In this document: positions 1-64,000 of the stretch, one piece after another
Numbering within the stretch: the stretch's first letter is position 1
How the letters are laid out: every line of letters begins with the position of its first letter
Assembly: GCF_964213995.1 (NCBI RefSeq)
Contig: NC_135825.1
Span: 12,028,001 to 12,092,000, forward strand
Reading direction: 5' to 3'
Length of the DNA stretch: 64,000 nt
Origin: Mustelus asterias
Taxonomy: Eukaryota
Program-made: the position numbers and the translations under genes
The notes under the pieces: model-generated
Seen by the model: only the letters and a program-made list of their open reading frames with translations
What the model was told of the DNA's origin: nothing
Database searches by the model: none

Positions 1-6
1 CAATTT

Positions 7-1501
7 TTATATGTATAATTCTTTGTTCTTCTTCTTTCCTTCTTCGTTTCTTCTGATGTCTTCGGGGATCTTCATCGGGGTTTCTTCTTCGATGTATACA
101 CTGGCTCCTGGCACAATTCTAGTCACCATCACCTTGCAACAGACTTTTAGGCATCCAACAATTAGACAACAGGCAATTACAATTGAAATGAGCATGACCA
201 ATCCATGTAATAAGTAAGATTCCCAGGACCCCCCCACTACCCATTCCAGCCAGTTACTTCCTTTCTTGGGTCCCTGTCTGAAGCTATCAAGTTGTTCTCT
301 GATGCTATTGATGACCTGTGTAATGTTATAGGACTCGTCTGTGACATGAGTTCTGCATTTATTGCCTATAATTGTACACACTCCCCCTTGTTGTGCTAAC
401 TGATAGTCCACTGCATAGCGTGTCTGTTGTGCATATAATCTCAGTTCAGCCATTTCGTGGTTAACAGCCTCCAGTGCTTTTGAAGTGTTGTTCTCCAGGA
501 CTGTTAGTCCACAAACAATATGATTCCTACTCTTTGCACAAATCACTTCTGCTGCCCCTCCCCCCACCCCCCCCCACCCCCACGCCCCCCCCACGCCGAG
601 AAATAAGGCTCCAAGGAACCCATATCCCAGTGAGGATCCCATTGTGCCCAGAACTTCCCAGTCAGCGCAGCATTCTTTGCTGATAGCCCGAGTTACTATT
701 CTCCTCCGAATATGCCCCTTCTGGGGGCATGGAACAGTCAGTGGTCCGATTGTTCCTGCTGCAAAACGGTTTGGGAGGTTTGGTGTTTCTGTCATGTAAG
801 TACCATTGAAGAGCAACACATATCCCTTCTTAGCCCCGGTAACATTTAGTGTCTTGATTATGAGTTTGCTCATATTGCCGGTTGTTCGGTTTACTTGACT
901 CCCCATTTGATCCCACCACCTAGTAAGTATCAAATGGGTATGTCCATTTGTCTGAGCTTACGTGAGTTCCATTGCATTGTCCACAAATAAGCTGTCTTCC
1001 CGCGGTTATATTCAGACATTTCTGTTCATCACAAGTGCAAGTAGTCCCTTATTAACCCGACAATGTTGATGGACACACTGGGTCTGTACGCAGGAATCAT
1101 TCTTAGGGACCAAGGCATCGGCACATCCCCATCCCAGCCCCGTAAAACAAAGCGGATAGCTTGCAGTACCTGAACAAGCTTTTCCTCCCACCTGTTGGAT
1201 CTGTGCGGTTTACAAGTCCCACACATCTCCCCTGTATACCTCTTTTATATTTGCCAATTTGTCCCTTAGTGGGTGTATCTGATGTATCTACAGTATATAA
1301 GTCATGAGGGGTCCACCCAGGGGTGGCTACAATTAGGGCTTCGACCGATTGTGCTAGCGGGTAACATACACTTTGATTCCCGTGTAAATGTATGTGAGCT
1401 TTGTAAAACAAGTTATCCACCAATCCAGTCAAATTTACAGTCGCGACAACGCAAAGTACTACAGTTACATACACGATTACATACATATTCACAACGATCA
1501 A
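7..1501 (-). pseudogene. env: ERV env (gamma-type TM), frameshifted
   Basis: ORF 1103-1501 starts with a signal-peptide-like hydrophobic stretch. ORF 7-933 has a furin-like site (RRRIVTR), a fusion peptide, the immunosuppressive domain (QTRYAVDYQLAQQGGVC), a degenerate CX6CC (CTIIGNKCR) and a TM helix. Confidence 0.9.
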
Positions 1502-1634
1502 ACATCAAACCTCACACTATAATTCATATAATCTTTACAAGTTATATTATCTATCACCCCGCGCCCGCCAGTCGTTCTTGCTTGCAATCTTTGCCTGTGT
1601 TGAGGAAAGCATTTTCGTTAGTCCATCAATTTAA

Positions 1635-2871
1635 TTACTTATTTGTTCCCTTGTGTAATTTTAGTTGTGTCCAGTGTTTCCAGACCCCTTTCCCTCTTAT
1701 GTCTATACTGGCACAGGTGTCTCCACTAATTATAACTTCATATGGCCCATTCCATTTTGGTGCAAACCCTGGTTTGTCAGGTAATGTTTTTACTAGGACT
1801 CGACTTCCCGCTGTTGGGACGTCAGGGAGCATTTCAAGCTCTCTCTCTGCGTCTTTTATTTCCTGATTGCCCTTTACCAATTTGCGCATCCCTTTTAGTT
1901 GGGTGCTCAGTTCCAAAACATATCTCCTGATTTTATCTTTAATGGACCTACATTGGTCCCACCTGTTCCGATGCTTTCAGGTAATTGTATCGCCCGTCCT
2001 GTCATTAGCTCATGAGGGGTTAATCCGGTTGTCCGGTTTGTGGTAGCTCTTAATCTCATTAGTATAGTGGGCAATACCTCTGTCCACATTTTTCCCGATG
2101 TTTGTATGGCTTTAGCTAGTGCATGTTTCAGTGTTCTATTCATACGTTCCACCATTGCAGAACTCTGTGGGTGGTAAGGGATGTGAAATTTTTGTTGTAT
2201 CCCCATTAATTGGCATACTGATTTTACCAGCTTTCCAGTGAAGTGCGTCCCTTGGTCCGAATCAATTTGCAGGGGTACACCCCATCTAGGGATTACCTCT
2301 TCTGCCAATATCCGAGCCACCTTGGTAGCAGTACAATTTGTCATAAGGAACACTTCTACCCACCTGGTGAACTGGTCTATAATAACCAGACAATAAGTTT
2401 TGCCATGGGATTGTGGTAGTGGCCGTGTGAAATCTATTTGCAGATGTTCCCAGGGTCCCTTTGGTCTCGGCTGGTGTCCCATTTAAATTTTATGGGTCTA
2501 CCAGGGTTGTGTTGCGCGCACGTCATGCATCGGTGACAGTGTCGGGCTATATCTCTTCCCATTCCTTTCCACCACCATTCCTTTCCTATACTAGTTATCA
2601 TGGCCTCTCTACGCACTTGTGAGAGTCCATGGTGTAGTTCCAATAGGGTGTTTTGTATGCACTCTGGTGCTATTGCCTTATCTTCCCATTTCCAAATGTT
2701 ATCAGTCCCTTTGGCTGCTCCCTGTGCTTTCCATTTCTCCTTTTCCTCCTTTGGGGTATCCTCATGTAAGTCCCGAATATGTATTTCGTCTCCTGTCTGT
2801 TCTGTTGCTGCTATTGGCAGCTTGCCAATTGTCTCCTGTCCTATTCCCTGGTTTAGGTCAGAGTTGATCAA
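1635..2871 (-). pseudogene. pol: ERV integrase, split by frameshifts
   Basis: 2434-2871 zinc-finger region (HHGLSQ...WWW...CMTC); 1907-2482 catalytic core D-D-E (QIDFT, DSDQG, VERMN); 1635-1916 GPY/F module (PKWNGPYEV). Confidence 0.9.
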
Positions 2872-3317
2872 GCTCCTTTTCTGCCCCGCTTTTCACAACA
2901 TTGACAGTACAGTTCCCAACTTTCCAAACTTTCATGCAATCAGATGGCAACTCTGCGTTTGTTCGCCACGACAGAGTTTGATGTTAACCGAACTCTGCCA
3001 CTTGTGCTTCACAATCCTAAGTGCCCTTGGTGTCTCTTTACCCACTTCAATCTCCTGGCCTTCGTGTGGGAGGTTCCTCCTCTTAACAGCTGGTCAAAGG
3101 CAGTGTGAGCACAAGCAACAGTTACTTATCACTATCAGCAGTTAGTACTTATCAGTATATCATATACAACAAAACTTATCACTACAAATACCCCTTAAGT
3201 TTAACCCCTTAAGATTAACCCCTTGCAAACTGTATTCTTGACCTTGTCTGACACTCACAGATTCAGTGATCTCTACCCCGGCTCCGATCGTGGCCAATCG
3301 ATCTCACCAGTAATAGG

Positions 3318-3336
3318 ATCCATGCCGACTGTGCCA
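3318..3336 (-). promoter_or_regulatory. Primer binding site, degenerate tRNA-Ser type
   Basis: The - strand reads TGGCACAGTCGGCATGGAT 2 nt after the LTR end, close to the tRNA-Ser PBS TGGCGTAGTCGGCAGGAT. Confidence 0.75.
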
Positions 3337-3338
3337 AT

Positions 3339-4055
3339 TGTTGTGGGAAATGTACCACTGAGTCAGGTTTGAAGGTTTCAAGAATACAGTTTTATTTTAA
3401 CGAAGCTTCGTGGAAAAAAGGCACTAACAAGCAGCAAACCTTCTCTCAATGAGACAATAGGAGCGGTCCATCTTTATACCCTTTACACAATAGATGGACC
3501 GGACATCTAGCCATTATCAAATCATTGTAATCAAGTAGGTGATCGATTGTTAACCCAGACAGATACAGACATAAGCATGTTAACATCGCATTGTTCTATG
3601 AATGGATACATTACCTACATCAGTGACCATCAAAGGTTTTAGTTTCGGTCTGTTCATACAGCAATTTACAGTAATTGGTTTTCCTGCAGTTATCTATTCC
3701 CGATCCCACCTGTAGCTAATCTCGTTATCCAACCCTATTGTCCTTATCCTTAAGAGTGCCTCAAGCCCTGGCTGGCTTCCAGCAGGATTTGATTCCTGCA
3801 TGTTTAACTTTGAATAGCTGTCTGTCCTTTCTGATTTAATCTCAGGTGGCTGTCTGTACTGAAAGTCAGTGCCTGTTTAATGTCTCTTTCCCAGGTGACT
3901 GTGTGCCAGGCAGCCATCTTATGTGTACCCATCTGTATATTGTTCCCCCTTCAAGGACCCAAGTGACCAATAGCCTCCTCCACACAGACCCTGAGCTCCA
4001 CAAGGCAAAAGAATGAACAGAGACAAGCAGCTCACTGACGGGCTATCCCACAACA
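3339..4055 (-). repeat. ERV 5' LTR (~717 bp)
   Basis: Perfect 10-bp terminal inverted repeat TGTTGTGGGA...TCCCACAACA; - strand TATAAA (3473-3478) followed by AATAAA (3391-3396). Confidence 0.85.
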
Positions 4056-4569
4056 CAGGGAGTACGCGTTTCCTGATCAGCTTCCTTGATGTGTTGCAAC
4101 TCCAGTGTTTGAAGAGGCTCATTTAACAATATTAGGGACGGACCAGAACGATTCTCCAAGACAGAGTGATTCCGTCTGAAATGTGATCGGCGGTTCCAAA
4201 TCCCACTGGAGAGGCCGGCAGTATAGTGCTGAGTGAGCCACTGCACACACACCGATCTGTCACCGCGGAGAGTGGCGCATGCACACTGGCCCCCTCACCG
4301 CTAGCCTCCCGATCGCTGGCCATCCCGACCCCCCACAACCATCCAACCACTGTCCTACCAGAGCTCTCCCGGGCCAGCCCCGATCTCCCCCCACCCAGAT
4401 GGCCAGCCCTGATCCCCCTCCTCTCTCCCTCTCCCACTGATCCCAGTGCACAGTGTCACTGAAAACCCCCCAACTCATTGAGCCCCCAATAGGCCACACC
4501 CCCAGAATGCCACCCACCCACGCTAGCACCACCCACTTTGGCACTGCTTGGTGCCTGGTGGGAGGTGCC

Positions 4570-4946
4570 AGTATTTGTTTTATTCATTTGTGGACATGGG
4601 CATCGCTGGCTGGGTGGCATTTGTTGCCCATCCTGAGAGGTTTGTGAGGCCATTTCAGAGGACAGTCAAGAATGAACCACATTGCTTTGGCTCTGACATC
4701 ACATGTAGGCCAGACCAGGAAAGGATGGTAGATTTCCTTCTTTAACGGACATGAGTGAACCAGATGGGTTTTCCAACAACCGACAATGGTTTCATGGTGA
4801 TCAGTAGATTCTTAATTCCAGATTTTCTTTATTGAAATCAAATTCCAACTCCTGCCATGGCGGGATTCGAACCCAGGTCCCCAGAACATTAGATGAGATT
4901 CTGGATTAATAGGCGAGCGATAACACCACTGGGCCATCACCTCCCC
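4570..4946 (-). mobile_element. tRNA-derived SINE (shark)
   Basis: The - strand begins GGGGAGGTGATGGCCCAGTGG (A-box-like) with B box GGTTCGAATCCC; a related copy lies at ~52490-52830; ends approximate. Confidence 0.55.
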
Positions 4947-4959
4947 GTGGGTATCTGCA

Positions 4960-5120
4960 TATCTTTGGTTGTGGGGGGAAACTGAAGCACCCAGAGAAAA
5001 ACCACGGAGACACGGGGCGAACGTGCAAACTCCACACTGACCACACAGCCAATGTTGGAATTGAATCCAGGTCCCTGGCACTGTGAGGCTGCAGTGCTAA
5101 TCACTGTGCCACTGTGCCAC
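4960..5120 (-). mobile_element. HE1-type tRNA SINE, partial
   Basis: Reverse complement GTGGCACAGTGGCACAGTGATTAGCACTGC...GGATTCAATTCC...TGTGGAGTTTGCACGTTC matches the copies at 20252 and 61494. Confidence 0.7.
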
Positions 5121-5583
5121 ACTCTGTTGACTGAACAAGCAATCCAATCTAATCCCACCTTCCAGTTCTTGATCCAGAGCTCTGTAGGTTGCAGCATCTC
5201 AAGTTTAATCTATTTTGTTTAATGTAATCAGGCTATCCGCCTCTTCCACCATCTACCATTCTTCCAGGCAGTGAGTTCCAGACCCTCAACATCCCCCCAA
5301 GTGAAAAAGCCAATCTCCCCAAATCTCCTCTAATCCATTCACCAATTAATTTAAATCTTTAGCTCATGCTTCATGGTCTGATCTGGAGAGCTGCGATGTT
5401 CTGATATAACAGTAGACGTTGTAGTTCAGGCTGCTTGGAGGATGGAGAGATATGGAGAGCTGGATGTGTTGGTGAGATTGCAACATGACTGAACCTGAAT
5501 GAGAGGTTGATGAGCTGAAATTCACAGAGTGTTTGATTTTTAGATGCTCAGTCAGTTTCTGAATGTTTGTTTCTTTCCCACAG

Positions 5584-5907
5584 AACCCGTGTCTGTTCCT
5601 GAACTTAAATTTCTATCACCACCAAATGCCTCATGTTCTGGGGGCTCAGTGTCCGTCTCCTGTGAGTCTGTCCAGGGATCACTTCCCATTCAGTACACAT
5701 GGTATGAAAAGACCCCGCCTGAAGATTCAAAGATCTCTGACACCAATAAACTGGATCTACATTGTCAATCCTTCAAACAGCAACATCATCAATATTACTG
5801 CACAGCCTCAAATAACCAGGGAGAAAAATCCAGTGAAATGGTTACGGTGTCAGTGATCCACATTTCAGAGAATGATTGCAGTTACTTAACACAAATCAGC
5901 AACCTTG
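5584..5907 (+). CDS. Ig C2/I-type exon C1
   Basis: cccacag|AACCCGTG...AACCTTG|gtaaat; 324 nt, phase 1/1; Ig motifs VSC, YTWY, YYC. Confidence 0.9.
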
Positions 5908-6332
5908 GTAAATATCACTTTCAGCTTCAAAAATTACAACTAATTTTAAAATTAATGTCTGTCTGAATTGCTCACGGGTTTATTTCTATTAGTCGAAGCA
6001 ATTTTAATAAAAATAGAATTGCATTTTATTTCGCTTTTCACAACTTCAGGACAGTTTTAAAGTCCGTTCTGGTCAATGCTGGAACTGATTCAGAGCCATT
6101 GTTGTGATGTAGGAAGCTCAGCACCAATTTGTGAGCAATAAGCTCCTTCAAGGAGCAATGTGATGATGAGCAGACAATCTGCTGTCTGACAATTGCTGTT
6201 TGAGAATACAATAACTCCAGGAGCCGGCTGTGAAGGAACCGTGCTTCTATTGTACAAAATGAAAATAATGAATTACCACACGTCTGTGGTGAGCACGACA
6301 GGTCCCAACCTGGACTAAAAGATTAATGGAAC

Positions 6333-6610
6333 TGATGCGTGATTAATTCACTCGGGAGGCTGGATTGTACCCGGGAAATAAAGGCTTTTATTAGCAACAA
6401 GAATAGAGCATACTTCTTAACAATACAATCCCAGACTAAAGGGTCACTAGGAAGTGCAGTGACCTTTATACTCCTATAGGAAGGCGGAGCCAACCGGAGT
6501 GTACCACAGAACAATACCAACAGTTGGAACACCCCAACCCTAACCCCAACAGTAACAAGAGTAACATATGTACAAATACCCATAGTGGTAACCATCTATG
6601 GTTCACCACA
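6333..6610 (-). repeat. Gypsy 3' LTR
   Basis: TGATGCG...CACCACA; direct repeat of 10710-11018; PPT (- strand AGGAGGGGTGAA) at 6611-6622. Confidence 0.9.
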
Positions 6611-6674
6611 TTCACCCCTCCTTTAAAAACAAAGGCCGGTGGGGCAAACAAAACAGTACGAACTGTCCATATAT

Positions 6675-9600
6675 TCACAAGTTCAGTCGTATCGGAGGTC
6701 CACACCGTCTCTGCGACCTCCGCAGCACTGGCGGTAGCGCCGGTTCTGGTGACCGTGGTGAGCCTCTCTCCAAGGTGGTGTCCAGTGACTCCTCCAGTTC
6801 CTCACGGACGGGTGGACCTCGAGGTGGCGAAAATCTCCTGGACTCAGGCAAGCCTCGAGGTGGCGATAACCTCCTCGACTCAGGCAATCTGTACACGGGA
6901 GTAAGAGGATTAAGTGGAGGTCCCGATACTGCCCGCGCCGTGTAAGGAGGGGAGAGAATGGGCAAAGGAACCCTAACCAGGTGTGCGGGAGCGACGGGGG
7001 TTTCCAGGTCCCCTGCGGGTGCCAGATCTCGGATAGAGACCGTGTCCTCTCGCCCATCAGGATATACTACATAGGCATATTGAGGGTTGGCGTGGAGGAG
7101 ATGGACCTGTTCAACCAAAGGGTCGGACGTGCGAGTCCTAACATGCCGCCGCAGGAGGACAGGTCCTGAGTACGTCAACCAAGACGGCAGTGAGGTCCCA
7201 GAGGAAGACTTCCTAGGGGAGGTAAACATCCGCTCATGTGGGGTAGGGTTGGTTGCCGGACACAGGAGGGACCGGATTGAATGGAGCGCATCAGAACGTA
7301 TCTCTTGCCAACGGGAGACTGGAAGACCCTTAGACCTCAACGCCAGTAAGACAGCCTTCCAGACTGTAGCGTTTTCTCTTTCGACCTGCCCGTTACCCCT
7401 GGGGTTGTAACTCGTAGTCCTACTTGAGGCAATTCCTTTAGAGAGCAGGTATTGCCTCAAGTCGTCGCTCATAAACGCCGAACCCCTATCACTGTCGATA
7501 TAACTGGGGTAGCCGAACAGGGTAAAAAGACTCCGCAGGGCTTTGATGACCTTGGCAGCGGACATGTCAGAACAGGGAATGGCAAAAGGGAATCGGGAGT
7601 ACTCATCAACCACGTTGAGGAAATACACATTCCGATCTGTGGAAGGAAGGGGGCCCTTGAAATCAACACTCAGTCATTCAAAAGGGCGAGTGGCCTTAAT
7701 GAGGTGTGCCTTGTCAGGTCGGTAGAAGTGCGGCTTGCATTCAGGACATACCTGGCAGCTTCGAGTTATCGACCTGACATCCTCTTTGGAGTAGGGCAGA
7801 TTCTGGGCCTTTACAAAATGGAAGAGCCGAGTGATCCCCGGATGGCAGAGATCATTGTGGAGGGCCTGTAGCCAGTCCTCCTGCACACTGGCACATGTTC
7901 CACGCGACAGGGCATCTGAGGGCTCATTGAGCTTCCCCGGACGGTACATGATATCATAGTTGTAGGTGGAGAGTTCGATTCTCCACCTCAAGATTTTATC
8001 ATTTTTAATTTTTCCCCTGAACGTGTTGTTGAACATGAATGCCACGGACCGCTGGTCCGTGAGCAGGGTAAATCGTTTTCCCGCCAAATAATGGCGCCAA
8101 TGCCGTACAGCCTCCACAATGGCCTGGGCTTCTTTTTCCACAGAGGAGTGCCGAATTTCAGGGCCTTGGAGGGTGCGAGAGAAAAAGGCGACGGGCCTAC
8201 CCGCCTGGTTAAGTGTGGCGGCCAGGGCGAAATCAGATGCATCACTCTCCACCTGGAAGGGGATGGACTCATCGACAGCGTGCATCGTGGCTTTCGTGAT
8301 GTCAGCTTTTATCCCTTCAAAGGCTAAACGAGCTTCTGCTGCCAGGGGAAACGAAGTAGACTTAATGAGCGGACGGGCTTTGTCCGCATAATTGGGAACC
8401 CACTGTGCGTAATACGAGAAGAAGCATAAGCATCTTCTCAGTGCTTTGATGCTAGTGGGTAGGGGAAGTTCAAGGAGGGGATGCATACGATCTGGATCAG
8501 GGCCAATGACCCCGTTTTCCACCACGTATCTGAGGATTGCTAGGCGGTGCTTGCTGAATACACACTTCTCCCTGTTATAGGTCAGATTCAGGCGAGACGC
8601 AGTGCGTAAAAACTTCAGGAGTTGGCGTCGTGGTCCTGATGGTCATGGCCGCAGATAGTGATGTTGTCCAGGTACGGGAATGTAGCCCGTAGCCTGTTTT
8701 GGTCCACCATTCGGTCCATTTCACGCTGGAAGACCGAGACCCCATTAGTGACGCCAAAAGGGACCCTTAAGAAGTGGTAGAGATGGCCATCCGCCTCAAA
8801 GGCCGTGTATTTTCGGTCCTCTGGGCGAACGGGAGCTGGTGGTAGGCTGACTTCAAGTCGATGGTGGAGAACATCCGGTACTGCGCAATCTGGTTGACCA
8901 TGTCAGATATGCGCGGGAGAGGGTACGCGTCCAGCTGCGTGTACCTATGAATGGTCTGACTATAGTCTATGACCATCCGGGCCTTGTCTCCAGTCTTAAC
9001 CACCACGACTTGCGCTCTCCATGGGCTAGTGCTAGGTTGAATGATCCCTTCCCTGAGGAGCTGCTGAACCTCAGATCGAATAAAGATCTGATCCTCAGCG
9101 CTGTAACGCCTGCTCTTAGTTGCGATGGACTTGCAGCCTGGCACAAGATTTTCAAATAAAGAAGGCGGGGTGGGTTTAAGTGTCAAGAGACTGCACGTGG
9201 AGCGTGCTGGACAATTTGGAGGCTGCTGTTCTCCCACTGAAAGTGGAGGGAGTGGCCCATCGTACTGCAGGGTCACACTCCTCAGGTGGACCATAAAGTC
9301 TAGTCCCAGGAGTACCGGAGCGCAAAGGTGCGGTAACACGAGGAGCCTGAAGTTCTCATAAACTGTGCTCCGCACCGTTAGAGTTACCACGCAGCTCCCA
9401 AGAACGGTAACAGATCGGGACCTCGACGCCATAGAGATTGTCTGCCTGACAGTTTGTACTCGGAGAGCGCACCGTTTCACGGTATCCGGATGAATGAAAC
9501 TCTCCGTGCTCCCGCTGTCAAACAGACAATGTATCAGGCGTCCGTTTACCTCTATGTCCATCATGGACTTGTCGAGTCTGTAAGGCTTGGCCTGGTCCAG

Positions 9601-10669
9601 GATGATTGATGCCACTGTTGGATCCCGAGTGCAACTGCAGGCAGCTGAGATGATCGATGATGAGGACCCCTGCTGATCGTCTGTGGCCGGTGTCGACCAA
9701 AATGGCTGCGCCCATGGATCGCATGTGGTCGATGGCGTTGAAAGTGGTGGCACTCGCAGGTCGCACGTGTCTTGCGTCGTCGTCCTCAGGAATGGCGGCG
9801 CCCGTGAATCGCACGTGGTTGAAGACATCGACAAAGCCAGAGACGAGGAGACGGATCCTGGGGAGTCACACGCAGCACAGCTTGGCTTCGAAGGGGGCTT
9901 CGCTCAGCACACTTTAGCACAGTGCCCTTTCTTTCCACAAGCGGAGCAAAATACCATCCTGGCCGGACATCTCTGGCGAGGGTGCTTCGCCAATCCACAG
10001 AAATAGCACCGTGGGCCTCCTGGAGCTGCCGCAGCCGTCAGGTCCGAGGTTGAAAGCACGATCGCGCAGTTCCTAGGAGCCGCTGGGTAGAGTTGAGTCG
10101 GTGGCTGTACTTGCCACGATGTTCCCACATGGTCGGTGGGGTAAGTTTCAAGACTTCGGGAGGCCGTTTCCATCGCATCAGCCAATTCCGCTGTCTTAGC
10201 TAGGTCTAAGTTACCCTGCTCCAGCAGCCGCAGGCGAATATAGGATGAGCCGATTCCCGCCACGAACGCGTCTCGGATCAGATCGTTATTGTATTGTAGC
10301 CGACACTAGCTTGCAATTGCAGGCTCTGGCTAGCTGCTGAGGTTTGCGCAGGTACCGTCCCGCCGTTTTGCCGGGCTGCCGCCGTCGAGTGGCTAGTAGG
10401 TGACGAGCATGAATCTCGTTTGGCGGTTTATGGTACAGCTTCTTGAGTAATTCGATGGCCTCTTTGTAGTCTTTGGAATCGTGGATTGTTGCATACACAG
10501 TGTCGCTTACCCTTGCGTAGAGGACCCGCAATCTGTCGGCGTTGTTTTGGACTGCTGTTGAGGTGTCGATATCATCCTGGAAACACTTCAACCAATGGTC
10601 GAAAGTGTTAGACGCTCCAGCGGAACGCGGATCAAAGGTAAGCCGATCGGGTTTTAACATTTGCTCCAT
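6675..10669 (-). pseudogene. Gypsy gag-pol, disrupted
   Basis: ORF pieces 10286-10669 and 9904-10263 (gag, CYFCGLAKHPRQRC), 8767-9834 (PR, RT N-term), 7674-8525 (RT/RH), 6675-7628 (IN). Confidence 0.9.
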
Positions 10670-10709
10670 GGTTGTTTTTTCTCAAAACAAAAATTGTTGC
10701 TAATAAAAT

Positions 10710-11018
10710 TGATGCGCAATTAATTCACTTGGGAGGCTGGATCGTACCCGGGAAATAAAGGCTTTTATTAGCAACAAGAATAGAGCATACTGCTTAACAA
10801 TACAATCCCAGACTAAAGGGTCACTAGGAAGTGCAGTGACCTTTATACTCCTATAGGAAGGCGGGAGCCAACCGGAGTGTACCACAGAACAATACCAACA
10901 GGTGGAACACCCCAACCCTAACCCCAACAGTAACAAGAGTAACATATGTACAAGTACCCATAGTGATAACCATCTATGGTTCAGTACCCATAGTGGTAAC
11001 CATCTATGGTTCACTACA
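10710..11018 (-). repeat. Gypsy 5' LTR (contains a ~30-bp internal tandem duplication)
   Basis: Repeat of 6333-6610; GTACCCATAGTG(A/G)TAACCATCTATGGTTCA occurs twice; - strand TATAAA and AATAAA present. Confidence 0.9.
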
Positions 11019-11262
11019 GAAACCACTCAAGATCTTGCTTTATAAAGGGCTTGGGATACAATCTCAATATGGTTGTCTAATTATCAATCCGCAGGAAGCA
11101 CATATTGAATGTTCCCAACGATATCAAACAAGGAAGTATCCAATTGCATTAGAAGATGTATTGGAGAGATTTCTCTGAACACAGTGGTAAATCCTATTGA
11201 AATATATCTGTTTGTATTGAGCAATTATTTTCAGTTCAATTTTTGACCTGTTGTCTTTTCAG

Positions 11263-11571
11263 CTCCAAGTGCATTGTGGGCAAACAATAATGTAATAGGA
11301 GTTTTGGGAAGATCGATCACTATAGATTGTCACTATGACAAATTGTCCCAGTCACATGTGAAATCTTGGAGTCGTCAGTGCTCTGTTTTGGTGAAATCAG
11401 ACGATCCAGATGGACGGCGAGGGAGAATGTCGATCACAGATAACAAGACACAAGGATTATTTGTTGTTACTATGGAGGATCTTCGCTCCGGAGATGCAGG
11501 ATGGTACAGCTGTGGAATTGATAAGCCCGGCTTCCTTTCAATATTTCCTGTAAAGCTACAAATATCTGACG
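11263..11571 (+). CDS. CD300/pIgR-like Ig V exon V1
   Basis: ttttcag|CTCCAAGT...TCTGACG|gtacat; 309 nt, phase 1/1; SITIDCHY...KSW...GRMSITD...DAGWYSCG. Confidence 0.9.
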
Positions 11572-12856
11572 GTACATTGTTCTCAGTGATTATCTTTATT
11601 CCACTCGAAAGAAATGTCTGATCGGTGCTTTATCTGGGAGGAGGCATTGACAGCTCCGATATCCCGAGGCTCCGCAGCAGTGCAGAGTCTGGCAGCTAGA
11701 GGGCAGTTAGAACAATGATTATGTTGGAGGAATTGTAATTCAGAGGCCCAGAGTAATGATCCAGAGAGATGGGGTCAGATTTATTGCACCTTGGACACTG
11801 CTCTGCTGGTTAACAAGTTGGCAAGGACCCAACCCTTGCTCCCGATGCCTGGACAATAGACCTTGACCACTTCCCGGATACTCACCAGATACTCACCAAC
11901 TGCTCACTTCTTCCCCTCTTGTAAATTCCTTCAGCTCATTAAACCTCCAGACTCAGTCGGAGTCAGACTCCAGTGCTGGTTACACTGAGAATGCCTGAAT
12001 TTATATGTTCAAAAACAAAGGGACTTAGTACAAAAAGACCAGTTCAAGCCAGTTTCCCCAATTAACTATTCCAGTTGCTGCCAGTGGATAGCTTCCATCT
12101 CCCAGCTCATGTCCTTTGGGTGATACTTACGTCGGAATTTTACTGCCTCGCCCGCCATGGTATCGGAGCGGGTGTGGGACAGACAACGGAAATGTCTGTT
12201 GACCTTGGATGGGAATTTCCAGTCTCGCGCATTCGAGGCCATAAAACCCCGCCCTCAACTTGAAACAGTATTCACACTTAAATGTTAAATGGTACTTACT
12301 GTTAAATGTCAAATACAAATACAAACAATGGCTGGAATTCACCAAACGCCGCAGCTGGAATCATCCAGTCCCGCTGCTGTGAATGGAGATTTGTCCGAGC
12401 GCCAATGTCCCTCTTCCAACTGGCAGCAGGGGCGGATCGCTCGATATCGGAGAATTCAGGTCGAGATTAGATTTTCAAAAAGATATTTAAGTCTCCGTTA
12501 TCTCAGTAAACATCCACAGTCTATCTCAGGTCACACTCCAATGCTTGTTACGAACTAATCTGCTGTCATGAATATCTGCTGTCCGTGACTGCAATCAATA
12601 GATACTACCTGCATTCGGCCAAGCTCCCACTGCCATCTCTCTCTCTCTCTCTAACACTTTCCCTTCCTCCTCACACCCTGGATGAGGTGTAGAATTATTG
12701 GGACTATGAAACTATTTAACTTTTTGGTCATTCTAAAGTTTAAAGTTTTAAAGTTTAAAGTTAAAGCTTTTTGAAATTAGTGTCACAAGTAGGCTTACAT
12801 TAACACTGCAATGAAATTACTGTGAAAATCCATTAATGATTGTCTTTTTCCCACAG

Positions 12857-13180
12857 AACCCGTGTCTGTTCCTGAACTTAAATTTCTATCACCACCAAAT
12901 GCTTCATGTTCTGGGGGCTCAGTGTCCGTCTCCTGTGAGTCTGTCCAGGGATCACTTCCCATTCGGTACACATGGTATGAAAAGACCCCGTCTGAAGATT
13001 CAAAGATCTCTGACACCAATAAACTGGATCTACATTGTCAATCCTTCAAACAGCAACATCATCAATATTACTGCACAGCCTCAAATCACCAGGGAGAAAA
13101 ATCCAGTGAAATGGTTACAGTGTCAGTGATCCACATTTCAGAGAATGATTGCAGTTATTTAACACAAATCAGCAACCTTG
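12857..13180 (+). CDS. Ig C2/I-type exon C2
   Basis: Open frame, intact splice sites, copy of C1. Confidence 0.88.
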
Positions 13181-13848
13181 GTAAATATCACTTTCAGCTT
13201 CAAAAAATTCCACTAATTGTTAAATTAATGTCTGTCTGAATTACTCACAGGTTTAGTTCTATTGGTCGTTCAAAGCAATTTTAATAAAAATAGAATTGCA
13301 TTTTATTTCGCTTTTCACAACTTCAGGACAGTTTTAAAGTCAGTTCTGGTCAATGCTGGAACTGATTCAGAGCCATTGTTGTGATGTAGGAAGCTCAGCA
13401 CCAATTTGTGAGCAATAAGCTCCTTCAAGGAGCAATGTGATGATGAGCAGACAATCTGCTGTCTGACAATTGCTGTTTGAGAATACAATAACTCCAGGAG
13501 CCGGCTGTGAAGGAACTGTGCTTCTATTGTACAAAATGAAAATAAAGAATTGCCACACATCTGTGGTGAGCACTACAGGTCCCAACCTGGACTAAAAGAT
13601 GAATGGAACCACTCAAGGTCTTGCTTTATAAAGGGCTTGGTGTACAATCTCAATATGGTTGTCTAATTATCAATCCGCAGGAAGTACATATTCAATGTGC
13701 CCAACGATATCAAACAAGGAGGTATCCAATTGCATTAGAAGGTGTATTGGAGAGATTTCTCTGAACACAGCGGTAATTCCTATTGAAATATATCTGTTTG
13801 TATGAAGCAATTATGTTCAGTTCAATTTTTGACCTGTTGTCTTTTCAG

Positions 13849-14157
13849 CTGCAAGTGCATTGTGGGCAAAAGATAATGTAACAGGAGTTTTGGGAAGATC
13901 GATCACTATAGATTGTCACTATGACAAATTGTCTCAGTCACATGTGAAATCTTGGAGTCGTCAGTGCTCTGTTTTGGTGAAATCAGACGATCCAGATGGA
14001 CGGCGAGGGAGAATGTCGATCACAGATAACAAGACACAAGGATTATTTGTTGTTACTATGGAGGATCTTCGCTCAGGAGATGCAGGATGGTACAGCTGTG
14101 GAATTGATAAGCCCGACTTCCTTTCAATATTTCCTGTAAAGCTACAAATATCTGACG
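13849..14157 (+). CDS. Ig V exon V2
   Basis: Open frame, intact splice sites. Confidence 0.88.
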
Positions 14158-15434
14158 GTACATTGTTCTCAGTGATTATCTTTATTACTCTTGACTGAAA
14201 TGTCTGATCGGTGCTTTATCTGGGAGGAGACATTGACAGCTCCGTTATCCCGAGGCTCCGCAGCAGTGCAGAGTCTGGCAGCTAGAGGGCAGTTAGAACA
14301 ATGATTATGTTGGAGGAATTGTAATTCAGAGGCCCAGAGTAATGATCCAGAGAGATGGGGTCAGATTTATTGCACCTTGGAACCCGCACTCCTGGTTAAC
14401 AAGTTGGCAAGGACCCCACCCTTGCTCCCGATGGCTGGACAATCGACCTTGACCTCTTCCCGGATACTTACCAGATACTCACCAACTGCTCACATCTTCC
14501 CCTCTTGTAAATTCCTTCAGCTCATGAAACCTCCAGAGTCGGTCGGAGTCAGACTCCAGTGCTGGTTGCACTGAGAATGCCTGAATTTATATGTTCAAAA
14601 ACAAAGGGACTCAGTACAAAAAGACCAGTTCAAGACCAGTTTCCCCAATTAACTATTCCAGTTGCTGCCAGTGGATAGCTTCTATCTCCCTGCTCATGAC
14701 CTTTGGATGATACTTACGTCGGAATTTTACTGCCTCGCCCGCCATAGTATCGGAGCGGGTGTGGGGCAGACAACGGAAATGTCTGTTGACATTGGGATTT
14801 TCCTGTGTCGCTCATTCGAGGCCATAAAACCCCACCCTCAACTTTAAACAGTACTCACACTTAAATGTTAAATGGTACTTACTGTTGAATGTCAAATACA
14901 AACAATGGCTGGAATTCACCAAACGCCGCAGCTGGAATCATCCAGTCCCGCTGCTGTGAATGGAGATTTGGCCGAGCACCAATGTCCCTCTTCCAACTGG
15001 CAGCAGGGGCGGATCGCTCGATATCGGAGAATTCAGGTCGAGATTAGATTTTTAGATAGACATTTTCAGTCTCCGTTATCTCAGTAAACATCCACAGTCT
15101 ATCTCAGGTCACACTCCGATGCTTGTTACGAACTAATCTGCTGTCATGAATATCTGCTGTCCGTGACTGCAATCAATAGATACTACCTGCATTCGGCCAA
15201 GCTCCCACTGCCATCTCTCTCTCTCTCTCTAATACCTTCCCTTCCTCCTCACACCCTGGATGAGGTGTAGAATTATTGGTAACATGAAACTATTTAATTT
15301 TTTGGTCATTCTAAAGTTTAAAGTTTTAAAGTTTAAAGTTAAAGCTTTTATCAATTAGTGTCACAAGTAGGCTTACATTAACACTGCAATGAAGTTACTG
15401 TGAAAATCCGTTAATGATTGTCTTTTTCCCACAG

Positions 15435-15758
15435 AACCCGTGTCTGTTCCTGAACTTAAATTTCTATCACCACCAAATGCCTCATGTTCTGGGGGCTCAG
15501 TGTCCGTCTCCTGTGAGTCTGTCCAGGGACCAGGTCCCATTCAGTACACATGGTATGAAAAGACCCCGTCTGAAGATTCAAAGATCTCTGACACCAATAA
15601 ACTGGATCCACATTGTCAATCCTTCACACAGCAACATCATCAATATTACTGCACAGCCTCAAATCACCAGGGAGAAAAATCCAGTGAAATGGTTACAGTG
15701 TCAGTGATCCACATTTCAGAGAATGATTGCAGTTACTTAACACAAATCAGCAACATTG
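15435..15758 (+). CDS. Ig C2/I-type exon C3 (private substitutions SL>PG, L>P)
   Basis: Open frame, intact splice sites. Confidence 0.75.
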
Positions 15759-16423
15759 GTAAATATCACTTTCAGCTTCAAAAAATTCAACTTATTTTTA
15801 AATTAATGTCTGTCTGAATTGCTCACGGGTTTAGTTCTGTTGGCCGTTCAAAGCAATTTTAATAAAAATAGAATTGCATTTTTACGCTTTTCACAACTTC
15901 AGGACAGTTTTAAAGTCAGTTCTGGTCACTGCTGGAACTGATTCAGAGCCATTGTTGTGATGTAGGAAGCTCAGCACCAATTTGTGAGCAATAAGCTCCC
16001 TCAAGGAGCAATGTGATCATGAGCAGACAATCTGCTGTCTGACAATTGCTGTTTGAGAATATAATAACTCCAGGAGCCGGCTGTGAAGGAACCGTGCTTC
16101 TGTTGTACAAAATGAAAGTAAAGAATTACCACATGCCTGTGGTGAACACAAAGGTCCCAACCTGGACGAAAAGATTAATGGGACCACTCAAGGTCTTGCT
16201 TTATAAAGGGCTTGGGATACAATCTCAATATGGTTGTCTAATTATCAATCCGCAGGAAGCACATATTGAATGTGCCCAGTGATATCAAACAAGGAAGTAT
16301 CCAATTGCATTAGAAGATGTATTGGAGAGATTTCTCTGAACACAGTGGTAAATCCTATTGAAATATATCTGTTTGTATTGAGCAATTATTTTCAGTTCAA
16401 TTTTTGATCTGTTGTCTTTTCAG

Positions 16424-16732
16424 CTCCAAGTGCATTGTGGGCAAAAAATGATGTAACAGGAGTTTTGGGAAGGTCGATCACTATAGATTGTCACTATGAC
16501 AAATTGTCCCAGTCACATGTGAAATCTTGGAGTCGTCAGTGCTCTGTTTTGGTAAAATCAGCCGATCCAGATGGACGGCGAGGGAGAATGTCGATCACAG
16601 ATAACAAGACACAAGGATTATTTGTTGTTACTATGGAGGATCTTCGCTCAGGAGATGCAGGATGATAGAGCTGTGGAATTGATAAGCCCGGCTTCCTTTC
16701 AATATTTCCTGTAAAGCTACAAATATCTGACG
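16424..16732 (+). pseudogene. Ig V exon V3 with two in-frame stops
   Basis: GGA TGG TAC AGC TGT in other copies reads GGA TGA TAG AGC TGT here (16663-16668); splice sites still intact. Confidence 0.9.
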
Positions 16733-18006
16733 GTACATTGTTCTCAGTGATTATCTTTATTCCACTCGACTGAAATGTCTGATCGGTGCTTTATCTGGGA
16801 GGAGACATTGACAGCTCCGATATCCCGAGTCTCCGCAGCAGTGCAGAGTCTGGCAGCTAGAACAATGATTATGTTGGAGGAATTGTAATTCAGAGGCCCA
16901 GAGTAATGATCCAGAGAGATGGGGTCAGATTTATTGCACCTTGGACACTGCTCTGCTGGTTAACAAATTGGCAAGGAACCAACCCATGCTCCCGATGGCT
17001 GGACAATAGACCTTGACCACTTCCCGGATACTCACCAGATACTCACCAACAGCTCACTTCTTCCCCTGTAGTAAATTCCTTCAGCTCATTAAACCTCCGG
17101 AGTCGGTCGGAGTCAGACTCCAGTGCTGGTTGCATTGAGAATGCCTGAATTTATATGTTCAAAAACAAAGAGACTTAGTACAAAAAGACCAGTTGAAGCC
17201 AGTTTTCCCAATTAACTATTCCAGTTGCTGCCAGTGGATAGCTTCCATCTCCCAGCTCATGCCCTTTGGATGATACTTACGTCGGAATTTTACTGCCTCG
17301 CCCGCCATGGTATCGGAGCGGGTGTGGGGCAGACAACGGAAATGTCTGTTGATATTGGATGGGAATTTCCAGTCTCGCTCATTCAGGGCCATAAAACTCC
17401 GCCCTCAACGTTAAACAGTACTCACACTTAAATGTTAAATGGTACTTACTGTTAAATGTTAAATACAAAGGCAAACAATGGCTGGAATTCACCAAACGCC
17501 GCAGCTGGAATCATCCAGTCCCGCTGCTGTGAATGGAGATTTGGCCGAGTGCCAATGTCCCTCTTCCAACTGGCAGCAGGGGCGGATCGCTCGATATCGG
17601 AGAATTCAGGTCGAGATTAGATTTTCAAAAAGATATTTAAGTCTCCGTTATCTCAGGAAACATCCACAGTCTATCTCAGGTCACACTCCAATGCTTGTTA
17701 CTAACTAATCTGCTATCATGAATATCTGCTGTCCATGACAGCAATCAATAGATACTACCTGCATTCGGCCAAGCTCCCACTGCCATCTCTCTCTCTCTCT
17801 CTAACACTTTCCCTTCCACCTCACACCCTGGATGAGGTGTAGAATTATTGGGACTATGAAACTATTTAATTTTTTGGTCATTCTAAAGTTTAAAGTTTTA
17901 AAGTTTAAAGTTAAAGCTTTTATAAATTAGTGTCACAAGTAGGCTTACATTAACACTGCAATGAAGTTTCTGTGAAAATCCGTTAATGATTGTCTTTTCC
18001 CCACAG

Positions 18007-18330
18007 AACCCGTGTCTGTTCCTGAACTTAAATTTCTATCACCACCAAATGCCACATGTTCTGGGGGCTCAGTGTCCGTCTCCTGTGAGTCTGTCCAGGG
18101 ATCACTTCCCATTCAATACACATGGTATGAAAAGACCCCGTCTGAAGATTCAAAGATCTCTGACACCAATAAACTGGATCTACATTGTCAATCCTTCACA
18201 CAGCAACATCATCAATATTACTGCACAGCCTCAAATCACCAGGGAGAAAAATCCAGTGAAATGGTTACAGTGTCAGCGATCCACATTTCAGAGAATGATT
18301 GCAGTTACTTAACACAAATCAGCAACATTG
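18007..18330 (+). CDS. Ig C2/I-type exon C4
   Basis: Open frame, intact splice sites. Confidence 0.85.
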
Positions 18331-18998
18331 GTAAATATCACTTTCAGCTTCAAAAAATTCAACTAATTTTTAAATTAATGTCTGTCTGAATTGCTCACGG
18401 GTTTAGTTCTGTTGGTCATTCAAAGCAATTTTAATAAAAAAAGAATTGCATTTTTTTTCATTTTTCACAACTTCAGGACAGTTTTAAAGTCAGTTCTGGT
18501 CAATGCTGGAACTGATTCAGAGCCATTGTTGTGATGTAGGAAGCTCAGCACCAATTTGTGAGCATTAAGCTCCATCAAGGAGCAATGTGATCATGAGCAG
18601 ATAATCTGCTGTCTGACAATTGCTGTATGAGAATATAATAACTCCAGGAGCCAGCTGTGAAGGAACCGTGCTTCTATTGTACAAAATGAAAGTAAAGAAT
18701 TACCACACACCTGTGGTGAACACTACAGGTCCCAACCTGGACTAAAAGATTAATGGAACCACTCAAGGTCTTGCTTTATAAAGGGTTTGGTATACAATCT
18801 CAATATGGTTGTCTAATTATCAATCCGCAGGAAGCACATATTCAATGTGCCCAACGATATCAAACAAGGAAGTATCCAATTGCATTAGAAGATGTATTGG
18901 AGAGATTTCTCTGAACACAGTGGTAAATCCTATTGAAATATATCTGTTTGTATTGAGCAATTATTTTCAGTTCAACTTTTGACCTGTTGTGTTTTCAG

Positions 18999-19307
18999 CT
19001 CCAAGTGCATTGTGGGCAAACAATAATGTAATAGGAGTTTTGGGAAGATCGATCACTATAGATTGTCACTATGACAAATTGTCCCAGTCACATGTGAAAT
19101 CTTGGAGTCGTCAGTGCTCTGTTTTGGTAAAATCAGCCGATCCAGATGGACGGCGAGGGAGAATGTCGATCACAGATAACAAGACACAAGGATTATTTGT
19201 TGTTACTATGGAAGATCTTCGCTCAGGAGATGCAGGATGGTACAGCTGTGGAATTGATAAGCCCGGCTTCCTTTCAATATTTCCTGTAAAGCTACAAATA
19301 TCTGACG
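18999..19307 (+). CDS. Ig V exon V4
   Basis: Open frame, intact splice sites. Confidence 0.85.
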
Positions 19308-20251
19308 GTACATTGTTCTCAGTGATTATCTTTATTACTCTCGACTGAAATGTCTGATCGGTGCTTTATCTGGGAGGAGACATTGACAGCTCCGATATCC
19401 CGATACTCCGCAGCAGTGCAGTGTCTGGCAGCTAGCGGGCAGTTAGAACAATGGTTATGTTGGAGGAATTGTAATTCAGAGGCCCAGAGTAATGATCCAG
19501 AGAGATGGGGTCAGATTTATTGCACCTTGGAACCCGCACTCCTGGTTAACAAGTTGGCGACGACCCCACCCATGCTCCCGATGCCTGGACAATAGACCTT
19601 GACCACTTCCCGGATACTCACCAGATACTCACCAACAGCTCACTTCTTCCCCTGTCGTAAATTCCTTCAGCTCATTAAACCTCCAGAGTCGGTCGGAGTC
19701 AGACTCCAGTGCTGGTTGCACTGAGAATGTCTGAATTTATATGTTCATAAACAAAGGGACTTAGTACAAAAAGACCAGTTCAAACCAGTTTCCCCAATTA
19801 ACTATTCCAGTTGCTGGCAGTGGATAGCTTCTATCTCCCAGCTCATGCCCTTTGGATGATACTTACGTCGGAATTTTACTGCCTCGCCCCACCATGGTAT
19901 CGGAGCGGGTGTGGGGCAGACAACGGAAATGTCTGTTGACATTGGATGGGATTTTCCAGTCTCGCTCATTCAAGGCCATAAAACCCCGCCCTCGACTTTA
20001 AACAGTACTCACACTTAAATGTTTAATGGTACTAACTGTTAAATGTTAAATACAAATACAAACAATGGCCGGAATTCACCGAACCCGTCCGCACCTGGAA
20101 TTATCCAGTCCCGCTGCTGCGAATGGAGATTTGGCTGATCCCCAATTTCCCTTTTCCAACTGGCAGCGGGGGTGGATCACTCGATATCAGAGAATTCAGT
20201 TCAAGATTCGATTGTTAAAAAGATATCTAAGTCTCCGTTATCTCAGCAAAC

Positions 20252-20596
20252 TGTGGGGCGGCACGGTAGCACAGTGGATAGCACTGCTGCTTCACAGCTC
20301 CGGGGACCTGGGTTCGATTCCCGGCTTGTGTCACTGTCTGTGTGGAGTTTGCACATTCTCCTCTTGTCTGCGTGGGTTTCCTCCGGGTGCTCCGGTTTCC
20401 TCCAACAGTCCAAAGATGTGCGGGTTAGGTTGATTGTCCATGCTAAAATTGCCCCTTACTTTCCTGAGATGCGTAGGTTAGAGGGATTAGCAGGTAAAAG
20501 TGTAGGGATATAGGAGTACGGCCTGGGTGGGATTGTGGTTGGTGCAAACTTGATGGGCCGAATGGCCTGTTTCTGCATTGTAGGGTTTCTATTTCT
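20252..20596 (+). mobile_element. HE1-type tRNA SINE inserted in intron V4-C5
   Basis: GGGCGGCACGGTAGCACAGTGG...GGTTCGATTCCC; absent from the same site in all other units. Confidence 0.85.
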
Positions 20597-20941
20597 AAAC
20601 ACTCACATTCTATCTCAGGTCACACTCCAATGCTTGTTACAAACTAATTTGCTATCATGAATATCTGCTGTCCATGAAAGCAATAAATAGATACTACCTG
20701 CATTCGGATAGCTCCCACTGCCATCTCTCTCTCCCTCTAACACTTTCTCTTCCTCCTCACACCCTGGTTGAGGTGTAGAAATATTAGTAATATGAAATTA
20801 TTTAATTTTTAGTCATTCTAAATTTCAAATTTTATTGTGTAAATTGGAAGATTTTTTAAATTAGTGTCACAAGTATACTTACATTCACACTGCAATGAAG
20901 TTACTGTGAAAATCCATTAATGATTGTCTTTTTTCCCACAG

Positions 20942-21265
20942 AACCCGTGTCTGTTCCTGAACTTAAATTTCTATCACCACCAAATGCCTCATGTTCTGGG
21001 GGCTCAATGTCTGTCTCCTGTGAGTCTGATCAGGGATCACTTCCCATTCAGTACACATGGTATGAAAAGGCCCCGTCTGAAGATTCAAAGATCTCTGACA
21101 CCAATAAACTGGATCTACATTGTCAATCCTTCAAACAGCAACATCATCAATATTACTGCACAGCCTCAAATAACCAGGGAGAAAAACCCAGTGAAATGGT
21201 TACAGTGTCAGTGATCCACATTTCAGAGAATGATTGCAGTTACTTAACACAAATCAGCAACCTTG
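20942..21265 (+). CDS. Ig C2/I-type exon C5
   Basis: Open frame, intact splice sites. Confidence 0.85.
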
Positions 21266-21914
21266 GTAAATATCACTTTAAGCTTCAAAAAATTCAACTA
21301 ATTTTTAAATTAATGTCTGTCTGAATTGCTCACGGGTTTAGTTCTGTTGGTCGTTCAAAGCAATTTTAATAAAAATAGTATTGCATTTTTTTTTCGCTTT
21401 AACAGTCAGTTCTGGTCAATGCTGGAACTGATTCAGAGCCATTGTTGTGATGTAGGAAGCTCAGCACCAATTTGTGAGCAATAAGCTCCCTCAAGGAGCA
21501 ATGTGACCCTGAGCAGACAATCTGCTGTCTGACAATTGCTGTATGAGAATATAATAACTCCAGGAGCCGGCTGTGAAGGGACTGTGCTTCTGTAGTACAA
21601 AATGAAAATAAAGAATTACCACATGTTTATGGTCAGCACTACAGGACACCACCAGGTCTAAAAGATTAATAATACCTCTCAAGGTCTTGCTTTATTAAGG
21701 TCTTGGGATACAATCTCATTATGGTTGTCTAATTATCAATCCGCAGGAAGCACATATTCACTGAGCCCAACGATCTCAAACAAGGAAGTATTTAATTGCA
21801 TTAGAAGATGTATTGGAGAGATTTTTCTGAACACAGTGGTAAATCCTATTGAAATATATCTGTTTGTATTGAGCAATTATTTTCAGTTCAATTTTTAATC
21901 TGTTGTCTTTTCAG

Positions 21915-22223
21915 CTCCAAGTGCCTTGTGGGCAAAAAATAATGTAACAGGAGTTTTGGGAAGATCGATCACTATAGATTGTCACTATGACAAATTGTCC
22001 CAGTCACATGTGAAATCTTGGAGTCGTCAGTGCTCTGTTTTGGTAAAATCAGACGATCCAGATGGACGGCGAGGGAGAATGTCGATCACAGATAACAAGA
22101 CACAAGGATTATTTGTTGTTACTATGGAGGATCTTCGTTCGGGAGATGCAGGATGGTACAGCTGTGGAGTTGATAAGCCCGGCTTCCTTTCAATATTTCC
22201 TGTAAAGCTACAAATATCTGACG
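21915..22223 (+). CDS. Ig V exon V5
   Basis: Open frame, intact splice sites. Confidence 0.85.
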
Positions 22224-23472
22224 GTAAATTGTTCTCCGTGATTATCTTTATTACTCTTGACTGAAATGTCTGATCGGTGCTTTATCTGGGAGGAGGCATT
22301 GACAGCTCCGATATCCCGAGGCTCCGCAGCAGTGCAGAGTCTGGCAGCTAGAGGGCAGTTAGCACAATGGTTATGTTGGAGGAATTGTAATTCAGAGGCC
22401 CAGAGTAATGATCCAGAGAGATGGGGTCAGATTTATTGCACCTTGGACACTGCTCTGCTGGTTATCTAGTTGGAGAAAACCCCAACCATGCTCCTGATGC
22501 CTGGACAATAGACCTTGACCACTCCCCGAGTACTCACCAGATACTCACTTCTTCTCCTGTTGAAAATTCCTTCAGATCATTAAACCTCCACACTCGGTTG
22601 AAGTCAGACTCCAGTGCTGGTTGCACTGAGAATGTCTGAATTTATGTGTTCAAAAGCAAAGGGACTCAGTACAAAAAGGCCAGTTCAAGCCAGTTTCCCC
22701 AATTAACTGTTCCAGTTGCTGCCAGTGGATAGCTTCTATCTCCCAGCTCATGTCCTTTGGTTGATACTTTCGTCGGAATTTTACTGCCTCGCCCGCCATG
22801 GTATCGGAGCGGGTGTGGGGCAGACAACGGAAATGTCTGTTGACCTTGGGCGGGATTTTCCAGTCTCGCTCACTCGAGGCCATAAAACCCCGCCGTAGAC
22901 TTGAAACAGTAGTCACACTTAAATGTTACATGGTATTTATTGTTATATGATAAATGCAAATACAAACATTGGCCGGAATTCACCAAACCCGTCCGCAGCT
23001 GGAATTATCCAGTCCCGCTGCTGTGAATGGTGATTTGCCTGTGCACCAAATTCCCTATTCCGACTGGCAGCAGGGGCGGATCACTCGATATCGGAGAATT
23101 CAGGTCAAGATTAGATTTTTAGAAAGATATTTACGTCTCCGTTATCTCAGTAAACATCCACAGTCCATCTCAGGTGACACTTCAATGCTTGTTACTAACT
23201 GTCCGTGACAGCAATCAATAGATACTACCTGCATTCGGACAAGCTCCCTCTGCCATCTCTCTCTCTCTCCAACACTTTCCCTTCCTCCTCACACCCTGGA
23301 TGAGGTGTAGAAATATTGGTATGATGAAACTATTTAATTTTTTGGTCATTTGAAAGTTCAAAGTTTTGAAGTTTAATGTTAAACATTTATTTAATTGTGT
23401 CACAAGTAGGCTTACATTAACACTGCAATGAAGTTTCTGTGAAAATCCGTTGATGATTGTCTTTTCCCACAG

Positions 23473-23796
23473 AACCTGTGTCAGTTCCTGAACTTAAATT
23501 TCTATCACCACCAAATGCCTCATGTTCTGGGGGCTCCGTGTCCGTCTCCTGTGAGTCTGTCCAGGGATCACTTCCCATTCAGTACACATGGTATGAAAAG
23601 ACCCCGTCTGAAGATTCAAAGATCTCTGACACCAATAAACTGGATCTACATTGTCAAGCCTTCAAACAGCAACATCATCAATATTACTGCACAGCCTCAA
23701 ATCACCAGGGAGAAAAATCCAGTGAAATGGTTCCAGTGTCGGTGATCCACATTTCAGAGAATGCTTGCAGTTATGTGACACAAATCAGCAACATTG
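23473..23796 (+). CDS. Ig C2/I-type exon C6
   Basis: Open frame, intact splice sites. Confidence 0.85.
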
Positions 23797-24133
23797 GTAA
23801 CTATCACTTTAAGCTTCAGAAAATTCAATTAATTTTTAAATTAATGTCTGTTTGCATTGCTCACGGGTTTAGTTCTATTGGTCGTTCAAAGAAATTTCAA
23901 TAAAAATGGAATTGCATTTATTTTTCACTTTTCACAACTTCAGGACAGTTTTAAAGTCAGTTCATAGAACATAGAACAAAGTAAAAATACAGCACAAACA
24001 GGCCCTTCGGCCCACAAGTTGCACCGGTCATGTCCCTACCTACCTAAGCTTACAAAGAACAAAGAACAAAGAACAGTACAGCACAGGAAACAGGCCCTTC
24101 GGCCCTCCAAGCCTGTGCCGCTCCTTGGTCCAA

Positions 24134-27058
24134 CTAGACCAATCGTTTGTATCCCTCCATTCCCAGGCTGCTCATGTGACTATCCAGGTAAGTCTTAAAC
24201 GATGTCAGCGTGCCTGCCTCCACCACCCTACTTGGCAGCGCATTCCAGGCCCCCACCACCCTATGTGTAAAAAACGTCCCTCTGATGTCTGAGTTATACT
24301 TCGCCCCTCTCACGTTGAGCCCGTGACCCCTCGTGATCGTCACCTCCGACCTGGGAAAAAGCTTCCCACTGTTCACCCTATCTATACCCTTCATAATCTT
24401 GTATGCCTCTATTAGATCTCCCCTCATTCTCCGTCTTTCCAAGGAGAACAACCCCAGTCTACCCAATCTCTCCTCATAGCTAAGACCCTCCATACCAGGC
24501 AACATCCTGGTAAACCTTCTCTGCACTCTCTCCAATGCCTCCACGTCCTTCTGGTAGTGCGGCGACCAGAACTGGACGCAGTACTCCAAATGTGGCCTAA
24601 CCAGCGTTCTATACAGCTGCATCATCAGACTCCAGCTTTTATACACTATACCCCGTCCTATAAAGGCAAGCATACCATATGCCTTCTTCACCACCTTCTC
24701 CACCTGTGTTGCCACCTTCATGGATTTGTGGACTTGCACACCTAGGTCCCTCTGTGTTTCTATACTCCTGATGACTCTGCCATTTATTGTATAACTCCTC
24801 CCTACATTATTTCTTCCAAAATGCATCACTTCGCACTTATCCGGATTAAATTCCATCTGCCACCTCTCCGCCCAATTTTCCAGCCTATCTATATCCTGCT
24901 GTATTGCCCGACAATGCTCTTCGCTATCCGCAATTCCAGCCATCTTCGTGTCATCCGCAAACTTGCTGATTACACCAGTTACACCTTCTTCCAAATCATT
25001 TATATATATCACAAATAGCAGAGGTCCTAGTACAGAGCCCTGCGGAACACCACTGGTCACAGACCTCCAGCCGGAAAAAGACCCTTCGACCACTACCCTC
25101 TGTCTCCTATGGCCAAGCCAGTTCTCCACCCATCGAGCCACTTCTCCTTGTATCCCATGAGCCTTAACCTTCTTAACCAACCTGCCATGTGGGACTTTGT
25201 CAAATGCCTTACTGAAATCCATATAGACGACATCCACGGCCCTTCCTTCATCAACCGTTTTTGTCACTTTCTCAAAAAACTCCACCAAATTTGTAAGGCA
25301 CGACCTCCCTCTTACAAAACCATGCTGTCTGTCACTAATGAGATTGTTCCGTTCTAAATGCACATACATCCTGTCTCTAAGAATCCTCTCCAACAACTTC
25401 CCTACCACGGACGTCAAGCTCACCGGCCTATAATTTCCTGGGTTATCCCTGCTACCCTTCTTAAACAACGGGACCACATTCGCTATCCTCCAATCCTCAG
25501 GGACCTCACCCGTGTCCAAAGAAGCGACAAAGATTTCCGTCAGAGGCCCAGCAATTTCACCTCTCGTCTCCCTGAGCAGTCGAGGATAGATGCCATCAGG
25601 CCCTGGGGCTTTGTCAGTTTTAATGTTCCCTAAAAAACCTAACACTTCCTCTCTCGTAATGGAGATTTTCTCTAACGAGTCAACACCTCCCTCCGAGACA
25701 CTCCCGGTTAACACGCCCCTCTCCTTCGTGAATACCGATGCAAAGTATTCATTTAGGATCTCCCCTATTCCCTTGGGTTCTAAGCATAATTCCCCTCCTT
25801 TGTCCCTGAGAGGTCCGATTTTCTCCCTGACAACTCTTTTGTTCCTAATGTATGAATAGAATGCCTTAGGATTCTCCTTAATCCTGCCTGCCAAGAACAT
25901 CTCGTGCCCTCTTTTTGCCCTTCTAACTCCCCGTTTGAGATCTTTCCTACTCTCTCTGTATTCCTCCAGAGCTCCATCTGTTTTCAGTTGCCTGGACTTA
26001 ACGTACGCCTCCCTTTTCATTTTAATCAGATCCTCAATTTCCCTGGTTATCCACGGCTCTCGAATCCTACCTTTCCTATCTTTCCTTTTTACAGGCACAT
26101 GCCTATCCTGCAGCCTTTTCAATAGTTCCTTAAAAGACTCCCACATGCCAGACGCGGACTTACCCTCGAACATCCTCTCCCAATCAACATCCACCAATTC
26201 CTGCCTAATCTGGCTATAGTCAGCCTTCCCCCAATTTAGCACCCTGCCCGAAGGACAGCACTCATCCTTGTCCATTACTATCCTAAAGTTAACAGAGTTG
26301 TGGTCACTATTTGCCACATGTTCCCCTACCGAAACTTTGACGACCTGACCGGGCTCATTTCCCAGAACTAGGTCCAGTATAGCCCCCTCTCTAGTCGGGC
26401 TATCTACATACTGTTCCAAAGAACCTTCCAGTACGCATTTCACAAATTCCTCCCCGTCCGGTCCCCCAGCTCTAAGCACTTTCCAGTCTGTGCCAGGGAA
26501 ATTAAAGTCCCCCACTACAACAACCCTATTTTTTCTGCACCTATCCAGAATCTCCTGACATATCCTTTCCTCCACTTCCCGTGGGCTGTTGGGTGGTCTG
26601 TAGTACACCCCCAGCATAGTGACTGCACCCTTCCTGTTTCTGAGTTCCACCCACAGCGACTCAGTACATGACCCCTCTAAGTTGTCTACCCTCTGCACCG
26701 CGGTAATATGCTCCTTAACTAATATCGCTACTCCCCCACCTTTTTTAGCCCCTCCTCTGTCTCGCCTAAAACACTGATACCCCGGAATATTCAGCTGCCA
26801 GTCCTGTCCTTCTTTTAACCAAGTTTCCGTCACCGCAACCACATCCAAATTCCGCACAAGCATTAAGGCCCTAAGTTCGTCTGTTTTACCCGTTACGCTC
26901 CTCGCATTGAAGCAGATGCACTCCAGACCTCCAGGCCCAGTCAGGTCCTCCTCCTCCAGAGTGCTCCTCTTCTTAGCTAGCCTTGCCCTGGCCCCCAGCT
27001 CGACCCCAGCCTCAGTATTTACTGACCTCCTGTTCTGTTCCCCACCCCCCTGCCACAC
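24134..27058 (-). CDS. CR1 ORF2 (AP endonuclease plus reverse transcriptase), 974 aa
   Basis: Motifs VTETWL, GDFN, SDHN, NYRPVSL, DFSKAFD, GVPQGSVLGP, FADD; uninterrupted frame. Confidence 0.92.
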   Translation of the reverse strand: MWQGGGEQNRRSVNTEAGVELGARARLAKKRSTLEEEDLTGPGGLECICFNARSVTGKTDELRALMLVRNLDVVAVTETWLKEGQDWQLNIPGYQCFRRDRGGAKKGGGVAILVKEHITAVQRVDNLEGSCTESLWVELRNRKGAVTMLGVYYRPPNSPREVEERICQEILDRCRKNRVVVVGDFNFPGTDWKVLRAGGPDGEEFVKCVLEGSLEQYVDSPTREGAILDLVLGNEPGQVVKVSVGEHVANSDHNSVNFRIVMDKDECCPSGRVLNWGKADYSQIRQELVDVDWERMFEGKSASGMWESFKELLKRLQDRHVPVKRKDRKGRIREPWITREIEDLIKMKREAYVKSRQLKTDGALEEYRESRKDLKRGVRRAKRGHEMFLAGRIKENPKAFYSYIRNKRVVREKIGPLRDKGGELCLEPKGIGEILNEYFASVFTKERGVLTGSVSEGGVDSLEKISITREEVLGFLGNIKTDKAPGPDGIYPRLLRETRGEIAGPLTEIFVASLDTGEVPEDWRIANVVPLFKKGSRDNPGNYRPVSLTSVVGKLLERILRDRMYVHLERNNLISDRQHGFVRGRSCLTNLVEFFEKVTKTVDEGRAVDVVYMDFSKAFDKVPHGRLVKKVKAHGIQGEVARWVENWLGHRRQRVVVEGSFSGWRSVTSGVPQGSVLGPLLFVIYINDLEEGVTGVISKFADDTKMAGIADSEEHCRAIQQDIDRLENWAERWQMEFNPDKCEVMHFGRNNVGRSYTINGRVIRSIETQRDLGVQVHKSMKVATQVEKVVKKAYGMLAFIGRGIVYKSWSLMMQLYRTLVRPHLEYCVQFWSPHYQKDVEALERVQRRFTRMLPGMEGLSYEERLGRLGLFSLERRRMRGDLIEAYKIMKGIDRVNSGKLFPRSEVTITRGHGLNVRGAKYNSDIRGTFFTHRVVGAWNALPSRVVEAGTLTSFKTYLDSHMSSLGMEGYKRLV

Positions 27059-27400
27059 TAGTTTAAATCCTGCCGAAACACTCTCGCAAAACTCCCAGCC
27101 AGGATATTTGCTCCCTTCCAGTTAAGGTGTAACCCATCCTTTCTGTACAGTTGCCATCCTGACTTGAAGATTTCCCAGTTATCTATGAATTTAAAACCCT
27201 CCCTCTTGCACCAGTCCTTTAGCCACGCGTTCAACTGTAGAATCTCCCTGTTCCGAGCCTCACTTGCACTAGGCACCGGGAGCAGTCCAGAGATTGCGAC
27301 ACTGGAGGTCTTACTTTTTAGCCTAGCACCCAACTCCCTGAATTTCTCTCGTATGACCCCCCTGCTCTTCCTACCTACATCATTTCCCCCAATGTGTACA
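27058..27400 (-). pseudogene. CR1 ORF1 C-terminal fragment (SGNH esterase-like)
   Basis: ISGLLPVP...NAWL..WC..EGF.F...W.....LYRKDGLHLN. Confidence 0.75.
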
Positions 27401-28577
27401 ATCAGGCTTACTTATAACCCTCAATCCTATTAAGTCCCATGTACTCATCCAGAAGTCTCTTAAAAGACCCTATCGAGATTGCCTCCACCACCACTGACGG
27501 TAGTCGATTCCACTCACCCATCACCCTCTGAGTGAAAAACTTACCCCTGACATCTCCTCTGTACCTACTCCCCAGCACCTTAAACCTGTGTCCTCTCGTA
27601 GCAGCCATTTCAGCCCGGGGAAAGAGCCTCCGAGAATCCACCTGATCTATACCTCTCAACATCTTGTACACCTCTATCAGGTCACCTCTCATCCTTCGTC
27701 TCTCCAAGGAGAAAAGACCGAGCTCCCTCAACCTATCCTCCTAAGGCATGCCAACCAATCCAGGCAACATCCTTGTAAATCTTTTCTGCACCCTTTCAAT
27801 CATTTCCACATCCCTCCTGTAATGAGGCGACCAGAACTGAGCACAGTACCCCAAGTGGGGTCTGACGAGGGTCTTATAAAACTGCATCATTATCGCCTGA
27901 CTCCTAAACTCAATCCCTCACTTGATGAAGGCCAGCACACCATACGCCTTCTTAACCACCTCCTCTACCTGCGATGCCGATTTAAGAGTCCTATGGACCC
28001 AGACTCCAAGGTCCTTCTGATCCTCTACACTGCTAAGAGTCTTACCCTTTATATTATACTCCTTCATCCCATTTGACCTGCCAAAATGGACCACTACGCA
28101 TTTATCCAGGTTGAAGTCCATCTCCCACTTCTCCGCCCAGTCTTGCATCCTATCTATGTCACGTTGCAGCTTCTGACATCCCTCCAACCTATCCACAACA
28201 CCACCAACCTTCGTGTCGTCGGCAAACTTACCAACCCATCCCTCCACTTCCTCATCCAGGTCATTTATGAAAATGACAAACAGCAAGGGTCCCAGAACAG
28301 ATCCCTGGGGCACTCCACTGGTGACCGACCTCCATTCAGAAAAAGACCCATCTACAACCACTCTCTGCCTTCTGCAGGCAAGTCAGTTCTGGATCCACAA
28401 GGCAACAGCATCTTGGATCCCATGCCCTCTCACTTTCTCGAGAAGTCTTGCATGGGGGACCTTATCGAACGCGTTGCTGAAGTCCATGTAAACCACATCT
28501 ACCGCTTTTCCTTCGTCAATGTGTTTAGTCACATTTTCAAAGAACTCCAACAGGCTCGTCAGGCACGATTTGCCCTT

Positions 28578-29594
28578 GGCTGGAGGTCTGTGACCAGTGG
28601 TATTCCGCAGGGTTCTGTACTGGGGCCTCTGCTATTTGTGATATATATAAATGATTTGGAAGAAGGTGTAACTGGTGTAATCAGCAAGTTTGCGGATGAC
28701 ACGAAGATGGCTGGACTTGCGGATAGCGAAGAGCATTGTCGGGCAATACAGCAGAATAGAGATAGGCTGGAAAATTGGGCGGAGAGGTGGCAGATGGAGT
28801 TTAATCCGGATAAATGAGAAGTGATGCATTTTGGAAGAAATAATGTAGGGAGGAGTTATACAATAAATGGCAGAGTCATCAGGAGTATAGAAACACAGAG
28901 GGACCTAGGTGTGCAATTCCACAAATCCATGAAGGTGGCAACACAGGTGGAGACGGTGGTGAAGAAGGCATATGGTATGCTTGCCTTTATAGGAGGGGGT
29001 ATAGAGTATAAAAGCTGGAGTCTGATGATGCAGCTGTATAGAACGCTGGTTAGGCCACATTTGGAGTACTGCGTCCAGTTCTGGTCGCCGCATTACCAGA
29101 AGGATGTGGAGGCGTTAGAGAGAGTGCAGAGAAGGTTTACCAGGATGTTGCCTGGTATGGAGGGTCTTAGCTATGAGGAAAGATTGGGTAAACTGGGGTT
29201 GTTCTCCCTGGAAAGACGGAGAATGAGGGGAGATCTAATAGAGGTGTACAAGATTATGAAGGGGATAGATAGCGTGAACAGTGGGAAGTTTTTTCCCAGG
29301 TCGGAGGTGACGATCACGAGGGGTCACGGGCTCAAGGTGAGAGGGGCGAAGTATAACTCAGATATCAGAGGGATGTTTTTTACACAGAGGGTGGTGGGGG
29401 CCTGGAATGCGCTGCCATGTAGGGTGGTGGAGGCAGGCACGCTGACATCGTTTAAGACTTACCTGGAAAATCACATGAGCAGCCTGGGAATGGAGGGATA
29501 CAAACGATTGGTCCAGTTGGACCAAGGAGCGGCACAGGCTTGGAGGGCCGAAGGGCCTGTTTCCTGTGCTGTACTGTTCTTTGTTCTTTGTTCT
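28578..29594 (+). mobile_element. CR1 family B, 5'-truncated, opposite orientation, nested in CR1-A
   Basis: RT C-terminus nearly identical to the reverse complement of 24053-25075; (TTCTTTG)n tail; one stop at ~28815. Confidence 0.88.
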
Positions 29595-30998
29595 GTGCTG
29601 ACTACTTTTGAGCATACTAAACTTCTCTAAATGTTCATAAATCCTGTCCCTCAGGATCTTTTCCATCAACTTACCAACCACTGAGGCTAGACTCACCGGT
29701 CGGTAATTTCCTGGGCTATCCCTATTCCCTTTCTTGAATATAGGAACCACGTCTGCAATCCTCCAATCCTCCAGAACCTCTCCCGTCTCTATCGACGACG
29801 CAAAGATCATCGCCAGAGGCTCTGCAATCTCTTCCTTCACCTCCCACAGTAACCTGGGGTACATCCCATCCGGTCCCGGCGACTTATCTATCTTGGTGCT
29901 ATTCAAAATTTCCAATACATCCTCTTTATTAATGTACTCAATCTTTTCAGTCCGCCTCAATCCTGTCGTACAACCACCCAGGTCTTTTTCTACCGTGAAT
30001 ACCGAGGTAAAATATTCATTAAGCACCTCTGATATTTCTTCCGGTTCTGTACAGACTTTGTCACCTTCACATTTTATAGGTCCTATTCCTACACATCTCA
30101 TCCTTTTACTCTTCACATATTTATAGAACGCCTTAGGGTTCTCCTTAATCTGATCTGCCAAGGTCTTCTCGTGACCCCTTCTGGCTCTCCTAAATTCTTT
30201 CTTAAGTCCCTTCCTACAAGCCGTATCCTCATCTAGATCGCTATCATTGCCTAGCTCTCTGAACCTTTTGTACGCTTTCCTTTTCTTTTTGACTAGGTTC
30301 AGTGCAGCTTTCGTGCACCACGGTTCCCGTAACCTACAAACACCTCCCTGTCTCATCGGAACGTTGTCATGCAGTACTCCAGACAAACATTCCTTGAAAA
30401 TCTGCCACCTTACTTCAGTACATTTCCTCGAGAGTGCCTCCTTCCAATTTACGCCTCTAATCTCCTGCCTGACGGCTTCATATTTCCCTTTTCACTCTGG
30501 TCACTGCTGGAACTGATTCAGAGCCATTGTTGTGATGTAGGAAGCTCAGCACCAATTTGTGAGCAATAAGCTCCCTCAAAGAGCAATGTGATCATGAGCA
30601 GACAATCTGCTGGTTGACAATTGCTGTTTGAGAATATAATAACTCCAGGAGCCGGATGTGAAGGAACCGTGCTTTTATTGTACTAAATGAAAATATACAA
30701 TAACCACACGCCTGTGGTAAATACAACAGGTCCCAACGTGGACTAAAAGATTAATGGACCCTCTCAAGGTCTTGCTTCATAAAGGGCTTGGGATACAATC
30801 TCAATATGGTTGTCTAATTATCAATCCGCGGGGAGCACATATTCAATGTCCCCAACGATCTCAACAAGGAAGTATCCAATTGCATTAGAAGATGTATTGG
30901 AGAGATTTCTCTGAACACAGCGGTAATTCCTATTGAAATATATGTGTTTGTATGAAGCAATTATTTTCAGTTCAATTTTTGACCTGTTGTCTTTTCAG

Positions 30999-31307
30999 CT
31001 CCAAGTGCATTGTGGGCAAAAAATAATGTAATAGGAGTTTTGGGAAGATCGATCACTATAGATTGTCAGTATGACAAATTGTCCCAGTCACATGTGAAAT
31101 CTTGGAGTCGTCAGTGCTCTGTTTTGGTAAAATCAGACGATCCAGATGGACGGCGAGGGAGAATGTCGATCACAGATAACAAGACACAAGGATTATTTGT
31201 TGTTACGATGGAGAATCTTCACTCAGGAGATGCAGGATGGTACAGCTGTGGTATTGATAAGCCCGGCTTCCTTTCAATGTTTCCTGTAAAGCTCCAAATA
31301 TCTGACG
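30999..31307 (+). CDS. Ig V exon V6
   Basis: Open frame, intact splice sites. Confidence 0.85.
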
Positions 31308-32595
31308 GTACATTGTTCTCAGTGATTATCTTTATTACTCTTGACTGAAATGTCTGATCGGTGCTTTATCTGGGAGGAGGCATTGACAGCTCCGATATCC
31401 CGAGGCTCCGCAGCAGTGCAGAGTCTGGCAGCGAGAGGGCAGTTCGCACAATGATTATGCTGGAGGAATTGTAATTCAGAGGCCCAGAGTAATGATCCAG
31501 AGAGATGGGGTCAGATTTATTGCACCTTGGAACGCGCTCTCCTGGTTAACAAGTTGGCAGGAACCACACCCATGCTCCCGATGGTTGGACAATAGATCTT
31601 GACCACTTCCCGGATACTCACCAGATATTCATCAACAGCTCACTTCTTCCCCTGCAATAAAATCCTTCAGCTCATTAAACCTCCACACTCGGTTGAAGGC
31701 AGACTCCAGTGCTGGTTGCACTGAGAATGACTGAACTTATATGTTCAAAAACAAAGGGACTCAGTACAAAAAGGCCAGTTCAAGCCAGTTTCCCCAATTA
31801 ACTATTCCAGTTGCTGCCAGTGGATAGCTTCTATCTCCCAGCTCATGCCCTTTGGATGATACTTATGTCGGAATTTTACTGCCTCGCCCGCCATGGTATC
31901 GGAGCGGGTGTGGGACAGACAACGGAAATGTCTGTTGACATTGGGCAAGATTTTCCACTCTCGCTCATTCGAGACCATAAATCCCCGCCCTCGACTTTAA
32001 ACAGTTCTCACACTTAAATGTTAAATGGTACTTACTGTTAAATGAAAAATACAAATCCAAATAATGGCCGAATTTCACCGAACCTGTCCGCAGCTGGAAT
32101 TATCCAGTCCCGCTGCTGTGAACTGAGTTTTGCTGAGCGCCAATTTCCCTATTCCAACTGGCAGCAGGGGCGGATCACTCGATATCAGAGAATTCAGGTC
32201 AAGATTAGATTTTTAGATAGATATTTTCAGTCTCCGTTATCTCAGCAAACATCCACAGTCTATCTCAGGTCACACTCCAATGCTTGTTGCTATCTAACCT
32301 GCTATCATGAATATCTGCTGTCCGCGACAGCAGTCAATAGATACAACCTGCATTCGGCCAAGCTCCCACTGCCATCTCTCTCTCTCTCTCTAACAATTTC
32401 CCTTCCTCCTCACACACTGGATGAGGTGTAGAAATATTGGTAATATGAAACTATTTAATTTTTTGGTCATTCTCAAGTTTAAAGTTTCAAAGTTTAAAGT
32501 TAAAGCTTTTTAAAATTTGTGTCACAAGTAGGCTTTCATTAACACTGCAATGAAGTTACTGTGAAAATCCGTTCATGATTGTCTTTTTCCCACAG

Positions 32596-32919
32596 AACCC
32601 GTGTCTGTTCCTGAACTTAAATTTCTATCACTGCCAAATGCCTCATGTTCTGGGGGCTCAGTGTCCCTCACCTGTGAGTCTGTCCAGGGATCACTTCCCA
32701 TTCAGTACACATGGTATGAAAAGACCCCGTCTGAAGATTCAAAGATCTCTGGCACCAATAAACTGGATCTACATTGTCAATCATTCAGACAGCAACATCA
32801 TCAATATTACTGCACAGCCTCAAATAAACAGGGAGAAAAATCCAGTGAAATGGTTACAGGGTCAGTGATCCACATTTCAGAGAATGATTGCAGTTATGTG
32901 ACTCAAATCAGCAACATTG
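32596..32919 (+). CDS. Ig C2/I-type exon C7
   Basis: Open frame, intact splice sites. Confidence 0.85.
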
Positions 32920-33588
32920 GTAAATATCACCTTAAGTTTCAAAAGATTCAACTCATTTCTAAATTAATGTCTGTCTGAATTGCTCACAGGTTTAGTTCTA
33001 TTGGTCGTTCAAAGCAATTTTAATAAAAATAGAATTGCTTTCGTTTTTCACATTTCACAACTTCAGGACAGTTTTACAGTCCGTTCTGGTCAATGCTGGA
33101 ACTGATTCAGAGCCATTGTTGTGATGTAGGAAGCTCAGCACCAATTTGTGAGCAATAAGCTCCCTCTAAGAGCAATGTGATGATGATCATACAATCTGCA
33201 GTCTGACAATTGCTGTTTGAGAATAAAATAACTCCAGGAGCCGGCTGTGAAGGAACCGTGCTTCTATTGTACAAAATCAAAATAAACAAGAACAACACGC
33301 CTGTGGTGAACACAACAGGTCCCAACCAGGACTAAAAGATTAATGGAACCGCTCAAGGTCTTGCTTTATAAAGGGTTTGGTATACAATCTCAATATGGTT
33401 GTCTAATTATCAATCCGCAGGAAGCACATATTGAATGACCCCAACGATCTCAAACAAGAAAGTATCCAATTGCATTGGAAGGTGTATTGGAGAGATTTCT
33501 CTGAACATAGCGGTAATTCCTATTGAAATATATCTGTTTGTATTGAGCAATTATTTTCAGTTTAATTTTTGACCTGTTGTCTTTTCAG

Positions 33589-33897
33589 CTCCAAGTGCCT
33601 TGTGGGCAAAAAATAAAGTAACAGGAGTTTTGGGAAGATCGATCACTATAGATTGTTACTATGACAAATTGTCCCAGTCACATGTGAAATATTGGAGTCG
33701 TCAGTGCTCTGTTTTAGTAAAATCAGACGATCCAGATGGACGGCGAGGGAGAATGTCGATCACAGATAACAAGACACAAAGATCATTTGTTGTTACGATT
33801 GAGGATCTTCGCTCAGGAGATGCAGGATGGTACAGCTGTGGTATTGATAAGCTCGGCTTCCTTTCAATATTTCCTGTAAAGCTCCAAATATCTGACG
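33589..33897 (+). CDS. Ig V exon V7
   Basis: Open frame, intact splice sites. Confidence 0.85.
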
Positions 33898-35176
33898 GTA
33901 CATTGTTCTCAGTGATTATCTTTATTACTCTCGACTGAAATGTCTGATCGGTGCTTTATCTGGGAGGAGACATTGCCAGCTCCGATATCCCGAGGCTCCG
34001 CAGCAGTGCAGAGTCTGGCAGCTAGAGGGCAGTTAGAACAATGATTATGTTGGAGGAATTGTAATTCAGAGGCCCAGAGTAATGATCCAGAGAGATGGGG
34101 TCAGATTTATTGCACCTTGGAACACATTCTCATGGTCAACAAGATGGCAGGAACCACACCCATGCTCCCGATGCCTGGACAATAGACCGTGACCACTTCC
34201 CGGATTCCCACCAGACACTCACCAACAGCTCACTTCTTCCGCTGCAGTATATCCCTTCAGCTCATTAAACCTCCAGACTCGGCCGGAGTCAGACTGCAGT
34301 GCTGGTTGCACTGAGAATGTCTGAATTTATATGTTCAAAAACAAAGGGTCTCAGTACAAAAAGACCAGTTCAAGCCAGTTTCCCCAATTAACTATTCCAG
34401 TTGCTGCCAGTGGATAGCTTCTATCTCCCAGCTCATGCCCTTTGGATGGTACTTACGTCAGAATTTTACTGCCTCGCCCGCCATGGTATCGGAGCGGGTG
34501 TGGGGCAGACAACGGAAATGTCTGCTGACATTGGGCAAGATTTTCCAGTCTCGCTCATTCGAGGCCATAAATCCCCGCCCTCGACTTTAAACAGTGCTCA
34601 CACTTAAATGTTAAATGGTACTGATTGTTAAATGAAAAATACAAATAATGGCTGAATTTCACCGAACCTGTCCGCAGCTGGAATTATCCAGTCCCGCTGC
34701 TGTGAACTGAGTTTTGCTGAGCGCCAATTTCCCTATTCCAACTGGCAGCAGGGTGGATCACTCGATATCAGAGATTTCAGGTCAAGATTAGATTTTTAGA
34801 TAGATATTTTCAGTCTCCATTATCTCAGCAAACATCCACAATCTATCTCAGATCACACTCCAATGCTTGTTGCTATCTAATCTGCTATCATGAACATCTG
34901 CTGTCCGTGACAGCAATCAATAGATACTACCTGCATTCGGCCAAGCTCCCACTGCCATCTCTCTCTCTCTCTAACAATTTCCCTTCCTCCTCACACACTG
35001 GATGAGGTGTAGAAATATTGGTAATATGAAACTATTTAATTTTTTGGTCATTCTCAAGTTTAAAGTTTCAAAGTTTAAAGTTAAAGCTTTTTAAAATTTG
35101 TGTCACAAGTAGGCTTAAATTAACACTGCAATGAAGTTACTGTGAAAATCCATTCATGATTGTCTTTTTCCCACAG

Positions 35177-35500
35177 AACCCGTTTCTGTTCCTGAACTTA
35201 AATTTCTCTCACCACCAAATGCCTCATGTTCTGGGGGCTCAGTGTCTGTCTCCTGTGAGTCTGTCCAGGGATCACTTCCCATTCAGTACACATGGTATGA
35301 AAAGACCCCGTCTGAAGATTCAAAGATCTCTGGCACCAATAAACTGGATCTACATTGTCAATCCTTCAAACAGCAACATCATCAATATTACTGCACAGCC
35401 TCAAATAACCAGGGAGAAAAATCCAGTGAAATGGTTACAGTGTCAGTGATCCACATTTCAGAGAATGATTGCAGTTACTTAACACAAATCAGCAACATTG
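35177..35500 (+). CDS. Ig C2/I-type exon C8
   Basis: Open frame, intact splice sites. Confidence 0.85.
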
Positions 35501-36167
35501 GTAAATATCATTTTAAGCTTCAAAAAATACAACTAATTTTTAAATGAATGTCTGGTTGAGTGCTCACAGGTTTAGTTATATTGGTCGTTCAAAGCAATTT
35601 TAATAAAAGTAGAATTGCATTTAATTTTCACATTTCACAACTTCAGGACAGTTTTAAAGTCAGTTCTGGTCAATGCTGGAACTGATTCAGAGCCATTGTT
35701 GTGATGTAGGAAGCTCAGCACCAATTTGTGAGCAAGAAGCTCCCTCTAACAGCAACGTGATCATGAGCAGACAATCTGCTGTTTGACAATTGCTGTTTGA
35801 GAATATAATAACTCCAGGAGCCGGCTGTGAAGGAACCGTGCTTCTATTGTACAAAATGAAATAAAGATTTCCCACACACCTGTGGTGAACACAACAGGTC
35901 CCAACCAGGACTAAAAGATTAATGGATCCACTCAGGGTCTTGCTTTATAAAGGGCTTGGGATACAATCTCAATCTGGTTGTCTAATTATCAATCCGCAGG
36001 AAGCACATATTGAATGTGCCCAACGATATCAAACAAGAAAGTATCCAATTGCATTAGAAGATGTATTGGAGAGATTCCTCTGGACACAGTGGTAATTCCT
36101 ATTGAAACATATATGTTTGTATGAAGCAATTATTTTCAGTTCAATTTTTGATCTGTTGTCTTTTCAG

Positions 36168-36476
36168 CTCCAAGTGCCTTGTGGGCAAAAAATGATGTAA
36201 CAGGAGTTTTGGGAAGGTCGATCACTATAGATTGTCACTATGACAAATTGTCCCAGTCACATGTGAAATCTTGGAGTCGTCAGTGCTCTGTTTTGGTAAA
36301 ATCAGATGATCCAGATGGACGGCGAGGGAGAATGTCGATCACAGATAACAAGACACAAAGGTCATTTGTTGTTACGATTGCGGATCTTCGTTCAGGAGAT
36401 GCAGGATGGTACAGCTGTGGTATTCATAAGCACGACGTCCTTTCAATATTTCCTGTAAAGCTACAAATATCTGACG
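36168..36476 (+). CDS. Ig V exon V8
   Basis: Open frame, intact splice sites; divergent FG loop IHKHDVL. Confidence 0.85.
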
Positions 36477-36741
36477 GTACATTGTTCTCAGTGATTATCT
36501 TTATTACTCTCAACTGAAATGTCTGATCGGTGCTTTATCTGGGAGGAGACATTGACAGCTCCGTTATCCCGCGGCTTCGCAGCAGTGCAGAGTCTGGCAG
36601 CGAGAGGGCAGTTAGAACAATGATTATGTTGGAGGAATTGTAATTCAGAGGCCCAGAGTAATGATCCAGAGAGATGGAGTCAGATTTATTGCACCTTGGA
36701 CCCTGCTCTCCTGGCTAACAAGTTGGCAGGAACCACATCCA

Positions 36742-37829
36742 AGGGGCTGTTGCCTTGTGGATCCAGAACTGGCTTGCCTGCAGAAGGCAGAGAGTGGCTG
36801 TGGAGGGGTCTTTCTCTGCATGGAGGTCAGTGACCAGTGGAGTGCCCCAGGGATCTGTTCTGGGACCCTTGCTGTTTGTCATTTTCATAAATGACCTGGA
36901 TGAGGAAGTGGAGGGATGGGTTGGTAAGTTTGCTGACGACACCAAGGTAGGTGGTGTTGTTGATAGTTTGGAGGGATGTCAGAAGTTGCAGCGAGACATA
37001 GATAGAATGCAAGACTGGGCGGAGAAGTGGCAGATGGACTTCAACCCGGATAAGTGTGTGGTGATCCATTTTGGCAGATCCAATGGGATGAAGCAGCAGT
37101 ATAATATGAAGGGTACCATTCTTAGCAGTGTAGAGGATCAGAAGGACCTTGGGGTCCGGGTCCATAGGACTCTTAAATCGGCCTCGCAGGTGGAGGATGC
37201 GGTCAAGAAGGCGTACGGCGTACTGGCCTTCATTAATCGAGGGATTGAGTTTAGGAGTCGGGAGATAATGCTGCAGCTTTATAGGACCCTGGTTAGACCC
37301 CACTTGGAGTACTGCGCGCAGTTCTGGTCACCTCATTACAGGAAAGATGTTGAAGCCATTGAAAGGGTGCAGAGGAGATTTACAAGGATGTTGCCTGGAT
37401 TGGGGGGCATGCCTTATGAGGATAGGTTGAGGGAGCTTGGTCTCTTCTCCCTGGAGAGACGAAGGATGAGAGGTGACCTGATAGAGGTTTACAAGATGTT
37501 GAGAGGTCTGGATAGGGTAGACTCTCAGAGGCTATTTCCAAGGGCTGAAATTGTTGCTACGAGAGGACACAGGTTTAAGGTGCTGGGGGGTAGATACAGA
37601 GGAGATGTCAGGGGTAAGTTTTTCACTCAGAGGGTGGTGGGTGAGTGGAATCGGCTGACGTCAGTGGTGGTGGAGGCAAACTCGTTGGGGTCTTTTAAGA
37701 GACTTCTGGATGAGTACATGGGATTTAATGGGATTGAGGGCTATAGATAGGCCTAGAGGTGGGGATGTGATCGGCGCAACTTGTGGGCCGAAGGGCCTGT
37801 TTGTGCTGTGGCTTTCTATGTTCTATGTT
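36742..37829 (+). mobile_element. CR1 family A, 5'-truncated, in intron V8-C9
   Basis: Open RT C-terminal frame 36755-37750, (TTCTATG)n tail, TSD CATCCA (36736-36741 / 37830-37835). Confidence 0.9.
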
Positions 37830-38855
37830 CATCCATGCTCCCGATGCCTGGACAATTGACCTTGACCAATTGCCAGATACTCAACAGATATTCACCAACA
37901 GCTCACTTCTTCCACTGCAGTTAATTCCCCAGCTCATTAAACCTCCACACTCGGTTGAAGTCAGACTCCAGTGCTGGTTGCACTGAGAATGCCTGAATTA
38001 ATATGTTCAAACACAAAGGGACTCAGTACAAAAAGACCAGATCAAGCCAGTTTCCCCAATTAACTATTCCAGTTGCTGCCAGTGGATAGCTTCTATCTCC
38101 CAGCTCCTGCCCTTTGGATGGTACTTACGTCGGAATTTTACTGCCTCGCCCGCCATGGTATCGGAGCGGGTGTGGGGCAGACAACAGAAATGTCTGTTGA
38201 CCTTGGCTGGGATTTTACAGTCTCGCTTATTCGAGGCCATAAAACCCCACACTCAAATTGAAACAGTACTTACACTTAAATGTTAAATGGTACTTGCTGT
38301 TGAATGTTAAATACAAATACAAACAATGGCCAAATTTCACCGAACTCGTCCGCAGCTGGAATTATCCAGTCCCGCTGCTGTGAATGGAGATTTGGCCGAG
38401 CGCCAAATTCCCTATTCCAACTGGCAGCAGGGGTGGATCGCTCGATATCAGAGAATTCAGGTCAAGATTAGATTTTTAGACAGATGTTTTAAGTCTCCGT
38501 TACCTCAGTAAACATCCACAGTCTATCTCAGGTCACACTCCAATGCTTGTTACTAACTAATCTGCTGTCATGAATATCTGCTGTCCATGCCAGCAATCAA
38601 TAGATACTACCTGCATTCGGCAAGTTCCCACTGCCATCTCTCTCTCTCTCTAACACTTTCCCTTCCTCCTCACACCCTGGATGAGGTGTTGAAATATTTG
38701 TAATATCAAATTATTTTATTTTTTGGTAATTCTTAAGTTTAAAATTTTAAAGTTTAAAGTTAAAGCTTTTTAAAATTAGTGTCACAAGTAGGCTTCCATT
38801 AACACTGCAATGAGGTTACTGTGAAAATCCGTGAATGATTGTCTTTTTCCCACAG

Positions 38856-39179
38856 AACCTGTGTCTGTTCCTGAACTTAGATTTCTATCACCACCAAATG
38901 CCTCATGTTCTGGGGGCTCAGTGTCCGTCTCCTGTGAGTCTGTCCAGGGATCACTTCCCATTCAGTACACATGGTACGAAAATACCACATCTGAAGATTC
39001 AAAGATCTCTGACACCAATAAACTGGATCTACATTGTCAATCCTTCAAACAGCAACATCATCAATATTACTGCACAGCCTCAAATAACCAGGGAGAAAAA
39101 TCCAGTGAAATGGTTACAGTGTCAGTGATCCACATTTCAGAGAATGATTGCAGTTACTTAACACAAATCAGCAACCTTG
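38856..39179 (+). CDS. Ig C2/I-type exon C9
   Basis: Open frame, intact splice sites. Confidence 0.85.
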
Positions 39180-39845
39180 GTAAATATCACTTTAAGTTTC
39201 AAAAAATTCAACTAATTTTTAAATTAATGTCTGTCTGAATTGCTCACGGGTTTAGTTCTATTGGTCGTTCAAAACAATTTTAATAAAAATAGAATTGCAT
39301 TTTTTTTTCACTTTTCGCAACTTCAGGACAGTTTTAAAGTCAGTTCTGGTCAATGCTGGAACTGATTCAGAGCCATTGTTGTGATGTAGGAAGCTCAGCA
39401 CCAATTTGTGAGCAATAAGCTCCCTCAAGGAGCAATGTGATCATGAGCAGACAATCTGCTGTCTGACAATTGCTGTTTGAGAATACAATAACTCCAGGAG
39501 CCGGATGTGAAGGAACCGTGCTTCTATTGTACAAAATGAAAATAAACAAGAACCACACGCCGTGCTAAACACAACAGGTCCCAACCAGGACTAAAAGATG
39601 AATGGGCCCTCTCAAGGTCTTGCTTTTAAAAGGGCTTGGTGAACAATCTCTATATGGTTGTCTAATTGTCAATCCTCGGGAAGCACATATTCAATGATCC
39701 CAACGATTTCAAACAGGGAAATATTTAATTGCATTAGAAGATGTATTGGAGAGATTTCTCTGAACACAGTGGTAAATCCTATTGAAATATATGTTTGTAT
39801 TAAGCAGTTATTTTCAGTTCAATTTTTGACCTGTTGTCTTTTCAG

Positions 39846-40154
39846 CTCCAAGGGCCTTGTGGGCCAAAAATAATGTAACCGGAGTTTTGGGAAGATCGAT
39901 CACTATAGATTGTCACTATGACAAATTGTCCCAGTCACATGTGAAATATTGGAGTCGTCAGTGCTCTGTTTTGGTAAAATCAGACGATCCAGATGGACAG
40001 CGAGGAAGAATGTCGATCACAGATCACAAGACACAAGGATTATTTGTTGTCACTATGGAGGATCTTCGCTCAGGAGATGAAGGATGGTACAGCTGTGGTA
40101 TTGATAAGCCCGGCTTCCTTTCAATATTTCCTGTAAAGCTCCAAATATCTGACG
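39846..40154 (+). CDS. Ig V exon V9
   Basis: Open frame, intact splice sites. Confidence 0.85.
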
Positions 40155-41440
40155 GTACATTGTTCTCAGTGATTATCTTTATTACTCTCGACTGAAATGT
40201 CTGATCGGTGCTTTATCTGGGAGGAGACATTGACAGCTCCGATATCCCGAGGCTCCGCAGCAGTGCAGAGTCTGGCAGCTAGAGGGCAGTTAGAACAATG
40301 ATCATGTTGGAGGAATTGTAATTCAGAGGCCCAGAGTAATGATCCAGAGAGATGGGGTCAGATTTATTGCACCTTGGAACCCGCTCTCCTGGTTAACAAG
40401 TTGGCAAGGACCTCACCCATGCTCCCGATGCCTGGACAATAGACCTTGACCCGTTCCCGGATACTCACCAGATACTCACCAACAGCTCACTTCTTCCCCT
40501 GCAGTAAATTCACTCAGCTCATTAAACCTCCACACTCGGTTGAAGGCAGACTCCAGTGCTGGTTGCACTGAGAATGCCTGAATTTATATGTTCAAAAACA
40601 AAGTGACTCAGTACAAAAAGACCAGTTCAAGCCAGTTTCCCCAATTAACTATTCCAGTTGCTGCCAGTGGATAGCTTCTATCTCCCAGCTCATGCCCTTT
40701 GGATGGTACTTACGTCAGAATTTTACTGCTTCGCCCGCCATGGTATCGGAGCGGGTGTGGGGCAGACAACGGAAATGTCTGTTGACCTTGGGCAAGATTT
40801 TCCACTCTCGCTCATTCGAGACCATAAATCCCCGCCCTCGACTTTAAACAGTACTCACACTTAAATGTTAAATGGTACTTACTGTTAAATGAAAAATACA
40901 AATCCAAATAATGGCCGAATTTCACCGAACCTGTCCGCAGCTGGAATTATCCAGTCCCGCTGCTGTGAACTGAGTTTTGCTGAGCGCCAATTTCCCTATT
41001 CCAACTGGCAGCAGGGCGGATCACTCGATATCAGAGAATTCAGGTCAAGATTAGATTTTTAGATAGATATTTAAGTCTCCGTTATCTCAGCAAACATCCA
41101 CAGTCTATCTCAGGTCACACTCCAATGCTTGTTGCTATCTAACCTGCTATCATGAATATCTGCTGTCCGCGACAGCAATCAATAGATACTACCTGCATTC
41201 GGCCAAGCTCCCACTGCCATCTCTCTCTCTCTCTCTAACAATTTCCCTTCCTCCTCACACACTGGATGAGGTGTAGAAATATTGGTAATATGAAACTATT
41301 TAATTTTTTGGTCATTCTCAAGTTTAAAGTTTCAAAGTTTAAAGTTAAAGCTTTTTAAAATTTGTGTCACAAGTAGGCTTACATTAACACTGCAATGAAG
41401 TTACTGTGAAAATCCGTTCATGATTGTCCTTTTCCCACAG

Positions 41441-41764
41441 AACCCGTGTCTGTTCCTGAACTTAAATTTCTATCACTGCCAAATGCCTCATGTTCTGGGG
41501 GCTCAGTGTCCCTCACCTGTGAGTCTGTCCAGGGATCACTTCCCATTCAGTACACATGGTATGAAAAGACCCCGTCTGAAGATTCAAAGATCTCTGGCAC
41601 CAATAAACTGGATCTACATTGTCAATCATTCAGACAGCAACATCATCAATATTACTGCACAGCCTCAAATAAACAGGGAGAAAAATCCAGTGAAATGGTT
41701 ACAGGGTCAGTGATCCACATTTCAGAGAATGATTGCAGTTATGTGACTCAAATCAGCAACATTG
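41441..41764 (+). CDS. Ig C2/I-type exon C10
   Basis: Open frame; translated ORF identical to C7. Confidence 0.85.
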
Positions 41765-42433
41765 GTAAATATCACCTTAAGTTTCAAAAGATTCAACTAA
41801 TTTCTAAATTAATGTCTGTCTGAATTGCTCACAGGTTTAGTTCTATTGGCCGTTCAAAGCAATTTTAATAAAAATAGAATTGCATTCGTTTTTCACTTTT
41901 CACAACTTCAGGACAGTTTTAAAGTCCGTTCTGGTCAATGCTGGAACTGATTCAGAGCCATTGTTGTGATGTAGGAAGCTCAGCACCAATTTGTGAGCAA
42001 TAAGCTCCCTCTAAGAGCAATGTGATGATGATCATACAATCTGCAGTCTGACAATTGCTGTTTGAGAATATAATAATTCCAGGAGCCGGCTGTGAAGGAA
42101 CCGTGCTTCTATTGTACAAAATGAAAATAAACAAGAACCACACGCCTGTGGTGAACACAACAGGTCCCAACCAGGACTAAAAGATTAATGGAACCGCTCA
42201 AGGTCTTGCTTTATAAAGGGTTTGGTATACAATCTCAATATGGTTGTCTAATTATCAATCCGCAGGAAGCACATATTGAATGACCCCAATGATCTCAAAC
42301 AAGAAAGTATCCAATTGCATTGGAAGATGTATTGGAGAGATTTCTCTGAACACAGTGGTAATTCCATTTGAAATATATCTGTTTCTATTCAACAATTATT
42401 TTCAGTTCAATTTTTGACCTGTTGTCTTTTCAG

Positions 42434-42742
42434 CTCCAAGTGCATTGTGGGCAAAAAATAATGTAACAGGAGTTTTGGGAAGATCGATCACTATAGATTG
42501 TTACTATGACAAATTGTCCCAGTCACATGTGAAATCTTGGAGTCGTCAGTGCTCTGTTTTGGTAAAATCAGACGATCCAGATGGACGGCGAGGGAGAATG
42601 TCGATCACAGATAACAAGACACAAAGATCATTTGTTGTTACGATTGAGGATCTTCGCTCAGGAGATGCAGGATGGTACAGCTGTGGTATTGATAAGCCCG
42701 GCTTCCTTTCAATATTTCCTGTAAAGCTACAAATATCTGACG
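42434..42742 (+). CDS. Ig V exon V10
   Basis: Open frame, intact splice sites. Confidence 0.85.
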
Positions 42743-44036
42743 GTACATTGTTCTCAGTGATTATCTTTATTACTCTTGACTGAAATGTCTGATCGGTGCT
42801 TTATCTGGGAGGAGACATTGCCAGCTCCGATATCCCGAGGCTCCGCAGCAGTGCAGAGTCTGGCAGCTAGAGGGCAGTTAGAACAATGATTATGTTGGAG
42901 GAATTGTAATTCAGAGGCCCAGAGTAATGATCCAGAGAGATGGGGTCAGATTTATTGCACCTTGGAACCCGCTCTCCTGGTTAACAAGTTGGCAGGAACC
43001 ACACCCATGCTCCCGATGGCTGGACAATAGACCTTGACCCCATCCCGGATACTCCCCAGATACTCACCAACAGCTCACTTCTTCCCCTGTCGTAAATTCC
43101 ATCAGCTCATTAAACCTCCACACTCGGTTGAAGTCAGACTCCAGTGCTGGTTGCACTGAGAATGTCTGAATTTATATTTTCAAAAACTAAGGGACTCGAT
43201 TCAAAAAGACCAGTTCAAGCCAGTTTCCCCAATTAACTATTCCAGATGCTGCCAGTGGATAGCTTCTATCTCCCAGCTCATGCCCTTTGGATGATACTGA
43301 GTCAGAATTTTACTGCCTCGCCCGCCATGGTATCGGAGCGGGTGTGGGGCAGACAACGGAAATGTCTGTTGACCTTGGGCGGGATTTTACAGTCTCGCTC
43401 ATTCGAGGCCATAAAACTCCGCCGTAGACTTTAAACAGTACTCACACTTAAATGTTAAATGGTACTTCATGTTAAATGTTAGTAAAATGTTAAATACAAA
43501 TACAAACAATGGCAGGAATTCACTAAACTCGTCCGCAGCTGGAATTATCCAGTCCCGCTGCTGTGAATGGCATTTGGCTGAGCATCAAATTCCCTATTCC
43601 AACTGACAGCGGCGACGGATCGCTCGATATCGGAAAATTCAGGTCAAGATTAGATTTTTAGAAAGATATTTAAGTCCCCGTTATCTCAGCAAACATCCAC
43701 AGTCTGTCTCAGGTCGCACTCCAATGCTTGTTCCTAACTAATCTGCTATCATGAATATCTGCTGTCCATGACAGCAATCAATAGATACTACCTACATTCG
43801 GCTAGTTCCCACTGCCATCTCTCTCTCTATCTAACACTTGCCCTTCCTCCTCACACCCTGGATGAGGTGTTGAAATATTTGTAATATGATATTATTTAAT
43901 TTTTTCGTCATTCTTAAGTTTAAAATTTTGAATTTTAAAGTTAAAGCATTTTTAAATTCGCGTCACAAGTAGGCTTACATTAACACTGCAATGAAGTTAC
44001 TGTGAAAATCCGTGAATGATTGTCTTCTTCCCACAG

Positions 44037-44360
44037 AACCCGTGTCTGTTCCTGAACTTAGATTTCTATCACCACCAAATGCCTCATATTCTGGGGGCTC
44101 AGTGTCCGTCTCCTGTGAGTCTGTCCAGGGATCACTTCCCATTCAGTACACATGGTATGAAAAGGCCCCGTCCGAAGATTCAAAGATCTCTGACACCAAT
44201 AAACTGGATCTACATTGTCAATCCTTCAAACAGCAACATCATCAATATTACTGCACAGCCTCAAATAACCAGGGAGAAAAATCCAGTGAAATGTTTAACA
44301 TTTCAGTGATCAACGGATTAGGGGAGAATTGCAGTTATGTGACACAGATCAACAACGTTG
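44037..44360 (+). CDS. Terminal (membrane-proximal) Ig C2/I-type exon C11
   Basis: Open frame, distinct 3' end (FNISVINGLGENC), consensus donor GTAAGT, unique downstream intron. Confidence 0.9.
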
Positions 44361-45034
44361 GTAAGTGATAGTGTAAACATACGATGTGGTCAGTGAAATA
44401 TTTATTGATGTTTGTCTATACTGGTTGCTGGTTCGCTTCCTAATGTCTCTCTGAATGACTGCAACTGACAAAAATTCACTCTGCTTTGTCCCTCAACCAC
44501 TCGGAACAAACTTACTGATTAAAATATTGATTGAAAATATCAGGATCGTAAAATATTCCCCAAACATGTGTAAATTTTGCAGTAATCCCATTAATATTAA
44601 ATAGAACTTGACTGACAAGGTCTCCATTAACCATTCCTGTTCCCATTTCTTGGAGATCAAATTGTGAATAACAATCTTTAGCTGATGTCTCTTGCTTTAG
44701 GATGAATGGTAAGGCCCGAGAGTTGAAGAGTTGATGTGAAATGATAGCATCTTAAGAGGTCTCACTTACAAAATGAAAGAATGTCTTACATTTACTTTCA
44801 CAGTCACCTGACTTCTCGAAGCACTTTCCAACCAATGAAATGCTTTTTGAAGCACTGTCACTGTTGTCAGGCAGGAACCAAACACAGCAGCCAATTTACA
44901 CACAGCAAGATCAAAATAATGAACTGATAACATGTTTTTGATTGAGGGATAAGGATCGCCGGGTGATTTTGGGATAACGCTTCTGTTTTTCCTTCAGGAG
45001 ATCGAGTGCCATCGATCTTATACATCCATGGATT

Positions 45035-45360
45035 CATAGAATCCATAGAATCTTACAGTGCAGAAGGAGACCATTTGACGCATCGAGTCTCCGCCAACGT
45101 CAATCCCACCCAGGCCTTATCCCCATAATCCCATGCATTTACCCCAGCTAGTTCCCCCTGACACTGAGGGGCAATTTAGCTTGGCGAATCCACCTAATCC
45201 GCACATCTTTGGACTGTGGGAGGAAACCAGAGTGCCCGGAGGAAACACACGCAGACAAGGGGAGAATGTGCAAACTCCACACAGCCAGTCACCCGAGGCC
45301 AGATTTGAACCCGGGTCTCTGTGAGGCAGCAGTGCTAACCACTGTGTCACCATGCTGCCC
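45035..45360 (-). mobile_element. HE1-type SINE
   Basis: Reverse complement begins GGGCAGCATGGTGACACAGTGGTTAGCACTGC; CATAGAA-type tail. Confidence 0.8.
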
Positions 45361-46715
45361 ATAGAGCAGGCAGATTGGGGACTCAGTTCAACATCCATCC
45401 GAAAGGCAGCACCTCCAACAGTGCAGCACTTCCTCGGTACTGCACAGGAGTGTCAGCTTTGATTTTTGAGTCCAAGAGTAGGGCGAGAACACAGAACCTT
45501 GTGGCTGCAGACACAAGAGTGCTACCAACAGCTAACACCGGCAAAGAATCAGTAGAATAGAAGGAAATAGTCTGCTAAATCTATTCAAAATTATTAGAGG
45601 CTTTGATAAGATAAATTGAGACGAATTATTTCCAGTAGTAAGAGAGTGAATACTGGAGAGATTACAGTTAAGATCATCACAACATGGACAGCGGGAGAAA
45701 TTGGGAGAATTTTATTGATGCAAATGATTATTAAGATATGGATTGCGTGAGAAACAGAATAAATAACAGCTTTCACAAGGGAAGCTAAAAAGGAGCAGAC
45801 ATTTAGGAGGATTTGGGGAAAAGACACGACAATGGGAGTGTCGCTGTAGACTCGATGGGCCAAATGGCCTCCTTGTGCGCTGCATGGATTCTCTGATTCT
45901 AAATGGCAAATTCTTTCATAGCGATGGAGGGCAATGGACCAAATTTCCTTCTTTGCCGAAAAATTCTATCATCACAAAATGCTGCTCAAAGTCTCAGAAT
46001 TCCATGTTCTAAACACTGAATTACTCAGTGTTAACATAAACACTAACGATAGTCCTGAATTAATGAGGACGTTAACCAGTTTGAATGTTTAATATTCAAA
46101 TATGTCAGTGTCAGAAGGGGCTCAGTTGGTAGCAGCCTGATTTCTGAAACCAATGGGTTGTGAGTTCAAATTCTCCTTCCGAGAAAGGGGTTGATATCAC
46201 TGTACAGCACGGAGATTGCGCTCTGCTGTTGACGGTGCTATTGTCTGGTTGAACTGCTGATCCATGCATCCTTTCAGCTCAATGTAAATGATTTCATGGC
46301 CCTCTTCCAGGAGGAATAGGCAAATTTTCCTGGTGTCTCAGAGACCCTCATAACATTTAAGAAATATTTAGATGTGCACTCGTGATGCCAAGGCATGCAA
46401 GGCTATGGGCCAAGTGCTGGAAAGACAATTGTCTTTGACTGGCATAGACACGATGGGTGCTCCCTCCCTCACTGCACAGTGGATGTACCTACACCACGTG
46501 GACTGCAGCGGTTCAAGAGGCATCTCATGACCATCTTCACAGGGCAATTAGGGATGGGCAATAATTGCTGGCCTAAACAGCAATAACCACAACCCAAGAA
46601 GAGGTGCTCCCTCAACGTGGTTCTCCCTCAGGTCGAAGTGCCATTTGACAATGTGACTCTCTCGGTTCACGACAATGAAAATGAGGCTGATCTGAATGTT
46701 GTTTCCTTCTTTCAG

Positions 46716-46794
46716 TCGGACCTGAAAATTCTTGTGAAGTTTTAACGGTATCGTCAATGCATTCGTCAATTCCAAACTCCAAACCTGCTGAAAG
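46716..46794 (+). CDS. Stalk exon ((V)GPENSCEVLTVSSMHSSIPNSKPAE(S))
   Basis: Pyrimidine tract ttccttctttcag| and donor AG|gtacgc; phase 1 in, phase 2 out, exactly bridging C11 and the TM exon; Ser/Pro-rich. Confidence 0.75.
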
Positions 46795-48249
46795 GTACGC
46801 TGTTTTTATTGTTAGTGTTTAAATGACATGGCTTCTGTGTGAGTGATTAAATCCTCTTTAACAACTTTGGCGTGAGGATGGATGTCATTTATTGTCCTGG
46901 GCCAGTCACAGAGCAGCAATCATTGTTGGATTGCCACTCCGCTTGAAGCTTTCCACCCTCGACTCAGCTCCACATTTCTTGCCTGATCTTCCAAGTCCAG
47001 ATTCTCCAGAACTGTGGAGCGCAGCGTCCCTCGGAGAACTCCATCGGAACTCTGTAGGACCACAGGTGGGTCGGGTGAACGATGGATCGGGAGACAGGTG
47101 TATCGATGTGTTGGTAGCAGGAGGCAATGGTGGTAGGTGGGTGAGAAGACAGTTGTGGGAGGTCATAGGTGTGTGAGATGGGTAGGGTTGCAGATAGGTG
47201 AGGTGGTAGATGTGGAGGGTGGCAGTTGGGTGTGGTAGGAGGTTGATGAGGTGGTAGATGAATAGGATGGTAATCGGGTCAGATTGGCAGGGGTAGCCTG
47301 GTTTGGGGGCTAATCTGATTTGGACCTTGGGTAAGCTAGTGGTGGGTGCAAAGAGTAGTCTGTGAGAGTAATCGGATTGGCTCAGGTTGTGGCGTCGTCA
47401 CAAGGTCAGATGGGATAGTCGGGGTGTGGGGTGATAGTTGGTATGTCAGGGGGTTCATCAGAGGATTGGGGGGACTCCAGGGGGTCAGTGTGATTATTCG
47501 GGGGTCAGTTCTGTGATTACCCAGGAATTAAACTTGATTCTTTCAGTCTAACATTTCCTGGGTAACTATCCAGTTAAGCCCCATGGAATTGTTTGAAGTG
47601 TCTGACTCTTACCCAGAGCTGAAGATTTTCACAGAGGGACTCAGGGTACAGCAGAATTGTCCGTTGGAAGTTCCAATGTCCCAGGCAATTCCCATGGAGG
47701 TCATCATGTTGCGTCATCTGCAGGGTCCTGACACACATCTTGGGTCATATGTCCAGTCTCTGACGATCCGGGAGACTGGGCATCATTTTTCAATCGCTCT
47801 CAGATCAGAAACCTTGGCGGGATGTTGTTGTGTTCGCTTCATAATGAAGGTGCGAGTTTTAAAAAGGGTTGATTTGATGTGATGTCATTAGGGTGCGTGC
47901 TCAGGCTGCTGTGTTAACGCGGAGGTTACAATGGTGATGAGGAAAAAATACCAACTAAACATCAAAATGATGAAAAAGCTGCTGGAAATACGCAGCAGGT
48001 CACTTCTTATCTACAGAGAAAGCAGACAAGGAAATCTCTGAAGAAATGGCCAATATTGATCTGGTCAAAGTTCACTGCTGTTTCTGAGATTTTGCTGTGT
48101 GCAAATTGGCTTCCACATCTCCCATATCACAACAGTGGTGATTGTCTAAAAATACTTCCCAGATTGTAAAATTCTTTAGACCATCCAAAGGTCATGAAAA
48201 GTGCTGTATAATTTCAAAACCCACTTCCTTGAACAAATGGCCAAGAATC

Positions 48250-49220
48250 AATAGTGGCAGGAAACAAAGGATGATTGTTGATGGCTGTGTTTGTGACTGG
48301 AAGGCTGTTTCCAATGCTCAGTGCTCGGTCCCCTGCTTTCTCTGGCATATATTAATGATTTAGATGTAATGTAATGAAAATTACCAATGCAGTAGATAGC
48401 GAGGAGGATTGCTATCGGCTGCAGGAAGATATCAATGGACTGGTCAGGTGGGCAGAAAAGTGGCAAATGGAATTCAACTCAGAGAAGGGTGAGGTGATGC
48501 ATTTGAGCAGGTCAAACAAAGCAAATGGTTAGACAATAAATGGGAGGATACTGGGGGATATAGAGGAAGTGAAAATCCTTGGAGTGAATGCCCAGAGGTC
48601 CTTGAAGGTAGCAGGACAGGTCGATAAGGTGGTTAAGAAGGCACATGGAATCCTTTCATTCATTAGCCAAGGTATGGAATTTCAGGTCAGAAAGGTTATG
48701 CTGGAACTATATAAAATATTAGTTAGGCCATAACTTGAGCACTGTGAGCAGTTCTGGTCACCTCATGACAAAAAGGATGTATCAGAGAGGAGACTTACAG
48801 GGATGTTGCCAGGACTGGAAAATTGCAGCCAAGAAGAAAACATTGGTCGGCTGGGGTTGTTGTCCTTGGTTTAGGGGAGAATTGATTGAGATGGACAACA
48901 TTAAAAGCAGCCCAGATAGAGTGGACAGGAAGGACCAGTTTACTTTAGCAGAGAGGTCAGTGACTCGGGAGCATAAATTTAAAGAAATTGGTAGAAAGAT
49001 GGGAGGAGAGATGAGGAAAAGTGTTTTCACCCAGAGGGCTGCAGATTTCTGAAAGGGTGGTAGAGGCAGAAACACTCAACTCATTTCAGAGATGTCTGGA
49101 TAATCTGCAGGGCAATGGACACAATGCTGGAGAATGGGACTGCACTGGGGGGCCGGTTTTTAGACACAACAGACATGATGGACCAAGTGGTCACTTTCTG
49201 TGCTGTAAACTTTCTATGAT
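48250..49220 (+). mobile_element. Old degraded CR1 LINE 3' part
   Basis: Broken RT motifs (WAEKWQMEFN, VRP.LE.C.QFWSP); ends approximate. Confidence 0.7.
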
Positions 49221-49263
49221 TGTAAAGTCCAACACTGCTCATTTCCTATTCTCTGTGTCACAG

Positions 49264-49352
49264 TCTGATTTACATTGTGCTCGGGGTGCTGGGGGCCATT
49301 CTTGTGGTGTTCGCTGTTTCTCTACTTTTGTACCGGAGGCGAATCGGCAAGG
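49264..49352 (+). CDS. Transmembrane exon (LIYIVLGVLGAILVVFAVSLLLY-RRRIGK)
   Basis: cacag| acceptor and G|gtgagt donor; phase 2 in, phase 1 out; ~23 hydrophobic residues with no charge, followed by a basic stop-transfer. Confidence 0.88.
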
Positions 49353-50346
49353 GTGAGTTTCTGTTTCTCCCGAATCATTTTGTTCTGTTACAATCATTTT
49401 CTGAAGAATATAAAGAGAACCTAATTTGCTGCAATCAACAAACATCTCTGATTCTGGTATCCTGCACATTCTAACATAGATGTATTCAACATGGAAGAAT
49501 ATTGAAGTTGTTGCTGTTGTTCGGAAACAACAAATAACCCTGTGAACTCTGGAGGAAGTGAAACTCAACATGGGTTTGGAATGATAGAGACCATAAGTCA
49601 ATAAGAAATAGGAACAGGAGTAGGCCATTCAGCCCATCGAGTCTGCTCCGCCATTCAATAGGATCATGTAAATCTGTTTAAGACCAAGGGCGGGATTATT
49701 TTGGCCGTGTACACCCCAAGATTGGAAGTTCCCGTTTAAGGTCAATGGACCTTTTAAATGGTACGTGAAATTCTCTGTCCCGCCTGCCACGATTCGCAAT
49801 GTGGACGGGATGGGAAAATTCCACCCCAAGCCATTTCTTTGCTTAGCTATGTGAGGGAAATCTTTCAGTGATCTTTCAGTGTGACAGCCTGGTTCCCCAA
49901 GCTCCCAAAAATCTATCCATGTCTGACTTGAGTGCACTCAATGGTGGAGCATTCACAGCTCTCTGCGATGGAGAATTCCAAAGATACAGAACTTTCTGTA
50001 ATCTCGCCCAATCTCAGTAAATGGGCCCACACTGTGCTCTGAGACTGTGACAGATTTAAGGCAGAGATAGATTGATTCTTAATTGGGAAGGGGATCAAAG
50101 GTTGTGGAGAAAAGTCGGGAGAATGGGGTTGAGAAACTTATCAGCCATGATTGAATGGTGGAGCAGATTCGATCGGCTGAATGGACGAATTCTGCTCCTA
50201 TATCTTATGGTCTTATGGACTCTGTGTTCTAGATTCCCCAGTCAGTGGAAACATTTCCTCAATATCTGCCCTGTGAAGTCAATTAAGATTTTTCTTTCAA
50301 TGAGATCATCGCTCATCCTGCTGAACAGCAGAGAATATCGGCTTGG

Positions 50347-50617
50347 TGTGGTACCATTGCCCCTTTATTGCGCAATTCTTCAGGGGCCATGTGACTGGGC
50401 CGTAACCAATAGAGTGCAAGTGCACAAGCCTATAGGGAGCCTACCGGGAGCGAGGGCATTCAGCCCCAGGGGCTGGAGGCTATTGTTGAAGCCAGGACAT
50501 TGTTAGGAGTAGACCTGTATCGTTGTGCTGTTAAACCCTTCATTGTATTGAGTTCTTCTCAATCAATAAATCCTTTAGTTTGTAACTTACCACATCGAGT
50601 TGCCTCGAGTTATTACA
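50347..50617 (+). mobile_element. Solo LTR
   Basis: TG...CA ends, CCAAT, internal AATAAA, near-TSD CTTGG/CCTGG. Confidence 0.65.
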
Positions 50618-50922
50618 CCTGGTCGACTCAATCTTTCCTCATAACACAATTTCCCGTATCGGGAATTAACGCTGTGAACCGAGGGTGGGTATGTCCTACC
50701 TGGAGCCCAAAACCTACAAACGGCACTCCAGGTGTGGCCTCACCAATTCCCCATTTTATACACAAACCCCTCTGCAGCAAAAGATAACAACCCATTTGCC
50801 TTTCTTTCAATGCAAATCAATGTGGGGCCATGTACCCTGCAACACATGTTCAGTTCAGACATTCTAAGCATATCTCCCATACCGATTCAAGCCTTTTCAA
50901 TGTTAACATTTTCATTTTTCAG

Positions 50923-50975
50923 ATACAAATGACATAAGCCATGGAAGAGACAACAATAATCTTATTGACAATCAG
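50923..50975 (+). CDS. Cytoplasmic exon 1 (DTNDISHGRDNNNLIDNQ)
   Basis: ttcatttttcag| acceptor and CAG|gtgagg donor; phase 1 in, phase 0 out. Confidence 0.75.
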
Positions 50976-52489
50976 GTGAGGAGATGAAGTGTGAATTCTC
51001 TGACTAATGTCTGGAAATTTTCAAACCTGGATGATATCGAATTGACAGGACTGAAACAGGCCATTCAGGCCAACTGGTCCATGCTGGATTTGATGCTCAA
51101 CACAAGCCTCCTCCTGTCCCTCTTTATCTAACCAGACCAGCATCAGCTTCTGTTCCTTTCACTCACATTTGCTTCTGTAGATTTGCCTTAAATGTATTGA
51201 TGCTGTTTTACTGAACTGCATCTTGGATTGGCTCCAATCTTTAAGCTCATTGGATAGGCATAAAGGGAGATAGACCTTGGCTTTACCGTCAGAAATGAGA
51301 CCTCGTTAATTATTGCATCTCAACTTTGGATTTGATGACATTTTTCAGTTTACACTGTCATATATTCCTGTAAAGTCTCAGGTATTACTGCCAAAACAGA
51401 ACAAAACTTCAGAACAAGAAAATGCTATCAAACGCTAACGAGTCCATCTGTTGTGTGATGAGAGTTGGTTTGCTGTAACTTCGTCCATCGTGTCCCTCAG
51501 CTCTGGAATCCTCTCTGTCTAATTCATCACTTCATTATCCCTTTATGGCATTCCTTAAAATGTCTGCCTTAAGCCTTTGATAGATTTTGTTCACCTTCAC
51601 TAATATCTCCTTCCTTGGTTTAGTTTCTGTCTTGGGGCATTTTACTATGTTGAAGGCTCCAAATAAATGTACTTCTTTGTGTTAAATATGGATGTAGCTA
51701 ATTCTAATTTAGGATCGCTGCTGGTTCTACTGTGAGATAGGAATATGAAAGATGCTATCATTCTGAAGGGATTAGCATCATTGAATGCAGTAGTGTCCGC
51801 TGTGAATTAATTACAAGTTTACCGGGAAACTGCTGTGAAGATGTTTCAGTGCAGCTCCCACACTTACAGATGGACAGCACACACAAGCTGCCCAAGAGAC
51901 AGAGGGGGAGAACTCTGATAATCACAAGCCATAGCAAGCAGGTGTGGATGTTTGGTTGGTGTAACCATGTAGGCAAACCTCGTTAGTAATTAATCATTAT
52001 AATTAGACAAGCATATAGAGGCTATAACTGGTTAACGATATTCAACTAACATAAATGAAGTTATCAAAACTATTCGCTGTAATTGGATATCAATGAGTTC
52101 TGAACAAATGTTGACTTGTGATTGGTGTATGAGAATTATATGTAAGATACACAAAGATAGAATGGTGCATGCCATGTACCAGTACGCCACCTTGTGGGAG
52201 GCAGACTTCCTCGCTAAAGGGTGAATAAAGGCCGACTTAAAACCCCAAAATCTTCATCTGGTCTGTCGAGGGTGCGAAGTATAATTTCGCTAGATGGCAG
52301 CAAAATGCCAAATCACATTCTGCCTTGGAAAATAAAAAACTTAAGGCGAGATTCAGCATGCTGGGCCTCTCTTTGATGAACGATCTGTTTGAGATCTTCA
52401 AGATTTAGGTAGAGATAACAAAGATGTTTCCACTTGCAGGCAAGACCAAAACCAGTGGCCATAAATAGTGGATAGTCATTAATAACAGG

Positions 52490-52830
52490 TAGTGGTGTCG
52501 TGGTATTGTCACTGGGCTCGTAATCCAGAGACCCAGGATCATCCTCTGGGGATCTGGGTCCAAATCCCACCAAAGCAGAACTCAATAAAAATCTGGAATT
52601 AAAAGTCTAATGATAATCGTGAAACTATTGTAGATTGTTGTAAAAACCTATTTGGTTCACTAATGTCCTTGCGGGACATTTCCCTTAGGAAATCCGCTGC
52701 CCATACCTGGCCTGGCCTACATGTGACTCATAAATGCTCCGTGAAATGGCCGAGCAAGCCATTCAGTTCAATTAGAGATGGGCAACAACTGTTGGCCAAC
52801 CAGTGACGCCCACATCCCATGTGTGAATCA
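52490..52830 (+). mobile_element. tRNA-derived SINE (same family as 4570-4946), degraded
   Basis: GTGGTATTGTCACTGG...GGTCCAAATCCCACC...AAACTATTGTAGATTGTTGTAAAAACC; ends approximate. Confidence 0.5.
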
Positions 52831-53176
52831 AAAAGGTTAATCTAACAGCAAATTCAAGAGAAACATCTTTACCCAGAGTGTTCAGAATGTGGAATTTTCC
52901 ACCACAGGGAACAGTTGAGGTAAAGAGCTGAAACACATTCAAACAGAAGCTGGATAAGCACATGGGAAGGAAAGGATTTGAATGTTATTTTGATGAGATT
53001 AACTGGACAGGTTTATGTGGAGTTGGGACAAATGATGTGTTTCACCGCTGGAGATAGATTATCTCATGTTGTGATCACTTGTAAACTGATTTGCAATGAT
53101 CTAGAAATCGATTTCTCCACAAATCACCATTCAAGTTATGTGGAAATAAATTGGATCGTTATTTTTTATATTGCAG

Positions 53177-53311
53177 CAATTGGCAGTTGTAGGAGAGAGC
53201 ATTGTGTATGCCAGTGTAAAGCACAATCGAGGGAACTCAGCAGAAACACACAGCGAGCAAACTGTCCGGTTCATTAACAATGAGGATGGAGTCACATATG
53301 CAACACTGTAG
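53177..53311 (+). CDS. Terminal cytoplasmic exon with two ITIMs (IVYASV, VTYATL)
   Basis: tttatattgcag|CAA, phase 0; QLAVVGESIVYASVKHNRGNSAETHSEQTVRFINNEDGVTYATL*; possible ATTAAA at 53515-53520. Confidence 0.82.
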   Translation, partial: QLAVVGESIVYASVKHNRGNSAETHSEQTVRFINNEDGVTYATL

Positions 53312-54336
53312 ATTCAAAAGAAATTGTCAGCCTGAAGAGGTGAGAGGTCGAGGCAATCGTTTAACAATGAGGATGTGTCAAGGTTCAATGATAGCTCCCA
53401 AAGAACAACACACAAACTGTGATGAATCTGAAATGGCAATATATGCTAACATAACTCATTAAGAAAAGTATTCATGTAGAGCATGTGATGAATATTATTC
53501 CTTCCTACTTTGCAATTAAATTTCATCCGCGATGAACTGTCCACAAACTTATTTTGTCAATTCGTCTGTACTCTCTGAGTTGTTCCCTCCAGTTTTACTG
53601 CTGCTGCCAATTTGGTTTTATTGTCATATTTAATCAGTTAACAATGAGCTCCTGGTTTGGATTCCCTGGAAATAATAGATCCATTGGTGGACATTTCCCA
53701 AAATTAGTTGGACTCTGGACTGGTTCCTGCAGATTGGACGGTAGCTAATGCAAGCCCACAAAAAGGAAGGTAGAGAGAAAACAGTGAACTATAGGCCACT
53801 GAGCCTAATGTCAGTGCTGGGGAAGTTGCTGGAGTCCATTTCATAGCTCAGCATTTCACAGCTCAATATTTGGAAGGCAGTGGTATAATTAGACAAAGTC
53901 AGCATGGATTTACAAAGTGGAAATCATACTTGACAAATCTATTGGAATTCTTTGAGGATGGAACTAATAGAGTTGACAAAAGAGAACTGGTCGATGTGGT
54001 TTATTTCGACTTTCAGAAGGGTTTCGGCAAGGTCTCACATAGCTGACTACTATGTAAAGTTAAGGCACATGGGATTGAGGGTCGTGTCTTGTGATGGATA
54101 GAAAGCTGGTCCGCAGATCAGAAGCAAAGAGTTGGCATAATTGGGTGTTTTTCCAATTGGCAGGCAGTGATTAGTGGGGTACCGCAAGCATCTGTGCGAG
54201 AATCCCAACTGTTCATGTTGTATATTAACGATTTGGAAGAGGGAACTAAATGTATTATCTCCAAGTGTGCAAATTATTCAACATTGGGTGGGAGGGTGAG
54301 CTGTGAGGAGGATGCAGAGATGCTTCAGCGTAATTA

Positions 54337-54641
54337 TGATGTGGAGATGCCGGCGTTGGACTGGGGTAAACACAGTAAGAAGTTTAACAACACCAGGTTA
54401 AAGTCCAACAGGTTTATTTGGTAGCAAAAGCCACACAAGCTTTCGAGGCTCTGAGCCCCTTCTTCAGGTGAGTGGGAATTCTGTTCACAAACAGAACTTA
54501 TAAGACACAGACTCAATTTACATGAATTGTAAATTGAGTCTGTGTCTTATAAGTTCTGTTTGTGAACAGAATTCCCACTCACCTGAAGAAGGGGCTCAGA
54601 GCCTCGAAAGCTTGTGTGGCTTTTGCTACCAAATAAACCTG
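54337..54641 (-). mobile_element. Penelope-like pLTR fragment with inverted duplication
   Basis: 12-bp TSD TCAGCGTAATTA; 115-bp perfect inverted repeat; hammerhead motif; related to 58060-58290. Confidence 0.8.
54575..54619 (+). ncRNA. Minimal hammerhead ribozyme motif (mirror copy on the - strand at ~54431-54475)
   Basis: CAC-CTGAAGA-A-GGGGCT-cag-AGCCTC-GAAAGCTT-GTG: conserved core, stem II, palindromic stem III and stem I CAC/GTG. Confidence 0.7.
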
Positions 54642-54723
54642 TCAGCGTAATTAGACAGGCATGGCAGATGCAGTATAATGCAGATAAATTTGAGGTTATC
54701 CACTTCAGCAACAATAATAGAAA

Positions 54724-55500
54724 TGTGACACTCCAGTACCTTTAAGAGATGTTTTTTTTAAAAATCATGTTCTCTGCAGTTTGCAAGCCGGCCTTTTGTT
54801 TTTGTTGTGGCACCAGCTGCCTGCTTAGAAGTCCTTTTATTGCTGTGTAAGTTGGTTAAATGAGGTTTTGTTCATTTTTACTCTGGGTCTAATTCATTTT
54901 CTGGCATTTTACGATCTTTTGAAGTGTTGTGGGAAGATTGATTGACAAGTAAAAGTCAAATGGTTCCTCCACAGAGAAATCCAAGAATTCACTTTCAGTC
55001 TTGGGTGAGAAGGTATTTTACTTCAGACTGGCTGCAGCGTTCTCTCTCTCTCTCTCTCTCTGTCTCTCCCGAGTGTTTTGAGAAGCTGTTCTAGCTTCAA
55101 GCTTGTCCGCGCTGTGTCAAGAAAGTTGCAGAATCCAACCAAAGGACTAGGTTCCAGCATCAAGTGAGCATTGTCATTTTCTGTGCTAAACTTGTGGCAG
55201 GTGCATGTTTTGAAGGAGTTTGTTGTATTAGAACAGTCCATTTAATTGTTAAGATTGATACAATATCATGGTTGTTTATTTTTTCTTGTTTGTAATTGGT
55301 AAAAGCTTTTGCTAATTTTCTTTTTATGTGTTAACTGTATTCTTAAATAAACTTTGTTTGATAAAAGCTCCCTAGGGAGTCATTTGAATCATACTTGAAG
55401 TGAAATGTCTCATGCTTACCCTCGCCAAATTCAAATGCAAAACTTATTGTCCAAGCCGACTTCAAAAAATACCTTGGAGTTCCTGACCTGGATTATAATA
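54724..55500 (+). mobile_element. Probable solo LTR
   Basis: TGTGAC...ATAATA(CA-like) insert splits a CR1 motif; internal AATAAA; TSD poor. Confidence 0.5.
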
Positions 55501-56149
55501 GGAAGGCAGCTTATTATTCACATGGCTGCAAATTGAGAGAGGCGGATACTCAGCACTACCTTGGTGTCCTCGTGCATCAGTCACTGAAAGTGAGCGCGCA
55601 GGTACAGCAGGCAGTAAAGAAGGCAAATGGTATGTTGGCCTTCAAAGCAAGAGGATTTGAATCTCGGAATGTGAATACTTTGCTGCAATTGTCTAGGGCG
55701 TTGGTGCGGCCACACCTGGAGCATTGTGTGCAGTGCTGGTTTCCTTATCTGAGGAAGGATGCACTTGTGATAGAGAGAGTACAACAAAGGTTTACCAGGC
55801 TGAGTCCTGTCGGATGAGGAGACATGAAGTCCGTTAGGATTATATTCATTGGCGTTTAGAAGAGTGAGAGGGAATCCCATAGAAACTTATAAAATTCTAA
55901 CAGGGTGAGACAGGGTAAATTCGGAAAGAATGTTCTCATTGGTGAGGGAATCCAGAACACGGGGTCATGTTTTCAGGATAAGGGTCTCTGGATTACTAGT
56001 CCAGGGACAATACCACAACGCCACTGCCTTTCAACTAAAAGCTGAAAAGACAGCAAATTGGTGAAAAAAATAAAAATCAGAGAGTGGGGGGAGTTGAGAA
56101 AAGAACAGTTATTCAGATTGGAAGAAGATAGAAAGTGATATCCCACAAG

Positions 56150-56950
56150 AATCAGGACGGAAATCACTGTTAATTATCATGTACATAAATAATTGGACTT
56201 GGGAATAAGTAACCCTATGAAAATGTGCAAGTTCTGCCAAAATTGAGTGTGTGGCTGTCACTGAGGCAGAGTATAACATAATACAGAAATCGATTAGAAA
56301 ACTTGCAGACTGGGCAGGTAAGTAACAAATAAAATTTCCTCCAGATAAATGCAAGATGATGCACTTTGAAATAATAAACAATCTCTACCTCAGTCAATAA
56401 GCTTCTGAAATGAGTTAGAAGGGCAAGAAAATCTAGAGATACAGGTTGACAAATAATTAGAAGCCATACAACTGGTCAGCAAAAAAATTTAAATGTTGAC
56501 AAAGCATTGAGATTTCATTCTAGTGGGATCAAATTCAAAAGGAGCCAGGTTATGTACAACCTTAGTTAGACTGCACTTACAGCACCTTGCACAACTCTGG
56601 TGTCTGGACTGTAAAAATGACAAAGAAACACTGGAGAAAGTACAAAAAAAGATTGACAAGGATGTTTTAGAATGGGGATGGTGCAGCCACAGGGAAATAT
56701 TAGACAGGTAGGGTAGTTTTCATCAGGAAAGGGAAGATTTAGTGGAGACATGACAGGGGTCTTTAAAATTCTGAATCGGTTGGATTGGATACCTGCGAAG
56801 AAAATACTCCCATTTTTGGGAGGCGATGAACACAAGATAGTTACCAATACACCCGACATGGGAATAAGGATCAATAACATTACTCAGAGAATGGTGATAG
56901 ACTGTGGAGCTTTCTGCCACAAGAGACTGAAGCAAATAGTTTTGATGATC
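56150..56950 (+). mobile_element. Highly degraded CR1/L2-like LINE fragment
   Basis: Remnants such as TLVRLHLQH..QLW and LEKVQK; ends approximate. Confidence 0.55.
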
Positions 56951-58059
56951 TTCTCAACTTGTCCTTCCACCTTCACTCATATACGCAGTGGAGCTGTCAA
57001 ACGGTTTCGGTGAATACTGTAAAACCCTTCACTAAACAACTGGAAGAAATGTCTTGCATTTATCAGTGCCTTCGCCTCAGAACATCCCCAAGCACCTTAC
57101 TGCCTGTAACGTACTTTGGAAGATTTGCTGCAGGAAGCACAGTCGCCAATTTGTGCACAGCAAGATCCCACAAAGTGCAAAGTAAAATTGGCGAATTGTC
57201 TCCTTCCGTCCGCCACAGGAATAGTAACGGGTGGGGGGCAGACCATGGGAGGATCCGTTGACCTCGGGGTGGGATTTTCCGGTTTTCATGGCGAGTGCGG
57301 CTGGAAAATCACGCCCATTATCACCAGATAATCTGTTTCTTGGCAATGCTGATGGAGAGATATATTTTGGCCAGAGCACCAAACTGGCCGAGATAACGTC
57401 TACATCGATAAAGGTTACAGTGAAGAATGCGAAGAGTCAAAGCTGTTTAGCCAACAGCTTGATCACTGTGTGAAACTAGACAATCGAGAATAAAGCTCCC
57501 AGTGTGAAACATGCAGCTCTGATAAAGTACATTCAACCACAAGTATTCAGAGTGAAACTTTATTTCCTCTGAAGGCAGAGTGTCTTTCTCTGAAGACAGG
57601 AACTTTCACAGTAAAATATTGGTTGAGATATTTTGTAAAGAGAATTAATTTATCCGACCTGTGAGCAGGAATGGTGAATTTTATTCAGGAATGGTAAATG
57701 CTGTTTTTTTATAATTACTCTGGAGCTCTGCGATGAACACAACTGGAAAACCCCAAACTCACTGAGAGAGACACTGTGGGGCTGATTTCACCAGAATTTG
57801 GCCGATTCTTGGTTCCAGTGAGAAATGTCTGGATGTTATCAAAAAAGAAACAGGTGGGCGTGTTTCATGCTGTCCTGTCGGTGGGGCAGGGAGGGGTGGG
57901 GGGGCGGCACTCAACCCGTCAGCAACGCCCAGTTGCACTGAGCTCGGGGTGCCATGTTTAAACGGCACTATGACCAGATGAAAAAACCTCCGCCTCCCCC
58001 CCCCTGAGGTTCTCACTGGGGTCCATCCCAGTACTGCCCCCTGGCACAGCTTGGCACAG

Positions 58060-58290
58060 TAACAGTTTTAACAACACCAGGTTAAAGTCCAACAGGTTTA
58101 TTTGGTAGCAAATACCATTAGCTTTCGGAGCACTGCTCCTTCGTCAGATGGAGTGGAAATTTGCTCTCAAACAGGGCACAGAGACACAAAATCAAGTTAC
58201 AGAATACTGATAAGAATGCAAATCTCTCCAGCCAACCAGTTCTTAAAGATACAGACAATGTGAGTGGAGGAGGGAGCGTTAAGCACAGGT
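58060..58290 (-). mobile_element. Penelope-like pLTR fragment
   Basis: Shares AACAACACCAGGTTAAAGTCCAACAGGTTTATTTGGTAGC with the 54337 element; contains a hammerhead motif. Confidence 0.7.
58115..58151 (-). ncRNA. Minimal hammerhead ribozyme motif
   Basis: The - strand reads CCAT-CTGACGA-A-GGAGC-agt-GCTCC-GAAAGCTA-ATGG. Confidence 0.78.
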
Positions 58291-59644
58291 TCCATTCGTG
58301 AAATAACTCACATCAGGAAAAAAATATTTGTTTCACTGAGGAGTTGATGGGATGTTAATAACAATTGAGGAGGGCATGTTCTAACTCCTCTCACAATTAA
58401 TTATAAAGCTTCGCTTGGGCCAATATTATCCATAGGCTCTGACTTTTAAACACCTTGTTTCCAGAATTTTACATTCTTTCAACAATAATTACTTTCATTC
58501 TTCTGCTAAATATAACTGACAAAACTTCAGGTTCTGAGGAGCCAGATTTTGTGAAGAGGCTGATTGTGGTTTCATGACCCGACTTCCTGCTATTTTCTTC
58601 CTCATTTAAATTTCTGATACAATTTATATTTAACACTTATTTTACTGTGAGACACAGGAGCTGGGTGACTGACGACAAACACTGATCTGACCTCCAACAA
58701 AACAATGTGGATTTTGATTCTCCTCATTTGCTCTCTGCCCGGTGAGTAACAGCCAGAGCTGGATAGTCAGATAATCAGTGTTAGTTTAACTCTAGTCTTG
58801 TAGAGATGTATGGCAGAGATGTTTAAATATTTGGAGATGTGTAAAGGCACAAATGGCGGTTTTGTGTTGCAGTGGGTAGAGTCTCTGTATCTGAGTCTGA
58901 AGCTCCAGGTTCGAGTCCTGCTTCTGCTATTGATGGGAATGGAATGTGGGTTCTAACAAGGCCAAGCAGGTTGCAAATTGCACCAACGAGCTGAAGGCAG
59001 ACAGTCAGAGATATTCAGACAGCAATGTCTTGATGTGGAGTGATGTCCCTCATGCTATAGTCTCTGACTTCAGGCTTGTGACCAGGTTCAGGAAGGACAA
59101 GCTATTGGAAACAGACACACACATTTGCTTTGTCTGCCTCATGTATCTCCAGATTTGGGAAGTCTCCCAAGTATAATGGCACAAAATACTTAGCAAATAT
59201 AAATGAATAATATTTATGATGTATTGTATCTCCTCGTGAATGCATTAGCACAACATGCATACATTCACCAAATAAAGTAAACCGCATTATTAATTGTGGA
59301 TGGGAAATTAAGGATAATTTAATTTTTAAAAATCTAGGCAAGCCACATTTTAAAAATGGAAGCTGCCTTTAATTGGTAATTATTTGAAATTGTGGTGGGA
59401 GGTTTCACATTCTCACTTGTCCCGAAATTATAAAATCCCGCCCGAGGTGAATGGAGCTTCTCACTGTCTGCCCGTCGCCCGCTCCAATTCCCGTGGCGGG
59501 CGGGACGGTAAAATTCCGACTATCTGTTGTGCAACACACACTGAAAACTGCAGTGATAATAATCCTGCAAACAGAACATGGCTCTCGTTTGCAACTGTTT
59601 CTGTTGTTTCACATACAGTTGATGATAATGATTTCATGAGATTC

Positions 59645-62510
59645 TGTCAGAGACAATGTTCCTCTATAGTAGACAATTGGTTCATATTCATGTTCCCACT
59701 CTTTTTCTTTCAATTCATTAACTTTATTAAACTGGATTTCACTTTTCCCTCCTGCCCATTTTAACATTATCTAATACTACACTGCAATGGAGTTTTTGAT
59801 CAACATTATCAACTCTCCACCATTTACAACAGATCCATTTTCTAACTAGCAATGACAAACTCTCAGTCCCATCTTCTCGAGTTTCCCAAAGGAAATGACT
59901 CAAAGTTCCTCTTTTTATTTTAAACTTTGCACACCCCCCAGAATGTTCTCTGGAACTCAACCATGACTACCATCGGGAACTAATCACAGCGTTTTATGGA
60001 GTTATGCACAAACAGCTCCCAAATGACACACCAAGTGTCAGTTGACGTCTCACTGGACAGGTCACGACTTGCTTCAGCCTTCTCTGTCCTTTATCAGTGT
60101 TTCAACACAACTTGTCCAAAATTCCCAGAATGCTTGATTGTAGCTCTTAACAATTCTCATTGTTGTTGCTGTTGGCCAACCGGCTACAATTCCTCCTCTT
60201 GATCCTGGAGCGTGAAGCAAATTGGATCACAAACTATGACCAATTTCCTTCCCACAGGTTAGTCATAAACAAGTGACATATTATCATTATTGTATCTTTG
60301 CAATTAACTAAATTCTTGCCTACGTAACATCAATTCCATGTTCAACTGTTGGGTTTTCTCTCTATTCCATTTGACAAACTGAATCATAAATAAAATTAAA
60401 TAAATTAAAGTACACAATGTTATTAAAACTGCAACATGAGACATTAGACAAATCCATGGATGAATCTGCAGATTTATATGCCAGTCCCATAAATCGTTCC
60501 ACCAGTTAGTTCTTTTGATCGGTCCCTTTTAATCTCTTTTGTCATTTGAACCACTTTACTAAAAGTTGGACGGACATCAGCAAACTGTTTCTTAATTTCT
60601 GTCAGATTCTCTGGTAAACGTTCAATCGTAGTGTCATATTTTTCAAAATAGTTGCCCAACATCCCTTTAAGATCATCTGTAACATTAAAAGAAACTTCCT
60701 CTCTCTTATATATATCAATGAATTCCATACAGCCTATTCCAGCTGGTATTTGAGATTTAAAGCAAAAAGCAGTATTGGTCATATTACATATTAATGTACC
60801 AGATCGACATTCCTTCAGTGAGGAAGTAACACAATATTCTCCCCCAGTCTTATGAGTTACCATTGTCATATTTGTATCAAGACTTTTAATTTCCACTCTA
60901 CAATTTAAATTCACATCTGTTATAAAACCATGTAAAACCTCTTCACCAGAATATATCATTAAGTTTTATTTATTAGTCACAAGTAGTAAACCTCAATTCT
61001 CCTTTACTTCCACACCTATCAGGGTTATTTTGCAGACATACTCAATAATTATTTACACAATGCTTGACGTCTTTAGTCATGTTAGGCCACCAGCATCCCT
61101 TTAATTCAATCAGCAGTTGTTTCTGCTCCCTGGTGACCCTGAACATCATGATATTGGTAAATGATTTGATTATGATCTTGAGTTGGTACCACATACAATC
61201 CATTCTTAAGAATAAACCCATCCTGTAGTTGAAACTTATCTTTCTATTTGTCATAAGAAGCAGGGTGTGCCCCATCCTGCAGCTATTCTGAATCATCGTT
61301 ACTACACTGAACCTGTTTAAGATCTTCCAGGCAGAATTCTCTGGCCGTGCTTGTCTAAAAGCCAGTAATTCCCACCTGTCAATGGGGTTTCACATTGTCC
61401 ACAACCTGCCCGCTAAAATTCCAGTGGTGGGTGAGATGGGAGAATTCTGGCTTCCATACTCGCCTGACAAACAGTAACAGAATCTATCAATCGTGGGCGG
61501 CACGGTGGCTCAGTGGTTAGCACTGCTGCCGAACAGTGCCAGGGACCCGAGTTCGATTCCCAGCTTGTGTCACTGTCTGTGTGGAGTTTGCATGTTCTCC
61601 CCATGTCAGCGTGGGCTTCCTCCAAGTGCTCTGGTTTCCTCCCACAGTCTGAAAGACGTGCTGGTTAGGGTGCATTGACCCGAACAGGTGCCGGAGTGTG
61701 GCAACTGGGGGAATTTCACAGTAACTTCATTGCAGTGTTAATGCAAGCCTTGCTTGTGACTAATAAATAAATAAACTTTTTACTTTAACTATCTGTTCAC
61801 CCACTGGAGGCTGCCATGATTCTCCCTTTTCGAGCACCTTGTTTTGCCAATTCATCTGCTCAAGAATTCCCAATGGGAGAGGTTCTGTGATGTGCCCTAA
61901 TGGTCCCTTGGGCAATATGGAAAATATATTTCAGCAAAGGTGCTGACGGTTGAGGTTTCCCATCTGCTGAAACCAAACCTCTCACTTTCCACAATGGCAG
62001 GAAGTCAGTTCCTCTATTGCAGACATACATGCTGTCAGAATGTATATATATCAGCTCGGCGTGGAAACTTATCAGGGTGACTGACCACATAAACCACAGC
62101 AGTCAACTCAGCTGCTTGAGCATTCATCCCACTTGATAGTTTTACAGCTAACTCAACAAGAGCTATTCCATTGTCAACCTCGACATCATTCCTCCACAAT
62201 AGAGGATCCAGCAACAAGAAATTCAAAGGCCATTTTGTGTCTGTCCTCTGCACAGGTATGTCAGATATATACCAGATCGAGCAGGCTTCACGAATCCTCC
62301 TCCCTTTTGTTTTGGCAGAAATGGTTCCTTGGGATCACTTGTTGTCACTATTTGACACTCATGAGGCTCACCGCTGTAATTTAGATTGTCAGCTAAGAAA
62401 CTGGGCAATTTAGTCCGTTTGGCTGCAATATCTTGACCTTGAAGCATTAAAGCCCAATGTGCTATGCAGATTGGACTGATCGTAACAACTGAATGGGAAT
62501 ATGTGGCAAA
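59645..62510 (-). mobile_element. Degraded retrovirus-like element: tether/RNase H, integrase zinc-finger remnant, env C-terminus, PPT, 3'LTR
   Basis: RNase H motifs (AQAAEL, SDSMYV, W...G..SADGKP); WWPNM...C..NNP; env with a Trp-rich MPER and TM; PPT AAGAGGAGGAAT then TGTAGC at 60188; - strand AATAAA at 59723-59728; LTR distal end approximate. Confidence 0.75.
61494..61790 (+). mobile_element. HE1-type SINE inserted in the degraded retrovirus
   Basis: GGGCGGCACGGTGGCTCAGTGGTTAGCACTGC...GAGTTCGATTCCC; tail CTTGTGACTAATAAATAAATAAAC. Confidence 0.85.
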
Positions 62511-62519
62511 GGAACTGAG

Positions 62520-63906
62520 AGACTATGTTGACTACAGCCCTTCACACCCCACATCCTGTAAGGACTCCATCCCATTCTCTCAGTTCCTTCGCCTCCGCCA
62601 CATCTGTTCAGATGACGCCACTCCCCAAAATAGCGCTGCCAATAAGTCTTCCTTCTTCCTCAATCGTGTTTTTCCATCGACTGTGGTTGACAGGGCTCTC
62701 AACCGTGTCCAGCCCATCCCCCGGGCCACTGCTCTCACCCCCTCCCCTCCCTCCCAGAACCAGGATAGGGTCCCCCTTGTCCTCACTTTTCACCCCACTA
62801 GTCTCTGCATTCAAAGGACCATCCTCCGCCATTTCCAACAATTCCAGCATGATGCCACTACCCAACACATCTTCCCCTCACACCAGCCCACCCCGTCAGC
62901 ATTCCGCAGGGACCACTCTCTCCTGGACACCCTGGTCCACTCCTCCATCACACCCAACACCTCACTCGCTGCCCACGGCGACATGCCATGCAATCATAGA
63001 AGGTGCAACACCTGCCCCTTTACCTCCTCCCTGCTCACTGTCCCAGGTCCTTAACACCCCTTTCCTCTGAAGCAGCGCTTCACATGCACCTCCTCCAATC
63101 TGCTCCATTGCATTCGCTGCTCCCAATGCGGTCTACTCTACATTGGAGAGACCAAACGCAGACTGGGTGACCGCTTTGCTGAACACCTTCAGTCCGTCTG
63201 CAAGTCGGACCCTGACCTTCCTGTCGCTTGCCTCTTCAACACACCGCCCTGCTCTCCTGTCCACATGTCCGTCCTTGGCCTTTGGCAATGTTCCAGCGAA
63301 CCCCAACGCAAACTGAAGGAACAGCAGCTCATCTTCCGATTGGGCACTTTACAGCCTTCCGGACTGAACATTGAGTTCAACAACTTCAGAGCATGAACTC
63401 TCCCCTCCACCTTCACTCCTTCCCTATTTGCTTTATTCCATTTCATTTCGTCTCATTCATCCATTTTATCATCCTTCTTTTTCACTTCTATTTTTCCACT
63501 GCTCCATTCCAGCTCTCCTTCTTTCCCCGTCCACCCCCCTCTCACCCCTTTCAGTGAAACTGCCACATTCCTCAGGCTGTCCTTTAACAATCTGTGCCTC
63601 TGTTCTGCCATTCTCGCATTCTGATCACTTAATGGACACTCTTCGCACTTTCTCAGCCTTCTGTACCCTCATTTACATTCCCTTTGTCCCATTCCACACC
63701 CCCTCACTTCCACCCCCACCCCCCTAACCCACCCCAATAGTCTCAATCTCTGCTGCTTCTCTTTTCTCTTCGCTCTGATGAAGTGTCATCGAGACTTGAA
63801 ACATTGGCTCTATTCTCTCCCCACAGATGCTGTCAGACCTGCTGCGATTTTCCAGAATTTTCTGTTTTTGTCTCAGATTCCAGCATCCGCAGTATTTTGC
63901 TTTTAT
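62520..63906 (+). mobile_element. Penelope-like retroelement, 5'-truncated (RT thumb, GIY-YIG endonuclease, pLTR)
   Basis: SHP.SCK.SIPFSQFLRL..IC; YIGETKRRLGDRFAEHL; GLNIEF; degenerate hammerhead CTGATGA...GAAAC at 63775-63802. Confidence 0.88.
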
Positions 63907-64000
63907 CTTGCTTGTGGAGTCTGTTTCATCGTTGTTTGGGGATTACTGTTTTTCATGTCAATGGAGTTAATTTATTTAACTCTCTGCCATCAATTGTCAG

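Follow-up and report, generated by a model that had tools for sequence, protein, structure and literature searches.

The stretch of DNA analysed here, referred to as the window, comprises 64,000 nucleotides of the Mustelus asterias genome (NC_135825.1, forward-strand positions 12,028,001 to 12,092,000). Between positions 5584 and 44360 it holds an array on the forward strand in which 11 exons of 324 nt (C exons) alternate with 10 exons of 309 nt (V exons), the V exons matching the V-set family of Pfam and the C exons a generic Ig domain. As the preliminary description of this DNA had stated, the exons are multiples of three nucleotides with phase 1 at both ends, and this is seen in all 21, each of which is bounded by AG and GT. 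Since Ig exons ordinarily have this symmetry, its presence in the array is no more than would be expected. The array has a period of ~2.58 kb, broken by an LTR retrotransposon and by LINE insertions, and because the terminal C exon has a different 3' end, the repeat unit is taken to be a C exon together with the internal V exon (V') that follows it.

The first C2/I-type Ig exon, C0, lies at 5584..5907 (324 nt, phase 1-1) and is followed by V1 (11263..11571, 309 nt), an internal V' exon without the C-strand cysteine and four CC'-loop residues found in V0, the distal V exon of the same gene. C1 (12857..13180) and V2 (13849..14157) precede C2 (15435..15758), which carries the private changes S32P, L33G and L58P, and V3 (16424..16732), where adjacent in-frame stops (TGA TAG) occupy codons 80-81. 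After C3 (18007..18330) and V4 (18999..19307), C4 (20942..21265) is the first exon of a block collinear with a neighbouring gene, D; the nearest copy of V5 (21915..22223) is V2 of gene D, and that of V6 (30999..31307), which follows C5 (23473..23796), is V3 of gene D. The remaining units are formed by C6 (32596..32919) and V7 (33589..33897), whose nearest copy is V10; C7 (35177..35500) and V8 (36168..36476), with an IHKHDV loop; C8 (38856..39179) and V9 (39846..40154); and C9 (41441..41764), identical to C6 across all 324 nt, and V10 (42434..42742). The array closes with C10 (44037..44360), a terminal-type C exon with a distinct 3' end, the donor G|GTAAGT and a private Cys17Tyr change.

The array V copies are 86-99% identical (mean 92%), and all ten are mutually distinct in sequence. 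Six of the ten share the FG loop IDKPGF, the loops IDKPDF, VDKPGF, IDKLGF and IHKHDV occurring once each; these variants, and the GLF/RSF difference reported with them, are all present as first described. The introns of the units differ by 7.6-7.8%, so the array is no simple stutter of the assembly.

The gene extends beyond the array in both directions. Upstream of the window are a leader exon (contig position 12019900) and the distal V0 exon (contig positions 12025407-12025724). Downstream of C10, again on the forward strand, are a Ser/Pro-rich stalk exon (46716..46794; 79 nt, phase 1-2), whose peptide recurs in gene D (RefSeq model P0073), a transmembrane exon (49264..49352; 89 nt, phase 2-1) with a hydrophobic span free of charged residues, a first cytoplasmic exon (50923..50975; 53 nt, phase 1-0), and a last coding exon (53177..53311) that encodes IVYASV and VTYATL before a stop common to genes D and J. 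A further tyrosine motif, IYANI, is stranded 3' of this stop. IVYASV and VTYATL are two ITIM-like motifs, as tyrosine motifs of this kind in a cytoplasmic tail are generally read. The formula of the gene is thus L-V0-(C-V')10-C-stalk-TM-tail, with 2454 codons on straight read-through and 22 Ig domains in the ectodomain, and the leader, neutral transmembrane span and ITIM-like tail predict a type I membrane protein. None of the database proteins compared, of 180-2000 amino acids (64 matches) or 801-2552 amino acids (29 matches), is encoded by the window; a missing protein entry would weakly fit annotation of the gene as a pseudogene.

Judged by its sequence, the array gene is a shark member of the MDIR (CD300/pIgR-like) receptors, which reportedly (Cannon 2006) possess one to six domains. 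For instance, V0 and skate MDIR2 (ABC86796.1) are identical at 54 of 104 positions (52%, E 8e-38), and C10 and the same protein at 60 of 104 (58%, E 2e-37). In addition to this V and C pair, the skate receptor resembles the array gene in its leader, transmembrane segment and tyrosine motifs; the two differ in that MDIR2 has a single V-C pair, whereas ten of the 22 Ig domains of the array gene are derived V' domains without the second-disulfide cysteine. The top PDB sequence matches of V0 are pIgR, CD300/CMRF35, NKp44 and TREM2, mammalian receptors with which it has in common the second-disulfide motif of the CC' region (K-Y-W-C...C); in the internal V' copies this cysteine is lost together with the four CC'-loop residues. 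CD300 and TREM receptors have a single V domain, and pIgR has five V domains and no C2 domains. According to one report, the MDIRs are a multigenic group, with activating and inhibitory members, akin to CD300, TREM and pIgR (PMC3031540), and a screen of sharks in another report found no homologue of pIgR (PMC4016189). An identification of the array gene as a true pIgR, with a V-only ectodomain, was rejected, given that C2/I-type domains alternate with V; the names 'pIgR-like' and 'FcRL5-like' in RefSeq are similarity labels and not statements of orthology.

Among 64 proteins compared, those of six other shark species include the short V' domain, in one copy per model, and for this reason the form V0-C-V'-C is considered old. 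As far as these sequences sample it, the tenfold amplification of C-V' looks recent. A possible disulfide linking the domains encoded by neighbouring C and V' exons was considered with an AlphaFold model of a basking-shark V-C-V'-C protein; the model has a pLDDT of 82.8 and a pTM of 0.46, and given this pTM no inter-domain geometry is drawn from it. Foldseek returned generic multi-Ig matches only, pIgR first.

The array gene belongs to a cluster that was surveyed over 764 kb (70 stretches and the window) and that holds 22 leader exons, 23 distal-type V exons and 30 internal V' exons. The number of C-V' units per gene ranges from none in H, through one in F and G1-G4, two in C and I, five in D and six in J, to ten in the array gene. 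Variation in receptor length is thus already present in the DNA, by way of unit copy number at the level of the gene. RefSeq proteins named as Mustelus asterias match the neighbouring genes at 99-100%, and model P0073 includes all five units of gene D, in order. In other cases RefSeq fuses adjacent genes of the cluster, as evidenced by model P0005, which contains an internal leader. Models named 'titin-like' and 'pIgR-like' likewise split or merge adjacent genes.

Gene D stands head to head with the array gene. The tail regions of the two are 96-98% identical while units differ from one another by ~8%, V5 groups with V2 of D and V6 with V3 of D (bootstrap 100), and two intron insertions are common to both genes. 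This unit-by-unit pairing, the shared insertions and the difference in divergence between tail and units indicate that the core of the array predates the split from D. V7 groups with V10 (bootstrap 99) and C6 equals C9, and V1-V4 and V9-V10 are, on this sequence evidence, best read as later internal duplications. A plausible course of growth would run from a V0-C-V'-C start, through at least five units in an ancestor common to this gene and D, to ten units, with unequal crossing-over between units as the process that would expand the array.

Transposable elements interrupt several introns of the gene. The C0-V1 intron holds an LTR retrotransposon on the reverse strand (6333..11020), private to the array gene, with protease, reverse transcriptase, RNase H and integrase in separate frames and LTRs that are 96.7% alike. 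The LINE insertions of the C5-V6 intron (23964..30495, no strand assigned), which include a 995-residue endonuclease/reverse transcriptase frame, have both of their junctions in gene D as well, and a LINE fragment on the forward strand of the V8-C8 intron (36742..37829) is private to the array gene. Inverted LINE copies of ~1 kb, 89-92% complementary, lie on either side of V6-V8. A part of the V0-C0 intron is retroviral.

To locate the sequence diversity of the family, coding divergence was expressed as Nei-Gojobori pairwise averages with codon bootstraps, rather than by site models, and intron divergence was taken from pairwise blastn. For the ten array V exons pN is 0.031 (0.020-0.044) and pS 0.076, and for C0-C9 (C10 excluded) pN is 0.033 and pS 0.066, values that show the array copies to be under purifying selection. 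The preliminary description had singled out three regions of the V exon as the main sites of difference between copies; despite this selection as variable, their pN values (0.076, 0.076 and 0.063) do not exceed the intron divergence between units (0.076 and 0.078), so that these regions are no more divergent than neutral sequence. When loops are instead defined from the fold, pN is 0.035 and pS 0.044 in the array V exons, against a framework pN of 0.030, and the intron level is reached by the FG loop only (pN 0.072, roughly twice the framework, with a pS of 0.000). Across 27 of the 30 V' copies of the cluster, three near-identical copies having been dropped, the FG loop has a pN of 0.086 and a pS of 0.049, and there may be mild diversification at this position.

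The pattern is different for the distal domain. The V0 domains of six related genes have a mean identity of 79%, and in their loops pN is 0.167 (0.107-0.236) against a pS of 0.061 (0.006-0.131), the intervals overlapping slightly and the pairs not being independent. The V0 FG loop reaches a pN of 0.29, and the intron beside V0 diverges by 0.032, measured over a short stretch. Set against the conserved V' copies, this loop diversity places specificity at the tip of the receptor and between genes; by these measures, it is the single V0 that has diversified.

The fate of this particular copy is a separate matter. V3 is the sole stop-bearing copy among the 30 internal V' exons of the cluster in the assembly sequence, and, as had been claimed at the outset, any membrane form requires that V3 be skipped. 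A young LINE leaves only 6 nt of native intron beside the V0 acceptor, and the V0 donor is altered to A|GTATAT. These three lesions, like the LTR insertion and Cys17Tyr in C10, are private to the array gene. On the other hand, the gene was constrained until recently: 17 private amino-acid or stop changes are found where the intron rate predicts 43, and 12 silent changes where it predicts 12. Downstream of V3, 9 private amino-acid changes are found against 31 expected, which fits a very young stop and equally fits translation that continued by way of skipping.

The reading that we consider probable, though far from certain, is that this is a gene of the MDIR family in which ten C-V' units likely form a conserved stalk that carries a variable tip, and that the allele in the window has likely been disabled recently. 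By analogy with CD300 and TREM, V0 would bind ligand at the tip, and a rod of 22 Ig domains would hold it some 80-90 nm from the cell, an estimate that follows from the usual length per Ig domain, while inhibitory phosphatases would dock at the two tyrosine motifs. If splicing follows the default path, translation would halt at the V3 stops, ~730 residues in, and nonsense-mediated decay would probably follow. The V3 stops, the LINE at the V0 acceptor and the weakened V0 donor together suggest a young null allele, such as a birth-and-death cluster might be expected to hold.

The alternative that fares best, while still on the unlikely side, is that the gene works, with V3 or the C2-V3 pair skipped and a few isoforms produced that differ in stalk length and carry the same V0 tip. 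Each array exon is symmetric, constraint continues 3' of V3, and C2, the neighbour of V3, has the most radical private changes, as if the pair had been released together; the inverted LINE copies that flank V6-V8 are also compatible with such skipping. Further indications come from RefSeq proteins of three other elasmobranchs, where whole Ig exons are lost in frame in three of ten protein pairs compared. For instance, isoform X2 of a Hemiscyllium gene is missing the 103 residues of V', neither more nor less, and has no mismatch over the rest of its length; a Pristis isoform is missing C+V and a V, and a Mobula isoform is missing V0. A fourth pair, from Heptranchias, differs by a V-C block and may represent fused genes. 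As these are automated models, as short reads mis-map among repeats, and as RefSeq demonstrably fuses genes in the very cluster studied here, the isoforms are treated as leads. Against a functional gene, the splice sites of V3 match those of the other V copies, and the array gene is alone in having damage at both the acceptor and the donor of V0.

Of 17 sequencing runs, none is recorded as RNA, and four were compared with the array at C2-V3. One of these, from another species and taken by guess to be RNA, yields two splice-like joints, C to V' and V to C; V-to-V or C-to-C joints are absent among the four joints listed, in contigs that drop rare forms. Runs X14, X16 and X17 look like DNA, since introns are covered at C2-V3 and no splice joint is present there. 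The private letters of C2 are absent from the contigs of four runs at C2-V3, where copies collapse. Given the RefSeq models of the three other elasmobranchs, limited skipping of single Ig exons is plausible.

The preliminary description went further, proposing that combinatorial splicing of the array might yield a RAG-independent repertoire of receptors, and the claim divides into parts. The variation in length stands, through gene copy number (0, 1, 2, 5, 6 or 10 units) and the in-frame loss of Ig exons in RefSeq relatives, but the combinatorial part is not supported. A repertoire of binding specificities produced by Dscam-like splicing is very improbable, even though any subset of exons stays in frame, all ten V exons are distinct and the FG-loop changes are all non-synonymous. 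The copies are too alike, with pN below pS, the named loops diverge no more than introns, one FG loop serves six of the ten V exons, C6 and C9 are the same, and it is in V0 that diversity resides. The weak V donor, proposed as a sign of cassette use, has the sequence reported (G|GTACAT in nine of ten, V5 having G|GTAAAT), but the same donor is found on 16 of the 23 distal V exons of the cluster, single-V genes included, and is thus inherited rather than a mark of V' as a cassette.

Exact complements of 10-14 nt between candidate docking sites and at least six of the ten units, sought in three flank stretches with G-U pairs excluded and, in the V0-C0 intron, outside its retroviral portion, stayed within the range of 30 shuffles. 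V and C exons follow one another in strict alternation, and no domain position has a group of alternative exons to choose from. Within the introns, a stretch of 10 nt that could pair with the polypyrimidine tract of V' (predicted pairing of at least 0.87 in 15 of 24 located copies, six of the 30 being unlocated; matched by 43 of 2000 shuffles) was considered as a splice switch and rejected: it was picked post hoc, and its conservation ranks 203 among 290 intron windows, below the typical level. The stem is broken in several copies, and compensatory change was not seen by eye.

A further idea is that an assembly or haplotype artefact accounts for the V3 stops, or for some of the array, and that the true allele encodes an intact receptor of 2454 codons, which would suit the adjacency of the V3 stops (the sole private coding changes of V3) and the identity of C6 and C9, yet is highly unlikely in a window free of N, where unit introns are 3-9% apart, around V7 and V10 too, and the remaining private lesions are whole insertions.

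If the probable reading of the gene as an MDIR with a C-V' stalk is extended to the family, a more speculative and rather doubtful proposal is that shark MDIRs vary along two axes: a selected V0 tip would set specificity, and an expandable C-V' stalk would set reach (2-22 Ig domains), with splicing around V3 or other units tuning reach within one animal. Were this so, one inhibitory tip could be shown at many heights above the glycocalyx. The occurrence of 0-10 units among near-identical paralogues would in any case offer a natural series in which to relate ectodomain length to inhibitory signalling. On present evidence, the locus does not offer a RAG-independent antigen-receptor repertoire. 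MDIRs are little studied, and the relevant literature found mentions them only in passing; no publication on shark MDIR arrays or their splicing was found in a search that had most subscription journals outside its reach. For a shark, the locus sets out the genomic organisation of the family in full.

Set beside known systems, the array gene is an unusually long form within the MDIR family. It is like insect Dscam1 in its tandem duplicated Ig exons within one gene. In Dscam1, pairing between docking and selector RNA sequences determines which single exon of a cluster is used, the alternatives being strongly divergent; the array gene is unlike it in that its copies are 92% alike, V and C alternate, and the search for docking signals found none. 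Siglec-1, CEACAM5 and CR1 likewise carry their binding domain at the far end of a stalk built of repeats, and the repeat number of CR1 varies between alleles; their domains are unrelated or distant, and they have no such inhibitory tail. The XFL paired receptors of Xenopus, also a large cluster, share the mode of evolution of the array gene: intragenic recombination has diversified their domain architectures, and a single protein can contain as many as 7 copies of one domain (PMC2413239). The XFL proteins are built from C2-only FcR-like domains, whereas in the array gene it is a two-exon C-V' unit that is repeated, ten times.

Two inverted LINE copies of approximately 1 kb, 89-92% complementary, flank V6-C6-V7-C7-V8 in the Ig exon array (window 27404-28418 and 36737-37754), and pairing between these copies could loop out the five exons in frame. 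Another inverted pair (97%; window 24053-25072 and 28578-29597) lies within a single intron.

Elsewhere in the cluster, the paralogue gene H (contig NC_135825.1, 12286460-12291546; stretch L039) has the organization V0-C-C, a genomic form lacking V', and thus a C-C junction is present hard-wired in the genome. Four near-identical V0-C-V'-C-stalk genes, spaced at ~37 kb, occupy contig positions 12142000-12272000 (stretches L025-L037), where no match to a TM or tail was found for any of the four. These genes, which are merged in the RefSeq protein models P0002 and P0003, are predicted to be truncated or secreted duplicates. Outside the fetched cluster, more distant V domains with 32-48% identity are present at 12635000-12777000, possibly representing other CD300-like subfamilies.

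An endogenous-retrovirus-like element is present in the V0-C0 intron, spanning window positions 1 to ~3700 and extending further upstream (stretch L019), with an env-like open frame on the minus strand (window 7-957) that weakly matches Pfam TLV_coat. Matches to the LTR edges are found in the corresponding intron of the paralogues D and J, suggesting that the element predates the split from these genes.

Past the stop codon, window 53312-53462 is the leftover of a longer cytoplasmic tail, including an additional Tyr motif. Four Tyr motifs are retained in other paralogues, and gene F has CAG where the stop stands.

In C2, three changes within 5 nucleotides (window 15530-15534) create a second CCAGG beside an upstream CCAGG, a cluster with the appearance of a single template-switch event. 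Downstream of an MDIR-type leader exon on the plus strand (window 58705-58741), no V exon was found as far as the next gene, and this leader is likely an orphan left by partial duplication.

What the first reader, a model, noticed from the sequence alone, without database searches (positions are those of the whole stretch)
5584..53311. Giant shark CD300/pIgR-like inhibitory receptor with at least 21 alternating V/C2 Ig domains
Seen in sequence: 11 C2/I-type and 10 V-type exons alternate strictly and all have phase-1 junctions. They splice in frame to a stalk, an uncharged TM and a tail with two ITIMs, giving about 2330 aa within the window. Known: CD300/CMRF35-like receptors have one V domain and pIgRs have a few V-only domains, so a long (V-C2)n chain in this family is unusual. 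Inference: this is a very long, highly multivalent inhibitory receptor with 10 or more near-identical ligand-binding V domains. It could act as an avidity sensor for polymeric ligands such as IgM, lipid surfaces or pathogens, or as a pathogen decoy.
Basis: partly seen in the sequence, partly recalled or inferred. Interest (0 to 1): 0.9.

Follow-up and report, generated by a model that had tools for sequence, protein, structure and literature searches.

The report
Giant shark inhibitory immune receptor gene
A shark gene of the little-studied MDIR family of inhibitory immune receptors has multiplied a two-exon antibody-like module ten times, which predicts an unusually long surface protein, but one module is broken and no RNA evidence could be had.

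Summary
The exon array is real. Eleven 324-nt C2-type and ten 309-nt V-type Ig exons alternate strictly on the + strand. All 21 have AG/GT borders and phase-1 junctions. Two RefSeq models from Mustelus asterias reproduce this chain.

Correction: V exon 3 (16424-16732) carries two adjacent in-frame stops, so the roughly 2,335 codons are not one open frame.

The V domain is CD300/pIgR-like by sequence and by fold. The C2 domain is FCRL5-like. The gene belongs to the MDIR family first described in skate, where V-C2 alternation is the rule. Uncharacterised RefSeq models with 12 (Mustelus) and 19 detected Ig domains (Amblyraja) already exist.

Exons are half as divergent as introns and omega is about 0.4-0.5, so the cassettes have been coding. 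No RNA run was available. Expression, ligand and function remain inference.

This is a new variant of a known kind, of moderate interest. The scan's own earlier notes report a similar array just upstream in this genome.

The parts
5584..5907 (+). A1, C2-type (FCRL-like) Ig exon, 324 nt, phase 1-1. It is the first exon of the array.
   Evidence: The upstream flank is unlike the array introns.
11263..11571 (+). B1, V-type (pIgR/CD300-like) Ig exon, 309 nt, phase 1-1
12857..13180 (+). A2 exon
13849..14157 (+). B2 exon
15435..15758 (+). A3 exon, open, with 4 private amino-acid changes (two of them to proline) and 0 private synonymous changes
16424..16732 (+). B3 exon, broken: TGA TAG at 16663-16668 replaces the Trp-Tyr codons before the F-strand Cys
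   Evidence: The listed contigs stop at 16664, so reads did not check the stops.
18007..18330 (+). A4 exon
18999..19307 (+). B4 exon
20942..21265 (+). A5 exon
21915..22223 (+). B5 exon (donor GTAAAT; the other nine B donors are GTACAT)
23473..23796 (+). A6 exon
30999..31307 (+). B6 exon (its upstream intron is enlarged by LINE insertions)
32596..32919 (+). A7 exon (translation identical to A10)
33589..33897 (+). B7 exon
35177..35500 (+). A8 exon
36168..36476 (+). B8 exon
38856..39179 (+). A9 exon
39846..40154 (+). B9 exon
41441..41764 (+). A10 exon
42434..42742 (+). B10 exon
44037..44360 (+). A11, the terminal-type C2 exon. Its 3' third differs from A1-A10 and its donor is GTAAGT.
   Evidence: It is 95% identical to the last C2 of XP_078098058.1.
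46716..46794 (+). Stalk exon, 79 nt, phase 1 in and phase 2 out
   Evidence: Found by splice and phase enumeration. It is 25 of 25 residues identical to P0291 and 88% identical to P0213.
49264..49352 (+). Transmembrane exon, 89 nt, phase 2 in and phase 1 out. It has an uncharged hydrophobic span followed by RRR.
   Evidence: It is 96.6% identical to P0213 and P0291.
50923..50975 (+). Small cytoplasmic exon, 53 nt, phase 1 in and phase 0 out
   Evidence: It is 100% identical to P0213.
53177..53311 (+). Tail exon with two ITIM-consensus motifs (tyrosines 30 residues apart) and a TAG stop at 53309-53311
   Evidence: P0213 and P0291 end at the same residue.

Best explanation
The region 5584-53311 is the body and 3' end of one gene of the elasmobranch MDIR family (modular domain immune-type receptors). 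Its ancestral layout is leader, first V domain, internal C2, second V type (V2), terminal C2, stalk, TM and ITIM tail. In this gene the internal two-exon cassette (C2 plus V2, about 2.58 kb with its introns) has been amplified to ten tandem copies, most likely by unequal crossing-over between the two homologous C2 exons.

All Ig exons are symmetric phase-1 exons, so any number of them keeps the frame. The predicted product is a type I membrane protein. It would have a first V domain encoded upstream of the window, then (C2-V2) x 10, a terminal C2, a short stalk, an uncharged TM and a tail with two ITIMs.

Shown here: the exon anatomy, the domain families, the similarity to named MDIRs, purifying selection on the cassette exons, and the same exon chain in RefSeq models of a related shark.

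Inferred: the tail recruits SH2 phosphatases (SHP-1/2 type) and signals inhibition when the many V2 domains bind a repetitive or clustered ligand. Cassette 3 is decayed (two stops in V3, proline changes in C3). It must therefore be skipped, or this allele gives a truncated or NMD-targeted message.
For: Anatomy:
- 11 A and 10 B exons alternate, and 21 of 21 have AG/GT borders and phase 1-1 junctions.
- The array starts at A1 and ends at A11. Neither the 2 kb upstream of A1 nor the stretch from A11 to the stalk exon resembles the array introns; only a short interspersed repeat matches.

Domain families:
- B matches Pfam V-set at 40.4 bits against a cut-off of 26. Its PDB hits are pIgR, CLM-1/CD300f and CD300a.
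- A has its best PDB hit in FCRL5 at 5.1e-40 summed over the repeats, with the best single domain at 2.1e-06.

Family:
- A search with the canonical relative P0057 returns proteins that UniRef/GenBank name MDIR3, MDIR5 and MDIR2 of Rostroraja eglanteria, at E 3.7e-185, 1.1e-148 and 5.0e-101.
- Window A2 is 73.5% identical to the last C2 of MDIR3, B1 is 48-53% identical to its V domains, and the TM is 59% identical to MDIR2.

Exon chain:
- XP_078098058.1 (P0291, 1400 aa, Mustelus asterias) reads leader-V, then (C2-V2) x 5, C2, stalk, TM, cyt and tail.
- Its Ig domains other than the first V are 92-97% identical to window exons. Its stalk is 100% identical, the TM 96.6%, cyt1 94% and the tail 88.6%.
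- XP_078098060.1 ('titin-like', leader-V then (C2-V2) x 5 then C2) and the next accession XP_078098061.1 (partial: V2, C2, stalk, TM, cyt, tail) look like the two halves of a second such gene.

Selection:
- Mean pairwise difference is 0.040 (A) and 0.042 (B) against 0.077 in 1,939 intron columns.
- Among distinct variants there are 23 synonymous and 43 non-synonymous in A (omega 0.52, p 0.011). In B there are 18 and 27, plus the 2 stops (omega 0.43, p 0.006).
- Private changes in the nine cassettes other than number 3 are 29 non-synonymous to 22 synonymous (omega 0.37, p 6e-4).

Not an assembly duplication: whole units are 91.0-96.3% identical to each other and none is near-perfect.

Fold: in the model of P0213 the V2 blocks have pLDDT of about 82-96, the C2 blocks mostly 85-93, and a TM helix spans 240-273. 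V2 matches CD300lf with TM 0.85.

Tail: there are two ITIM-consensus motifs and no charged residue in the TM.
Against: - B3 has two in-frame stops, so the full chain cannot be translated as assembled.
- The splice sites of cassette 3 look like those of the other cassettes, so nothing in the sequence predicts that it is skipped.
- No RNA run holds the locus. The supporting RefSeq proteins are computed models, and I could not see what evidence lies behind them.
- The leader and first V exon lie outside the window.
- Nine of ten B donors are GTACAT, which is far from the donor consensus.
- The ligand and the signalling are pure inference.
Confidence: 0.8

Rival explanations
1. Null allele or young pseudogene. 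The gene as assembled is not functional. V3 is included, the message ends at the TGA TAG, and it is degraded or gives a short secreted fragment. The array is a relic that is starting to decay.
For: - There are two adjacent stops in B3.
- A3 has 4 private non-synonymous changes and 0 private synonymous changes.
- Cassette 3 has intact AG/GT sites like the others, so inclusion is the default expectation.
Against: - The damage is confined to one cassette: 6 non-synonymous or stop changes to 0 synonymous there, against 29 to 22 in the other nine (Fisher p 0.045).
- Even the private, most recent changes in the other nine cassettes show omega 0.37 (p 6e-4). That is not expected if the whole gene had long been dead.
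- The stalk, TM, cytoplasmic and tail exons are open and 88-100% identical to the Mustelus models.
Confidence: 0.25
2. Isoform repertoire. The symmetric cassettes are used variably, so the gene makes a family of receptors of different length and V2 content rather than one 22-domain protein.
For: - All 21 Ig exons are phase 1-1 and of fixed length, so any subset keeps the frame.
- The B donors are weak (GTACAT in 9 of 10).
- Seven of the 27 distinct amino-acid variants of V2 fall in the 9 positions 85-93, the CDR3-like stretch (p 0.008). Placing the loops by the pIgR D1 alignment is my own approximation.
Against: - There are no RNA data at all.
- Enrichment over all three loop-like stretches together is weak (11 of 27 variants in 28 of 102 positions, p 0.09).
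- The RefSeq models use the cassettes consecutively.
Confidence: 0.3
3. Assembly artefact. The ten cassettes are an over-expansion or mis-join of fewer real copies.
For: - Tandem arrays of 2.6-kb units at 91-96% identity are hard to assemble.
- The contigs I could lay are short and cannot span a unit.
Against: - No two units are near-identical; the range is 91.0-96.3%.
- Three different retroelement insertions mark individual introns.
- An 80-nt contig made only of 31-mers unique to unit 3 is present without mismatch in X1 and X2. These may come from the same sample as the assembly.
- An independent assembly of another species carries arrays of at least five such cassettes in two genes.
Confidence: 0.03
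4. It is a true CD300 or pIgR orthologue, rather than an MDIR.
For: - The V exon's best solved relatives are pIgR and CD300 family chains.
- NCBI's pipeline names many relatives 'polymeric immunoglobulin receptor-like' or 'CMRF35-like'.
Against: - The architecture fails both definitions. It is not a single V, as in CD300, and not V-only, as in pIgR. Half of the domains are FCRL-like C2.
- 0 of 10 V exons keep the Cys of the YWCR motif that marks CD300 (motif quoted in PMC3031540).
- Named MDIR proteins are far closer: 73.5% identity for C2 and 48-53% for V, against 33-37% identity to CD300f.
Confidence: 0.03

Closest known systems
MDIR2/3/5, modular domain immune-type receptors of the clearnose skate (ABC86796.1, ABC86797.1, ABC86800.1; Cannon et al. 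2006, Immunogenetics 58:362). I saw only the reference entry and passages of PMC3031540. The paper itself is not held.
   Same: - The two domain types are the same: a CD300/pIgR-like V alternating with an FcR-like C2.
- The stalk, TM and multi-ITIM tail layout is the same (MDIR2 and MDIR3 sequences read).
- Identity is 73.5% for C2, 48-53% for V and 59% for the TM.
   Different: - The three named skate proteins I could read have 2 to 5 Ig domains, and the window has 21 Ig exons.
- The amplified V2 type lacks the first Cys of the extra C-C' pair.
- The tail is cut to two ITIMs.
Mustelus asterias RefSeq models XP_078098058.1 (LOC144511706, 1400 aa), and XP_078098060.1 ('titin-like') with XP_078098061.1 (partial)
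   Same: - The exon chain and cassette types are the same, and the Ig domains other than the first V are 92-97% identical.
- The stalk is 100% identical and the tail ends at the same residue.
   Different: - They are computed and uncharacterised models.
- One has five cassettes and the other is split into two models with at least six between them, against ten cassettes here.
- No stop is reported in them.
CD300 / CMRF35-like molecules (e.g. CD300f/CLM-1, PDB 5ffl, 2nms)
   Same: - The V fold is the same (TM 0.84-0.87, rmsd 2.0-2.4 A, 33-37% identity), and sequence E is 3.5e-13.
- Inhibitory members also carry ITIMs.
   Different: - CD300 has a single V with the YWCR motif and two disulfides (PMC3031540, Introduction passage).
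- Here there are ten V exons, each without that Cys, interleaved with C2 domains.
Polymeric immunoglobulin receptor
   Same: A chain of CD300-like V domains. The window V matches all five pIgR domains.
   Different: - pIgR has V domains only, with no FCRL-like C2 domain between them.
- Its tail carries transcytosis signals rather than ITIMs (recalled).
- No binding to polymeric Ig was tested here.
FCRL5 (PDB 9loc)
   Same: - The C2 exon resembles six of its Ig domains (i-Evalues 2.1e-06 to 0.3).
- It is a long Ig chain on an ITIM-bearing tail (the tail is recalled).
   Different: I recall FCRL ectodomains as having no V domain and nine Ig domains at most.
Other long predicted chains: Amblyraja radiata XP_032898777.1 (2193 aa, 19 detected V/C2 domains, TM, ITIM-like tail) and stickleback LOC120820825 (2141 aa, 19 V-only domains)
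   Same: These are very long chains of the same V type on a TM and an ITIM-like tail.
   Different: - The skate domains are mixed types (median identity 0.59-0.71), not one near-identical cassette.
- The stickleback chain has no C2.
- Both are unverified models.

Membership tests
MDIR (modular domain immune-type receptors) | Ectodomain built from CD300/pIgR/TREM-like V domains combined with FcR-like Ig domains | tested here: met
   The B exon is V-set and pIgR/CD300-like. The A exon is FCRL5-like. The family description comes from a passage of PMC3031540.
MDIR (modular domain immune-type receptors) | Clear sequence similarity to the named skate MDIR proteins over whole domains | tested here: met
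   MDIR3, MDIR5 and MDIR2 are among the hits of the canonical relative P0057. For window exons, A2 is 73.5% identical (E 2e-62) and B1 48-53% (E about 1e-30 to 1e-32) to MDIR3. The TM is 59% identical to MDIR2.
MDIR (modular domain immune-type receptors) | Inhibitory members carry cytoplasmic ITIM(s) and an uncharged TM | tested here: met
   There are two ITIM-consensus motifs and no charged residue in the TM. That MDIR2 and MDIR3 are the ITIM forms is recalled from the 2006 abstract. Their tails, as read, do hold such motifs.
MDIR (modular domain immune-type receptors) | Member of a clustered multigene family | tested here: inconclusive
   Only the leader exon of a next family gene lies in the window (58705-58741). 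The Mustelus relatives share one 58.7-Mb record.
MDIR (modular domain immune-type receptors) | One to six Ig domains (recalled from the 2006 abstract, which I did not see) | tested here: not met
   The window has 21 Ig exons. Of 114 held family proteins with both domain types, 113 have 2-6 domains and one has 11. A later search found models with 12 to 19 domains.
CD300 / CMRF35-like | Single V-type Ig domain | tested here: not met
   Ten V exons are interleaved with eleven C2 exons.
CD300 / CMRF35-like | YWCR motif and two disulfide bonds in the V domain (PMC3031540) | tested here: not met
   0 of 10 V exons have the Cys; they read W-S-R there.
CD300 / CMRF35-like | CD300-type V fold | tested here: met
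   Foldseek gives TM 0.85 and rmsd 2.0 A to mouse CD300lf for the model of P0213, whose V is 97% identical to B1.
Polymeric Ig receptor | Ectodomain of V-type domains only | tested here: not met
   Every second domain is C2-type.
Polymeric Ig receptor | Binds J-chain-containing polymeric Ig and transcytoses | not testable with these tools
The tail carries ITIMs.
FCRL | FCRL-type C2 Ig domains | tested here: met
   FCRL5 chain 9loc_A scores E 5.1e-40 with eight stretches.
FCRL | Ectodomain without V-set domains (recalled) | tested here: not met
   Ten V-set exons are present.

The most novel reading that the evidence does not exclude
A protein of 20-22 Ig domains (about 2,100-2,300 aa) is really made. 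From the usual ~4 nm per Ig domain, which I recall, it would be on the order of 80 nm if extended. That would be the longest inhibitory Ig receptor known. Cassette number (five in one Mustelus paralogue, ten here) would act as an evolvable dial for reach and avidity. The conserved orphan Cys of the V2 type would bond to an orphan Cys of the neighbouring C2, stiffening the chain into a rod that presents ten near-identical binding sites to repetitive ligands.
Probability: 0.3. Interest if true: 0.65.

Novelty: new variant of a known kind. Interest (0 to 1): 0.45.

Why it matters
MDIRs are among the oldest known paired-type Ig receptors of jawed vertebrates, and as far as I could find they have no known ligand. 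This locus shows a simple genomic route, tandem amplification of a symmetric two-exon cassette, by which such a receptor can multiply its binding domains within a short evolutionary time. It also shows that the amplified exons stayed under purifying selection.

If the long form is expressed, it raises a testable question for receptor biophysics. How does an ITIM receptor many times taller than a cell-cell contact signal? What ligand rewards ten-fold valency?

It also has a practical side for annotation. RefSeq currently labels pieces of this gene type 'titin-like', 'Fc receptor-like 5' or 'pIgR-like'.

Tried and rejected
- A motif search for the stalk (a Tyr-x-Cys-Glu type pattern and S/T/P-rich windows) found nothing. 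I replaced it with an enumeration of AG...GT intervals in the right phases, which gave the stalk and the small cytoplasmic exon. Homology then confirmed both.
- RNA evidence: the one run search returned four runs, none on record as RNA.
- Read laying on unit 3 at 98% likeness: the contigs cover most of the unit. The listed contigs end at 16664 and resume at 16694. No 'other letter' row touches 16665 or 16668, so the two stops are neither confirmed nor contradicted. The tool warns that contig depth is no copy number, so I draw none from it.
- The 2006 MDIR paper and a 2010 review are not held. What I say about MDIR1-5 beyond the passages of PMC3031540 is recalled. Supplements were not opened.
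- Not in print, as far as these searches go: searches found no paper on MDIR-type receptors with more than six domains or on this shark gene. Only PMC3031540 mentions MDIRs.
- A self-BLAST of the long models gave no off-diagonal hits, which was a method failure. Domain-wise global alignments replaced it.
- My regular expression for the W-C motif misfired, so the tallies printed at the end are invalid. I use only the printed segments, read by eye.
- I first took internal 'SGALW'-type starts of V domains as a sign that long models are fused tandem genes. I dropped this because the skate MDIR3 sequence has them too.
- I considered and rejected an assembly artefact and a true CD300 or pIgR orthologue (see the rival explanations).
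- I did not use the third homologous-protein search. The second one was capped at 2,195 aa, so longer relatives would not have been seen.


Full report
**What is in the sequence**

The window has no gaps. A direct-repeat scan finds ten copies of a unit. Start-to-start spacings are 2575-2590 nt, except for three longer ones of 2916, 3678 and 9084 nt.

I translated one ORF of each of the two recurring kinds and ran tblastn against the window. This gives 11 'A' and 10 'B' matches, strictly alternating on the + strand, with E from 1e-53 to 1e-83.

Reading the flanks and extracting the exons gives the following:
- All 21 of 21 have an AG acceptor after a pyrimidine tract and a GT donor.
- Every A exon is 324 nt and every B exon is 309 nt.
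- Every junction splits a codon after its first base (phase 1).
- The split codons read Ala at A-to-B junctions and Glu at B-to-A junctions, as in the related proteins.

**The correction**

B3 (16424-16732) reads TGA TAG where the other nine B exons read TGG TAC. This is the Trp-Tyr just before the F-strand cysteine. Its partner A3 carries 4 private amino-acid changes, two of them to proline, and no private synonymous change.

The 21 Ig exons hold 2,218 codons, and the four downstream exons add about 118.

**The 3' end**

A scan for hydrophobic spans and ITIM patterns located the TM and tail. The TM exon can only be read through a phase-2 acceptor, and the tail's best acceptor is phase 0. So the chain cannot be 'all phase 1'.

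Enumerating AG...GT intervals in the required phases gave two more exons:
- a 79-nt stalk exon, 46716-46794;
- a 53-nt cytoplasmic exon, 50923-50975.

The full chain runs:
- A11 (phase 1 out);
- stalk (phase 1 in, 2 out);
- TM 49264-49352 (phase 2 in, 1 out);
- cyt1 (phase 1 in, 0 out);
- tail 53177-53311.

The TM has no charged residue and is followed by RRR. The tail holds IVYASV and VTYATL, with the tyrosines 30 residues apart.

**Independent support for the chain**

A HMMER search of 1.84 billion representatives with one V exon found 1,541 proteins at E up to 0.001. The best hits are elasmobranch proteins that alternate the same two domains. Further searches and cluster look-ups gave three RefSeq models from Mustelus asterias on one 58.7-Mb record.
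- XP_078098058.1 (1400 aa) reads leader-V, then (C2-V2) x 5, C2, stalk, TM, cyt and tail. Its Ig domains other than the first V are 92-97% identical to window exons. Its stalk is 25 of 25 identical, the TM 96.6%, cyt1 94% and the tail 88.6%. It ends at the same residue.
- XP_078098060.1, named 'titin-like', reads leader-V, then (C2-V2) x 5, then C2, and then runs into non-homologous residues.
- XP_078098061.1, the next accession and marked partial, reads V2, terminal C2, stalk, TM, cyt and tail. It maps piece by piece onto the window exons.

These are computed models and I could not see their evidence. They do show that another assembly and another pipeline arrive at the same gene plan. 

**Limits of the array**

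The 2 kb upstream of A1 does not resemble the array introns, and neither does the stretch between A11 and the stalk exon. Only a short interspersed repeat matches. A11 shares its first two thirds with A1-A10 and differs in its last third (14 private changes). That last third is like the terminal C2 of the Mustelus models.

The simplest history is unequal crossing-over between the internal and terminal C2 exons of a gene laid out as first V, C2, V2, C2. This is inference.

The leader and first V exon must lie upstream of the window, as in the Mustelus models. With them the gene would encode 22 Ig domains. Earlier notes of this scan place an 'exon 2' with a LINE insertion about 2.6 kb upstream, and a second array 15-32 kb upstream. 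I could not check them.

**What the domains are**

- The B exon passes Pfam V-set (40.4 bits against a cut-off of 26).
- Its best solved relatives are pIgR (1.6e-30 summed over five domains), CLM-1/CD300f (3.5e-13) and CD300a (4.3e-11). NKp44, TIM-4 and TREM2 follow.
- AlphaFold2 was run on the Mustelus protein P0213 with 23 relatives. Its V is 97% identical to B1.
- The model gives pLDDT of about 82-96 for the V blocks and mostly 85-93 for the C2 blocks, a disordered stalk and tail, and a TM helix.
- Foldseek puts the V on mouse CD300lf with TM 0.85 and rmsd 2.0 A.
- The A exon sits just under the Pfam Ig_3 cut-off (29.9 against 30). Its best solved relative is FCRL5 (5.1e-40 summed, best single domain 2.1e-06), then CD22 d6-d7 and FCRL4.

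**Which family**

A search with the canonical two-domain relative P0057 (Heptranchias perlo) returns 124 proteins at E up to 1e-10. Among them are the proteins that GenBank and UniRef name modular domain immune-type receptor 3, 5 and 2 of the clearnose skate.

Window exons compared one by one give 73.5% identity (C2) and 48-53% (V) to MDIR3, and 59% (TM) to MDIR2. [quoted passage not shown] The original 2006 paper is not held.

The gene is an MDIR, not a CD300 or a pIgR. It fails the single-V rule, and 0 of 10 V exons keep the Cys of the YWCR motif that PMC3031540 gives as the CD300 hallmark.

**How unusual is the length?**

Among 114 held family proteins with both domain types, 113 have 2-6 domains and one has 11. 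A further search for longer proteins found:
- models with 12 domains in Mustelus;
- 18 and 19 detected domains in Amblyraja radiata, the 19-domain one with a TM and ITIM-like tail;
- a stickleback V-only chain of 19 domains.

That search could not see proteins above 2,195 aa. In the skate giants the domains are of mixed types (median identity 0.59-0.71). In the Mustelus models the median identities are 0.87-0.92. In the window the cassette copies have mean amino-acid identities of 0.91-0.92.

Twenty-one or 22 domains is thus at the top of what has been predicted, but it is not alone. My six literature searches found no paper describing any of it.

**Have the cassettes been coding?**

I aligned the ten units.
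- Exon columns differ on average by 0.040 (A) and 0.042 (B), and 1,939 intron columns by 0.077.
- Third codon positions (0.051 and 0.071) vary more than first and second positions.
- Counting each distinct variant once, A has 23 synonymous and 43 non-synonymous (omega 0.52, binomial p 0.011).
- B has 18 synonymous and 27 non-synonymous, plus the two stops (omega 0.43, p 0.006).
- Private changes in the nine cassettes other than number 3 are 29 non-synonymous to 22 synonymous (omega 0.37, p 6e-4). Cassette 3 has 6 to 0 (Fisher p 0.045).

Gene conversion blurs such counts. Taken at face value, the exons have been under purifying selection, also recently, and the decay is local to one cassette.

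**Is it an assembly artefact?**

- Whole units are 91.0-96.3% identical, and no pair is near-perfect.
- Three introns carry their own retroelement insertions.
- Contigs of four public runs (three samples, one study, kind unknown, possibly the assembly's own sample) lie on unit 3 at 98% likeness or more. They include an 80-nt contig made only of 31-mers unique to that unit.
- The listed contigs break at 16664, right before the first stop-making base, so the stops themselves remain unchecked.

**How it most likely works (inference)**

The product is a type I membrane glycoprotein with 27 N-x-S/T sequons in the Ig exons. It presents up to ten near-identical CD300-like V2 domains, spaced by C2 domains.

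When a repetitive or clustered ligand engages several V2 domains, the two tail tyrosines would be phosphorylated. Their spacing is typical of tandem-SH2 phosphatase binding (recalled). The tail would then recruit an SHP-type phosphatase and dampen activation.

CD300 relatives bind lipids and pIgR binds polymeric Ig (recalled). Either class of ligand is possible here, and none was testable.

**Verdict**

This is a new variant of a known kind, of moderate interest.

Noticed in passing
window 58705-58741 (+): An ATG followed by a 12-residue hydrophobic leader, very like the leaders of family proteins, ends in a phase-1 GTGAGT donor. It is probably the first exon of the next MDIR-type gene. No V exon follows within the window.
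   Followed up: partly
window 6675-10669 (-), in the intron between A1 and B1: An LTR-retrotransposon-like insertion with aspartyl protease, RT, RNase H and integrase ORFs (Pfam). It explains the 7.3-kb first unit. I only observed it.
   Followed up: partly
window 24134-27058 (-) and 27.4-30.4 kb, in the intron between A6 and B6; also 36755-37750 (+): A LINE with an uninterrupted 974-aa endonuclease plus reverse-transcriptase ORF lies antisense to the gene, next to further RT fragments. A third RT fragment sits in unit 8.
   Followed up: partly
window 7-933 and 1907-2482 (-): Retrovirus-like remnants at the window's start: an envelope TM-subunit-like ORF (HR1-HR2 / TLV_coat hits at borderline scores) and an integrase core. 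I only described them.
   Followed up: no
all ten B exons; relatives P0006, P0151, P0163, P0168, P0174, P0187, P0205: The amplified V2 type has lost the first Cys of the extra C-C' pair (W-S-R instead of W-C-R) but keeps the second. Read by eye, the same holds for internal V domains of Hemiscyllium, Chiloscyllium, Carcharodon, Cetorhinus and Rhincodon models. A cassette has 5 + 3 = 8 cysteines, so an inter-domain disulfide is possible.
   Followed up: partly
window 32596-32919 and 41441-41764: Exons A7 and A10 are 100% identical in nucleotides, while their whole units are only 94.7% identical. This points to a gene-conversion patch or strong constraint.
   Followed up: no
B exons, residues 85-93 of the translation: Seven of the 27 distinct amino-acid variants among the ten V2 copies fall in this CDR3-like stretch of 9 positions (p 0.008). 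The loop assignment is approximate.
   Followed up: partly
window 46976-47083 (+), intron between the stalk and TM exons: This stretch is 63% identical over 40 residues to the odd C-terminal end of the Mustelus model XP_078098046.1, which lacks a TM. It is either an alternative terminal exon for a secreted form or an annotation artefact.
   Followed up: no
window 53309-53374: Similarity to the longer tail of the Heptranchias relative P0057 continues past the TAG stop. The Mustelus models stop at the same residue, so the two-ITIM tail looks like a shared shortening in this shark lineage.
   Followed up: partly
window 4953-5118, 20256-20592, 45045-45360, 61499-61646: Copies of a short interspersed repeat, about 75% identical and in both orientations.
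   Followed up: no
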